A DNA stretch of 64,000 bases from Carpediemonas membranifera BICM (lineage: Eukaryota > Protista > Fornicata). The notes beneath the pieces were generated by a model. The model searched no databases, was not told where the DNA came from, and saw only the letters and a list, made by a program, of their open reading frames with translations. The position numbers were made by a program, and so were the translations under genes. Below are positions 1 through 64,000 of the stretch, piece by piece. Each line of letters begins with the position of its first letter. Position 1 is the stretch's first letter. The stretch spans positions 94,681 to 158,680 of the forward strand of contig JAHDYR010000032.1 in assembly GCA_019828565.1 (NCBI GenBank). The letters run 5' to 3'.

Positions 1-485
1 CCGCTTCAACTGCATTCTCAGTTAAGGGAGCTGTGAATGACCAAGAACAGGTGATATTGATCGATAGCGGCTCCGCAATCACGATCATCTCCACAACCTC
101 CGTTAAGACGCTCAAACTCGTCACGCATGAGCTTGAAAAGCCATTTACTGTTCAGTCCGTTACCAATGAGCCTATCCTCATCACTCACTACGTCCAAGCG
201 CGGATCACGTTGCCCAGCACATCTGGCAACGTCATCGTCGATCTCATCCTCTACGTCATGACGCGCGCCACCGAACGTGTGCTCATTGGATGCTACGTGC
301 TTCGCGTGCTCGGTTATCTCTCCGAGAGTGGCCTCCACATCCCACTTCTTCCGGATTCACGCCCGGAGGACGCCACCGATGGCCTCCCACTCCACAAGTA
401 CCTCGACTCCCCCGTCGAGGCCGTCTCCTCAAGCGAGTTTCACACCGAGGCGTGTGAGATACACGAGCTCTCCACCAAGGCCCAG
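1..485 (+). mobile_element. E0: fragment of a Ty3/Gypsy gag-pol (aspartic protease region), cut off by insertion of E1
   Basis: ORF 33..515 has the retropepsin motif ILIDSGSAIT and VLIGC..L. Coding sequence is replaced at 486 by the TGTGG start of the E1 LTR. Confidence 0.8.
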
Positions 486-595
486 TGTGGCGCTATACGC
501 GCCCTATTTATATAATTGTGTTTTAGTCAAGCTTAGTCGTGACGACACCCAAGTGTCGAATTAAAATCACTTCTCCCAGCCTTTTTGGTTCCACA
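486..595 (+). repeat. E1 5' LTR (110 bp, partner not seen)
   Basis: TGTGG...CCACA ends, TATA-like TATTTATATAA, hairpin CGACAC-CCAA-GTGTCG, gag ATG 15 nt downstream. Boundaries inferred by analogy with the paired LTRs. Confidence 0.75.
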
Positions 596-605
596 GTAAT
601 TACTG
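594..605. other. Perfect palindrome at E1 primer-binding position: CAGTAATTACTG
   Basis: Read directly; overlaps the terminal CA of the LTR. Confidence 0.9.
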
Positions 606-610
606 CTAGC

Positions 611-1508
611 ATGAACCAGCTTCAATCAATTGACCTTTTCCTTGCCCCATTCCTCACCAAAACCACCCAACGCGAGTGGGAGGAATTCCGCGAGGCCTAC
701 TATGCCTATCGCGCCAAGGGTGGAACGATCGCCATCAAGCACTTGATCGCTCGTACCGTGTGGCAGATCTTCGTCCTACGGGATCCTACCCTCGAGGCCG
801 CACCGGCCAATCTTCCAGCCCTCGAGGCCCCAGCGGACGCTGACGACGACGACGAGGACTACGAAGACGATGATGACGACGATGACGACGATGATCAGGA
901 ACTCGAAGTGGCTGAACAGCCGCTATTCCCCGACGACCAAGAGTCCTCTCACATCCTCAAGAGGATTAACGCCATGTTCCAGCCGCTAGATCGTCGTGAA
1001 GCCCTGGATCGCTTCGAGCGTATCACTTGCCAGTCCAGAGGCTCCCTCCATGACAACGTCCTCCGGTACGTGCACGCTTACCAGACCCAGCTTGAAAACT
1101 GTGGCGAAGTGCGCCCCTCAAACAAGCAACTCGTGCGCTGCTTCGTGCAGAATATCCAGCCCGAGCGCTTGCGCGACCGCGTGACCACGTACCAGGACCG
1201 CCGCAACCTCGACGTCACCTTCAGGGCTGCCATCGAACAAGCCCGTCACGTGGAGCAAGTCACTCGCGAGGGTGACCGCTTGCGTGCCGCCGAGCGGCCC
1301 AGCAAGGGCCAGGCCCGCTCCGATGTCGTCACCTGCTCGTTCTGTGGCAAGAGCGGTCACACTGCTGACCGCTGCTTCGCCAAGAAGGACAAGGTTAAGT
1401 CCCGTAATAAACGGGCCACCTATTTTGAGCTGTTAACCATCAACCCTTCGGATTCGGGAGAACCGGTGCCTCAGGCCGTTTTCGAGGTATCAATCCCAGG
1501 GGTCCAAG
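611..1508 (+). CDS. gag: E1 Gag (with acidic tract and CCHC zinc knuckle), start of gag-pol
   Basis: CSFCGKSGHTADRC knuckle; N-terminus resembles E8 Gag (FLAP.LT.T....W..FREA). Confidence 0.88.
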
Positions 1509-1649
1509 TGTGGCGACAACAGTATTTACACATAACCTGCGAAGCAGGGGTGAGTGTGCCCGTAGTTATAAATATTGTTGCCCCAGAATAAAATGACCAC
1601 ATCATCTCCAGCAGTTTAAAGACATTCCAGAACTGTGAACAAGAGGCTG

Positions 1650-2128
1650 ATGCCGTGTTCGCTGTGCAGCCGCCCTGGCCACAACAGGACTAGTTGTCCG
1701 TATAGGGCTCTAATCAACCGTGAGGATGGCAGAACAATCCTCTCGGTCATGATGGAGCTCATTGAAGGCAACGATCTTGCCAAAGAGCTGTCCACTGACC
1801 GGGTTGCTTCATGGGCAGTCAAAATCCTCCAAGGTAACTTCACAAACTTTTTAACACTTAGATAGGAACTGCTGTGCTCACAGAGCCGCCAATTGGCCTC
1901 TGTACTCCAGCGACGCCACGTTACTCGTCGTCCGGTCACCAGTCAAGCTCGCAAATCAGCGTGGACTCTTCTACGACCGGCAGTCATGCCCAGTACCTGT
2001 CAATTCCCGTTCCAGTTGATCGCCTTCCTGCAATCTACTCTCTTCTCGCCGAGGCCTTCCGCCCGCCGGACACCGCGGATCATTCTCAGCCTTCAGAAGG
2101 GCTCGACGACAGCATGTTTGCCAATTAA
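1650..2128 (+). CDS. Tn1 second gene: N-terminal zinc-knuckle protein, probable intron 1834-1865
   Basis: MPCSLCSRPGHNRTSC. A 32-nt GT-AG intron joins ORF 1635..1865 to ORF 1874..2128 in frame. Confidence 0.6.
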
Positions 2129-2201
2129 ATGTTATCCTATGTTTCAATGAGCTTTAGTTCGCCATAGCTGAACCCGTTGCTAGCTGACACAAAATGCACA
2201 T

Positions 2202-3170
2202 TTAGAAGAAGCCACAGTGGCGGTACGCTCCAGGCACATCGAAGAACTTGTGGAGCTGATCGAACAACCGGATGATATACTCCGCATGATTCTCGCCAGG
2301 TGGCTTGATGGCGGCCAGTTTCCGCTTGATCGCACCGAAGACAAGCTCAATAGGGTTGAGATGCGGAGCATAACCTGGAAGGAAGATAAATCCGACACCG
2401 TATAGGTCAGACAGCCGCTCATACAGTGTGGTATCTGTTGTTCGGTGACTCCTGGCGTTGTCTAGGACAAGCACCTTGTGCTGTCCGGCGATGAGGCTGA
2501 GCGTCTTGTGTAACACAGGCATAAAGTCCTCCGCCTTGTAGGTCCCAGTAGTGAGCGCTCGGTGTAGAATGCCCTCGTAGCCGAGTACGGCGCAGACAGA
2601 GATTCTCTTACCGTGAGTTCCCCCGCTAGTTTTGACGACGTGCTGTCCAGCCGGGAACCAGGAATACCGTCGGCTGTCATGTGGATCAAAGCTAGTCTCG
2701 TCTAGAAAGACCAGATCGGTCATTGCGTGCCTGGCACGCACGTATACGGCGTAGTTCGCCCAGAACTCCGCCTCGCGGATGGGAGAACACTCCTTCCAAC
2801 GCTTGTCTCCGAGCTTGTAGCTGTATCCAAGCTTCTTGAGAGCCAGCCTAACCGTCTCCGAGGATATTGATGTCGTCGTTGCGAGTTCCAGCTCTTTCTT
2901 AATCGCAGCAACTGTTACGACGTCATCTTGCTCCACGTGACGCATCATGATTGTCTGCAGGATTCTTCCGTCCCGTTCGAACTTTGTTATACGCTTCTTC
3001 CTCTCCTTCTTCTCTGTAGCTCCTTCTCTGGCCTTTCTGTGGGCCTTGATGATTCTACGGACTGTAGAGATGGATATGGCATGCTCTAAATGTTCCACGA
3101 TCTTTGGGGCACTAACACCGTGTTCATGGAACAGTATTACTGCCGAACGGGTCTCTACAGGGCTTGTCAT
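2202..3170 (-). CDS. DDE transposase, IS630/Tc1 type (DD37E)
   Basis: VFLDETSF, LVLDNARSH, P.YAPHLNPIE motifs and N-terminal HTH-like segments. Start codon may be 3192. Confidence 0.93.
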   Translation of the reverse strand: MTSPVETRSAVILFHEHGVSAPKIVEHLEHAISISTVRRIIKAHRKAREGATEKKERKKRITKFERDGRILQTIMMRHVEQDDVVTVAAIKKELELATTTSISSETVRLALKKLGYSYKLGDKRWKECSPIREAEFWANYAVYVRARHAMTDLVFLDETSFDPHDSRRYSWFPAGQHVVKTSGGTHGKRISVCAVLGYEGILHRALTTGTYKAEDFMPVLHKTLSLIAGQHKVLVLDNARSHRTTDTTLYERLSDLYGVGFIFLPGYAPHLNPIELVFGAIKRKLAAIKPPGENHAEYIIRLFDQLHKFFDVPGAYRHCGFF

Positions 3171-3642
3171 CCTCGTTTGAATTTTGACCATGACTCCTGA
3201 CTTTGATGTGGTCATTTTATTCTGGGGCAACAATAGCAATAATAATAACTGAGGCACTGACACTACCCCCCTCGAGCTGTAAGTGGGGCGTATGAATGAT
3301 GGTGCCGAAGATATGTTTTGATGTCATCAAATCTTTCGGTCAGATCTCGAGGATATTCTCCACGATATTCGCCAGGAGTCTGGGTTCGAGTCCCGGGATG
3401 GTCACTTTTGTCGAACAGCGGATCAATTGATGAGCGAGTTGTTCGTGATGACGGTATGATGTCCAGAATGAGCCTGGTGTGTTCGAAACGCGAAGGATAC
3501 TGTTAGAAAGTCCTTCTTCCCCCCCTTTTCCTGCTATCGGTTCTCGATGAGGGAATGCATGATGTTCCTGTTCGAACTGCGTTCGTTCGGATGAATGGTT
3601 GTACAATAAGCAACATCAACATCAGATTAGGATGGGCTGATG

Positions 3643-6600
3643 TTAAAGTCGCTTTTCCAGCTTTGAGCGCTCGTCGGGCGGTAGCGTCAACAAGTAACTG
3701 TCTAATGCGACGAGCTGGCGGTTCTCTGCATCTAGAGGTTCCCACGTAGCCTCTGAGCGTTCGAATCCTGCCCAGAGGATCTTGATCAGGCCTGGTTCCT
3801 TCCTCAGGTCGTGATCCAGGATGGCTTCGACGACAAGTTCGTCGTGATCCAGGGCCGCCATTTTGAGGGCCGCCTCTGGGCTGACGGGCGCTGCGATCAT
3901 GCGCTCCCCGTGGATGTGGACCACCTTCTTCGTAATGAGGTCCTTCAGTCGGTAGACGTTGGGGTCTTCGCCACGACCCAGGACCTTAAGTGGTCCCCGG
4001 AGGAAGGGTGAGAGCTTCTGGGGCTTCCTGCTCGGGATGATAAACGCGAACTCGTGCGGCCTCCACCTGTGGGTAGTCTTGAAGTGATCTCCCCGGCGCT
4101 TAGCCGCGTTGTACTCCTCCACAGCATGCTTGCTCAGTGCGCGGATGCGGCCGAGGGCCTCGATGTGACTGGCGAGAGCTGTAGATGCGCGATCGGGGTC
4201 GGTGTAGCTGCGTGGGGTCTTCAAGTGTCGAGGGCTGATGCCCAGTAAGGCCTCGAGGGGTGATATTCCCCCAAGAGTGCGATGTGGAGCGGAGTTGACG
4301 AGGAATTGGGCCATATAAAGCCATCGTTGCCATTCGTTGGACTCTGCTTCCATCATGAGTTTGCGTAGAGCGCGCACGGCCGTGCCATTCGCTCGCTCAA
4401 CTATACCCGAGCTCTGTGGATGGTAGGCTGTAGCAATGTGGTGCTTGAGGGTCAATTCACTCGTAAGCTTCTCCATAAGCTTGTTGCGGTACTGGGATCC
4501 TCCATCGGTGTGGATCTCCTGAGGAATGCCGAAGCGGCCAGCGAATGCGAGTAGGGCCTGTGCGGCTGAGTCTGCCGACGTGTCCCGGACTGGAACTAGG
4601 TCGACGTACTTGGTAAAGGAGTCAATGATGGTGATGATATATCGATTGCCCCTAGTGGATTCGGGCAGGGGCCCGATCGTGTCCAGCTGGACTGTCTCGA
4701 ACGGCTCTACCCTCTGCGTGCTATGCCACGCGGTCTGGCGCGCTTGGATCTGTCGAGTCTTCAGACATGCCGGACAGGTCCGAACGAAGGCGTCGATGTA
4801 GGGGTCAATGGTCTCGCGTTGAGCTGGCGTTGCCAGCCTGCGGATGATTCTGGCTGATGGGTGGCCGGCGGATCCTCCATGAAGGGTCCGGAGGATGGCG
4901 CGGGCGTCTTCTGGTATGTCGTCAGTGGTCAGGAAGCAGCAGCGACTAAGAGCGTCTGCTACAGCGTTGTCCTCCCCTGCCACATGTGATATCTCCGCGG
5001 GGAACTGCTGGAGGGTGATCCTCCAGCGCATTACCTTCGGTGAGCAGTCCGAGCGCTTCATGAGGTAGACGATATTGCGATGGTCCGTGTGGACGTGTAG
5101 GTCCGTGGCCATGGTGAACAGGGGCTGCATGTCTGATCTGGTGAGTGCACTAAGGATACCATACAGTTCCTTATCATAGGTGCACCAGCGGCGTTGCACA
5201 TCAGTTAGTCTCTTGGAGAATAACGTGACGGGCTGATGTTGGCCGTCCGCAGCGATCTGGTATAGAATACCGCCGACCGCGTTGTCGGACGCGTCTGTAT
5301 AGAGATGCCAGGGTAGACCCGGGTCCGGCTGGGTGAGGGTGATGGCCTCCGCTGTGGCCTCCTTGAGGCTCTGGAGGGCCTGTTCTTGTGGATCACCCCA
5401 CTCCTTGGCCTTGATTGCGTCATAGAGCGGGCCAAGAAGCTCCTGTGCGCGCGGAAGGTGCTCAGCGATGTAATTGAACATGCCAGCGATGCGTCGCATG
5501 TCCTTGACAGAGGTGGGAGATGTGATGTCGTTGAGGGCCTTGGCTCTCTCGGGGTCCACGCTGCGACCTTGCTCCGAGATGTCGAAGCCGACGACCTTGA
5601 CCTTACGGGAGGCGAACTTGCACTTCGCGAGGTTAAGTCTCAAGTCATGGCGATCGAGTAGCACTAAGGTGTGCTCTAGCGTCTGGAGGAATTCCTCCTG
5701 TGTCTTTGCGTGGATGAGGATGTCATCAATGTAGACCATAACACCCTTGTGAAGCACGGGTGCGAGGACTCCTTGCATGACTCTTTGGAAGTGAGACGGC
5801 GCATTTGCTAGGCCGAATGGCACCCGCACGAACTCGTCATACGCGTCTGGGGTGATCATAGCTGTCTTGCGGACGTCGTCCGGGTGGACTGGGACTTGAT
5901 GATACCCGGACGTGAGGTCCAGCGCCGCGAAGAAGCGTGAGCCGGATGCTTCCCGTACAAACGACTTCAAGTCGGGGAGGGGGAAGTGGTCCTTGACTGT
6001 GATCCTATTGAGAGCTGTATAGTCAATACACAGTCTGATGGCGCCGGATGCCTTGTCTACGACGACAATGGGAGAGGCAAACGGTCCCTGTGAGGCCCGT
6101 GTGATACCTGCCGATCGCAGGCGCTGCAGCTCTTCTCTGACTTGCTCACGGCGTCTGGGATTGAGGCGGCGGGGCTTGGCTTGCACGAGGTGCTGTTCGT
6201 CCACTAGCGGGATGCGCATGGCGGGCACCTTGGCTCCTCCAGGCGCCAGGCCGTCAAAAACGTGAGGGTGCTGCTCCAATATCGCTGTGATCGGTTGCTT
6301 AAGCTCCTCGATCTCAATGTTGGGCTGTACGTTGTCGGCCAGCAGTAATTCTTCTGCTGGTCTGAAAGGAATATCGTCCCCTTCGTCTGCTGCGGTTTCT
6401 TTCACGAGCTTAACAAAAAGGCCATCGGAAGTGAGGCATCCGAGGCTTCTCAGAATATCGCAGCCTATGAGGATCAGGGGTTTTTTCCCTGGTATGATGT
6501 CGAGGTTGGCAGTGAAGCGGGTCTCGTGGCCAGTTAGGGCCACTCGGAGGTCCGCGGAGGTCCGGCCATTAGCGGTGGCCACTGACTGGTCTGCCAGTAA

Positions 6601-6906
6601 ATAATGCCGCGTAGGGCCCGTTGAATGGGGTAGGGCGAGATCCTTTGCTAGTCCCTCCGAAACTCCTGAACGTCTGGCGCATGAATCAATGTGGAACACG
6701 TACTCTTGGCCATTTATATGGCCCGTAGTCTTGAGCACGTCGTCCTCGGTGTCGATCTCGGCATCGTCAAGGATCATGGCCTCGAACGGGGTCTTGGCCT
6801 TGAGCTCAGATTTGGCTCTGAGGCCGCCGCCCGACTCCCCTGGAGCGTGTCTTCTCTGAACGGGGACACTCGTTCCGCCAGTGATTGCCCTGGCAGATGG
6901 GGGCAA
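3643..6906 (-). CDS. pol: E2 Pol: protease, RT, RNase H, integrase, chromodomain
   Basis: IDSCA, LDLTSGYHQ, YIDD, TDASD, DKELY, H..H..C..C, DDE core, LRGPLKV, VEAILDH..ILWAGF...ATWEP. Confidence 0.95.
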   Translation of the reverse strand: MPPSARAITGGTSVPVQRRHAPGESGGGLRAKSELKAKTPFEAMILDDAEIDTEDDVLKTTGHINGQEYVFHIDSCARRSGVSEGLAKDLALPHSTGPTRHYLLADQSVATANGRTSADLRVALTGHETRFTANLDIIPGKKPLILIGCDILRSLGCLTSDGLFVKLVKETAADEGDDIPFRPAEELLLADNVQPNIEIEELKQPITAILEQHPHVFDGLAPGGAKVPAMRIPLVDEQHLVQAKPRRLNPRRREQVREELQRLRSAGITRASQGPFASPIVVVDKASGAIRLCIDYTALNRITVKDHFPLPDLKSFVREASGSRFFAALDLTSGYHQVPVHPDDVRKTAMITPDAYDEFVRVPFGLANAPSHFQRVMQGVLAPVLHKGVMVYIDDILIHAKTQEEFLQTLEHTLVLLDRHDLRLNLAKCKFASRKVKVVGFDISEQGRSVDPERAKALNDITSPTSVKDMRRIAGMFNYIAEHLPRAQELLGPLYDAIKAKEWGDPQEQALQSLKEATAEAITLTQPDPGLPWHLYTDASDNAVGGILYQIAADGQHQPVTLFSKRLTDVQRRWCTYDKELYGILSALTRSDMQPLFTMATDLHVHTDHRNIVYLMKRSDCSPKVMRWRITLQQFPAEISHVAGEDNAVADALSRCCFLTTDDIPEDARAILRTLHGGSAGHPSARIIRRLATPAQRETIDPYIDAFVRTCPACLKTRQIQARQTAWHSTQRVEPFETVQLDTIGPLPESTRGNRYIITIIDSFTKYVDLVPVRDTSADSAAQALLAFAGRFGIPQEIHTDGGSQYRNKLMEKLTSELTLKHHIATAYHPQSSGIVERANGTAVRALRKLMMEAESNEWQRWLYMAQFLVNSAPHRTLGGISPLEALLGISPRHLKTPRSYTDPDRASTALASHIEALGRIRALSKHAVEEYNAAKRRGDHFKTTHRWRPHEFAFIIPSRKPQKLSPFLRGPLKVLGRGEDPNVYRLKDLITKKVVHIHGERMIAAPVSPEAALKMAALDHDELVVEAILDHDLRKEPGLIKILWAGFERSEATWEPLDAENRQLVALDSYLLTLPPDERSKLEKRL

Positions 6907-7670
6907 GGGGTCTTCGGGGGCCTGTTGGTCGGATGGATGTCGTTCGGACGCGGCTTGGAGGTGGGAGCCGCTTCCTTGGCCTTGATGGGGAGGGCCTGCT
7001 TGGTGCTGGAGGATTCGTCAGTGTCGGGGTCGCTGTTGGCCTTGGTTCTGGCCTTCTTGGTGCGCACTAGATCGTAGCCGTAGCGCGTCATGTCCAGGCG
7101 AAGCTGGTCTTCAACCCGGGCGGCCTCGGTGATGAGTTTGTACACGTCCTCGAGCTTGGTTGGCTTTCGGAGGTCATACTCCGTGCGGACGACACGTTGG
7201 AAAGCGTCAGGTGCCAGATGGGAGAGGCACAGCTTGGTGGCTTTTTCGATGACGGTATCGTCGTCGCGGGAGAGGTTCTCCTCTTCGGAGAATGTGCCCT
7301 TTGTGTAGAGCTGGAAGATGTCCTGGAATGCGTTGATGTACTTGCGCACAAGGACGGTGCGGGTGTTGAGGTCGGTGATAGTGGATTCACAGCGGACCTT
7401 GCTCAGCTCGGCGAGCCATTGGCGGGATGTCTGAGGGCCGACGAGCTTGTCGAGGTGCTTGAAGAGCTCCTCTTCGGTGATGGTTTCAGCGTTGAGGTCG
7501 AACTGTCGCTGAATGAGATCCGACAAGGCGTCGGTGAGGAAAAGGGAGGCTTTCGCGTCAGGTGCGAACACCTTGAGGCGTTGGACTTGCCTCTTGAAGG
7601 AGCGGACGCTCTCGCGGTCGAGGTTAATAGCGTCGAGCTCTGGAATTGTCATTTGGGTTTTGGCAAACAT
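6774..7670 (-). CDS. gag: E2 Gag (no CCHC knuckle visible); overlaps pol in another frame
   Basis: Position between 5' LTR and pol; ATG 22 nt from the LTR. Confidence 0.75.
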   Translation of the reverse strand: MFAKTQMTIPELDAINLDRESVRSFKRQVQRLKVFAPDAKASLFLTDALSDLIQRQFDLNAETITEEELFKHLDKLVGPQTSRQWLAELSKVRCESTITDLNTRTVLVRKYINAFQDIFQLYTKGTFSEEENLSRDDDTVIEKATKLCLSHLAPDAFQRVVRTEYDLRKPTKLEDVYKLITEAARVEDQLRLDMTRYGYDLVRTKKARTKANSDPDTDESSSTKQALPIKAKEAAPTSKPRPNDIHPTNRPPKTPCPHLPGQSLAERVSPFREDTLQGSRAAASEPNLSSRPRPRSRP

Positions 7671-7681
7671 GAGTCTGTACT

Positions 7682-7693
7682 AGAATCGATTCT
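7682..7693. other. Perfect palindrome at E2 primer-binding position: AGAATCGATTCT
   Basis: Read directly; overlaps the last LTR base. Confidence 0.92.
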
Positions 7694-7785
7694 GTGGCGA
7701 CAACAGTATTTACACATAACCTGCGAAGCAGGGGTGAGTGTGCCCGTAGTTATAAATAGCAATAATAATAACTGAGGCACTGACA
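7693..7785 (-). repeat. E2 5' LTR (93 bp)
   Basis: TG...CA ends, duplicated at 1509-3262. Confidence 0.95.
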
Positions 7786-7789
7786 CAAG

Positions 7790-9324
7790 GTGTCCGCGCG
7801 CTTTTCGACACCGGTGCAACAGCCAACTTTATCAGTCGCGAGCTTTTGAAGCAGCTCAAACCAATTCTTACGCGACGCATTTCTCCCCGCAAGGTACAGT
7901 TCGGCAGTGGACAAATTGTGAACGTCACTGAAGAAGCCGTTCTAGAGCTCGACCTCGGGAGATGTGTTACTTCAGGACGCCAGCTCACGGCGTTGGCCCC
8001 TTGTCTGGTACTAGAACGACTACCATATCCTGTTGTTCTGGGATACCCCCTACTTAACGAGCTAGGCGTTGTCAGGTTCGCTTTAGGCGAGCCAGATGAC
8101 GTTTCCGATACCGACAGTGAGATAGACGTGGATCTCAACGTCGCAGTGACCGATGACCAGGTAGAACCCCAATGCCTGGTCCCCGAACTGACAGCGGAGA
8201 TCGACGCGATCCGCAAACGACTCCCAGATCTGTTTGGAGGTCTGACAGCCACGCCAGCACGCGTAACCCCGTTTGATATCGAACTGGAGGACGGTTCAAC
8301 GACCAATTGTCCACCGTACCGATACTCAGACGCGGTACTCGAGGAGATCAGACGCCAAACGTCCGAGCAAGAGGAGTTGGGCATTATCCAACTCTCAGAG
8401 AGTCACTACAACAGTCCCATAGTGGCAGTCACCAAACGGGACGGAACGATCAGGCTGTGTTTAGACTTTCGACGAGTCAACGACATCACTCGGCCCGACG
8501 ACCACCCCCTACCGTTAATCGACGATCTCATCGGGACCCTAGAGGGCAAGCAGTTTTTCGCAGCCATTGACCTCTCCAAGGCCTTTCTTCAAATTCCGCT
8601 TACTCCTCGTGCCCGTGCAATCACCGCGTTCGTCGCGGCAGGACGCAAGTACGAGTACCTGCGCATGCCATTCGGTTTGCGCAACGCCGCCATTCACTGC
8701 CAACGCTGCCTGGAAGAGGTACTAGGGCCCTCTCTGTACATCCAAGCCCTTGTCTACATCGACGACGTCGTCGTCTTTGGTGAGGACAAGGAAAGCTTCT
8801 GCAGAACTTGTCGGACGTCCTTGAGCGGCTCGACGCCGCCGGCCTCCGCATCAACCCTAGAAAGACGATCCTTGCAGCCCGCAGCATCGATTACCTCGGC
8901 TGGCATGTTTCCGCCGAGGGCAAGTCCATCAGTGAAGACCGCTTGGACCCGATCCGCATTCTGAAGGCCCCAAGCAACGTCTCAGAGGCCCGGAGCTTGC
9001 TTGGCCTCGTCAACTATTTCAGGCCGATGATTCCGAGCTTCGCGGAAACGGCTGAGCCAATCCTTGCGCTCACGCGGTCTGGCGTCGCGTGGCGGTGGGA
9101 CAGCACAACGAGGCTCTGGAGGCAATCAAAGCGACACTCCTGAGCGGCTCAGTGCTCGCTCACCCTCGCCCTGGTGAACCTCTCCACCTCTATACCGACG
9201 CCAGTGACATAGGCGTCGGCGCCGTACTCACGACAGGGACAGGCTCCGACATGAGGGTCGTGTCCTACTTCTCCAAGACACTGACCCCGGTCCAACGCCG
9301 CTGGTCGACTTATGACCAAGAAGG
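7790..9324 (+). CDS. pol: E1 Pol middle part: protease, RT, start of RNase H (frameshifts near 8800 and 9100)
   Basis: LFDTGA, IDLSKAFLQ, MPFGLRN, YIDD, LYTDASD. Confidence 0.88.
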
Positions 9325-9456
9325 TGTCGCAGGCGCAGCCGGCGCAGCCCGACTCATGACGACCTTAGACTGCGCGAGTCGTGGAGTCACACAGGGTGAC
9401 TCCACGTGAGTCACTTCATCAGGGAATAAACCTTTATGCACTCAGAGCTCACACCA

Positions 9457-9472
9457 CAGATGATATCATCTG
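9457..9472. other. Perfect palindrome at E3 primer-binding position: CAGATGATATCATCTG
   Basis: Read directly; 16 bp, overlaps the terminal CA. Confidence 0.93.
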
Positions 9473-9495
9473 CCAAGCACGAAGGACCCCAGCAG

Positions 9496-12400
9496 ATGAT
9501 GGCCAGCGATCGGGGACGCCCGGTGCCGGCAATGGACAACACTAACAACTCGAACAACCCTGCGGAGCGTTTCTGGTGGGAGGACATCATCCTCACCGAT
9601 ACTATAGCACACTCCGCGGGCCGAAACATCAGCGGCGACATGACTGGGGCTGAACAGCCCACGCCGCGGGACTCGGGGGTCGCGAACCCGGGCCCCCTGG
9701 AAGATCTCATCAGCGGGACCGCTGGGCCCCTTGAAGACCTCATCACGCCGAGGGACCAGCCCCCGCACCGACCCTTACCTTACCTTACTAACACTCCAGT
9801 TACCCCAAACACCACGCCTCCAGGTCCCCCTCAGGGGATGCCTCACGGGATGCCACCCGCACCCTGGGGAGCCAACTGGGTTCCACCCTGGGGGATGCCG
9901 TGGGCTGGATATGCCTACCCGCCGCCCATGTGGCAGGTGCCGGGCGCACCGGGAGCCACGAGCGCACCGCAACAGGACACAGCACCCGCGCTCCCGATAT
10001 CGGCGCCGTGGAACCGTCCGACCGTCTCGAGCACGCTTCCGAAGTATCCCGAGCTGCTCGTGTCGCTGGAGGACCGCTCCAGGATCGAGACGTTCCTCGA
10101 CGAGCACGAAACATACGCGAACGCATGCAGAGCAATCGGACAGAGCGCACCTCACATCTCGCATTTCGTCCAGGGCACTCTATACACGTTCCTGGTCCAA
10201 AGAAGCCCCGACGTGCTCGCTACGATCAAGTCTTTGATCGCTCCGAAGACGTTCGACTCGTCTTGGAGTCGCCTGAAGGCAATCCAGTTCAACCACAACG
10301 CAAACACCGAGACCCTCAGTCTCCGTGTGGCCTCGTACACCGCCAAGGTCGCCCAAGTCCTGGACATCACGCCGATGGATGCCAGACCGACTGAGAAGGC
10401 GGTCCGTCAACTCGTCATGCGCAAGCTGCCGAGCAAGGTCAAGGAACGCATCCAAGACAAGTTCGGGCCCGGATCCCTCGCGGAGCTGCTCAAGATCGCC
10501 CCGGACGCGGCAGACGAGATTGCACGGGCGACGCTCGTTGCGGCCCACAGAGAAGGTCGCGCTGAACGTGAAGATCTACAACGCGGCAACCGGCGCAACG
10601 GCCGGGACCACGGCCAGAACAGCGGCCAGAGCAGTGGACGCACGCAGCCGAAGTGCTTCGCGTGCGGCCAACCGGGTCACAAAGCGACGAAGTGCAAGTC
10701 CACCAAGCTTCTCGATGGCTGGGAGAGGAAGAAGGAAGGGGAACCGCCGACACGTATCACTCGCCAGGCGAAAGCGGCAACAGAAACGAGCAACAGCTGG
10801 CACACTCAGTTAACGCTGCTCCGGAAGGACCGCACGCCGTTGATGAGCTTCGATGCATTCTGCGACAGCGGGTGCACCTCAACACTGATCCTGCCGAGCG
10901 AATGGCAGCCCATCTTCAGAGAAGCCGGCTTCAAGACTGCCAGAAGCGCACTGAAATTTGAAGGGTTCAACCACCAGCCCCTAGAAACCGAGGCCTCCAG
11001 CGAACCCATATTCATGGAGACCCCCGCGGGCCCGACACGCACGGCCGCGCGGGCGAGGACGCACCTCCCGGTGCATTTCGCAAGCTGGGTCGACGAGCCC
11101 ACCCTCGGGCTTGACGCGCTTGCGGCGCTCGGGATGATAGACCATAGCACGGGGAACGCCGCGGCGTCCACAGACATAGGAGACCCATCGGCCGAGCCCC
11201 GGCGGCGACGTCAAGAACTCCCGCCGAAGTATCAAAAACTCGTCGAGAACTGGAGACTATTTAGTGACCAGACGGCGGACGGCGACAAGACGCTCCCCGC
11301 ATACCCAATCGAGCTCATCGACGGAGACACCACGCTACGAGAGAACGCGAGGCAGCTAAGCCCGCCGATGAGGGAGGTCGCCGCCGAGGAGATCAGACGG
11401 ATGCTCCACGAGAAGGTGATCCGCCGCGCAAGAGGGAATGACACCTACGCATCGCCGATCGTCATCGTTAGACAGAAGGGCAAGTATCGCTTCTGCATCG
11501 ATTACAGGAAGCTGAACGCCGCCACACGATCGATGAGCTTGCCGACAGAGAACATAGAGGCGATGCTGGCAGCAACCCACGGGTTCTCGCACTTCGCGAC
11601 GCTTGACCTGCGTCGTGGATACAACCAAGTCCCAATTCGGGAGGAGGACATCAGCAAGACGGCCTTCACCACACCGATGGGGCTGTTCGAGGCCACGCGG
11701 CTGCCTTTTGGGCTGAAAAACGCCCCAGCGTTCTTTCAAGACGCGATGAACACGATCTTTCGCGAACTGATCGACACGGGAAAACTGCACATATACATAG
11801 ACGACTTCCTCGTCAAGGCCCACAGCGATAAGGAACGCCTAGAGACACTCAAGCGCCTACTCCAGATCGCCGCCGAATACGACCTCCGATTCAACTTAGA
11901 CAAGTGCGACCTCGCGAGCGAGGAGGTGAACTGCGTCGGATACTTGATATCCAAGGACGGGATCAGGATGGATCCAGCGAGGATCGCGGCAGTCCGCGAC
12001 ATGGCCAAACCGACTGACCTCGCGAGCCTGCGCCGTTTCCTCGGCGTGGCCATATTCTTCACGAGGTTCGTGCCCGACCTGGCCTCCATACTCGCGCCAC
12101 TCACAGCACTTACGAGCAAGTCGAAGATGGTCAAGCGAGACTGGGACGACACTCACGACACCGCGTTCACACGGGCGAAGGAGGCGATCTCAGGCACACG
12201 CATTCTGGCCGCCCCAGATTACACACAACCCCTCGTCGTCCGGACGGATGCCAGCAACATAGGCGTCGGCGGAGTCCTGCTACAGATCATCGACGGCGAG
12301 GAGCGACCCATCACATTTATGTCGAAGAAACTCACGGCAGCCGAGCAAAACTGGACCGTGGGGGAACGTGAAGCATTCGCGATAGTCCACGCCGTCCGCC

Positions 12401-14132
12401 TGTGGAAGCCATATCTAGCAGGGACGCAGTTCGTCATCCAGACGGACCACGCAAACCTGCGCTTCACTGAGAGATCAGCCTCTGAAAAGATCACCGGAGG
12501 ATGGAACTCCAGCAACACGATTTCATCATAGAATACATCCCAGGCAAGCTTAACGACGTAGCAGACTGCCTCTCGAGGGCATTCCGCCTCCAACGGGTAA
12601 GGAAGCCACCACAGCGTCTAATGGACGACGAATTCGTCTCCTTCGGGGAATCCGCGGACGCAGACGAGGAACAGGAGACAGAAGAGACGCCTACGAGGGC
12701 ACAGACGCGGAAGACGGCGACGAACAAGCGCTGGACGACGAGGCGTCGAACATCATCCAGGACGCGGCCCGTCCAACCGCAGCGACGCTCGAGGAGACCC
12801 TGGCCCAGGCGCACGGCATCGAGACGGGGCACCAAGGAGTCAACGCGACCATACGCCTCATGAAAGACGCCGGCCACTCATGGCCGGGGATGCGAGCCGC
12901 AGTCGTCGACTTCATCCTCCGGTGCCCAGTATGCCAAAAGAACATGGCCCGAGGAAACATCAAGGTCCGGCAGGGTAAGATCCCCCGCGACACACCATTC
13001 GCACGGGTTGCGATCGATACTGTCAAGGTCACGCCGACATCCCGCTCCGGCCACAAGTACATCATGGTGATGGTGGATCACGCCACACGCTACACCGAGA
13101 TATACTCGACAACCAACAAGACAGCCGAGGACGCCGCGGCAGCCTTGCTCCACTGGATCGGACACCACGGACCCATGGAGACCCTCCACAGCGACCAGGG
13201 CACAGAGTTCAAAAACAGAGTGGTCGCAGCCCTACTGAAGCCGCTCGACGCGTCACATCACACAACCTTCAGCTATCATCCACAGGCAAATGGGATTAAC
13301 GAACGAACGAACCAGACCGTGGTGAAGCTTCTCAGAAGAGTTTGCAGCGACTGGGGCACATGGGAGGATTGGCCGATAGCACTGCCCATCATACAACGCC
13401 AAGTCAACACAAGCTACCACAGGTCCATAGGAACGACCCCGGACCAGGCGGCGCACGGCATAACGTGGAGACCGACGAACGCACTCCAGCTCATCGGTAT
13501 ACCGACGACGCTCGAGACGGAAGACCTCGACTCACTCAACGAAGAGATCCGACAGCTGATGCTGAAGAAGACCGCGATGATCGCCGAGAGAGAGGAAGGA
13601 AGAGGACGAGACCGAGGACGCTGAAACGATCGAGACAGGCGACTATGTGCTCCTGCTTCCGCCCCACGGCGACGGAAAGATTCGGAACATCTGGAAGGGA
13701 CCTTTCCAAGTCAAGGAGCCACACGGGCCCTTCGGATTCACCATATCCGACTTGACAGACCCGCAGAGAGAGCTGACCGTCCACCGCGAGCGAATCCGCA
13801 AGTTCCACGCTGGACCGCTTTCAGTCGAAGACCTGGTGCAGCTCGCAGCCACCGACGGCAACGAACGGCTGATTGACTCCATCCAAGACCACCGCACGAC
13901 TCCCGAGGGACGTCGCGAGTTCCAGGTACGCTGGTTCGGACTCGCCGACGGTGAGGAGACCTGGGAGGACTTCGACACCCTCCGGGACACCCAGCCACTC
14001 GCGGACTACCTTGAGGCTCATCCTGAGTCGGTCGTGGGGAGGGCATCTGTCGCAGGCGCAGCCGGCGCAGCCCGACTCATGACGACCTTAGACTGCGCGA
14101 GTCGTGGAGTCACACAGGGTGACTCCACGTGA
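9496..14132 (+). CDS. gag-pol: E3 Gag-Pol (Gag CCHC, PR, RT, RNase H, IN, chromodomain), frameshifts near 12500, 12700-12860 and 13620
   Basis: CFACGQPGHKATKC, FCDSGC, LDLRRGYNQ, YIDD, TDASN, CPVCQ, SDQGTEF, WKGPF, FQVRWFG...TWE. Confidence 0.92.
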
Positions 14133-14185
14133 GTCACTTCATCAGGGAATAAACCTTTATGCACTCAGAGCTCACACCACAAAGG

Positions 14186-15750
14186 TTACGCCATCATCTC
14201 GGCAATAGCCAAGGCCCAACACTTCCTACGCGGTCGGAAATTTACACTCCACACCGATCATCGGAATCTGGTGTTCATCTCGACTGCCACCAGCCCCAAA
14301 GTCCAACGTTGGAGACTTCAGCTACAGACCTACGACTTCGACGTCGTACACGTCGCCGGCACAGACAATGGAGCAGCAGATGCCCTCAGCCGTCTACTTG
14401 CTGTTGATCTGCTTCCCCAAGAGCGAGATGAGCTCATCATGCAGACACACGGCGCCATGGAGGGCCACCTAAGCTACAAGACAGTCGTGGAACGCCTACG
14501 CGAGGCGGGACATCACTGGCGCGGCATGGTAGCTGACACCCGTCGTTTCATCGCCTCCTGTCCCACTTGCCAGATCACAAACCCCGCCTGCCCACCACAG
14601 ACGAGCCAAGGTCGAACCGCGGCCCACGCCCCGTTCGAGAGGATACAAATGGACACCCTAGGCCCACTACCTCGCGCCACGACCGGTGAGGCATACATCC
14701 TCGTCCTCATAGATACCTTTTCCAAGTACACCAAACTGTACCCAACCACAACATGCTCGGCCCGAGAGGCCGCTGATGCAATAATTGACTGGTCAGCCCA
14801 CTTTGGTCGACCCAAGGAGATCCAGTCAGATAACGCCTCCCAGTTTACTGCTCGCACGATCCACGCGCTTCACGATCGCCTCCACATCGATCATCGTTTT
14901 TCCGCACCATATCATCCAGCCGCCAACGGCATAGTTGAACGACAGAACGCCGAAATTATCAAATACATGCGCGCGTTACTCTTTGACGCACGTGAGGAAC
15001 AGACAAACTGGCCCAAGCTGATCCCCGCTGTCACTCATATCCTGAATAGCACGCCCAACACCCGCAGCAAGCTCTCCCCGTTGAAACTCTTATTCAACGC
15101 CAACTTCAGCCCGGTAGATCCGTCCACGCTCATCGAGGACGAACAACTCGCGCAGGAGGTGGTGCAGTTCAACGAAGACATACGCAAATGGCACGCCATA
15201 CAGGAGGAAATGTTGGCCGCCCAGCAACGCCAACGCCCAGCGACCGGTCACAAGTACCAACCAGACGATTATGTCCTCCTTCATCCGACCAACAGGCCTT
15301 CTAAGCTGGACCGCAGAGTACGCGGCCCCCTGTTGGTCGTGGGGGCAGGCAATGTCCGCGACACGGTCGAACTCCAAGACCTGGTGTCACTGGCCACATT
15401 TACGGTGCATGCGGACCGCCTCACGCCGTTCCAGACGAACCTCCCAAGAGACGCGCTCACAGACTACGCCACGAGACAGACTGGCGAGTTCATCGTGGAC
15501 AGGATCCGAGACATGAACGAGACCAAGGGCGAGCTCTATCTCACCATCGAGTGGAGCGGCTACGAGCCCGAGGAAGCTACCGTCGAGCGATACAACCTCG
15601 ATCTCGACCAGCTCGCCGCCCTCGATAAGTATCTCGAGGAACACCCAGAGGCAGTGGAGGTGGTGAGCAGGCACCGCAGACGGCTCCGGGGTCAACGCCA
15701 ACATCGACGCCGCACCAAGTCGGCGGAATCGTCTCAAGTCGAGGGGATCG
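14186..15750 (+). CDS. pol: E1 Pol 3' part: end of RNase H, integrase, chromodomain
   Basis: ADALSR, H..H..CPTC, MDTLGP, SDNASQF, NGIVER, VRGPLLV, FIVDRI...IEWSGYEPEE. Confidence 0.9.
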
Positions 15751-17887
15751 GTTTAGTGGTGTGGTGGGCGCCGAGCCGTCCGGCAGCCCTGAGGCTGGCC
15801 TGGGCGACTCTGGCTCTCCCGGGGATGTTCCACCACTACCACTTCGACCGATATACCTGCGGGCGGCTTCCATGGTCGACTGACCCAGACGCCGCATCAC
15901 CGGGCTCAGCCTGCCCGTGAGCTGGTGCTCTGCGTCGGCGACCGAGCGCCTGAAGGCGTGCGATGTGACGCCCGGCTGCACCTCCTTCGTTGCGTCCGAG
16001 ACGAGCTTCGCCCATGATCGGCGCTGCATGATCCTGCCGTCGACCTTGGGGAAGAGGATGAGGCGCTTGTCCGCTGTGCGGCCCGTACCCTTCTTGTCCC
16101 ACTCCGCCTGCTTGACCTTGCGAGCCTGGCAGTATCTGACCAGTTCCTTGCCCTGATCCGACTCGAGTTGTGACTCGGTGAACTGGAAAGGCTCGTATTC
16201 GACGCCGTTGCTGCCGACTTGCTTCGGTTGCGACAAATGAATGGAGATGGACGATAGATCGTCCAAATCTTCCTCTCGGACGACGATATTGGCCTCGTTC
16301 GCACGGGAGCCCACGAAACTGAGCAACAAAGCGACCGCCACGTTGCGGAAAGGCGCCGACCAGCTCTCATGCTCACGTGCCTTCATCACGAGACCGACAA
16401 TGAGTTCATCGGTGACTGGCTGGAGCGATTTCGTCTTCGCGTCCGTTCTCGCAGCCCGCTTCCGTTCCGAAATCTTGTGGCCCAGCGCACGCCAGATCGG
16501 GTCCTCATCCGACACGACGACTCCACGAGACCGTGCGAACTCCCGCACGTTCGCACGATACTGGGCTACCGTCTCACCTCGAAGCCCCTTCGTCTCGGCG
16601 GAGTCGACAACAAACTCAACGAGCTGGGCAACCGTCGGTACCCAGGCATCCGCGCCATCCTGCGTCCAGCCACGCTCGGCAGCGAAGCGGATTATGGCCT
16701 TCTCAGCACTGACGCGCTTCCGAGCCGTTGCGTCCGTCAGCCCGGTCGCGAGGAAACTGGCAGACCGCGCAGACAGATCCGGTCCTGCGACTCGCTGCAG
16801 CCGCAGAGCCAGCTGCTCCTGGCTCTTCGACCGGGGCCGACCTGATGCACCCTCGCCCGCCTCCTCCTGTGACTCAGAGAGGACCAAGGTGTGGGATTCC
16901 GCGCCGAGGGTGAGGTGGACGCGTATGCCGCTGTCCCGCATGAGGTTCCACCACGGAGGGAGATGCGCCGAGGCTGGGATCGTCACCTTCAACGTGGCCG
17001 GGCGAACACCTGTGGGTCGGTCGAACCACGCCCTGACGGCCTCATCCGCGGTTCCACCTGCGAACAGCACCCAGGACGCACCGGTCCATCGGGGCATGAC
17101 CGGCGACACGGCCCCGTACTGTTCACGAACACCGCTGATCGCTGTGTTGGCCAGCTTGTCCTCTCCGGCCAAGTCTGCCTGTCCGGTGACCTCGTCCAGC
17201 TGGGCCACCGACCCCTCTGTCACAGGCTGCCCCGACTCGTGGGCGGTGATGATGATGTCGCGCACGAGTGACGACCGCCCCTGGAAGTACGACGCGCCGC
17301 TCTCGTTCCTGGGCCGGCCCACCCACTCTGCGGGCGGGACCATCAGTGGGACAAGGTGCGGCTGCTGGGTTGAGAAGAACCTGGTGGTGAGGTCCCTCAC
17401 GTCGCACTGTGCGGGGCGCCATGCCTTCAACGCGCTCGCCCGCTCCGACTCACACTCCGCGTACTGGAGCCGGGAGACGGCGTCTGCGATGTTCTCCGTT
17501 GTCGGGACGTAGAATACTAGAAGGTCAAGGTCCAGACGCTGGACGGTCGACCACACCTCCTCGCAGCGCTTCAGGATGGGGGACGACTTGGTGAACCCCT
17601 TCCTCAGCGCATGATACGCGTTGGTGTTGTCGATGTACAGCGCTACGCTGGTGCCCGGGCGGACGTCGAGACGGTCGAGCGCCATGGAGACTGCCTGCAC
17701 CTCCTTCGCCGCGATGATCTCGTCGGGGTCGGCCCCCTCCTGGGCCATCATACCAGTCCCAAGATCGATCGCTCCGAGTTGGCCATCCGAAGCATCTGTG
17801 GCCAGGACAAGGCCGAGCGGCCTGACGGCTAGGCGCCGCCAGGCGTTTGCCTTCGCCGCGTCTACGATCATAGCCGCCGCTGCCTTG
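15750..17887 (-). CDS. YR element polyprotein, 3' part: RNase H plus tyrosine recombinase
   Basis: LATDASD, AKEVQAV, YIDNTNA, NIADAVSR; then FVGSRANE, SHAFRRS, ARRY (R, HxxR, Y catalytic pattern). Confidence 0.88.
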
Positions 17888-20800
17888 TGTGGTCAGTCCT
17901 GGACACAAGGGAACCAATAAAGACTTTAGAGAGAATACTGCCATATCCTGCACCAAATGTGCAGGATAATACCTGTTGTGACCTGAGTCACACCACACTG
18001 CCCCTCCAAGGGTCATCTTGATAGAGATGAGCCTTGACAAAAGTATGTAAGGTGAGCTGTTGCGTCTGGTGACGCGACATGTGACGGAACCTTCGTTGCT
18101 CGATGTCATAATGTTTTGAGATATCAAAAAGATATTCCGACACCACATGTGGACCGCACGGCCGACCGTTCGGCTCTAAGCTGTCCGATGTACTTGCTGC
18201 GATGAAGGAACTGATGTGGTGGCTGGGTTGTAGATGTTACTGCCCCTCCACGGTCGTCTAAGTGACGGCCGTAACACATGTAGGCAATGATTGGGAAGTT
18301 GCTGCGGCGGCGAAGAAACTGATCGAATCAGAAAGAGAAACCACCTGGTGAAGACTAAAAAAAACCCCGAAACCGGAAGAAAAAAGGTCATTGCTGAGTA
18401 AAATCTGAGCTGTCTGAAGCGCTCAAAGGGGTTTGGGAAGAGAACCACCCGGCGCTCACGTAAAGGTGAAGCCGGAGAAAGCCACACTAGTTCGATTTGT
18501 GGCGACAGATGACTGCGCTGTGCATGCGCAACATTTCGTGTCGGGCTCAAGGTCCAGACGAAGCGGCCAAACCTGTCGAAAGACTGGTCAGGCGCGTTTG
18601 TTCTGACGGCTCTATAATAGCCACGTATGGCATGACGCTGTACGTCTTTGAAAAGGGACTGTCTCTTGGGACGTATCCAACCACACTTAAGCAAAAGCTT
18701 AAGGTAGCAGGCTACTCTATTACTGACACTCATCTATAGGACAACTCGGTCCTCGATGCAGGGTCTCATCGGTCAAGCCTCTAACCGTAAGCTTGGCCAC
18801 CCCATCGCCTCCAACTGTGGTCTTGGGGCCGGTCTAACCCGTCCACCATTTGGACATATACCATTCAAACGACGGTACTGCTCCGAACACAACCGTTCTC
18901 CGGGATGACGTGTCGGACTGCGGGTTTCAACCCTGGCCCACTGACTCGTTGCGGCTCATGTTCCATCATAGTCTATCATAGACTGCCTGCCGTGTATTCA
19001 GGCTTATGAATGAGTCGGGCTTACCTATCGAACGATGGCCTAGGCTCACAACCATTCAAGACAACAGCACAGCGATGAGCACCCGACTGGGCTCAGCTCT
19101 AACTCGCTGGTGTGTAATCATGACTAATCGCTGTCAGCGAGCGCCGTTAATCGGCCTGGCTCAGACCTGATAGCTTAATAGAAGAGTGTTGAACGACACT
19201 CGTGTGCTAGGAGCATACATGCTCGCTCAGAACATGCTCCGTAACAACCGTACTTGCCACATGGCCTTTCCGGACGCTCAGGTGTGCAGAGCCCGTCGGC
19301 AAAGCATCCATTACCCGAACCTTAGATGGCGGTCCCAAGGTGTCACACACAGCCGTGTTGTCGTCGGGCGTGCACTCCCTCAGACTCACCGCACCGTGGA
19401 TCAACGCTCAGCTGACCACTACCACCCGTCCACAGACCTACTGGTCTGGATCGCGATATATATCAAGTTGTTGGGATCCCTATGTAAGTAAGCGACACCC
19501 CTATACTGGCTAACTGCCAAGCCGGTGCAAAATAGAGATGTCGAACGACAGCTCAAAGGCTTGTAGACACTCATGTGCTATACAAAACCTACCTGGCCTC
19601 TGCGCCTACTCAGAGCATGCAAGATGCTCCGTTGTTCGACACAGCTCACTGGCCGTCTCCACCGAGGATTAACCTCCTGGTGAGACCGATTGGATGAACT
19701 ACGAACGTAGTTTCGACGAGTTATAAATGTACATGTAACGTTAAAGCGCACCGGTGCTGACTGAACATGGGTAACCTACCTTCCGGTACAGGTTGGGTGT
19801 TAGGCTGAGTACGCTTGACTCAGGATACTATGAAGTGCTTCTTGCACTAGTAGATGACTGTCGGCACAGCTTATGTCACAAGCCTGGCTGACATTGCGAA
19901 GGCTTGACTGCTGTGACGGCTATTCGGCACTAGAACTGTCCGCTTCGAGATGAGCGACGACTCATTGGCCACTCGATCGTGTGTCGCATCACTACATGAT
20001 GCTGTCAATTGACGGTAGCTGGACATTGCTCAGGCGGCTGGGGATGTCTCTCGTACTTGCGGGTGGACTCACTCGCTCGGCCGAGGCGGATGGTTAAACA
20101 TCGGGTGTGTACTGCTTGGGCTAACCCTTGCTCGCGGGCACGGCTCCTACGTAGCATAAGTATACGCGGTTGATTAGGTCATCCGCTGATGACTGTCGAC
20201 CTAGGCTGGCTGTCTAGTGTCCGGGACATGGGTAGCAGAGTGCTCGGGAGACAGACCTGTCTCAGGGGCATACGGAAACTCTGCAACGTTTGCTTAGTGT
20301 AAACGACGATACAATCCACGATAAGTGGAGACTCTAGGAAGTGGGTGAACCACGGGTTGAGATGCATCGACACTACCCTCCATCTGGCTGAGTCTCTAGT
20401 TGCTGGCTGACCTGACGGGTCGCAAGTATTGTGCTAAACGCGCTTGGTTCGTCTCTCGCTGGCGCGAATGAGAGTCATTACGACCTCTCTCGAGTGTCCT
20501 GTGACACCGAGTAACATGCAAGGTTGATTGAAGAGGCTGTAGGGCACTGTCACCCCGACTGGGTGGTGCCTGAAGATCCCACAGATGTGAAAGGAAGGTT
20601 AAGTTCGTGAGGCAAGGCGCTGCCAAGCTCTTAGTTCCACTGCTAGTCAGCAGGCGTCGAAGGTGTATCCGCCCTCCTGTGGCGGAGACTTATGGGTAAC
20701 CGGTGCGAACACGCACGGTGGGTGGACTTTTAGTCCTGGTGTTGGCCTCGTATGTCAGTACGAGAGGGCTTATCTGGCTTAGTGTTGATACTGCGGACGT

Positions 20801-22788
20801 CTTCGAGGGTGACTGCTGGGTCTACCGCTCGTCAAGAAGGTTATCAGCCTCCTCCATAGCTCTGTCTCCTAGTAGAGATATCATGTGGCGACGTGACGAC
20901 ATGAGTTAGATACGATATGAGTACTCTGCAGCATGACATGACGGATGATCTCCGGGTCTGCCCGAAGGTACCATTGATGACTAAGTGTTAGGGTGCCAGA
21001 GGCTGCTCGCCTCTATTGGCCTGAAGGTGTTGTACTGAGAGGATGGGCGCATCGCTGGAGGACGGGCCGACATGTGTTCGAGCTGCAACATGCTCGCGAT
21101 ACCCGTGAGTTGCTCGTCACGGGATGAGGTGATAAAATACGACCATACTAGACTGGTCGTGGTTTCGGTACAAGTCTCACAGAGGAAGGGACCCGTGAAA
21201 CTACTATCTAAACTCGTTGAAGAGCTGCTATGCGCGGTAACGCTGCCCCTCCGCGGCTCTGAAGTACTTTGTGTTGTCGCCGCGTTGTTGTCTGATGACT
21301 GTTGGTCTCGTGTCTACTAAATTGACTTCAAGCAAGGATGCCGGTCATGATAAGTGGAAGCTAAGTAATTACCTTACCTGAGTTTGGCGGGTAGCACAGC
21401 TAGCCTTGACAAAAGTGCGAGCCATTGTTGCTCAAATGGAGATGCTCGCGCCATGGGGTGAACGATGGCAAGCGCGATACAGTTGACAGCAGATGGGGTG
21501 TCTGCCCAGGCTGTCGCGTACTGAGGATGTGGATGAGCAGCGGTCGAGCTTATCGTTGCTCTATGACGCTGGTTGCCCCTGACAGGGAATTGCGGAGACG
21601 GTGGCGTGCTAGCTCTATTGGTTCATGCCGTGTTGCTGTACGTGGAAGGGACCTGCAAGCTGGCGAGTTCGCACATGTTCGGGGATAACTGGAGAGCAAA
21701 CCTTGAAGCTGCTCAATACGGGTGCTGTTTCAGCACTGTGTGGATAGAAGGATATAACTGGCCGTCTAGGACCCACTGCTAGCAGTTACGTGCTCCACAT
21801 GCTCTGCTGAGCATTTGTTAGGAAGGTATACATGGCCTCATGTAGACATATAAATAGTGTGGATCGCTCCCACGACTGTAGGAACCGAGCTTGGTGTCCC
21901 CAGATGGGTCGTTACCTCTTTCGGTTTTTCATCGTCGATGATGGTAGTTGCCTGTCTGGCTTGGGCCATTGGCCCTGTGCCACTCTTGCTCATGGTCTGC
22001 TGGATGACCCGAATGATGTATGACTTGCTCTGGGCGCATGTGGCCAAGCTGCTACTCTCTAGGTAGCTCTGGATGATGGTTGGGGACGATGATTCTGGAG
22101 GTCTACGTTGGTCAAAGTCGTGCGTGGGTCTGTCAGTGAGTCTACTGGGGTCACTGCCCCTTCTTGGCTTCTTCTCGCACTGTCTCGGGGTGTTCGATTT
22201 GGCTGGAAGTGGAAGTGGCTGGCTCCTCGGCGTGGTTTCGGTTTGTTTTGCCTTTTGGCGGCTTTGGTGGTGCTTATTCCTGGTGCTATCTGCACTGTAT
22301 CGGCTTGTGCTTGGCCTGGCCACTGGTCTCGTTGCTGGTCTCGGTCGATTGCCCTGAAGGAGCTTGATTGGCGCTCCAGAGCTGGTATTGCGGTGCTGTA
22401 TCGTTTGTTGGAGCTTATTGAAGCTTGGTTACTGGTATTGGCCTGTTGTTTGCTTGTATGCTATAGTGCATTGGTGGAAGTTGATGGTCTTGTTGAACTA
22501 AACGCTCTAGACTTGTTGTTGCTTGCGAATTTCAGTTGAACTGTCGACACCGCGGAGACATTTGCATTGCGCTAACGGAAGAAATTGGTTCTGGTGAAAA
22601 TGTCAATTGATGTTGCTTATATTGATTCTCCTGCGCCAGGACCGTTGAGCTCATCTCCTCCGGAAGAAATGATATCATTGTGGTCAGTCCTGGACACAAG
22701 GGAACCAATAAAGACTTTAGAGAGAATACTGCCATATCCTGCACCAAATGTGCAGGATAATACCTGTTGTGACCTGAGTCACACCACA
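17888..22788 (-). mobile_element. E4: LTR retrotransposon with intact LTRs but an indel-riddled gag-pol interior
   Basis: Identical 110-bp LTRs at 17888-17997 and 22679-22788, TSD CTTG (17884-17887, 22789-22792), PPT GGAGGGGCAG. Only scraps of pol-like coding inside. Confidence 0.88.
22668..22679. other. Perfect palindrome at E4 primer-binding position: AATGATATCATT
   Basis: Read directly; overlaps the last LTR base. Confidence 0.92.
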
Positions 22789-22792
22789 CTTG

Positions 22793-24294
22793 GCAACCTC
22801 GTCGAGGTGGACCCTGGCACGCGTCCTGTGACCAGCTTCAGTCGCTTCTAGGCAGTGTCTGATGGGGGCTGCCCAGACGCGGACCATCGGGTAGGCCCAG
22901 TAAGCGAACTCCAACTTGCCTAGCAGCGTGCGAGCCTCCTGCATGCTGAGGGCAGCGCCGGGACGTAGCCATCCCTCCAGTGCCTGGACCAGGCACTCTG
23001 CCTTATCCGCCGGCAGCCTGACCATCTGCTCCGGGTCCGCCTGCCACTCCAACCCTCGGAACACGACCTGGTGGGCTGGCTGCCTGGTCTTCCGGGCCGA
23101 CTCGGCGAACCCCGCAAGACGGAATGCGCCGATCGCCACGTGGGTATCCGTTGCGGCGGCGTCATCGATGAGGTGGTCGACGGAGACGCCGAGGGCCCGC
23201 ACTAGACCCACGACCGGCTGGGTGAGCATCGTGAAGGCCTCCGGAGAGGTGGAAGACCCCATGCTCAGCACCTTGAAGCGCCAGACGTCATCACCCAGGC
23301 GGAAGGCGAACCGATTGCACTCACCCTCGGCGAGCGGCACTTGGAAGAACCCTTTCTCGAGGTCCATAGTGCCCGCCTCACCTGCGCGGAGGAAGAGCGG
23401 CGGAAGCGGCTCGTAGGAGTAGCACCTGCGGCCCAGGTAGGTATTCTGATGTCGAGCATTGAGGATAGGACGCATTGTGCCGTCCTTCTTCATCTCAAGC
23501 CGGAATCGTCCAGTGACGATATCCCCTAGCTCGACATCCGGGACCCTCTCGGTGAACCCTGCCTCCTCGAGCTCGCGCGCCACCGCGAGCGCCTTGGGCA
23601 GCATGTCTTCCGTGAGGTACCCCGCAGAGTCCTCATCGAATGGGGGCGGGGGTGCCACCCACGGCGGCGTGTAGCCGCTCATGGCCCACTCGACGACCTC
23701 CTCTGGTGCGTTCATGGCGTCTAGGAAGTCGGGGTCCAAGGCGCCACCCGGGCGGAAGGGGACCTGAGGCGCCACCCTCAGTGTCTGCTTGAGCGTCTCC
23801 ACGCACAATGGATCTGCTCCCTTCCACCGGTCCGCCATCACCGCATGGACCAGTTCCAACACGGCAGCCCGACCCTCTACGGTGGCGAGGGCCTGGGCGA
23901 CTTCGGCGGGCTCGACGGGGACCCTGAGGTCTCCGGAGGCTTCATTCGGCTCTACGGGGGCTTGACCCCCGGAGACTGCGTCCTGAGATGCCTCGGCGCT
24001 GGGCTCGAGGACTCGCGGCTGCTCGACGCCCAGCTGGGCGGAGACTGATGCCGGCTCGACTGGACCCATACTCGTGGCGGACCCGGAAGGTCGGAGCATG
24101 CGCGCGCTCGACGGTGGTAGTCGACCCACCGGAGACTGAGGCCATCCCAGGCCGCTCGACGTTGTTTCCAACGGAGACTTCGGCGTCTTGGGCTGACACC
24201 GGCTCAACAGAGGCCGACGTAGGTCCTCTGGAGACTTTCCCCCGCCTTCTCCTGTTCTTCTTCCGTTCTCGTGACGCGGCCCGCGTATCTCCAC
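22793..24294 (-). CDS. YR element polyprotein, 5' part: reverse transcriptase
   Basis: KKDGTMRPILN, MDLEKGFFQVP, FKVLSMGSSTSP, HLIDD, FRGLEW, LLGKLEF. Joins in frame across E4 (..DEVAK/AAAAMIVD..). Confidence 0.88.
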
Positions 24295-24721
24295 AACCTA
24301 ACTCAACTCGGCTCGGCTCAACACAATACGGTTGGCGTTTACTCTTCATTCGGGAATACTTCCTCGGGATCTCGTGAAGAGAGTCGGAGGTGAGCCCAGC
24401 TGCTGCACCGACCTCTCCACGGAGCTCCCTCAGGTTCTCCACCGTCAGAGCAAACCCATCGATATCGAACCTGCGCATGCGGCTAGCAAGGAGGTTAACG
24501 ACGTAGGAGACCCCCTTGGCGTCAGGGACCTTGCGGAGTAGCTCGAGAGTGTCTAGCATCAACCACAGCTGCTGGGAGTCACAGCTGGGCGGCTCGTCGT
24601 AGAGGGGAGTACGCTCGTCCTCCCATTTGATGGCTGTCGGGGCCTTGCCACCATTGGCGATGGTAAGTCGGGCGTCGCGCACGGAAGAGCGGCCAAGCAC
24701 CGCGGAGGATATTACGGACAT
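23942..24721 (-). CDS. YR element ORF1 (Gag-like), overlapping the RT ORF
   Basis: Position and overlap are typical of DIRS-like elements; no diagnostic motif. Confidence 0.55.
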   Translation of the reverse strand: MSVISSAVLGRSSVRDARLTIANGGKAPTAIKWEDERTPLYDEPPSCDSQQLWLMLDTLELLRKVPDAKGVSYVVNLLASRMRRFDIDGFALTVENLRELRGEVGAAAGLTSDSLHEIPRKYSRMKSKRQPYCVEPSRVELGCGDTRAASRERKKNRRRRGKVSRGPTSASVEPVSAQDAEVSVGNNVERPGMASVSGGSTTTVERAHAPTFRVRHEYGSSRAGISLRPAGRRAAASPRAQRRGISGRSLRGSSPRRAE

Positions 24722-24934
24722 GAAGGACTGCGATGTCTGAGGATTCTGGGACCACAGCCCCGCCCCCTCGCGGGCACTCTGGGGCTCGCGCTCGACTCGG
24801 GAATTCTGTGAAGTCTGGAAACAACAAGTGTGAAGTGTTTAAGGGGTATACCTCCTACTGGTGATAATGGCTCTAACTGCGTCTACATAATCATGTAAAT
24901 ACCACACTACCCCTCCTCCATCAGAGCCATGCTT

Positions 24935-27900
24935 CTATTTCCGACTCTGACCGACTTTGCGCAAATGCTCGTCAACGCACTTTGCAAGTTGGCTATGGTC
25001 CTCCATGTACTTCAATAACACGATGTTGGACCGCATGTCTTCGTCTGTTGCCACTCTCCAGGTGTCTTCGCTGGCTTCGAATCCCAGCCACCTGCACCTC
25101 ACTTCCGGTGTCCTGTTGGCGTCTCTTCTAATCCTCCAGTCCACTATCTTCTTGATATACGCCTGGCTTCTATCTAAGGCGCATGCTACCTTGGCCTTCT
25201 CTTCGCTCCACTCTCCCTCGGCGACTTTCAGGTGAGAGACGTGCTTCTGATACGTCTTCTTCGTCTCTGGGTCTCGCACAACGTACGAGTTCGCCTTCCC
25301 GGGGACCTTCCTGACCACCATCAACGGTCCGCGCCACTTGAGGTCGTACTTCTTGCGAATCTCCGCGTCGCGATCCACGAAGACCCAGTAACCCGCTGCC
25401 ACGCGCGACTCAGGGTGCTGCCGCTGAATGTCAGCCGCTCGCTTCTGGCTGTCCTGCTTCTTCTTCGCCGCTGTCTGCTCCATATTCCTTCTTCTATTTT
25501 CTTCGTTCTGGATCATCCTGCGCGCAGCCTCCACCTCCTCCATCCTCTGTTCCTTGAGCTTGTCCACGGTCGCTCTGGTTCCATCCGCCACTACCAGTCT
25601 CCACGCCGACGACCCGGTCGCCCTCGAACGCGCCGAGTTGATGATGTTCTGGATCGACGGGAGCAGACCCTTCCATCTCCTGGTCTGCCGTTCATACATC
25701 TCGCACCGCAGGTGGCGGTTGACCTCTTTGTTCCACCGCTCGACCACGCCGTTCTCCTCGTGGTAGTACGGCGTCGTGTGGTTGACCCGCGCCCCGGTCT
25801 CCCTGGCCCACGCGTGAAACTCGGTCGATGCGAACTGCGACCCGTTATCTGCTACCCACTCGACCGGCATCGGGAAGTGGGTGAGGTAGAACCTCTGCAA
25901 TGCCTCGATGGTTTCTCGTGACGACACCGTCTTCAGCGGGACCAGGGTGACCCATCGCGACGTTTCTTCCACAACTGTCAGGATGTTCCGGTACTCGCCG
26001 TCGGCCTCTTTCATGACGATGGTGTCCACGAACACTCGACCATACGGTCCCAGCGGCTCGCGCGGCGCCGACTGGTACGGGTCGCCCCCCATACCCGACT
26101 TCTGGCACACGGGGCATCGTTTGACCATCGTTGACACGTCAGCTTCGGCTCCGTCCCAAGACAGTCCGATGTCCTCAAGCTTCCACAGGGTCTGTTGCAC
26201 CCCATGGTGGCCCTTCCCAGCGCCGTGTACCTCCTTGAACCTCGCTTCCTTCTGACTCTCCGGCAGTGTCGGGCTCGCCTCCTGTGTCGTCCTGAACTCG
26301 TCTACTCTGAACAGCAGTTGCCCCTGCGGTCTCGGCTTGCTCTCTTCTGTCTCAGCGCCGGCTGCCGCTGGGCCATCCTCGTCTGACTCCGTCCGACTCT
26401 GGTCCGGAATGTCCTCCTGCTCCTGCTTCGCTTGCTCTCTGCGAGCGCCGCCCTCGATAGCCCGTCGGCGATCTCGTTAAGGCTGCCCGGCACGTGCTCC
26501 ACGTCGAATTTGTAGTTGGCGAGCTCGAGTGCCCACCGCTGCACCATGTCGTCATTGGCGCCCCACACGTACGCGAGGTTCCTGTGGTCACACCACACCT
26601 TGAACTCCTGCGTTGCCAGCAGACGCCGAGCCTTGCGGATCGCGTGGACAATGGCGAATGCCTCCTTCCTATACGTGCTCCACCTGCGCTGCGAGCCGGA
26701 CAGTGCCTTCGACAAGAACATAATCGGCCGCTTGCCGCCCTCGTCCTCCTGCATCAGCACCGCGCCGACCCCCTTGTCCGACGCGTCCGTGTACAGCGCG
26801 AGTCTCTTCGCCGGGTCCGGGTGTGTCAGCACCGGCGCGCTCGTGACCGCCTTCTTCAATGCCTCGAGCGCCCTGTCCTGGTCCGGCCCCCACGGCGGCG
26901 CGTCCTTGAGCTCCATCCTCCTGATCGGCTCGGCCAGGTCCGCGTACGCCGGGATGAACTTCGCGAAGAAGTTGAAGATACCCAGGAGAGCCCTGACATC
27001 GCTGACGTTGTGCGCCGGGGCGAGCTTCTGTACACCCTCCACCCTCCACTCAGGCACGGACCGTCCCTCCTTCGACACAGTCCAGCCCAAGTACTCTACC
27101 TCGTCAAGGTTGAAAGCGCACTTCTTCTCGTTAAGCTTGATCTTCCGCTCCCTCACCCGGTCCATGACATGCCGGAGGTTGGCCTCGTACTCCTCCACCG
27201 TCTCCCCGAACACCAGGATGTCGTCAACGTAGATGAGGCAGGCCGTCCCCAACATGTCCGCGAACGCCTCCTACAGCGCTGCCTGCATATGGCCCGCCGC
27301 CGTCGACAACCCGAACGGCATCGTGTTATAGGTGAAGTGGCCGTCGGGTGTGGTGAACGCCAACAGCTCCTGCGTCCCCTCCTCGACCGGCACCTGGTGG
27401 AACGCGCTGCTCGCGTCCAAGGCTGCGAACTTGACCTTGCCCTCCAGCATCGTCATGATGTCGTCGATGGCCGGGAGGTCGTGCTGGGGATCCTCGATGA
27501 ACTTGGTCAAGCGGATATAGTTGATACACGGGCGCCACTCCCCACCCTTCTTCTTCGCCATGACCACGCGCGACGACCAGGGCGACTTCGACCTACGGAT
27601 GATCTTCGCCTCTTCCAGCTTCTTGAGGTGCTCCGACAGTGCCTGCTCAATCTCCGGCTGCCGCCTCCTCGGCAATTCGAAGTAGGGCACCGCATCATCA
27701 CTCAGACTGATCTTGTACGGCTTCAGGTCTGCCGCGCCGTCGGCCGGGCCGAAGCAATCGGCATACTCCTCGCGGATCTGCTCGTCCATCGTGGCCAGCA
27801 ACTCCTCATCGCCGTCGACGTCGGTCGTGGTGGCCTCCACGTTGATCAGGCCCAGCTCGGCAAGGGTCCTGAAGCAGATTGTGGGTTTGCAGCCAGCGAT

Positions 27901-29013
27901 CACGTCCCAGTGGAGCGTGACGTCGACGTCTTTCTTCAATGCGAGTCTGACCTTCTTCGATCCTCCCGTCAGCACTCTCGCCGTCGAGTTGTCGCCCAGC
28001 TTGACCCACCGGTCGGCCCACTTCGTCCGGATGCCCCACTCTCTGGCCAACTCCGGCGGGATGAAATTGCTGCTAGCACAAGTATCGAGCCGCACCACAT
28101 GCTCCTTCAGCCCGACACTCATGCTGCACTCCCAAACCTTGCTTTCCACCCCCGAGGCAAAGACTAAACACTGATCGGGTTTACTGGCGTCCGGACAGTC
28201 CTTCGCGACGTGCCCCACCTTACCACACCGATAACAGCGACGGGTGCCTCCGGCTATCTTCGGCTCTGGGCAGTCCTTGGCCATGTGGCCCCCACCCCCG
28301 CAGTTATAGCAGTGCAACTTCTTCTGCCCCTGCTCTTGCTTCTGCACGTCTTTCTTCGATGTAGACGATGTGGGGGGCTCCAACAGCCCAAACTGCTTCA
28401 TTGCCTCGCGCTTCTTCCTCTCCCACAGCATTACTGATTGCATGACTCCGGCTGAGTCAGTGCATGCGTCAACGACGCCCTGGAGTATTGCGTGTTGTCC
28501 TTCGTGCTTGCACGCCTCCAAGATCAGCCTCTTCGTTGCATCTATCGGGATGTCCTCTATCTTCTGGAACAACACCGCCGCTCTCGCTGAAATCCTGTTG
28601 AGCACTTCGCTTACGCTCTTCTCAGGTCCATTCGTCAAAAGCTTCGTCCGTGCGAACACTTCAGTGGGTAGGACGTGCTTTTCTATGCTCTTCTTCCAAA
28701 ATGCGTCCTCCTTCTTCTGGTGTGCGCGTCGTGCCTTCTTGACGTCGTCTTGATGCTTCATGTACTGCTGAGTCGACACCGATCCGTTACCGTTCGTCGC
28801 ACATGTCGGCTCCACGAACTCGTCGATCCTGGACTTCCCTGTCTCGCGTAAAACCTGTCTCTTCAACGCAGGCTTGACCAGGGAGTGAAAAGGCTTACGG
28901 TGCTTGCCGTCGTCTGCCTCCAGGCTGTACTCGTCGTAGATGTCTCGTACTCGCATATACTCTTCGATCGTGAGGTCCTTCATCGGTGGACCTATCGTTA
29001 CGTCTTCTCCCAT
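24935..29013 (-). CDS. gag-pol: E5 Gag-Pol (2x CCHC, PR, RT, RNase H, IN, chromodomain), frameshifts near 27270 and 26400
   Basis: [79 protein letters not shown]. Confidence 0.93.
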
Positions 29014-29026
29014 TGCGTCAAACCGT

Positions 29027-29036
29027 AGTAATTACT
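29027..29036. other. Perfect palindrome at E5 primer-binding position: AGTAATTACT
   Basis: Read directly; 10 bp, overlaps the last LTR base. Confidence 0.9.
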
Positions 29037-29438
29037 GAAGTCTGGAAACAACAAGTGTGAAGTGTTTAAGGGGTATACCTCCTACTGGTGATAATGGCTC
29101 TAACTGCGTCTACATAATCATGTAAATACCACATTCTGGCCCCGAGCATTTTTAGGCATTTCGCCATCGCTCATACAGAAAGTTCTGGTACGTTGGGCTG
29201 ATCCGCCCCATTCTTACACAGTGCCCGAAAAAGGGGTTTTCAAGCCCCAATTCGGCTTCGTTAGCGAGTTCTGGCTCTTTTTGTTCTGCGCTGTACCGAA
29301 AGTTAACCAACATCATAAGCACTGCTCCACGGACGGTAGAAGTCTCGTGAACTGTGTTTGAGATATAAATATTGTGAATAGTCCGTCATGGGGATCACTA
29401 TGGGCACTTCCATTCGTCATTTGGGAAAAGTGCAGGAT

Positions 29439-30555
29439 ATGTCGCTTTTTCCTGAGGAAAAGCGGCCAAACATGGCGGATACGCGTGCGCTCGACCAAAT
29501 TCGTGAGCTTTCGATGGAGTTAACTGATGACGATTATCGCAAGGTGCTCGAAAATGCCCTTGCGACGATTGCTCGGACGCAACGCTATAAGGCCCGCACG
29601 ATGAGCGCCCTGCAGAAGAAGGCCATCCGCAAGAGCGGCGGGAATGCCTCCCAGATGCCCATGATGCGGTTTGTGCGCCTCTATTCTTCTTACCTAGGAT
29701 CTTCACCGTGCCGGCAACTTCCGCTCGGGAGCTCTGCCGTGTGCCGGTGGGGGGTGTGATGGAGGGGTGCTTCACGAAGCAGGCAGACCAGCTCGCCGAT
29801 GTGGTTCGACGGTGCTTGGCTGGCTACGTTAACTTCGTTGAGGTGCCCCTCGAGGGGATCTTCGATCACCTCTCCACCGGCACGCTGTGGAGCAAGGACG
29901 CAGGCGGCTTGCTCGATCTGTCAGCCGGCCTGCTGGTCCAGCTCCAGCGAGAGCATCGTGCGCTCCGCTTCCTGCGGGAGGCGTCTCGCAGCCGTGCCGA
30001 AACCGACTCCGGCATAGTCCGCGACGCCGTTGACGCCGGCGTTTTCGATCTCAAGGGCAACGGCTCAAACAGGTACGTCACCCCGGAGACCCTGTTCTCG
30101 CTCTCCCGCGCTCTCGGCTGCGGCCAGAGCCTGGCCCGCCGCACCCTGTACCGGGTCGCCGTCTTGGCCCTCGCCCCAGACTACTACCGCTTGTTCCTCC
30201 ACGGGGAGCGTAGCGAGAACGTCTCAGTCACCGCCACTCACTGGGCCGCCCTGGTCGCTAACCTCCGCGCCATGGACGAGCTTCCGTCCCTGCCGGAGCG
30301 GCTCGGTCTGGCCATGCAGGTCTCTGACCCTGAGCGCGAGTACGAGGTCCTTGACGTGCTGGGTCACGAGATCCTGACGGCTGGATCCGACCGCCGACTC
30401 ATTCTTCACGTTCAGTACGCGGGCACACTGCCCCTACCTGCACTGGTCTGGAGACCCTCGCTGCCGTCAGCGTGGCTCGCGAGTATCTGATCGACTTTGA
30501 GCTCGAGGACTGGATCAAGGGCCCTGACGACGAGTCCGATGACGACTACCAATAA
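29439..30555 (+). CDS. E6 antisense accessory gene (intron 29669-29697; frameshift near 30430), C-terminal chromodomain-like segment
   Basis: Colinear similarity to E7 gene 54641-55745 (GY.N..E.PL..IFD, LAPDY.R, QVSDP.R.Y.V..V..HE, REYL). A 29-nt GT-AG intron joins the two ORFs in frame. Confidence 0.8.
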
Positions 30556-30574
30556 ATCTTGATTGAGAATCCGT

Positions 30575-33500
30575 TTACTGCCTGGAGTGCGCAGCACGGT
30601 GTAGTTCTCTCTGCTCAAGAAAGTCCTCAAACTTGTCACAGCCATCGACATTCTCGAATGGCTCCCACGAAGCTTCGTCCGGCTCATAGCCCAGCCACTC
30701 AACCAAGTATTCGCGATTCTCGACCGGACCGGAGTCGGGCCGGGACTTCACAATCTTGCTCGGTATATACTCGGCCGCAACAGTGTTAGCCAAGCGAGTA
30801 ACTTGCTCCACGGACATGTCGCCGTGATCGAACGGGAGGACCCGGGAAGCGTCGACCCTGAACTGCTTCAGAGATTCAAGGTCACGCACAGTATAGGCAA
30901 CAACCTTGTTGTACTCCTGGTGCACCGACACTAGTGCCATTGGGCCACGCAGGCCGGCGGCGAATTTGTCGGGTGGTCGATCGGGGTAAGCCACCAGGAC
31001 GTATGGAGTCGAAACCGTGGCACGGGCGTCCGGCCTGTACTGCTGTAGGAGCCGCTTGCTCTTAATGCGCTCGGCAGCCATGAGCCGGTACGCCTTGGCC
31101 TCGGACAGCCAGTCCTCTTGCTGGTCAACGATATACGTCTCACCCGGCGCGATAACGGTAATGTCCTTTGGCACTCGCATCTCGGTGCCATACAGGATCT
31201 CGGCTGGGGAGAGTCGAGGAGGGACTCGAGGGGTCGAGTTAACAAGGTATTGGGCAATCGGTAAGCTGTGGACCCAATCATTGGATCTAAACTGGTAACG
31301 ACGTGCTGTCAAGATGGACTTAACCGACACATTCGCTCGCTCTACTAACCCATTCGACTGGGGATGATGAGCCGTCGTCTTTCTCGTTGTAAACCCGAGT
31401 CGGGCACTCCAGTTATTGACAAACGCCCTGGACGTCTCGACCGCTCGGGTAGTCTGGAGTGGGACAAGCTCAGTCCAACGTGAGCACATGTCTATTACAA
31501 CGAGGATATACTTATAGGTCGTGCCGTCGACCGTGCACGGGGTAGCGGACATAGTGTCCATGGCCACTCGGTCGAAGGGGTGCTCGACCGCGGTGTGCAA
31601 ACCCGCATCGGATGAGGCCGGGGGCTTACGCCTTAACTGGCATATTGGGCACTTGGCGATATAGTCGTCCACGTCCTTCTGGCGGACACGTACGCCCCAG
31701 TCTCGAAGAAGGTTCTTGGTCGCCCAGGCGGACAAGTGAGCCCCGGCGAAGTGATGCGCCTTCTGCAGCCTGTACGCGACTTGAAAGAAAGAAATTTATG
31801 GTGCTTGGATTCTGACCCCGGACTGAGCTTGTTTCCCGTTGTCTTGGAGCTGAGTGCCCCGGGGTACTGCCTATTTCCCGTGGCAAACTGGTCAGCAGCG
31901 TTTGCCTTGGGCTTTCGGTGCTACTGTCTCCGCGGAAAGCCGATTCCAATCGCCCCAGAGGCCCTGCGGCCATCTCCGTGCAAATATGCTTTCCTGTCTC
32001 CCTGAAAGTCCGGCAACTATCCGGGGAGCCTGGGGGTCTGTCCTCGGGGCGTTGACAGGCAGGATCGTCCTGCAGAACCTTGACTATGACACTCCTTGCT
32101 TCCCTGCAGTCCTTGTAGAGCCGTTCAGCCACGGCACCCTCTCGTCTGTCCGGTTCCCCAATTCCATGCCCCCTCGACTCTGTTAAGAAGCCTACCCGAA
32201 GGCGGGGAAAGTGACTAAGTCCATGCTGTCTACCCCGGTTAGGTGGCGTGGGTCAGGGCATGGGTGGTGTACCCCCAGGCACTAGGCCTGGTTGTCCTGT
32301 TACCCCTTACAACATTTCGCTTGCACTACATGTCCTTGGTTTCCCATGTCGTTAACAAGGGCGGCAGGGGCACCCTGTACGCGACTTGGGTATCGAGGGT
32401 GTTAGCGAACACGCGAGAAAGGCCATCTGCTGCCCCGTTGTCAACGCCCGGAACGTGACGTATGGTGAAATCGAGGTCAGCTAGTTGGTCGTACCATCTA
32501 CGGACCTTGGGGTTGATGGACTTGGCCATGAACAGCAGGTTGCGGTGATCAGTACGGATGGTAAAGTGAGTCCACGAGAGGAATTTCCGCCAACGCTGGA
32601 CGGCCAGGATGATTGCGTAGGCTTCCTGCTCTGTGGTACTCCACCTAGTCTGGACCGCGGAGAATGCGTGGGACATGAAAGCGATCGGCTGCCCGTCCTG
32701 TAGTAATACGGCGCCGCATCCCACGTCTGAGGCATCGGTCATGAGGACATGTGTCGCGTCCGTCTTGAAGTGAACGAGGGAGACCCGCTTAAGGAGCTCG
32801 GCGATAACGTCGCCCAGGGCCGCTTGCTGACCCGGCCCACCGGGTTCGGCCTTGCCAGCCGACACCTGCAACAGAGGATGAGCTCGGGACGCGAAGTTGG
32901 GCACGAAGTCACGGAAATAATTGAGGAAACCGACGAGTGCCTGTGCGGACCGCTTGTTGGTCGGTAGTTTCAGCTTCTTAATGTCGTCGATGCGGTCTCC
33001 GGCAATCCTCACGGTGTCTCCGGAAACGAGTCGACCCAGGAACTCGACCTCAGCCGCGGCGAAGACGCACTTATCGCGACCTAGGTGTAGGTCATACTCT
33101 TGGCAACGTTTCAGGACGTCCCATAGGTTCCTTATGTAGGAAGGCTCGTCCCGACCCATGACAATAATGTCATCGATGTAAATAAGGCACTTCCCTGCCG
33201 AGATCAGGTCGGAGAAAGCCTGCTCCATGGCCCACTGGAAATGAGAACCAGCGTTACGCAGACCAAAGGGCATAGTCGTGTACTCAAACCGTCCAAGGGG
33301 AGTCCCGAAGGCGGTCAGAGGACGAGAACGGTCCGTCAGTGCCACCTGATGGTAGCCGGCCTTGCAGTCGAGCGTACCAAAGATGGTATTACCCCTGAGC
33401 TTAGCTAGACAATCCTCTATGATCGGGATAGGGTAGTTGAACGGGGGAGTCTTCGCGTTGACCAAACGGAAGTCGATAACGAACCGGGTACGGTCCTTCC

Positions 33501-35109
33501 CCTTTGGGACCAAGAATGCCGGTGAGGAGTAAGCCGATGCTGATGGCTGGATGAAGCCATGTCGGGACAGGTCGTCAAGGTGTTCCTGGAGAAGTGTCTT
33601 CTTCTCCGGCGGCATGAAGAACTCGCGGCTAAAGACGGGTTCATCATCAGAAAAGGCTAGATCGTAAGGGATGAGCTTACTCGGACGCCCTACTCTGTCC
33701 TCGAACAGGCCGACAAACCGCGCGAGCAGTCTGTCCTGAAGGGAAGACGACTTGTCAGACAAGGTGAATAGGCTCAACTTCTGGGGAGTAATGACCGTTG
33801 AGACGTCTTCAGCCTGCTCGGCGTCATGAGCGTCAGACTCCTCGCAGTCGTCAATCTGAGGAAGGATCCCCAGGGTGACCATATCAGGGTACCCAATGAT
33901 TAGATCGTACTCTGAGGGTAGGAGGTACGCACGAGTAGTAAAGGTGCACCCACGGGGGACCAGAGCTGATTTGGCAAAGGTTACTTCGATGGAAATAGTC
34001 TGGTCGACTGTGATGACTCCAGCCGGTGTCGTCACCTCGACCGGGTCACAATGCAGGATCTTTTCGCCGGACCTTTCGGCCACTTGCGGCGATATGAAGG
34101 TTGCTGACGCGCCACAGTCGAACAACATCGACTCTGCGCTGGTCCTGTATATGGATCCTGACACAATCGGACGAGCCTGCGCTCTGCGTTTGCTAGACGC
34201 CGCGAAACAAGACAAATAAGAATAGTTCTGGACCTTTATACGGTCACAGAACTCTCTCTTGTGGCCCTCGCGCCCGCACTTCTCACACTTGGACTTGGGC
34301 TTCCGGCACTCGGGGCTGAAATGGCCCTTGCCCCCGCAGTTGTAACAGGTTGGGGTCGTGCTGGTAGGGCGAGCCCGATCGCGGGACCGCTTGTCCGGGC
34401 GGTGATGGTCATGCGGGCGGTCTCGGCGGTCACGACGGTCGCGCTGGTTACGGCTCTGGCCGCGTTGCGGATGGGCGCCTGGCACGGGCGCTGTCGGACG
34501 GCGCGACTGATCGGAGCGGATCGCCTCGGTGAACGGAGCAAGGTACTCAGCCGACTCGGCTACGTCGCGTGCCGTCTTCATGGTGTATTGCTGGGTCTCC
34601 GCCAGTGAGCAACCCTCAGTCTGCTCCTTCAGTCTGTAGTAGAGGGATTGGCCCTTCACAGCAAAGGCCCGCAAGTAGGCTTCACGAATGGTGTCATCCT
34701 CGTCCATGTTAAGGCACTCCAACAAGGTGTTGAACTGCGAGTTGAGCTTCGACACCTCGAGCGGCGTGAACGCCGCGATGCGCAGCCTGATAAGGTTCAG
34801 GCATTGTTCCTTTCTGGTGGGGCGCAAGGCAGCGGCGAGTCGCTGCATGATGATCTTCTCTCTGAGCTTGCGTGATGAAGTGGAAGGTTCGTCGTCATGT
34901 TGATCACCCTGAGGAAGCGGAACCTCCTCTAGGGTCTCTAAGCCTAGCACTTGTGATGCATAGGACTGGATCTCCGGGCTTATAAGCTTGCGGAGCTTCG
35001 CCTTACCTCCTCTAGCCTTAAAGTCACGCAGTGACGTCGTAAAAGCTACGAAAGCGCTGAATGTTGCCTCTTTCAGGAGCGGCGCTTGTTTTTTCTGTTC
35101 TCTACCCAT
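30575..35109 (-). CDS. gag-pol: E6 Gag-Pol, interrupted by a 590-bp insert between RNase H and integrase; integrase core has an internal deletion
   Basis: 2x CCHC, FDCGA, LDCKAGYHQ, YIDD, TDASD, CPIC, YLVEWLGYEPDEASWEP. The SDGGSEF segment present in E7 is missing. Confidence 0.92.
31784..32373. mobile_element. Non-coding structured insert (SINE/retroposon-like), copy A
   Basis: 15-bp direct repeats CCTGTACGCGACTTG at 31769-31783 and 32374-32388. Removal restores the pol frame (TQVAYRLQKAHHFAGAHLS). Homologous to 61275-61540. Confidence 0.85.
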
Positions 35110-35114
35110 AGGTA

Positions 35115-35126
35115 AGTACTAGTACT
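35115..35126. other. Perfect palindrome at E6 primer-binding position: AGTACTAGTACT
   Basis: Read directly; overlaps the last LTR base. Confidence 0.9.
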
Positions 35127-35209
35127 GTGGTTTGGAAGAGAAAGAGTTTACGAGTAAAAAGAGGTTTGGACCCTCCCAGGGATATTGGTAGATATTAATA
35201 TTGACTACA

Positions 35210-35612
35210 CCTCGAGCTTGAGGGGAGCTTTGTCCATGAGGCGCAGGTGCTCGACCTGCTCATCTGCCGGCCGGGACAGGATGAACTCGACTGGGCGCTT
35301 GGACTGGCCGCGTACGAAGGTCCCGCGGATGAGCGACAGAACGTACAGCTCAATCTTGTCCATCGTTCTCAGCTGCCTTGTCCAGACTTCATCTCTCCTT
35401 TCCCTCTCCTCTGTCGGGACTTCCTTGACCTTAACCAGCCTGCCATCCACGTTCATGACCTTCTCAGCCAGGTAGCGCTCGTAGAAGGTCGGCTTCTTGG
35501 GGTCACTCCGCTCCTTCTCAGACACAAGCTGCTGCAGGTCCTCGAAGTCGACTTGCCAAAGAAGTCTGACACAGACCTTGAGGATCCAGACTCTCTTGCA
35601 GTCTTGAACATG
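35210..35612 (-). pseudogene. Unknown ORF truncated by E6 insertion
   Basis: Charged, protein-like reading frame 35205..35525 runs straight into the E6 LTR; no family recognised. Confidence 0.35.
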
Positions 35613-35676
35613 TCCTGGGCGAACTCAATCAGCTGGGCTCTCGTAGAGCGTTAGTCATTCGACTCATGAACGTCGT

Positions 35677-35999
35677 TTTGGGGGTCGAGTCACATCTCGG
35701 CCCCGAATGAACACCCCACACTCACGCTGCACGCACGCAGCGCACTGTCAGTAAACGCACCATATGCATATACTATCCATATTCAGAGCTCGGCCGGAGT
35801 CGCCTGCTCTGTCGCATCCAGACGAGGGTCGAGTTGGGTCGACCGAGCATCGAGGCGGGCGGAGGGCGCCGGACCGCGCGCTACCGGAATACGTGGAGTG
35901 AGTATCGCTCTGCTGATTCCAGGAGCGCGCTGCCCGTTCGCGTCCGACTCGCCATTTGGGGGTCGAGTCACATCTCGGCCCTGAATGAACTGCCCACAC
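35677..35999. repeat. Two near-identical direct repeats of about 45 bp (35677-35721, 35955-35999)
   Basis: TTTGGGGGTCGAGTCACATCTCGGCCCYGAATGAAC..CCCACAC occurs twice. Confidence 0.85.
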
Positions 36000-37925
36000 G
36001 TATGCTGCAAGGGAACAGTCAGAGCAAATCGATGTGTGGAGGGGAGGGACCAGGTGTGCGCGAGGGCAGGCCGGGAGGCTAGTCCTCTGGCACACAGCGA
36101 AATCGGTCAGACCCATGTCAACCCAGACACCATCAGTCAACAGGGTGCATGAATGCATGCTTTAGAGCCCAGCCCGAAGCTATATCGGCCATCAGTATGG
36201 TTGACGACATGTTCACCTGCCTTTCGAAATCCTCTCGAGACTGCGGGTCCAAAGCTGAGCGATGCCGTCACCTCGACAACAACCATCGAATCGCTGCCGC
36301 TCTGCCATAAAGCTTGTATAGCCCTCTTACATCTGGATCCGGGCTGTTACCAGCAGGGGCACACTGGAAGTATGCGTTTGGAGTCGGCCCGATCTTCGAT
36401 CTCGACGGACATCGAACATGACGAGTAGAGGTCGGAGAGGGCTGAAACTCACATCATTACACTGTACGAGAAGCTCATACAGGATGGCTGACCCATCTTA
36501 GTCTTTAAACTCCCAACCTAAGGTTCTGGAGTCGTCGAATGACGACTCAGTTTGACTCGATCCACCGTCAGCCCGCACCCAATGGCATAACCCCATCAAC
36601 TAGGCCTGGATATAGTGCGAGTGCCCCACTAACAGCCTTGGACGCAACGTCTGCCGTCATCGAGATGGTTGTGCAGAATACGCCATCTTTTTTCACACAT
36701 CCCTTCGCGACCTCGAATAATCGCTCTCCAAGCACCTCTGCTGCTATATTTGTGTAAGATGCTCATTTAATACGTCTAGATCACGATTCCTCGCTTTCGC
36801 TCTTTCAGTTTCGGTCACTTCTTCGTGCCGAACTAAACAACATCAATCAGGTGCGCCGACGGGACCCTGGAGCGGCACAAGGTAAGTCCGCCACCATCTA
36901 ATGATGTCAAAATCCTAGCTGTGCGCCACAGCGTCTTTGGACCCGTGGTATTGCATTGGCCTCTGGCCCTTGCTGCACACCGGGACATCCGCGCCACCTT
37001 ACACGGCGCGGAACCCGGCTTCTAGCTAGGAGCGCGCGGGCGGTGTGAGACTGCCGCGCGGACATCAGATGGACCTAGGACATTGAGCCTAGATGATACA
37101 CTTGGACGACCCAGCAGCTGCTGGCGGTTGGCGAGTGTATGCGGGAGGGCAAGCCCGCGTCGTGGAGCCCCATCTGTGAGTCACACCATGGGGGGTCATT
37201 TTCGTCCATAATTTCCATTTGCCAGAATTGCCCACATGTGATGCGAGCCCGCTTTTGCCGCGCAGCTATCCAAGTGTTGACCTGGCCTCAAGGGCAAGGC
37301 GCTACCACGGCGAGCATCACACCTTTCGTCGAAGTGTCAAGGGGTTGCGGAGGTCGACGGTGATGGAATACAGTTTATTTCGAAGAGACCTGTCGGTGTC
37401 ACGAATGCAGTGTACTTGCGACTCCTCGGCGATGCGCAGCTGGGCTGTAGTTAAGGCCGAGAGTGCTATAGAACTTGTCTCCGGCCAGCCGACGCTGCGG
37501 TTCGGCTGGTTTCAACAGTGGCCCGTAAGATTGTTGACGTTGTTTCGTTTAAAATTGATCACCATGCGCCTCTTGCCTCTCTTTGGGACAGTAAAAGCCG
37601 GGCTGGCGTACGGCGGGGTTAGGGGCGTATCACAGCGCGCTGGTTAGCCACCCGACGAACCGGGCATGCCCAACACATTTCATTGATAGAGACAGTCAGG
37701 ACCAGATCTGCACGACACAACCGGTGCCACGTGGTTGACCTTCGTCTTCATCTTTATAACCATCACCCTGACCCTTGGTCTCGTCTCGCTGAATCAGCCT
37801 CGCCAAAGTCGAGCCAATCAGCAGCGCGCCGGGGTCCGATACTCACGTCTCACACCTGCACACGCACACTATGTGAGTTGACCTTCGTGGACCAGCGACG
37901 ATTTCACGACAGAACAACTAAATTG

Positions 37926-38852
37926 ATGGCAGCACGCATTGGAGATGCTCGTTTGAGCTCAATTATTACGGATGGGGATGATGGAGACATCGTTCTTATC
38001 GGATTCCCTTTCGATGAGGGATGCACGAGGAACGGCGGCCGTCCTGGCGCCCAAGGCGGCCCAGAGGCCTTTAGAACGATGCTGAAGAAGACAGGACCAA
38101 CTATTGATCCCCGAACTGGCACAGATATCAGCCGTCTCCGCATCACCGACGCTGGTGATGCAACCAGCAACGACGGCACACTCGAGAGTGCGCACGCCTC
38201 GCTCGAGCGCATGGTCCGTTCTGTAGTTGAGAAGGGCGGCATCCCATTCGTCATTGGTGGCGGCAACGACCAGTCATTCCCCAACGGCCGCGGCTTCCTC
38301 CAGGGCCGCGGCGAGGATATGTCTCGGGGCTTCACAGTTGTCAACATCGATGCCCACTTCGACGTCCGGCCTCTAGAAGACGGAAAGGTACACAGCGGGA
38401 GCCCTTTCCGCTGTCTGGCGGAGTGCTACGAGTTCAAGGAGGCACAGGGCAGACTTGTTGAGTTCGCGGCCCAGTCGTGGCAGTGCTCGGCTGCCCATGC
38501 CGAGTTCATCCGTGGGGTGGGTGGTGAGATCCGGTGGTTCGACGACATCCACGCTGATCCTCTCAGTAGCTTCAAAGATGTCGTCGACACAGCGCAGACC
38601 CACGGAGATCTTTTTGTATCATTCGATATTGATTCGATCCAATCATCTGATTGCCCTGGCGTCTCGTGCCCCGCTCCCACCGGCCTGACGGCATGGGATG
38701 CCTTGAGGATGTGCCGTATCGCCGGACAGACCAAATGCGTGCGGGTTGTTGATATGAGCGAGTTCAACCCAGCCGTGGAGTCGTATAGGACCAGTAAGCT
38801 GACTGCTGCCATGTTTTACCAGTTCGTGCTCGGTGTGGCCGAGCGGAAGTGA
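37926..38852 (+). CDS. hutG: Ureohydrolase (arginase family), most like formimidoylglutamase
   Basis: GFPFDEG..RNGGRPGA..GP, GGGND, NIDAHFD, SFDIDSI, PGVS.P, SEFNP motifs. Confidence 0.85.
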   Translation: MAARIGDARLSSIITDGDDGDIVLIGFPFDEGCTRNGGRPGAQGGPEAFRTMLKKTGPTIDPRTGTDISRLRITDAGDATSNDGTLESAHASLERMVRSVVEKGGIPFVIGGGNDQSFPNGRGFLQGRGEDMSRGFTVVNIDAHFDVRPLEDGKVHSGSPFRCLAECYEFKEAQGRLVEFAAQSWQCSAAHAEFIRGVGGEIRWFDDIHADPLSSFKDVVDTAQTHGDLFVSFDIDSIQSSDCPGVSCPAPTGLTAWDALRMCRIAGQTKCVRVVDMSEFNPAVESYRTSKLTAAMFYQFVLGVAERK

Positions 38853-38993
38853 GATAAACTGCACATTTGCAAATAAGCTCTCTATTAACTCATTGACCGT
38901 TGTATCAGGGGCTGCTCGACACTGGTCTGGGCGTTCGGAGTCCTCGAGTCACAGTCGGCGAGTCGCGAAATTTCTTCAAATTCTGGCGAAGCG

Positions 38994-40202
38994 ATGGATC
39001 GCTCTCCTGAGCAAACTGAAGCTCTTGCGTTGTCAATGAAGTATTTAGCGGATGATAATGTTCAATCCACGCCAACAAAGGAGCGCTACAAGGAATCGCT
39101 CACGAGCAGCATCGTTCATGCCAAATCTGCTGCGCCCGTTGCTCCTGAGTCCTGGAACGCCCACATGCGCTCTTTAGGCCACTCTAACTCCCAGATCCAG
39201 AAGGAACTGAGCCGTCCGATCAGCAAGGCCCCCATCCGCTCCCTCGACGCCCCCGAGGCCGTGGATGACTTCTACTCGCACACTCTCGACTGGAGCAGCA
39301 AGAACGTCATCGCAGTAGCCCTTGGCCCCTCTGTTTACCTGTACAACGCGGAGACTTGCGACGTCGACTCGTTTATGACGCTTGACAACGGCGCCAACGT
39401 CTCGTCTCTTCGCTGGATCCAGGGCGGCCAGTACCTCGCCATTGGCTCCGATGACTCCGAGCTTAAGATGTGGGACGTCAAGAAGGGTCGCGCCGTCCGC
39501 TCGCTGTCTGGCCACAGCTCTAAGATCACGGCGCTCTCCTGGAACAAGTACATCCTCAGCTCCGGCAGCGAAGAGGGCCTGCTTTATGACTCGGACGTGC
39601 GGGCAAGAGAGCACCGCGTGCTTGACCGCGACGGCCACTCCCAGGCCATCACGGGGCTGGCGTGGTCGCCCGACGGGCAGACGCTGGCCTCGGGCAGCAA
39701 CGACAACACAGTCATGCTCTGGTCAGCGAACAACGAGCCTAAGGTGCTCAACGAGCATGTCGCCGGTGTTCGCGCACTTGCCTGGGCCCCGCGGCGAAAC
39801 GTCCTTGCCACCGGCGGAGGTAACGGTGACAACACCATCAAGATCTGGAACACGTCCGCCGATCACCACGTGATGGACACGATCCACACCGACTCACAGG
39901 TCTGCTCTCTTCAGTGGGGCAGGCACCACGACGAGATCCTCTCCACCCACGGCTACAGCTCCAACTCGATCCGGCTCTGGAAGTACCCCAGCAACATCCA
40001 GATGTGCGACCTTCGCTCCCACACGTCCCGCGTGCTGCATTCTTCTGTTTCCCCTGACGGTCGAACTGTCTGCACGATGGGTGGCGAGCGGCTGTACTTC
40101 TGGGACATGTGGGCCCAGGGGGACAGCAAGGGCGGGTCTCGGACTCTGGGAAACACGTCCCATAGCAACAGGGGGTTCATGAGGGGTCTCGACATGCGGT
40201 AG
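38994..40202 (+). CDS. CDC20: Cdc20/Fizzy-family APC/C activator (WD40)
   Basis: LDAP..VDDFY...LDWS..N.IAVALG..VYL, LATGGG..D..IKIWN, SQVCSLQW, STHGY, H..RVL; C-terminal MR in place of the IR tail. Confidence 0.92.
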   Translation: MDRSPEQTEALALSMKYLADDNVQSTPTKERYKESLTSSIVHAKSAAPVAPESWNAHMRSLGHSNSQIQKELSRPISKAPIRSLDAPEAVDDFYSHTLDWSSKNVIAVALGPSVYLYNAETCDVDSFMTLDNGANVSSLRWIQGGQYLAIGSDDSELKMWDVKKGRAVRSLSGHSSKITALSWNKYILSSGSEEGLLYDSDVRAREHRVLDRDGHSQAITGLAWSPDGQTLASGSNDNTVMLWSANNEPKVLNEHVAGVRALAWAPRRNVLATGGGNGDNTIKIWNTSADHHVMDTIHTDSQVCSLQWGRHHDEILSTHGYSSNSIRLWKYPSNIQMCDLRSHTSRVLHSSVSPDGRTVCTMGGERLYFWDMWAQGDSKGGSRTLGNTSHSNRGFMRGLDMR

Positions 40203-40741
40203 CAGCCCATTCTTGCAGCTTGGGCGGTAAATTTATCCATTACGAGGGGTCCTTATGTGGGCCAGGGCGCAGGGATCTGCTAGACCACAGGATCAGAGCC
40301 ATCGCACGACACCAGCGCTTGGGTGCAGGCTTTTTGTTTTGATGCCGGGTCAATCAACGTGACCAATGTGCAATCTTGGCTCCAGCAAAAACAGGGGAAA
40401 CAGCGAAGTCGAGGTCAAAATGCAGTAAGAAAGGCACGGAGGCTCTTCTACCAATCCACGGAGATGTTACACACACAGGAATCGCTCGAATCTCCGGATA
40501 CGACTTGATTGACTCCTTCGCTCTCGGCCATTGGGGCCTTCCCGGGGCACCTCGACCTTTGCTCCGATACACACCCACTCTGGATTGTCTGGAACAGGCC
40601 AGTGGGGGGACTGGGTTGGTCTAACGTGGTCCTGATACGGTTTCAACCGGGGAAGATCAAGGGGGTATTCAGTTGAGTTGAAGACGCTGAAACGCGCTTT
40701 TTTCCAATCGAAAGCACAATATTGCGCTGTAGTTAGTCGCT

Positions 40742-42269
40742 ATGATGTCATTTAGCTCGCTTGTTTCGCTTTTGGGCGAAGTTCTTTGGTCCACGATGAA
40801 GAGCGCGATCCCTCTTCTCTTCTTGATTGGTACGTCCTTCTATCAGCAACAAATCCCGCCTCTTATCACCTGAAACCTACATTTCCCGCTCCGGCGCTCA
40901 TGGCGGCGTTGCCCATCATCAACCTTACCCAGCGCTAGGCTTCTACTTTGGCAAGTCAGGCCGCATGGGGGCCAAGCACGTCGAACACCTCAATCAGTAC
41001 GTGTTCAAGATCGCTCTCGTCACCATCGGGTTCGCCAATGTGCTCCAGTCGGACCCGTTCACCTTCCCCGACCTCATATTCATCTTTGACGCCGCCCTAT
41101 GCACCGTGTTCAACCTATTCGCAGCCATCCCATTCACCCTGATCCAGCCCAAGCGGGACCGCACCCTCTCCTTCTACGCGATGACTGTTATGATGTCCAC
41201 GTGGCCAAACTCGATCATCGTGGGCCAACCCGTGCTCCAAGCTATCAAAGGAGAGGCTGTGGCGGTACACTACCCTATTTTGTACGTTGTGTCTAACATG
41301 CTGTTCAGCATTCCCCTTTTCCAGACTCTGTACAACGCCCTGCTCCCAACCGAGAAGTTCCTCAACGAACGCAAGTCTCAGAAGCTGGCTGAAAAGGCCA
41401 TGACCGACCCAGAGTCTGGCATGATCACTACCGCCTGCCCCACGACATGCAACTCCGACTCCGAGGTCGAATCCGTGGCCTCGGGTGTCCTCGGCCTGCA
41501 GTCCATCCCAGTCAGCACAAACCCGAGCAGACGCAACAGCATGCCCCACCTCCCATCGGTGGACGACGAGGTCTACCCTGCCATGCATCACTCGGACGCG
41601 GTCGAGCCGCACACCCCGGCCGAGCCCACGGACTGGGATCATCGCCCAGATCACTCGAACATGGTGCCCGAGCCCATTGGGCAGACCGACTCCGACTCTG
41701 ACCATGGGCCCTGTGAGGGTGAGGTCCCCGCCCCCGACGAGGCTGCCGTGACAGTGGTCGCACCCCAGCCGACCCCGCTCCTCCTCAGGGCCGCCAAGGT
41801 GGTCTGGCACTTCACACTGCACACGTACATCCTCAACCCGTTTGTCATCATGATGTTGGTCGGGCTGATCTGGAAGATATCGACCGTTCCAGTCCCGTAT
41901 CTCGTGCTCACTCCGGCCAAGTGGCTCGCTGGCACATGTACGCCGGTCGGCATGTTCACCATTGGCGTCTTTGTGGCCATCAACCCCATCGAGCTTCACA
42001 TCAGAACATCTGTCCTCTTTTTGTTCATGAGACAAATCCTCACCCCAATATTCATGACTGTCCTCGTCCTCATCACGGGGTTGAGTGGCGAGAGAGCGAT
42101 TGCGGCAATCATCTCTGCTTCCATGCCGGTCGCCCTCAATGCCTTTACCTTCAGCAAGCAGTATGAGAACAGAACCGAGAACGTCCCGCCCGTTGTGGTG
42201 GGGTCGATCTTCCTCATGATCCCAGTGTTCTCCTTCATCTTCGCTATGGAGGAGATTCTTGTCGTGTAG
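40742..42269 (+). CDS. PIN-like / auxin-efflux-carrier family membrane transporter (intron 40830-40932)
   Basis: Two hydrophobic halves around a long hydrophilic loop; WPNSIIVGQPVL, NPF...LVGLIW, GMFTIGVFVA, AIISASMP.A...F.FSKQY. The intron joins exon 1 in frame. Confidence 0.85.
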
Positions 42270-43116
42270 CCCACGTTATCGAGCCGAAGTCAGAGAAATG
42301 GCTTGGTCGGCTCATCGGATAAAGTTATTCTATGTTTTATTGATGGGATGGACTGACTGTGTTGAGTGGCGATGCTACTTGTGTTCACCCTTTGACACCA
42401 TTCCCATCTGTGCATTTTAAGTTTTTTTTTACACAAAAAAAGTTTGACCTTGCACAGGGCTTAATGCTGGAGAAGAAGACTCTTTTCAGAGGATTCCCAG
42501 TGTTTCGCTAATCGCAAACTATACTTTCACACGTTCCTCGTTTCTTAGGAGACGTTGACAATTTTTTCGGGCCTTGCGCCTAATCTAAGCAATATCAGAC
42601 GACAGAAGCCATATTCCCACATTGAATGGACTGATACATGGATATATACCAATAAACTATGCGTCAACACCTTTTTAGCTCCCTGTTCTGGGATCACCAG
42701 TACCAGCCCTCCTTACACAACTGGCGTCCAAATCTAGGCATGCTCCGCCTGTCAGCCTGTGGACCGGGGTGGGCGACAGGTGGAGCGACTGCACTACGAT
42801 CTCGACCTGAGCGGGCGAGACTGGCCCGGAGCGGCCGGAGACAGATATTGATCGGCACCACAACTTGGGTCCTCTCGTCGCTGCTGGCCGATCGAACTGA
42901 CCGTCTTCCTTGCTACCAGCCAGTATGAGACAACGACAGCCATGGGCGTGTTGTGCTGCCTGCAGGCTCTGTGCCATCATTGCCAGCATGTTGGCTGATG
43001 GTACCCCCTCAGCGAGGTCTGGGTCAGCCACTGCAGCAGCAAAAAAATCAAACACGCGTTACGTCCCTTGGTCCTCAACTCGGAGGTTTTGCCAGAAAAG
43101 ACCACACTCTCTGTCC

Positions 43117-44871
43117 ATGTCCTACGGCACATTAACAAACGCCAATCTGCAACTTTTGGATGTTTCTGGGTTCGTTGAGCGCTACCGGCACGTCAAAATA
43201 ACACAAAAGATTGTTTTCGAAGGATCAGACAAGGAGCGGCTCCAAGTGCTCTATTTCCTCATGTACAAGCTTGAATCGAAGCGTGCTATCACTATCTTCT
43301 CCGAACACTTTGCCTCTCCTTCTTCGCATCATGCACTGACCACTCTCCGCCGCCATGTCCATAGCTACCTCACAGAGCTTGCTTCCCAAGCCAAGCTCGG
43401 TCAAATCAAGCGACACGAACCTCTGGCTGGTTCTGACGGCCTCATTCTTCTCCTGCGGCTCTCGACCTTCGTCCTCCGCACCGTCAGCAAGGCCCGCCCG
43501 CCCAAGGTCACCCTAGCCGACGACACACGGCGCCGCCACGTCATCGCCGCACATATCGCACAGCGGAACAAGGAGATAGTCGCCATCATCTCCCGCCAGG
43601 CTGCCATGGAGCAGGGTAAGGTCAAAGTCCTCACCGCGCCGTGCCCAGCCCCGCCCACGGTCCCACAGCTCCCCCCGAGAGTCAAGGCGTTCAGGGACGT
43701 GGTTAGGGCGATGGAAAGGGTCGCCCCGCCCCCAGCTCCAGTCCCAGTGGTGGACGTTGATGTCCCCACTCGACTGAAAGAGGTGCTCGCACTAGTCGGG
43801 GAGCAGAGGTCCCGGGGCGCTGATTTCAAGGGAATCGTTCAGGCAGGGGAGAAGAAACCACCGGTCGCGACGATAGACAGTAAGACCGTCGCCGAGACCG
43901 AGGCTACCCTTCGATCTGTGATCAAACTACTCAGGACTCAGAAGCAGCAGCCTGGCACCATGGCCACCCCAGAACTTGGCACACCACAGGATAGGACGCA
44001 CCCCCTCCTGCCCGACCTGCTCAAGACCATCACTCGCCGCATGCCCGCCACGCCCTATGCCGCCGCCCGGTCGTCTATCATATCGGCCGCGCTGGCAACC
44101 CCAGCCAAAGTAACGACGACAGCCCGACCTATCGCTGCCAAGCCGCTGAACCTGGACTCGTGGGACCAGCTTGCACCCTCGACCGTGTTTGCTGACCAGG
44201 AGCAGTCTGAGGGTTCGTCGATTGAATTTGAAGATATTGAAGATATTGAGCAGAGATCTGAAGATTTGACCTCGAAACCCTCTGAATCTGATGTTGAGGA
44301 GGAGGAGCTTTTGTCTGTGGCCGTTGAGCCATCTGCTCCCATGATTGATAGAGATGCCAGCACTGTACAAGGCGGGTCGATACAGCTCAGTATCCCAGAA
44401 AATCACAGTATCGCCTCCATATCTGAAGATTCAGATTCAGAAATTGACGATGTTGAGAGTCCGCCCGAGCTTGAAGGATCAGAGACCGGCTCCGAGCTTG
44501 AGGCCATGGAGCAGCATGTCTCGGTGTCACAAGTCGCCGGTCCTCTCCCCAACCCCACTGTGCGACTGGGGGCCGTGGATGACGTCGACACGGCCCTCTT
44601 TGATGGATCCGGTGATGATGAGCTCGTCGATGACGATGATGATGTGACTCACGGCACTCAGGACGATGACACTGACCTGGACGACGTGGAGGTGGACGAG
44701 GATGGGACCGGCCTGGGCGATGAGGAGCTGGCCAACCCGTCCGAGCACGTGCTGCTCACACCGACGGCACCCAACTTCTTTGACACGATTGTGATTGGAG
44801 ACCAGCTGCCCCAGCCCAGCCCTGGATTGGCGTTGCTGCAGCAGATTCGACATGACATTGGGTTGGTGTAA
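43117..44871 (+). CDS. Hypothetical protein; N-terminus resembles HAUS6/Dgt6 (augmin subunit 6), acidic disordered C-terminus
   Basis: Long ORF. The pattern NL.LL / VLYFL..KLE / LRR....L.EL / G....LLLRLS.FVL recalls the HAUS6 N-terminal domain (recognised by eye only). Confidence 0.55.
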   Translation: MSYGTLTNANLQLLDVSGFVERYRHVKITQKIVFEGSDKERLQVLYFLMYKLESKRAITIFSEHFASPSSHHALTTLRRHVHSYLTELASQAKLGQIKRHEPLAGSDGLILLLRLSTFVLRTVSKARPPKVTLADDTRRRHVIAAHIAQRNKEIVAIISRQAAMEQGKVKVLTAPCPAPPTVPQLPPRVKAFRDVVRAMERVAPPPAPVPVVDVDVPTRLKEVLALVGEQRSRGADFKGIVQAGEKKPPVATIDSKTVAETEATLRSVIKLLRTQKQQPGTMATPELGTPQDRTHPLLPDLLKTITRRMPATPYAAARSSIISAALATPAKVTTTARPIAAKPLNLDSWDQLAPSTVFADQEQSEGSSIEFEDIEDIEQRSEDLTSKPSESDVEEEELLSVAVEPSAPMIDRDASTVQGGSIQLSIPENHSIASISEDSDSEIDDVESPPELEGSETGSELEAMEQHVSVSQVAGPLPNPTVRLGAVDDVDTALFDGSGDDELVDDDDDVTHGTQDDDTDLDDVEVDEDGTGLGDEELANPSEHVLLTPTAPNFFDTIVIGDQLPQPSPGLALLQQIRHDIGLV

Positions 44872-44915
44872 AGGCTGGGCCCCTGAAGAAGTCGGCGTGT
44901 GCGTCCGTGATCATG

Positions 44916-45632
44916 CTAACCACGGCACACAATTTGTCTTCGAATTGCATGTATTGCAGCAAAAACGTTCCAGACGGATACATCAAAGAGCCTCTGAAAC
45001 AGGCAACAGGGGTTTCTACCTTACCTTACCGCATTGGAGCCATCGACCCGGGAGAGGTTGTCAACCACATCAGGGTGGGGATCGAGGGTTTTCCCTGCGA
45101 TGAGCCTGCCCACGGCCTCAAAGGCACAGTCACCTCGGGTGTTGGCGCTTCCATTCATCTCGCTCTCCCGCGATGTGCGGTCATCGCTGGGGCTGGCGCC
45201 GCCTAACAGCGGCACGCACATGCCGGGGGATTCATCCGCGACCATGGCCGTGTCCGACGAGCCGACCTGGTTGTCAGCGGTGCCGGAGGGGGAGATCTCG
45301 GGCTCCGGGATGGCCGCCCGGGACCTCGGGGGCCGGCGGGCAGGGTTCTTGGCCGGGCGTGCGCCAACTTGCTTGACCTTGCGGGCGCTTTTGCCCGAGG
45401 CAGGCTTGCTCGCGAGCCGGGTGGGGGTTGCTACGTGCTTCCGTCCGTGGCGGGGCCGTGCTGTGACCGGAGGGTTGGCCTGACGGCAGGGCGGCGGGGC
45501 GAGCACCACGGATATGGCGCGAGTCGGCGGTGCAGAAGCGGCAGCTCCGCCTGCGGACTGCACCCTCGTTTGGGCGGCCTTAGGCGGTTTCGGGCCCTGG
45601 GGACCCCGGGGACAGGCGACTTTCTCTCCCAT
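44916..45632 (-). CDS. Hypothetical low-complexity basic protein (probable intron 44994-45029)
   Basis: ORF fills the space between neighbours; GTAAGG...TTTCAG 36-nt intron gives an in-frame terminal exon. Confidence 0.4.
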
Positions 45633-45667
45633 GATAAATCGTAAATTCATTAAGATGAAGTGGCGAT

Positions 45668-46730
45668 ATGTCAAGTTTAGAGCAAAAGAAGGTTGAGAGG
45701 AAGCTCAAGAAGCTCAGAGAGAAGGTTGAGAATAAGACTTGCTTTGATTGCACGCAGCCAGCGCCGACCTACGTCTGCATGGACTTCGGAACTTTCGTTT
45801 GCACCAAATGCTCTGGAATTCAGTACGTTGCCGCCGTTATTCTCATCTAGCCGTGAAAAGAACCGTGTTGTGAAGTCTGTTTCGATGGCACTTTTCACAA
45901 TGGAGGAAGTTGATGCCATCACTGGCAATGGCGCCGCCGAACAGAAATGGCTCAAGGCCTGGACGCCCGAGGACCACAAGAAGCCCTCACCCGCCAACCC
46001 GGGCCAGGTACGGGAGTTCATGAGGCTGAAGTACGAGGTCAAGCGCTGGGCCCAAGCCGCCCCGACACAACCGACGCCCCAGCCCGCCAAACCCGTCCCT
46101 CTGAAGCCCACGGTTCATGACGTCCCCAAGCTGGAGCAGAGCGACACCAAGCAGGACCTGATGAACCTGTTCGGCGATTCCAAGCCCGCTGCCGCCCCTG
46201 CGCCTGAGGACCCATTTGGTACCTTCTTCGACCAGAAGCCCGCCCAGCCACAGTCCCAGGCCCAGGCCCAGACTCCTCAGAACGATCCGTTCGACGCCTT
46301 CGCCAAGCCAGCTTCCGTCGCCCCTGCTCGCACCATCGCCCCAGCACCAGCACCAGCCCCGGCACCCAAGCCCGTGGACCCTCTCGCCGACCTCTTCGGC
46401 CCGCCAGTCACCCACACACCCGCCCAGCAGCCCCATCCCCAGCAATGTCATGCCCCGCCCAGACAGACGGACCCCTTCGCCTCTGAGTTCACCCAACCCG
46501 CGGCCCCCGCTCCGGCCCCGGCCGCACACGCCCATAGTTCTACACTCGACGACCTGTTCGCCACCCCCAGCCCAGCCCAGCCGGTGCACCAGCCGGCCGC
46601 CCAGCACAACCCCTTCGCCGGCCAGGAGTTTACCTTTGATAACTCCCCCGCACCTGCGGCCTCTCAAGCTAGGGCTACCAACCCTTTCGACGACCTCTCT
46701 GATGCCGTCAACAGCATGATGTTCCACTGA
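45668..46730 (+). CDS. ArfGAP-domain protein (AGFG-like) with DPF/NPF motifs (intron 45823-45850)
   Basis: NKTCFDC...PTYVC.DFGTFVC..CSGIHRE after splicing a 28-nt intron; KYE.KRW. Confidence 0.92.
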
Positions 46731-46830
46731 GTCTGGAAGCGTGTCTTGGTGTCACATCAAGGCACGGGTAATTGGGTGCTAATGTAAATTACGTTCTTCT
46801 GCGATGATAGTTGGGCAATCAACATCATTC

Positions 46831-46865
46831 CTTAGCTTACCTTACCTTACCTTACCTTACCTTAG
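46831..46865. repeat. Pentanucleotide tandem repeat (CTTAC)5 flanked by CTTAG
   Basis: Read directly. Confidence 0.85.
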
Positions 46866-47021
46866 CTGCCCGTCTGCCGTCAAAGTTGAAAGGCCGACTC
46901 CCGGCCAGGCTCTTGCGGGCTGGGCAAACACTGATAGCAACTGTGTGTTCCGCCCTTGAGGAGGAACCCAGCAGCGAGAGAGTCAATTTTGCAAGATCGA
47001 ATCGAATCTGGAGTCGAGAGC

Positions 47022-48160
47022 ATGGCCCCAGAGCGTTTGAAGCAACTAGTGGCACAAAAGGGCTTTGTGTGGATATATGATTACTCTCTCGGCTTCATAT
47101 ACCTTGCGAGCGCGACAATTATGCCGCTCTACAACTATCTCTGCTACAGAGGCCACCACCATGCCGTACGCCCGTTCCCCTATCCTGTTACGTTCACAGC
47201 GATCCAGCTGTTTGCAACTTGCGCGTTCATGACCGTTGCCAACATCGCACTGCACTTTCTCCGCCCTCATCGCCATGGATCATCCTGGGTCCTCGGCAGG
47301 GGCCTCCTAGTCAAGCTGTATGCCACCTCCGCCCCCTCCACTGCTCACACAGCTCCACACTCTTCATGCCAGCCGCTATTTTCGCTGGGAACATGTCCAT
47401 GATGAACATGGGTCTGATGAAGACGTCCGTCTCGGTACACGTCCTCCTCCGCGGCTCAGAGATCGTATGGATCATCCTCATGGCCTGGATACTACAGAAG
47501 GAGAGGCCTAGGGTGCTCACGGTGGCGTGTATCGCCCTGCTCTTTGTCGGCACAGCCCTGGTCTCCTTGCAGCTCCTTCTATCAAACGGCCTTGGCTCGC
47601 TCGGCCTCGGGGCTCTCCTCATGAACATGCTGCCGACCATGATTGCCCCTGCTTACTCAGTCCTCCTCAAATGGACGATCCAGCGACTCAAGCTCGAGGG
47701 CTATCAGATGCATCCGACTGAGACAACCGCACTCGTCATTGGACTAACCGCAACCGTCATGATATGCCCCACGCCATGGCTCGAGCCCGGGGCGGCAGTG
47801 GAGCTGCTTCACATCCACCTTCCCCTCTTCATTGTCCTATGCTTTGGATGTGTCTTAACCTGCACATTCAAATTTGTAATGATCGCGATGCTCGACCGCC
47901 AACACGTGATAACTGTAGGCATAGTAGGCCAGATGAAGATCATCCCCCAGGTAATCATGGATGTGCTCTTCTTCAAGAACTACCCCTGCACCATCCTCAT
48001 GGTCCTCGGCACTGGCGTCAACGTCGTCGGTGCGCTGAGCTATGCAGTGCTGGAGTGGCTTGGGCTGACGTACCGTGGGAATGAGCCGGTGCATAAGCCG
48101 GCGAGCACTGCGGGTGACCTTGACCCGCTGCTGGGGGACGAGGGCAGCCTGGACGGGTAG
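47022..48160 (+). CDS. Triose-phosphate / nucleotide-sugar transporter family (DMT superfamily) protein (intron 47318-47352)
   Basis: FPYPVTFT.IQL, N.GL...SVS....LR, LQKE.P, T.GIVGQMK; multi-pass hydrophobic. A 35-nt intron joins the two ORFs. Confidence 0.85.
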
Positions 48161-48467
48161 GGCGTGTGGGCATGTGGTAAACTACAGCGGTATCAGCTGT
48201 TGCGGATGGTCCAGGTTCCACCATCAAGGCCCGGCGGGTGCCCCAAATGCCCAGGTTGGCGGCTTTGCCTCGATCTTTGACATGCCTGCGGACGTCAATG
48301 TCCTACCTACTCTTGCCTCACGGACGACTGGGCAGCGCGGATTCTGGTCATATCGCTGTTGGGGTGGAAGTAACGCTTGAGTATTAGTTTTTATAAATTT
48401 TCATTCTGTAGTGGCCATATTTAAGCTCCAATAAATTCCCAATCACACCGTGGTGATCACAAGTGCG

Positions 48468-51400
48468 ATGGATAGGAGGAGACGTGTGTTCTCAATCGGT
48501 GAAAGAGAAGCGATCAGAGCTGCTGGAGAACGACTAGGGCCAACTGCAGCGGCGAAAGAGTTCGATCTGCCGCTTCAAACTGTCAAGGGCATTATATACA
48601 GGAACAGAGACGGAAAACAACGAGGACCAGCAAGGAACGAAGGGCTTTATGAACAGGTACGCGAGACTATGTTGAACAAACGCGGAAATCTCAAGCTCCT
48701 TCATCTACAGTACAACGCCGAGATGGGAAGCTCAGTGCCGAGGACGACATTCGCCCGCTGCCTCGCTGAGGCTCGCCTCTCTGTCCGCTGTGGGTCCAAA
48801 GGAGCCAAGTGCATGCGACGAGAAGACTGGGTTGAGGTAGCCAGGATGAGAGCCAAGTACATCACTCACGTTGGGCAGGTTCTAGTGCACGACGAGAGCA
48901 TGTTCACCTGGAGGGGCATCAGAGACATCACTGACAAGGTGGTGGCTCCAACTGGGACGAACCAGGTGACAATCCCGCTAGATCGACTGGTAATCCCGAC
49001 AGTGACGCTTACTGCGCTCATCTCCGTCGAGGGATTTGTCTTTGGTGATGTCTACGTTGGCACGAAGGGCGCTATCAACGGAGAACGATTCAAGAGGATC
49101 CTGCAGAGCGCTAGTGACGTTATTTATCCATATCCTGGCAAGCATTCGGTCATTATCACCGATAACGCGAGCTTTCATGACCGCGATGCAATGCAAGAGA
49201 TTGTTGATGGCTTTGGCTGCATGGTTATATGGACTCCGCCCAATGGATCCACTGTTAGTCCCATCGAAGAAGCGTTCGGGCACCTTAAGGCAACAGTGAA
49301 CGAAGAGGTTGCAAAGGCGATTATTGGGGTGTGGTGGGCACAGAACAACAACAATCAATGCGAAGTGTTTAAATAGGGTCGAACCCTAGTGGTAAATATG
49401 GCCTAAATATATACGGGTCAGGTGACCACTACACTGCCCCCATGACTTCCACCATAACATTGTGGATTGTCATCAAATTGAAAGATATCGATCAAATATA
49501 AAAGATCTTGTCGTCCCCAGACCTAATCTAAACTCCTTTTGCGATCTTCGGAAATTCGGTCCTTTTTGTCAGATTTGGCACAAGATGAGTCATTGCGTCT
49601 AAGTTGCCAGTGACGACGGATTGGTACGTAACTATGATCTTCTTCACGCTCTATACTTCATTCTTCTCCATTTCTGTCTCTTTCGCGCTTCTGTCTCGCT
49701 TCTTCAGTTTCATCGCTTCTCATTAGTTCGTTTCGGCGAGTTCACGCTCTCTCTCTCTCTTAGGTGATCATTTGCGTTCATTATCATTATCCTCGTGATT
49801 GCAATCACTTTTCCTCTTCTTCTCTTCTTTCTTCATCAAACAACATCAACAGCACACGTCTCAGGGGGATTTACCGGCGTGGTGTCCCTTCCTGAGTGAT
49901 GGAAGCTTCAATCTCGGATGCTCATTAATGTATGCGTCCAGGGCAGCTAATCCATCGATTTCGCGGCTGTAATCGGTCCATGTGCCTTCGTCGTCATCGT
50001 AACCCTCCCACAAGAGGGAGGAACTGAAGGTTGCCCGCTTGTCGGCGATGGTCAGCAACCTTCCTAACCACGTACTCTCCTTCGTTGCGGGCTGCCCAGT
50101 GTTTGAGCTCAGCGTCAGTGTAGCTGCCCTCGAACTGGTAAAGCTCAGAGGCATGTACTGTCAGGCGGTGGTCAGTGGTGAGGTCTTGAACGACGTAGGT
50201 GTTGGGGCGGTCGGGATTGGTGGAGATGACCCGGACCGGGCCCCGGGGTACGATGCCTATGGCAGTTTTGCGCTGGATCATGGCGGCGGATCCAAGGAGA
50301 TGACTCGCTGGATGGCTCTGCGCTGGAGTTTGGCCACCGACAGCGCGTTGTCTGCTCTGTAAACAGCTTAGGGTGGTACGGAAGTGGTCAACGGTGAGGG
50401 AAGGTTGTCTAGTCGGTTCGTGGACGTCCCTGGCGTATAGGACTTCGTACGGCGACAGGTTGGAGGCGGTTAGAGGTGAGTTGTTGATTATATTCGTGAT
50501 TCGTGGTAAGGCGTCCTGTTGTGGGTCCTACCCAAAGTTACACAGATTTACGTTATATTTAATAGTCAAGGAGTTTCTCCTCGACACCCTTGTGTCGAGT
50601 CTTCTCCTCAGTAAAAGTTCAACACCCATTGAACCACAGTACTAGTACTACCAAAACATATGGGTACGGAAACTTACAGAAGCCTGAAGAAGAATCCGCC
50701 TCTCCTGAAGAAGTCCTCCATGGACGCTCTTTTGGACTTTGCGGATAACCTCCACGATCATCGCGCCTTAGGCGGCCGCGATGATGTTATTGACCTCATC
50801 GAGCCTAGCATAGCAGAGCTAGCAGGCCTTAACGACGACGAAGAGGTTGAAGACACTCCTCTCCTGCTCTCCGCGAAGCTCCGTAAGAAACGTCGTGTCG
50901 CAGCCCAAGATGAACGAGTCCTCAAGCGCCTCGGTGCTGCCCTTCGACCTTCTCGCCCGAGCATGCGTCTACAGCTCTTCCGAGTCCCCGCCAAGTCCTT
51001 CGAGCCTGATGAGGTTGCTCGAGTGAACCGCCGATTCAATCTGCTCTTGAAGCTCGTTCAACCCGAAGATCCCGAGGACGTCTTGAAGGAGACGTACAGC
51101 CGCTGCTTCAAGTTCCCCAACAACAGTCGCATCATGTATCGAGTCAGAGAATCAACGGAGCGCAAGGATCTCAAGGACGCAATGGCTGATGTCCTCGTCA
51201 TGTCACGCGACCTCAAGGAGTCCAAGGAGATGATCGCTTCCTTCGGCGCTGCGGGGGTCTCCGACTCACAGCGTACCAACACCACGCCCTCCCATACACG
51301 GCACACGGGGAGCGGTCCGAAGAACCCTCATCGACGCGAGCCTGACCGCACGAACGTAGCCCCCTCAAAAGGCAAGCCGATCGACAAGCCCAAGCACGAG

Positions 51401-54400
51401 AAGAAGCCATTCGTGTGCTTCAACTGCGGTAAGGTCGGTCACTCCGCTCGCCGATGCCCTGCTCCGAAGACAACCTGTTCCAAGTGCCAGAAGCCGGGCC
51501 ACCGAGCTGAATTCTGCCGTTCTGAGGTAAATTCAGCTCGTTGTGTGTTTTCTCTCGGTTCCCGTCAGAGTGTCCTCCCCTCCGTCAAGGCTAGCATTCT
51601 TAAGCAAGTCGTGTCCGTCCTGTTCGACTCGGGCGCTGACTGCGCAACCATTGACCCCAAGCTCTGCCACGGCAAGGCAGTGAAGTGGATCTCACACGAG
51701 AAGACACTTATCGAGACAGTGGGCGGCGTCAGAGAGGCCGATGGTCAGGTATCCTTCCGCCTCGTCTTAGCGCCCTCGCCATTCACTCCGCGCGGATGCT
51801 CTATCACTATTAAGGCCTACGTCCTGTCGACCGCTTTCGATGTATGCCTGGGTTACCCTCAGATGGTGGAGATCGGCCTTCTCCCTTCGTTGTCTGAGCC
51901 TACCAGCGAGCTCGCAGCCAGCGACGAACCACCTACATTCGAGAAGTACGTCGCGCAAGCCAGAGCCATGTCCTCTTCCTTTTCTCAGAGGCAGGCCGAC
52001 ATCCTCAAGCGTTACGCCCGGACATTCGTGGACCGTACCGAGCCAAGCCGGCTCGAACCGTATGATTTGGTCCTCAAGGGCGACAGAGTCGTACACATTC
52101 GGCCGTACTATGTTCCCCCGCCGAAAGTCCCGATCATTCAAGAGCACATTAATACGCTCCTGGCAAAGCGCTACATCGAGGCATGCCAGTCTCAATACGC
52201 GAGCCCTACCATCATAGTTCCAAAGAAGGAGGGGGAAAGACGCGTTTTGTCGTCGACTTCCGCGAGATCAATCAACTAACGGAACCATTCGACTACCCCA
52301 TCCCTCGCATAGACGAAGTTCTCACTCAACTGTCCGGAAAGTCTGTGTTCGCTACCCTAGACTTGTCAGCAGGATACCATCAGATCCCTCTTACTGAACG
52401 GTGCCGTCACCTAACCGCCTTCCGTACTGTTTTTGGTCAATACCAATATACACGGATGCCCTTCGGCTTACGTAACGCCGGAGCGTACTTCCAGAGGGCG
52501 ATGGAAGACGGGTTCAAGGGTCTGGTGGGCTCCGCCTGTGTCATATACATTGATGACATCATCGTCATGGGTGCGGATGAGGACGAGTACCTGGGAAACC
52601 TCGAAAAAGTCATGCAACGCGTTGACAAGCTTAACCTTCAGCTCGGCCGAGATAAGTGCCAGTTCGGTCGGCAAGAGGTCGAGTTCCTCGGGTGGATCAT
52701 ATCCCAAGGCAGCGTGAAGATCTCACCCCAGCGGACCGAAGATATCGCGAACCTCAAGCTGTCTTCATCCACGAAGGGCATGCAGGGTCTCAACGGATTC
52801 CTCAACTATTTCCGCGATTACATACCCAACTTCGCGGTCCGAGCTAAGCCTCTGCTAGACGCCATGTCCGGTCGGCAGACCCCCTCGAGACGTTCTTCAG
52901 AAGTCGCTGGACGATCTGAAACAAGCTTTATGTTCGGCCGACGCTCTAGCCATGTTCGACGCGACTAAGCCTCACACCGTCATGACTGACGCATCCGATG
53001 TCGGGTACGGAGCAGTCTTACTCCAAGAGGGCCGACCAGTTTGCTATATGTCGCGTGCGTTCAACGACGTCCAGTCACGCTGGTGTACCGGTGAGAAAGA
53101 AGCCTACGCTATCGTGGCAGCGTTACAACGATGGCGCAAGTTCCTGTGCTGGGAGAGCTTTACTATTCTCACGGATCACCGGAACCTACTCTATATGTAC
53201 CGGTCCACCAACGCCAAGGTCCGCCGGTGGGCTGATTCGATCGCCGATTTAGATTTCACCCTACAGCACATCGCCGGTCTGGACAACGGTGGAGCCGACG
53301 GTCTCTCGAGAGTATTCTCCATGCAACAGGCGTCGAGGGATCAGGTATCCCGCGCTCATCTCACAGCAGGAGCTCATCTGTCTCGCCGGATGACAACCGA
53401 GCAACTTAGGGCCGACGGTTTGTCTGTCTCCCGTCAAGTCGTAGACGACGTGATTACCGCGTGTCCAGAGTGCCAAGTCTTGGCCCGCCCTCCTGTTGAT
53501 ACGCCCGACGGCCTGCATACAGCTGTAGACCTCCCGTTCCGGCGTGTGGCCATTGACACCATGGGTCCGCTACCGACGGTCAACGGCCTGTCCTACGTGA
53601 CAGTAATGATCGACATGTGCTCCCGCTGGACAGAGCTAGTCCCGGTCAACAGCACCTCAGCCAAAGACGCAGCCAACGCATTGGTCAACACCTGGATTCT
53701 ACGATACGGATGCCCCGAAGTCGTCCAATCGGATGGGGGCTCAGAGTTCAAAAACGCTCTGTTCAAACGCCTCTCCGAAGAGATGGGGTTCGACGTCCAC
53801 ATAACGACAGCATACCATCCCCAGAGCAACGGTGTCGTCGAACGCGCGAACAAGGAGGTCGAACGCATCCTCAGAGCCAGGAAGCTGGAGTTAAGGAATA
53901 ACGATTGGGTAGCACACCTACCAGTCGCCCAATTCTTGGTCAACTCAATGCCCAGGATCCCGACCCGGTTGACTCCGGCCGAGATCATGTTTGGCGCCAA
54001 TTTATCAATACCGTCATCGATCTATATCACGGATGCCGCCTCGGCTGGTCCGCCACAGTCGAAGCTAGCCGCAGCCGATGCCGCCATCCAACTCGCCAAA
54101 GCAAGGATTAGAGCCATGCGCGAAGACGCTCTCGCAAAGGCAACCTCATCGAGAAGCGAGATATTGAGCCGTTTCGTGCTGGTCAAATACTACCCAAGAC
54201 CACCGAGCAAGCTAGCCCCGGGCTGGCGCGGCCCCATGAGGCGTGTCGCAGCCGTCAAACGTAATGGTGTTGTCGTCGCATATGAGGTCCAAGACCTCAG
54301 TCAGTCAGCGGACGGTCCAACTATCAAGGTAGACGCGGCACGTGTGCGAAGATTTGACCCAGACAAGCTCTCGGAGCAACAGATCTATGACCTCGCAGCC

Positions 54401-57400
54401 GCTTCCGTCGATGAGTGGCATGTCGAGCGCATCTCACGCTCTAGAGGCTCGGGCCCCAAGTCAAGGCGCGAGTACCTCGTACACTGGGTCGGATTCGAGG
54501 ATTCAGAGGCTTCATTCGAACCTTATTCGCACGTCAAAGATTTGGAAGCCCTCGATACATATTTGAAGTCTGACCAAGCCAAGCGTGACGGTCTGTAAAA
54601 CTTCTCAACATCGAAGCTGTATCCTCGAGGAACAAACGATTTATTCAGAGCTAGATTCCTCGTCTTCCGTCTCCTCCGTGTCCGTCAGCTCGACCAACCA
54701 AGTCGGGTCAGCGTGGCGCTCAAGGGCGTTCTCAGCCAAGTACTCTCGCACACACCGGACAAGGCAGAGATCAGCGTTGAGGGACACGATGCTGAGTCCC
54801 GAGTATCCGTCATACTGCAGGATCAACACAAAAGACCCGGGACCACAAGTCGTCTTCAGATACTCGTGACGGACTACGCACGTGACAGTGTAGTAGCGGT
54901 CCGGATCAGAGACCTGAAGCGGCTCCCAGTGAGCCTCATCGCCAATGGCGGGCAGGTAGCCGTCGTGGCACAAGCGGCTGACCAGGGTTGCCCAGAAGTC
55001 GTTGGGAGCCGGGATGCGCCGGCTGATGCCGTAGACAGCGACACGGAAGTAGTCCGGTGCGAGGACGAGGACCAACAGGCGGTTAAGATATCCGCGCGCT
55101 GTAGTGTCCGACTTGACCCCGCCGGCAGTCCGCACAGCCGCCACGAGAGCTGCAGAGTAGTGACCATTACCGGGCGAAGACCCACCCAGCGTGATGTCGC
55201 GGCCCCGGATCGCGGCCGACACGATGTCGCCATCGGTCAAGCGCTTCCTGCCGAGCTTGAGGTGGGCCCTCACACCGGCAAGCGCGACCTGGCAGTGAGC
55301 CACGAGAGCCAAGACCTGCTGGGTCAGCTTCACGTCCTGCACTACGGCTGCGTCGTTCAGACGACCTTGCTCAATAGCGTCAAAGATTCGCTGGAGCGGC
55401 AGCTCGATGGAGTTGGTGTAACCTTCCAGGCGTCGGGCAACCTCGGCCTTGATGTCGTGGGGCATCAGAGTCGTCATCGTCAGGGTGCGAGTGATGCGTT
55501 CTGAGGCTTGCACGCGGTGACTATATAACCTCACGGTTGATGTTTGTTACTTACAGATTGTCGGTGACCATGCGCTTGCGTCCACGATACTTCTGAGCGC
55601 GAAGGGAACGACAAACGGACGTATGGGCAACAATAAGTGGCCTAGCCAGATCGTCATCACCAAGTTCGGTGATTTTGGCACGAATTTCCTTCAGAACGGC
55701 CTCTACGGCTGTGTTGTCCGACATCAAATGAGTTGACGGCGACATATCCTGCACATTTCTCGGAAACGGTCGAAGGAACAACTAACAAGGTCATCTTAGT
55801 CTTCAAGCATGCATTTATTGTCGGTAATAAGGCATTAGGAGCTTCCTAGTGCTCCTTCCGGTCAGTTTGATGTTGTTATTCAAGTACAGTTGGACGCAGA
55901 AAATTAGAAGCCTCAGAACTCCTCAACGGAGCCGAATTGGAGCTTCTAAGTACGTTTTTCGGCGTCTGTGTGATCATGAGCGATAAGGGCTCAGCATTGG
56001 CAGTGTTTGCTAGAGCAATCGTTCTTGGCCTTCGAATTACATGGAATGGCATATAAAACGTATAAGGTTTGTGAAGACGGCCTAGGAAGGCCGTGGAGGG
56101 GCAGTGGTAAGCCTCTCCGTCACGTTTCACCATTTTTGAAACAGAGCTCACATAGCGGTACCGCAGTTAGATCATGATACCATCATTTTGATTTCGTTCA
56201 GCTAGATGCGAAAGCACTCAGGCCATGGGGTTGCCAGCCCTATGAGTCACCGTTGGCGGTCGGGTGGCACCGTCCAGGCCTTTGGTGAAATGCTGACGTC
56301 AAGTCTCTCTGTCATGCCTATACCAGGCATGGAGGGGCAGTGTTGTGGGTCCTACCCAAAGTTACACAGATTTACGTTATATTTAATAGTCAAGGAGTTT
56401 CTCCTCGACACCCTTGTGTCGAGTCTTCTCCTCAGTAAAAGTTCAACACCCATTGAACCACAGGCGTACCGATCTCGTGTCTTATACCGTGGTCTTGGCA
56501 AAATTCTCTGATGGTTCTGTTATGGTACTGTGAGCCACCATCGGTAATCAAGCATGTCGGGGAGCCATAGTGTTTCATCCATGTCGATAAAGCCGAACGT
56601 GCAGATACAGCGTCCGTGCTCTTCGTGGGGTAGGCTTGGGTGAGTCTAGTAAACGTGTCGATAATCACAACCGCGTAGCGGTGTTGCCCGGGCAGTGAGA
56701 GGGGACCAATGGTGTCGGCCTCCACTACTTCGAAGGGTCGGCTGCCGGTCATGGGATGGGTCGCTTGGGGAAACGGTGAAAGCTTGAGGCGTGTCAACTG
56801 GCAAACAGGGCACTGTCTTATCCAGGCAGTAACGTCCCGGCGCATGCCAGGCCAGCCCTTGTCGGCGGCTATGATGCGTTTGCAGGTGGCATCACGGCCA
56901 AGGTGACCAGCATCTCCGCCATGTGCTTCTTGGAAGGATTCCCGATGCGCCTCGGGTGGAGGGGAAGGTTCGACGGAGGTCTCGTCCAGGTGAACGAGGC
57001 GGGACAGGGTGTCCGCTACAGAGTTGTCGGAACCTGGAACGTGTACGATGTCGAATGAGTACTCAGACAGCGCGAGGCTCCACCTAATCACCTTGGAATT
57101 CAAGGAACGGTCCATGTAGACCAAGTTACGGTGATCTAGATGAGCTGTGAAGTCTCGTCCAGCGAGATAGCGTCTGAACTTGGTAGTACCGAAGTACAGA
57201 GCGTAGCACTCTTTCTCTATCGTAGACCAACGGCGCTGTTGGGGCGTGAGCGTCTTGGCGAAGAACGCGATGGGCTTAAACTCCGCGTTCATCAGCACGC
57301 CACCAATGCCGTAGTCTGATGCGTCCGTAAAAATGTGGAGATGTTCGTCGGGACAGGGGTGGACCAGCGTGCGCTGCAGTAGAAGCTCTCGCTTAATCTG

Positions 57401-59849
57401 CTCAAACGCGTCATGTTGTCGGTCGCCCCAAACGAACTTTTCGGCGGCTCGGGTGAGCTCGGTGATGGGTTCAGTCATATCGACGTAACGCTCAATGAGT
57501 GCTCGAAAGTAGTTCGCGAACCCGAGCAAGGCTCGGGCGTCCGTCAGACTAGTCGGCTCCTTGAGATCATGGATGGCCTCCAGACGGTCGGGGGAGATCC
57601 GCTTACCGTCCTTGTCTACTCGCCAGCCCAAATAGTCGATGGAAGTCGCTCCAATGACCGTCTTGGAAGGATTAAGCTTCAGACCGGCCGCGTGGATGCG
57701 AGCTAACACGTCCTCCAGATTCTTCAGGAACTCGTCACGGTTCGCTCCAAAGACGACAATGTCATCTATGTAAGCGAGACACTGAGTATAAAGGGATTGA
57801 CCCAGAATGTGTTCCATGGCTTTCTGGCAGTGGATGGGAGCATTACGAAGCCCAAAGGGCATCCGCTTATACTGGTATTTCTTCCCACCAGCCACAAAAG
57901 CGGTATACTTGCGCGAGTCCTGGTTGATTATGATCTGGTGGAACGCTTTGGATAGGTCCAGCGTGGCGTAAAACTGTTGGCCTTGTAGGTGATCAATCAA
58001 GTCGTCGATGAGGGGTAGGGGATGCTCCTCGGCCTGGGTGATAAGGTTCAGCCGTCTAAAGTCGAGGCAGAGGCGACGCTTGTTGCCTCTCTTCTTTGCC
58101 ATGACGATGGGGTTATTGAAGGCTGAGTCCGAAGGCTCGATGACGTCCAGAGCAAGCAGCTCCTTAACCTGGCGATTAACCTCATCTTCCACCTGCTTGC
58201 CGTGACGATATGGGAAGCAGTTGATGACCTGGTCATTCTTGGTCTTCAGGGAGAATGCTGGGAGCTTGGACGGGCTGGAAATGTCCCCGAATAGGCCTGG
58301 GAACTTTTCAACAATCCTTTGGCTGGCTTCTGCAAACTGCACATATTCTGGGGCTGTTCTCTCGACCTCGTTTTCGAACATCTCGTCGTCGTCGTTCTGG
58401 TTTGACGGAGTCGGGTCAGGCGAGGGTATCTCGATCAGTCCCGCGCTGCGCAGGAGTGGGAACCCGATGATCGCATCGTAATGGTCGAGTGAGATGAGGA
58501 TAAACTTTGTGCGTACAGAGAGGGGTCTACCTGTCACAGAAGGGTACAGGACAGTATCGTAGGCCACATGGGAGGTGTTGATTAGTTGGCCTGACATGAG
58601 GCGAACCCTGTGGCACTCAGGAATGGGGGTGAGGCCCAGGGACTTCGCTTTCGCCTCATGGAGGAAGTTGGCGGTGGCACCTGTGTCGTAGAGGGCGCGC
58701 ACGGAGGATCCGTGCAGTCTGACTTTGAAGACTGGGCGGTGTTCTGCTTGATCGTCTTCGGGCGTTTCGACTGACATTGCGTCTAAGTACTCTTCAACCG
58801 TAGCAGCGAGGAAATCGTGCGCGTAGGACCTATCATTTACGTCCTTCTTCCGCGACTTGTGGGATTCCTTCTCGGCTTGCTGCATCTTCTTGGCTTGGGA
58901 GAGAGCGGCGCGCATGGTGTTGGCGATGGAGGACTTATCCTCAAAGGTCTTACAGCGTTCACGTAAGCGATCATTGCGGATGCCCTTCAGGAATTTGGCT
59001 ACGAGGCTCGACTGCTTCGGGGGTACAGAGGCGCAGTTTTCGAGTGTCCGCTGGTAGATTAACGTGTAGTAGAGCATGGACTCATAAACGTTCTTGCTGG
59101 CGGTGTCAAAGGTAATCGAGTCAAATCGGTCGAGCGCGTCCTGACGGTCGAGGGGTCCGAAGATGTCGTTCACCATTGAGATAAATCTTTGTTGAAGTCG
59201 TTAGGGGTCTCGGGTGTGTGAACGGGTAGATGCTCGGACTCGTCGGAGACCGAACTATCAGTGTCAGACTCGGTGTCGTCATCAGTGTCAGACTCAGGGG
59301 GCGCGAGGAACAGAAGGGGGTCCCTAGGCGCAGCGCAGGGTTGCTGTGTGACCTCACGGGCACGAGTAATAAGGTCTTCGAGGTCCGGGCATTCGAGGAA
59401 CATGATCTTCAAAACCGTCGCTGCGACGTAATCGAAGATCAGAGGCTTGGAAGCGGCGTTTCGTGCGTAATGGGCAATGAAGGCTTCCCGGAATGAATAC
59501 CATGCCTTAGGCTTCGTACTAGTGAGATAGGGTGCCAGGAAAGTTGATAGTTGTTCTACGTTCATCTAGATAGTAATATTACTGTGGTGGGCACAGAACA
59601 ACAACAATCAATGCGAAGTGTTTAAATAGGGTCGAACCCTAGTGGTAAATATGGCCTAAATATATACGGGTCAGGTGACCACTACATGGGGGCAAAATAC
59701 GCTGGACTGCTGAGCAAGTGAGCGAAGTCATCCTCAGGCACGCATTCTCACAGCCTGCGCATCGTTTTCCTCGCTTGTTCATGCGTGCTGGCATTTCTGC
59801 CACGACTGACTGGTCCTACTGGGATAGATCAGCATATGGCAAGCTATAA
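48468..59849 (+). CDS. Tn2 DD34E transposase, split by E8 (48468-49329 plus 59692-59849)
   Basis: VHDESMF, ITDNASFH, PP....SPIEE.FG.LK. The frame continues across TSD TGGGG (..AIIG/GKIRW..GKL*). Confidence 0.9.
49861..50516 (-). CDS. pol: E8 integrase C-terminal part and chromodomain (frameshifted)
   Basis: LPRITNIINNSP...LSPYEVLY, RGPVRV, EYVVRKVADHR, LWEGYDDDEGTW. Confidence 0.85.
50638..50649. other. Perfect palindrome at E7 primer-binding position: AGTACTAGTACT
   Basis: Read directly; overlaps the last LTR base. Confidence 0.93.
50660..54598 (+). CDS. gag-pol: E7 Gag-Pol (2x CCHC, PR, RT, RNase H, IN, chromodomain), frameshifts near 52235 and 52900
   Basis: CFNCGKVGHSARRC, FDSGA, LDLSAGYHQ, YIDD, TDASD, SDGGSEF, WRGPM, YLVHWVGFEDSEASFEP. 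Confidence 0.93.
54641..55745 (-). CDS. E7 antisense accessory gene (intron 55521-55554), C-terminal chromodomain-like segment
   Basis: GTAAGT...ATAG 34-nt intron joins ORF 55551..55781 to ORF 54641..55534 in frame; homologous to 29439-30555. Confidence 0.82.
56463..59565 (-). CDS. gag-pol: E8 Gag-Pol 5' part (Gag, PR, RT, RNase H, IN N-terminal half), frameshift near 59175
   Basis: LYDTGA, LDLSKAFHQ, YIDD, TDASD, CPVC, ADTIGP, TDGGSQY. Confidence 0.92.
59572..59583. other. Perfect palindrome at E8 primer-binding position: AGTAATATTACT
   Basis: Read directly; overlaps the last LTR base. Confidence 0.93.
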
Positions 59850-59853
59850 ATGT

Positions 59854-60732
59854 TTATTCCTCTCTTGCTAGCAGCCTGTCAATGGCCTTGAGCGTATCTT
59901 GCCGAACTGCCGGATCATCTAAGCGTTTGAGGCTTCCACTCGTTCTTCTGACGAGTATGTGAGCATGGATCTCCATGACTAGAGAGTAAACGTCTCCATA
60001 CGTGGCAAAAGGGTAGATTCCGGAAGAATCCATTGTTGTTGGCATGTGAGAAGGATCTGACAACTCCTGAGACAGATTTGAGTCGAGCGGCTGACTGATG
60101 GTTAGATGGCGTCCTGGCAGCAGCACACGGTCACCTGAGGAGAATATCTGAGCTTGGTTCTCTTCCGAAGACTGTGCCCCTCGCTCGGGACGCTGCTCTT
60201 CGTCGAAGGTTATGACGTCATTTCTGTCGTGCTCCTTGGCGACACGAGACCAGAAACTTGCCGTGACAACAACAGCGTAAAGGGTGATGGATGCTTGCCC
60301 CTGCTCTGCCGCCTGGAGTAAATACTCGATCCAATCATCGGCGGTAAGAATGGCGTGGTTCGGGCTGTGATGAAACAGCAGTACTGAAGACCCACAGTGT
60401 CGCTGTGCCTTCAGGTAGACGTTGCGAGGGTTCAGTACATCCGCTGGGGAGAGAGAGAAGGTTGTATCACCTCTCTTGCCCGGTTTGACGGATGTGAACA
60501 TGACGAATGCGTAATCATTATCTTTGAAGTTGGCAAAAGCGGACTTCTTGCCATTTCTCTTCAGAAGTGGTACTCCGGCTAGGCTTCTTACCTTCAGAGC
60601 AACAATGAGGTCACGTTGAACGGACAGAAGCTGTTCCTCGCTGAATGACACCTCTCTTCGCATCGAAAGGCTCCTCTCGCTGCTATGAACCTTCCACTGC
60701 TGTATCGACGGAGCTGTGACTGGCTGTGACAT
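59854..60732 (-). CDS. Tn2 second gene, 292-aa protein of unknown function
   Basis: Intact ATG-started ORF inside the TIRs; its stop codon lies 4 bp from the convergent transposase stop. Confidence 0.7.
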   Translation of the reverse strand: MSQPVTAPSIQQWKVHSSERSLSMRREVSFSEEQLLSVQRDLIVALKVRSLAGVPLLKRNGKKSAFANFKDNDYAFVMFTSVKPGKRGDTTFSLSPADVLNPRNVYLKAQRHCGSSVLLFHHSPNHAILTADDWIEYLLQAAEQGQASITLYAVVVTASFWSRVAKEHDRNDVITFDEEQRPERGAQSSEENQAQIFSSGDRVLLPGRHLTISQPLDSNLSQELSDPSHMPTTMDSSGIYPFATYGDVYSLVMEIHAHILVRRTSGSLKRLDDPAVRQDTLKAIDRLLAREE

Positions 60733-60794
60733 GGGTGCTTATACAATGATCCAAATCACAATTTAGGGGAGCTTAAATATGGGCACTACAGATT

Positions 60795-61610
60795 GTGTCA
60801 CTCAAGCCATTTAGTGGTGCCCAGCTCGCATCCCCACTCGAAATGGGAGGCTGTAAGCGCAGGGAAGCGCTCATAAGCGAAAGGCTCGAGTGGAATAACC
60901 CGGTTTGCCTCGGTGTAGTCGAGTGTTGGGCTATCGCCGCCCGAGGACTTCGGCGTGGGGAAGAGCTGCACAACATGGCCGCTCTCTTGTACATAAACTA
61001 CTACTGCCAGTTGACCAGTCGACTCTTGGCCGACTCCGATAAACTGCACGACCCTCCCAAAACGGTGTAGTCAGAACTGAGCAATCAATCAAGTGCAGTT
61101 TATCACATCGCCCCCTAGTGGCGAGAACGCCTAGTGTGCTTGACAAGGTAGTCTTGGCAGACCTTGTTGAAGTGGGCGTTAGAGACACGATACTGAATAA
61201 ATGCATCGGTGGTGAGGAGGTCAGTGATGGGTACGTCTTGGTCCTCGTCGGCTTCGTAGCCTAGCCATTATCCGGGAGCCAGGTGATCCGGGGTACTGCC
61301 TGTGCCCTCCGCTCGCTTGTCAGCCGCGCTCACTTCGGGCTCAGGTGCTACTGTCTCCACTGATAGATGATTCCAATCGCCCCATAGGCTCTTCAGCCAT
61401 CTCCGTGCACATTGTGCTTTCCTGTCCATACTGATAGCCCGGCAACTGATCAGTAGGCCTGGGGGTCTGTCCTCAACGTTTCGACAGGCAGGTTCATCCT
61501 GCAAGACCTTGTGTATAGCGTTCTCTGTTAGCCTGCAGTCTCTGATATAAGGTAAGGTAATATAATATGTATAATAATATATATATAATAATATAATATA
61601 TATAATATAA
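60795..61610. ncRNA. Structured non-coding element, copy B (core 61275-61540 homologous to copy A; AT-rich tract 61544-61610)
   Basis: Conserved blocks and compensatory stems versus 31846-32111; further hairpins in 60830-61180; abuts E9 RNase H. Confidence 0.6.
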
Positions 61611-64000
61611 ACGTCGTTAAAGGCTTTCGACATAAAACAGACAGGTCGACCCTCTTGTAATAGCACGGCTCCGTAACCGACGGCAGATGCGTCCGTCATC
61701 ACGGTGTGCTCCTTCGACGCATCAAATATAGCTAAAGAGTCTCCTCGCGTCAGCACGTCCTTAACTTTGTCCAGGGCTTCCTGTTGTGCCTTCGTACCGA
61801 TGGGTGTCTTGCCAGCCATGGCTTCGGTCAGGGGAATGGCTGCGGTGGCGAAGTCTTCTCCGTGGTCACGAAAGTAGTTCACGAACCCGACTAGCGCCTG
61901 CATGCCGCCAGCGAACTTAGGCATCTTGGTCGAGGGATATCCTGTATGCGGTCCGGCGCGATTCTCTTCTCCCCGTCGGAGATGATCCACCCTAGGGAAT
62001 TCCCACCTCCTTCCGGTTGAACGCGCGCTTGTCTCCGCAGGCTGCAGCTTGACTTGGTCTGCTACCCTCTCAGCACCTTCTCGAAAGTTTGATCGGGTAC
62101 TCGTCCTCATCGGCACCCGATACGATGATATCGTCGATATAAGTCTGGCAAAGCGTTGCCAACTAGGGCCTCGGAACGCCCTCTCCATTGCTTTCTGAAA
62201 GTGGGCGCCAGCATTGCGTAGCCAGGGCATATGCCTTATACTGGTATCGGCCGAGGACTGTCTTAAACGCCGTATATTGTCGTGACCGCTCTGACATCAG
62301 GATCTGATGGTATCCAGACGATAGATCCAGGGTGGCGAAGATTCGTTTGCCGGCCAATTGGGCTATCCGCTGCAGTATCCGAGGGATAGGGTAGTCGAAC
62401 AGAGCGGTCATCTGGTCTGTCCGCGATAGTCCACTACAAAGCGCGTCTAGTCACAGCTTCTTTGGGACTGTCATCGCTGGCGAGAGCAAAGTCAGACGAG
62501 CTCAGGCTCGATAAAAGCCCCGCTTTCACAACAGCTCGTCGATGATGTTCCCTGATCACGTCAACCTTCGCCGGGGGGATAAAGTATGGTCGCATTGACC
62601 ATCGATCGCCGCGTTGAGGGATTAAGTCGTAGGGCTCACGAGCTCGCTCGGCTCATGGCAATCTCCGAATATGGTAGCTAGTGGCGTAGTAGGTTCGTCT
62701 CGGCGTTCAATGGCTGCGTCTCAACGAGAACATGGGGAGCGTTATGCTTGGCGACGTCTGGTATCTCGGCATCAGTGAACTCGGACTCAGCGTACGCCTG
62801 TGGCAGGATGCCCAAAGGCTACCATGTCAGGGTAGCCGAGGATAATGTCAAACTCTGTCTCGAGCAACAGCATGTCTGAAGAGAATGTGCGACTTGGGTG
62901 TAAAAGGCTGAAGGGAGTAACTTCAGCTCGACATCAGCTGTGCCCAAGGCATCGATCAAGCCGCTCGCGGTCTTGACTGCGATCTTCTGGTGAGAAGTTA
63001 CCTTGAGGGTTCTTGGCGAGGGCTGGGCTTAGCACGGCGGCTCCTGCACCCGAGTCTAACAAGACAACCACGGGTGTCTTGCCGATGAATCCGCGGCACA
63101 ACGGGATGTTCGGGTCAGTTGGGGACGTCAATGTAGCCAATGGAACACACTCTGAAGGTTTATAGCGACAATAAACCTCCAGGTGACCCTCCTTCTTGCA
63201 TGTGACGCAGCGGTGCTTCGGCTTGGGGCACTGGAAGGTCTTGTGCTTACCCTTGGCGCTGCAGTTGTAGCATACATATGTATCAGGGACTTGGTGTCCT
63301 TCGCATTTGAAGTTCGCACCGCTGGTGGAATGGCGGTTAGGCTTCGAACTAGGCTTAGGGCCCTGATGATGACGCTCCTTGCGGTGCTGCGTGGCGCCTT
63401 CAGGCTTGATGGGGTGATGGGGGCGCTGATTCTTGCTGGAAGGGTGGTCATTGAAAGCCTCAGCGATCTCACGGCTCTCTTGGACGTCCCGGCTCATCGC
63501 TAGAACCTTCGGAAGGGCTTCTAGGAGCGGTTGGCCTTGAATGAGCTCCTTGATCCGATACATAGTCCGTGAGCCTTGACCGAACTTGAACGACCGAGCG
63601 TACGTGTCACGAAGGACCTCCTCGGAGGAATCTGGCTGTACAATAGCCATCAGGGTAGTGAACTTCCGGTTCACCTTGACCACTTCAGCCGGTGAGAAGT
63701 TATGGGCGTGGGAGCGGAAAAGCTCGAGACGCGCGACCTCTCTCGACGGTCTTAGCGTCATCCCCAGACGCTTGAGTACGAAGATGTCCCGAGCCTTACG
63801 CTTCTGGGTCGAAGCCTTCTTCATTACCAGGGGCACGGCTTCCTCGCAGTCCAGCTCATCGCCCACGGTGTCTTCCGCGTATTCGCGGATCGTCTTGTCG
63901 ATTAGGAGGTCAATCTCCTGCTTACCGCCAAGTGCTCTGTAGTCAGCAAGTTCATCGACGAACTTGAGGAGCGCTGGCATTGTAGGTGTCTTAAATAAAG
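61611..64000 (-). mobile_element. E9: Ty3/Gypsy element of the E6/E7 family (Gag 62934-63980; indel-rich PR-RT-RNase H); 5' end outside the window
   Basis: Gag similar to E7 (DYRALGG, LRPSR...RL.LFR), LDSGAG, LDLSSGYHQ, MTDASAVGYGAVLLQEG. Confidence 0.88.

Follow-up and report, generated by a model that had tools for sequence, protein, structure and literature searches.

Perfect palindromes at the 5′ LTR junctions of Ty3/Gypsy retrotransposons in Carpediemonas membranifera suggest that DNA copying starts without a tRNA

How do the LTR retrotransposons of this locus start DNA copying? To our knowledge, minus-strand priming is achieved in just two ways, by a host tRNA or by the self-primer of Tf1, and few retroelement steps are so limited. 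In the window (the whole 64-kb stretch of DNA that was analysed) eight elements, E1 to E8, had been described as carrying a palindrome where the primer-binding site (PBS) would be expected. All eight palindromes were confirmed exactly: they are 10–16 nt long, and each starts at the final A of the 5′ LTR, which in every case belongs to the palindrome. The features are as follows.

486..595, + strand: E1 5′ LTR, 110 bp, TGTGG..CCACA; putative LTR end, no 3′ LTR found
594..605, + strand: E1 palindrome CAGTAATTACTG, at the LTR end; gag ATG 5 nt downstream
7693..7786, − strand: E2 5′ LTR; end fixed by the split 3′ LTR (3232-3263 and 1509-1574)
7682..7693, − strand: E2 palindrome AGAATCGATTCT
9325..9458, + strand: E3 5′ LTR, 134 bp; 3′ LTR 14048-14181, 100% identical; target duplication AAGG
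9457..9472, + strand: E3 palindrome CAGATGATATCATCTG, 16 nt
22679..22788, − strand: E4 5′ LTR; 3′ LTR 17888-17997; target duplication CAAG
22668..22679, − strand: E4 palindrome AATGATATCATT
29036..29133, − strand: E5 5′ LTR, 98 bp; 3′ LTR 24809-24906; target duplication CAGAA
29027..29036, − strand: E5 palindrome AGTAATTACT, 10 nt
35126..35209, − strand: E6 5′ LTR, putative, about 84 bp; no matching 3′ LTR found
35115..35126, − strand: E6 palindrome AGTACTAGTACT
50517..50638, + strand: E7 5′ LTR, 122 bp; 3′ LTR 56341-56462
50638..50649, + strand: E7 palindrome AGTACTAGTACT, same letters as in E6
59583..59686, − strand: E8 5′ LTR, 104 bp; 3′ LTR 49330-49433; target duplication CCCCA
59572..59583, − strand: E8 palindrome AGTAATATTACT

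The LTR ends of E3, E4, E5, E7 and E8 were set by 100% identical LTR pairs, with clear target duplications of 4–5 bp in E3, E4, E5 and E8 and a doubtful one in E7. Those of E1 and E6 were derived from the ..CCACA motif, in E6 also from its likeness to E7. LTR lengths range from 84 to 134 bp, and the comparable LTR pairs are 100% identical. Several elements are interrupted or nested: E1 is disrupted by the insertions E2 and E3, a Tc1-like transposon (1575-3231) interrupts the 3′ LTR of E2, and E7 sits within E8. E4 is a non-autonomous 4.9-kb element without pol, which encodes no reverse transcriptase (RT) and has retained no more than its LTRs, palindrome and polypurine tract.

Perfect palindromes of at least 10 nt occur 81 times in the window, compared with about 68 times in shuffled sequences. 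Because there is no large general excess of palindromes, the signal is positional: by chance about one junction in 1000 would have a palindrome of at least 10 nt whose first base is exactly the last of the LTR, and in the window eight of eight junctions do. As had been claimed, the sequences following the 3′ LTRs are not palindromic. In about a third of the families the palindrome is extended by a C..G pair ('CA...TG', the LTR ending after CA), close to the chance expectation of 25%.

These retrotransposons of Carpediemonas membranifera are chromodomain Ty3/Gypsy elements. The domain order is PR-RT-RNaseH-IN, with a chromodomain at the C-terminus of IN in E2 and E7. Pfam domains found on E2 were Asp_protease, RVT_1, RT_RNaseH, rve and Chromo. 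Comparable sets were found on E7 and E8, in part distributed over several ORFs; E3 and E6 showed RT/RNase H plus a zinc knuckle, E5 RVT_1 plus a zinc knuckle. The structural hallmarks of Ty3/Gypsy elements were also found: TGT..ACA LTRs, target duplications of 4–5 bp and a polypurine tract preceding the 3′ LTR (..GGAGGGGCAG directly followed by TGT). A search of the genome with PF07727 for a Copia-type control element gave no match, but as the control genomes gave none either, this result is uninformative.

The preliminary description had reported that neither the TGG start of a Ty3/Gypsy tRNA site nor a Tf1-type complement was present, and both statements held. In 15 families positions +1 to +8 hold no TGG. 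The longest match between the LTR and the reverse complement of the PBS was 4–6 nt in the same number of families (shuffle p 0.3–1.0). A comparison with host tRNAs, which had also been proposed, yielded best matches averaging 6.6 nt for the sites and 6.9 nt for the controls. The best match per site was 6–8 nt, the same as in controls, and an 8–18 nt complement to a tRNA 3′ end was not found in the tRNA set used here, which is partial: of 497 candidates, 63 hits were scored, and these gave 28 distinct sequences with 22 anticodons. No palindrome of the host tRNAs matches any of the sites, and Rfam and ARAGORN found nothing in the window. Between the LTR and gag, whose ATG often lies 5–30 nt downstream of the site, no conserved sequence other than the palindrome was detected. 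Elements of this kind will be scored wrongly or overlooked by LTR annotation tools that demand a PBS of tRNA type. In three of the 14 families examined (E2, L003-type and L015) a cassette resembling an antisense tRNA 3′ half lies about 90–120 nt upstream of the 3′ LTR. In the element RNA it is complementary to the T-arm and acceptor strand of a tRNA, so some tRNA involvement, as at the 3′ PBS of Ty3, may exist in these three families.

Extending the junction comparison to other copies in the genome, a further step suggested in the preliminary description, revealed a palindrome beginning at the final LTR A in 17 of 17 additional LTR-flanked copies, thus at 25 of 25 junctions in a census including those of the window. 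At least 14 palindrome families occur in this single 24-Mb genome, and because their LTR pairs are identical, many of them are apparently recent. Relatives are present in at least three other host sources. A metagenome scan with an alignment of four sequences as query was part of the search, and seven families with the palindrome at the final LTR A were found outside this genome, five in GCA_002919055.1 and two on contigs from other hosts. In a relative from another assembly a block of 24 nt (CCACA, the E2 palindrome and AGTACAGA) is identical, while little of the remaining LTR sequence can be aligned and pol identity is about 47%. Three sequences without a 5′ junction (L085, L170, L171) were not informative for the palindrome count. 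The count also leaves aside L097, whose LTR end is not definable, and L169, which has AATATATATATT after ..TTCA and an LTR that cannot be delimited. The first base of the Logan contig L083, exactly 30 nt ahead of the LTR end, was considered as a possible transcript start and dropped as a k=31 assembly break.

Symmetry had been claimed to persist while the sequence varies, and the larger sample bears this out with 18 distinct palindromes across four host sources, of which the Carpediemonas membranifera genome contributes about thirteen. All 132 pairs in the 21 tabulated junctions are Watson-Crick, with zero G-T. Changes that separate close relatives come in pairs, as in AGT-AAT/ATT-ACT, AGT-GAA/TTC-ACT and AGT-TTT/AAA-ACT. 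The earlier view that pairing runs through the centre and suits an intermolecular duplex agrees with the predicted energies: hairpins are predicted for just nine of the 21 sites, at 0 to −5.7 kcal/mol, and homodimers at −9 to −24 kcal/mol. An intermolecular duplex fits because the symmetry crosses the centre, the hairpins are unstable and the homodimers are stable.

In a tree of RT-RNase H sequences all palindrome carriers fall into one group (SH-aLRT 98). Its sister L168 and the outgroup WLWD elements have ordinary tRNA-type TGG sites (..CA, 1–2 nt, TGG..). On the RT tree the palindrome clade is separate from the sampled fungal and fish chromovirus-like sequences, a sampling in which Tf1 is not included.

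The likeliest interpretation of the sequence data is that the palindrome is a tRNA-independent, self-complementary PBS. Synthesis of the minus strand sets the U5 end of the LTR by its starting point, and the primer is therefore expected on the bases right after the 5′ LTR. Since the site is self-complementary, its natural partner would be its counterpart on the other genomic RNA packaged with it. We judge the chances to be about evenly balanced that the palindrome is the minus-strand PBS of a distinct Ty3/Gypsy lineage which abandoned tRNA priming, with the site of the second genomic RNA as the proposed partner.

Position, symmetry, covariation, restriction to one clade and the missing complements of tRNA and Tf1 type are observed. 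The duplex between two RNAs, its cleavage and its extension are steps that we infer from them. The two RNAs would form a duplex of 10–16 bp ending exactly at the last nucleotide of U5. One strand would then be cut at the 3′ edge of the duplex or close to it, leaving a 3′-OH that could be elongated on the other strand, across U5-R. In Tf1 an analogous cut in an RNA duplex is made by the RNase H domain of RT. During plus-strand strong-stop synthesis the primer would be copied, by which the site would be rewritten in every cycle, and strict Watson-Crick symmetry in all families would follow from this rewriting. A mutation in one half-site would have its complement written into the other half-site, giving a heteroduplex that repair could resolve to a new perfect palindrome; since the primer would be copied back into the plus strand, rapid and always symmetric diversification, as in the 18 variants, would be the expected outcome. 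A point against dimer priming is that a long primer, comprising the whole 5′ leader, would require some means of stopping plus-strand copying after the palindrome, and the sequence shows no evident one. A third priming mode, beside tRNA priming and 5′-end self-priming of the Tf1 type, in which two co-packaged RNAs would pair via a self-complementary PBS and one would be cut to prime the other, appears to us plausible if somewhat doubtful. If dimer priming is true, a single event would both dimerise the genome and initiate reverse transcription.

Palindromes drive dimerisation of retroviral genomic RNA, and the sites described here could be dimerisation or packaging signals only (DIS-like), the primer being an undetected tRNA, tRNA fragment or other small host RNA. 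The incomplete set of 28 distinct tRNA sequences and the tRNA-complementary cassette near the 3′ end of three families are compatible with such a primer. We consider this explanation unlikely in view of the zero offset between site and LTR in every family, with no other conserved sequence before gag. Moreover, no stem flanks the palindrome to present it as a loop, the host tRNA palindromes match none of the sites, and no single host RNA could match all of them because the 18 sites differ. Classical or half-tRNA priming, with the palindromes as chance occurrences or by-products, is disfavoured and in our opinion hardly credible: tRNA priming is the default of LTR elements, and priming by an internal tRNA segment is known in copia, but here TGG is missing, complementarity to the partial tRNA set stays at the control level, and a perfect palindrome stands at 25 of 25 genome junctions against about 1 in 1000 expected.

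The positional evidence applies equally to an intramolecular snap-back, in which the site would fold within one RNA and a cut 3′ of it would let the leader prime itself. Such folding appears improbable: no stable hairpin is predicted for 12 of the 21 sites, the central 4 nt, which are unpairable in a hairpin, are complementary in all families, and no family has a spacer or loop. Hairpins of 5–6 bp would nevertheless be possible in E3 and L001, and self-priming as such is established for Tf1-type elements (PMC4600332). At the DNA level, the palindrome could be a site in the 5′ UTR for a dimeric protein, either a host transcription factor or an element-encoded one. Dimeric DNA binders typically use perfect DNA palindromes, and the sites lie just downstream of the promoter-bearing LTR; however, eighteen sequences occur in four host sources, about thirteen of them in this genome, so that a single protein could serve them all only by recognising very different sites. 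Lengths of 10 to 16 nt without a spacer, and a strict register to the last LTR base that has no obvious transcriptional meaning, make this role very improbable.

The preferred reading, a self-complementary PBS used without a tRNA, can be compared with several known systems. Ty3 has a bipartite PBS, of which the 5′ part pairs with the tRNA 3′ end and is accompanied by a 3′ PBS. The T-arm/acceptor complement near the 3′ end of E2, L003-type and L015 resembles the latter; unlike in Ty3, there is no 5′ PBS pairing with a tRNA 3′ end, and the cassette is limited to three of the 14 families examined. The retroviral DIS and the PAL of Ty1 are short perfect palindromes in the 5′ leader which pair two genomic RNAs. 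The sites described here are likewise short perfect palindromes in the 5′ leader, but DIS and PAL exist beside a tRNA PBS, whereas here the palindrome occupies the PBS position itself. Unlike the DIS palindrome, which lies in a hairpin loop, those found here are maximal, with unpaired flanks and no flanking stem.

Tf1-type Ty3/Gypsy elements use tRNA-independent self-priming, their PBS being perfectly complementary to another part of their own transcript (PMC4600332); this Tf1/sushi set includes Tf1, Tf2, Tj1, Maggy, Skippy and others (PMC6934838). The present elements would resemble them as Ty3/Gypsy elements with putative tRNA-independent priming. The non-palindromic PBS of Tf1 has its partner within the LTR, in the first 11 nt of the mRNA, whereas here the LTR holds no complement and the site pairs only with itself. 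The lineage is a clean comparative case of a site pairing only with itself.

The preliminary description was mistaken in naming no precedent, since a partial one exists in the fungal GalEa Ty1/Copia elements of Pezizomycotina. Where a PBS would be expected, these have a site of 9 bp that forms a palindrome only together with the last A of the 5′ LTR (Donnart et al. 2017, PMC5445492). The forms of this Conserved Hairpin Site (CHSeq1/CHSeq2) are the LTR A followed by CTGATCAGT or by CTAATTAGT; GalEa elements have neither a tRNA PBS nor a Tf1-type complement, and the authors proposed that the site replaces the PBS, with no model that fits (PMC5445492). Our literature search on palindromic PBSs and Carpediemonas retrotransposons found nothing beyond that paper and one citing it. 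In the window, ACTGATCAGT at 61445-61454 matches the GalEa motif; it was judged not meaningful, the stretch resembling the internal region of E6. As in GalEa, in each of the 21 family-level junctions tabulated here the last A of the LTR and the sequence following it form a palindrome. The GalEa site is nearly fixed, with two variants in 85% of families (PMC5445492), in contrast to the 18 variants found here, and GalEa always has a second complementary 9-mer (CHSeq2) 12–41 bp downstream, forming a hairpin (PMC5445492). A CHSeq2-like second arm is missing in 14 of the 15 families compared here (3–4 nt, chance level), the only exception being E3, with a second 8-nt copy at +35. Unlike GalEa, which belongs to the Copia superfamily, the elements described here have the Gypsy domain order and a Gypsy-type RT. 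If dimer priming is true, it would offer a mechanism for the unexplained palindromic site of the fungal GalEa elements, and the same logic, should it cover that site, would imply convergent evolution in two superfamilies.

The preliminary description had placed a perfect palindrome directly after the 5′ LTR of each of the eight LTR retrotransposons (E1 to E8) of the window, at the position of a tRNA primer-binding site (PBS), and 8/8 were confirmed at their coordinates. Palindromes of at least 10 nt show no large overall excess in this DNA (81, compared with approximately 68 in shuffled sequences). The non-random feature is position: 8/8 begin at the terminal A of their 5′ LTR, and a palindrome at the last LTR base is expected by chance at approximately one in 1000 junctions. 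The palindrome follows the 5′ LTR only; the sequences following 3′ LTRs are ordinary.

The window (approximately 57% G+C) is eukaryotic DNA of Carpediemonas membranifera, the species to which a 99%-identical public protein is assigned, and lies at C33:94681-158680 of an assembly of 69 contigs and 24.24 Mb. The palindrome-bearing elements are Ty3/Gypsy retrotransposons encoding zinc-knuckle Gag, protease, RT, RNase H and integrase, with a C-terminal chromodomain found on E2 and E7. In E3, E4, E5, E7 and E8 the two LTRs are 100% identical, measure 98-134 bp and have TGT..ACA termini; their 3′ LTR is preceded by a polypurine tract (..GGAGGGGCAG), and four of the five (E3, E4, E5 and E8) have target duplications of 4-5 bp. 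E7 (window 50505-50516 / 56463-56470) has identical LTRs without a clean 4-5 bp duplication; its flanks, ..GGCGTCC/LTR and LTR/GGCGTAC.., differ from those of the other four intact elements (here and below, a slash marks the LTR end). In E1 and E6 the ends of the LTR were inferred. E7 lies within E8, and E2 and E3 lie within E1. Further mobile elements of the window are:

17888-22788: E4, non-autonomous LTR element of 4.9 kb, identical LTRs, target duplication CAAG
1575-3231: Tc1/IS630-like DNA transposon of 1.66 kb, splitting the 3′ LTR of E2
2202-3263, minus strand: DDE_3 + HTH_Tnp_Tc3_2 ORF of this transposon, 32-bp inverted ends at 1573-1604 and 3204-3235
48450-49376: second DDE_3 ORF, adjoining the 3′ LTR of E8

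E4 has neither pol nor an ORF longer than approximately 200 aa, and retains LTRs, palindrome and polypurine tract. It sits inside another retroelement; an ORF at 22717-24294 matches RVT_1 weakly. At the end of E6 (30250-30460, minus-strand sense) a good polypurine tract, GGTAGGGGCAG/TGTGCCCGCG.., is followed by sequence that does not match the E6 5′ LTR (TGTAGTCAAT..); possible explanations are recombination of E6 and replacement of its 3′ LTR. Several LTRs (for example 486-595, 50517-50638, 9325-9458, 22679-22788) contain an A/T-rich TATA-like motif and, approximately 20-30 nt further on, a strong short hairpin (E1 CGACACCCAAGTGTCG; E7 CGACACCCTTGTGTCG; E3 GGAGTCAC..GTGACTCC; E4 CCTGCAC..GTGCAGG); R possibly begins there. 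The LTR hairpin of E8 is T-arm-like (AGGGTTCGACCCT). Between the transposon clusters, 37683-48160 (plus strand) carries ordinary host genes: arginase-family, CDC20/Fizzy WD40, Mem_trans transporter, ArfGAP-like and EamA/TPT transporter.

For a genome census 20 further pol loci of C. membranifera were fetched, 17 of which had recognisable LTR pairs, giving 25 junctions with those of the window. In all 17 LTR-paired loci a perfect palindrome of 12-14 nt occupies the corresponding position (for example AGTGTTAACACT, AGTGAATTCACT, AGTTTTAAAACT, AGTATTAATACT, AGTATCGATACT and AATATCGATATT). The last LTR A belongs to the palindrome in every case. An extra C..G pair is not required, since its frequency (about one third of families) is near the 25% chance rate.

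Relatives in other hosts were sought by protein and metagenome searches and contig look-ups. Five families of this palindromic architecture occur in assembly GCA_002919055.1 (PPCM01 contigs), and two further contigs, L086 and L087, show the feature in hosts of very different base composition. The junctions are:

GCA_002919055.1: ..ACCACA/ATTTCGAAATT
GCA_002919055.1: ..GGCACA/GAAACGTTTCT
GCA_002919055.1: ..GTCACA/GTGTACACT
GCA_002919055.1: ..GTAACA/ATAATATTATTG
GCA_002919055.1, counterpart of E2: ..CACCACA/GAATCGATTCT
L086, host contig 47% G+C: ..GCTACA/ATAATTAATTATTG
L087, host contig 71% G+C, LTR approximately 66 bp: ..GTCACA/GATACGTATCT

E2 and its counterpart share an identical 24-nt block (CCACA + palindrome + AGTACAGA), whereas their pol is approximately 47% identical and their LTRs are scarcely alignable. 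In an RT-RNase H tree of 50 sequences, obtained by quick search and with Tf1 and Ty3 not among them, 18/18 included carriers fell in one group (SH-aLRT 98), which also takes in five rows without a readable 5′ junction. The sister of this group, L168, has a 1172-bp LTR followed by an ordinary tRNA-type site (T/TGGTGAACG), and so have the WLWD01 outgroup elements (..CCCACA/TC/TGGTTGGCAGCGG and ..CCCACA/AC/TGGCGGCAG); the procedure is thus able to recognise such sites. This tRNA-primed sister, on a 710-kb ENA contig and with 1172-bp LTRs, has a Baculo_F-like (env-like) ORF after pol (L168:9543-11369).

In some Gypsy elements, seemingly intact and of recent insertion, the LTRs measure only 55-66 bp and form 100% identical pairs without an obvious TATA box; these LTRs are probably among the shortest reported:

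L011:1865-1919
L014:1949-2005
L010:1830-1895
L012, L013, L019 and L020, likewise
L087, about 4470-4537

The symmetry is kept while the sequence varies, as had been claimed: there are 18 distinct palindromes. In 21 tabulated junctions all pairs are Watson-Crick; G-T pairs and spacers are absent, and the sites are 57-88% A+T, G+C-rich hosts included. By the standard model of reverse transcription, classical PBSs should likewise show strict Watson-Crick pairing without wobble, because the primer templates the plus-strand copy in each cycle. RNA folding predicted no hairpin for 12 of the 21 sites, and the remaining hairpins were no stronger than -5.7 kcal/mol; homodimers of the sites reached -9 to -24 kcal/mol. 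In every family complementarity extends to the four innermost bases, for which pairing in a hairpin is impossible. With hairpins weak, homodimers strong and the centres complementary, the earlier argument for an intermolecular duplex over a hairpin is sound, and snap-back priming, in which the site would fold on itself, is less likely. A site for a DNA-binding protein, for which a palindrome of varying sequence would have to serve, is also the less likely reading. The chief alternative is a signal for dimerisation or packaging alone, acting beside an undetected primer. We read the palindrome as the PBS because LTR formation implies that the primer 3′ end sits at the base following U5.

Classical tRNA priming fits less well. 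The host tRNA set, a partial one, came from an Rfam search of the genome (63 scored genes) and ARAGORN (28 distinct sequences, 22 anticodons). The longest complement of any of these tRNAs (+CCA) to the 24 nt round the junctions was 6-8 nt (mean 6.6), and random internal 24-mers averaged 6.9 and reached 10 at most, in agreement with the reported lack of a tRNA-type PBS. TGG occurs within the first 8 nt of none of the junctions, and the 10-nt palindromes of host tRNAs (T-arm, acceptor end) gave no match to the element sites. On the other side, E2, the L003 type and L015 contain an antisense cassette resembling a tRNA 3′ half (T-arm, 3′ acceptor strand, then a T-run), located upstream of the 3′ LTR at a distance of approximately 90-120 nt:

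Window 3375-3408, plus strand: tRNA-like cassette of E2
L003:2833-2875: tRNA-like cassette
L015:2940-2985: tRNA-like cassette

In the element RNA the cassette is complementary to the tRNA T-arm and acceptor strand, not to CCA, and is therefore unable to set a 3′-OH at the U5 edge. It resembles the 3′ half of the Ty3 bipartite PBS and was absent from the 11/11 other families searched, hence is not part of a general system. A tRNA may have some role in these three families; the cassette is possibly a Ty3-like 3′ PBS, a Pol III/TFIIIC site or captured pieces of tRNA genes.

The whole reading, a PBS for which the matching site of a second genomic RNA serves as primer, has about an even chance. Two genomic RNAs would pair at the palindrome and one would supply the primer for the other, with cleavage of the primer strand at the 3′ edge of the duplex or close to it. 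A precedent is Tf1, in which RNase H cuts an RNA duplex. The last primer nucleotide would pair with the final LTR A and stay after primer removal, much like the one ribonucleotide that HIV-1 RNase H leaves behind; alternatively, the cut would fall a few nt inside the site. The start of every palindrome at the final LTR A fits both equally. Through primer copying, a mutation in one half-site would reappear, complemented, in the opposite half-site of the plus strand; symmetric change would then be easy, which may explain the diversity of the palindromes.

Self-priming has been described for Tf1-type elements (PMC4600332), and a list of them is given in a bivalve TRIM paper (PMC6934838) that cites Donnart et al. 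2017. The preliminary description saw no such complement, and indeed, when the reverse-complemented PBS region was compared with the LTR of the same element, the longest match was 4-6 nt, at chance level, in 15/15 families. Made without literature searches, that description named no precedent for the palindrome; a partial one exists. Our literature search found no description of a palindromic PBS in Ty3/Gypsy elements or of Carpediemonas retrotransposon structure. According to Donnart et al. 2017 (PMC5445492), fungal GalEa Copia elements lack a PBS; in its place stands a conserved sequence of 9 bp, palindromic once the final 5′ LTR A is counted in, with which a second arm 12-41 bp downstream pairs. 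The authors saw no Tf1-like complement and concluded that none of the described models fits. Among 15 families of our elements a second complementary copy downstream was seen in E3 only (8 nt at +35), with no above-chance copy in the other 14. Thus, unlike GalEa, which are Copia elements of fungi, the present elements are Gypsy, live in a metamonad and other microbes, lack the second arm except for the E3 copy, and have a palindrome whose sequence varies freely.
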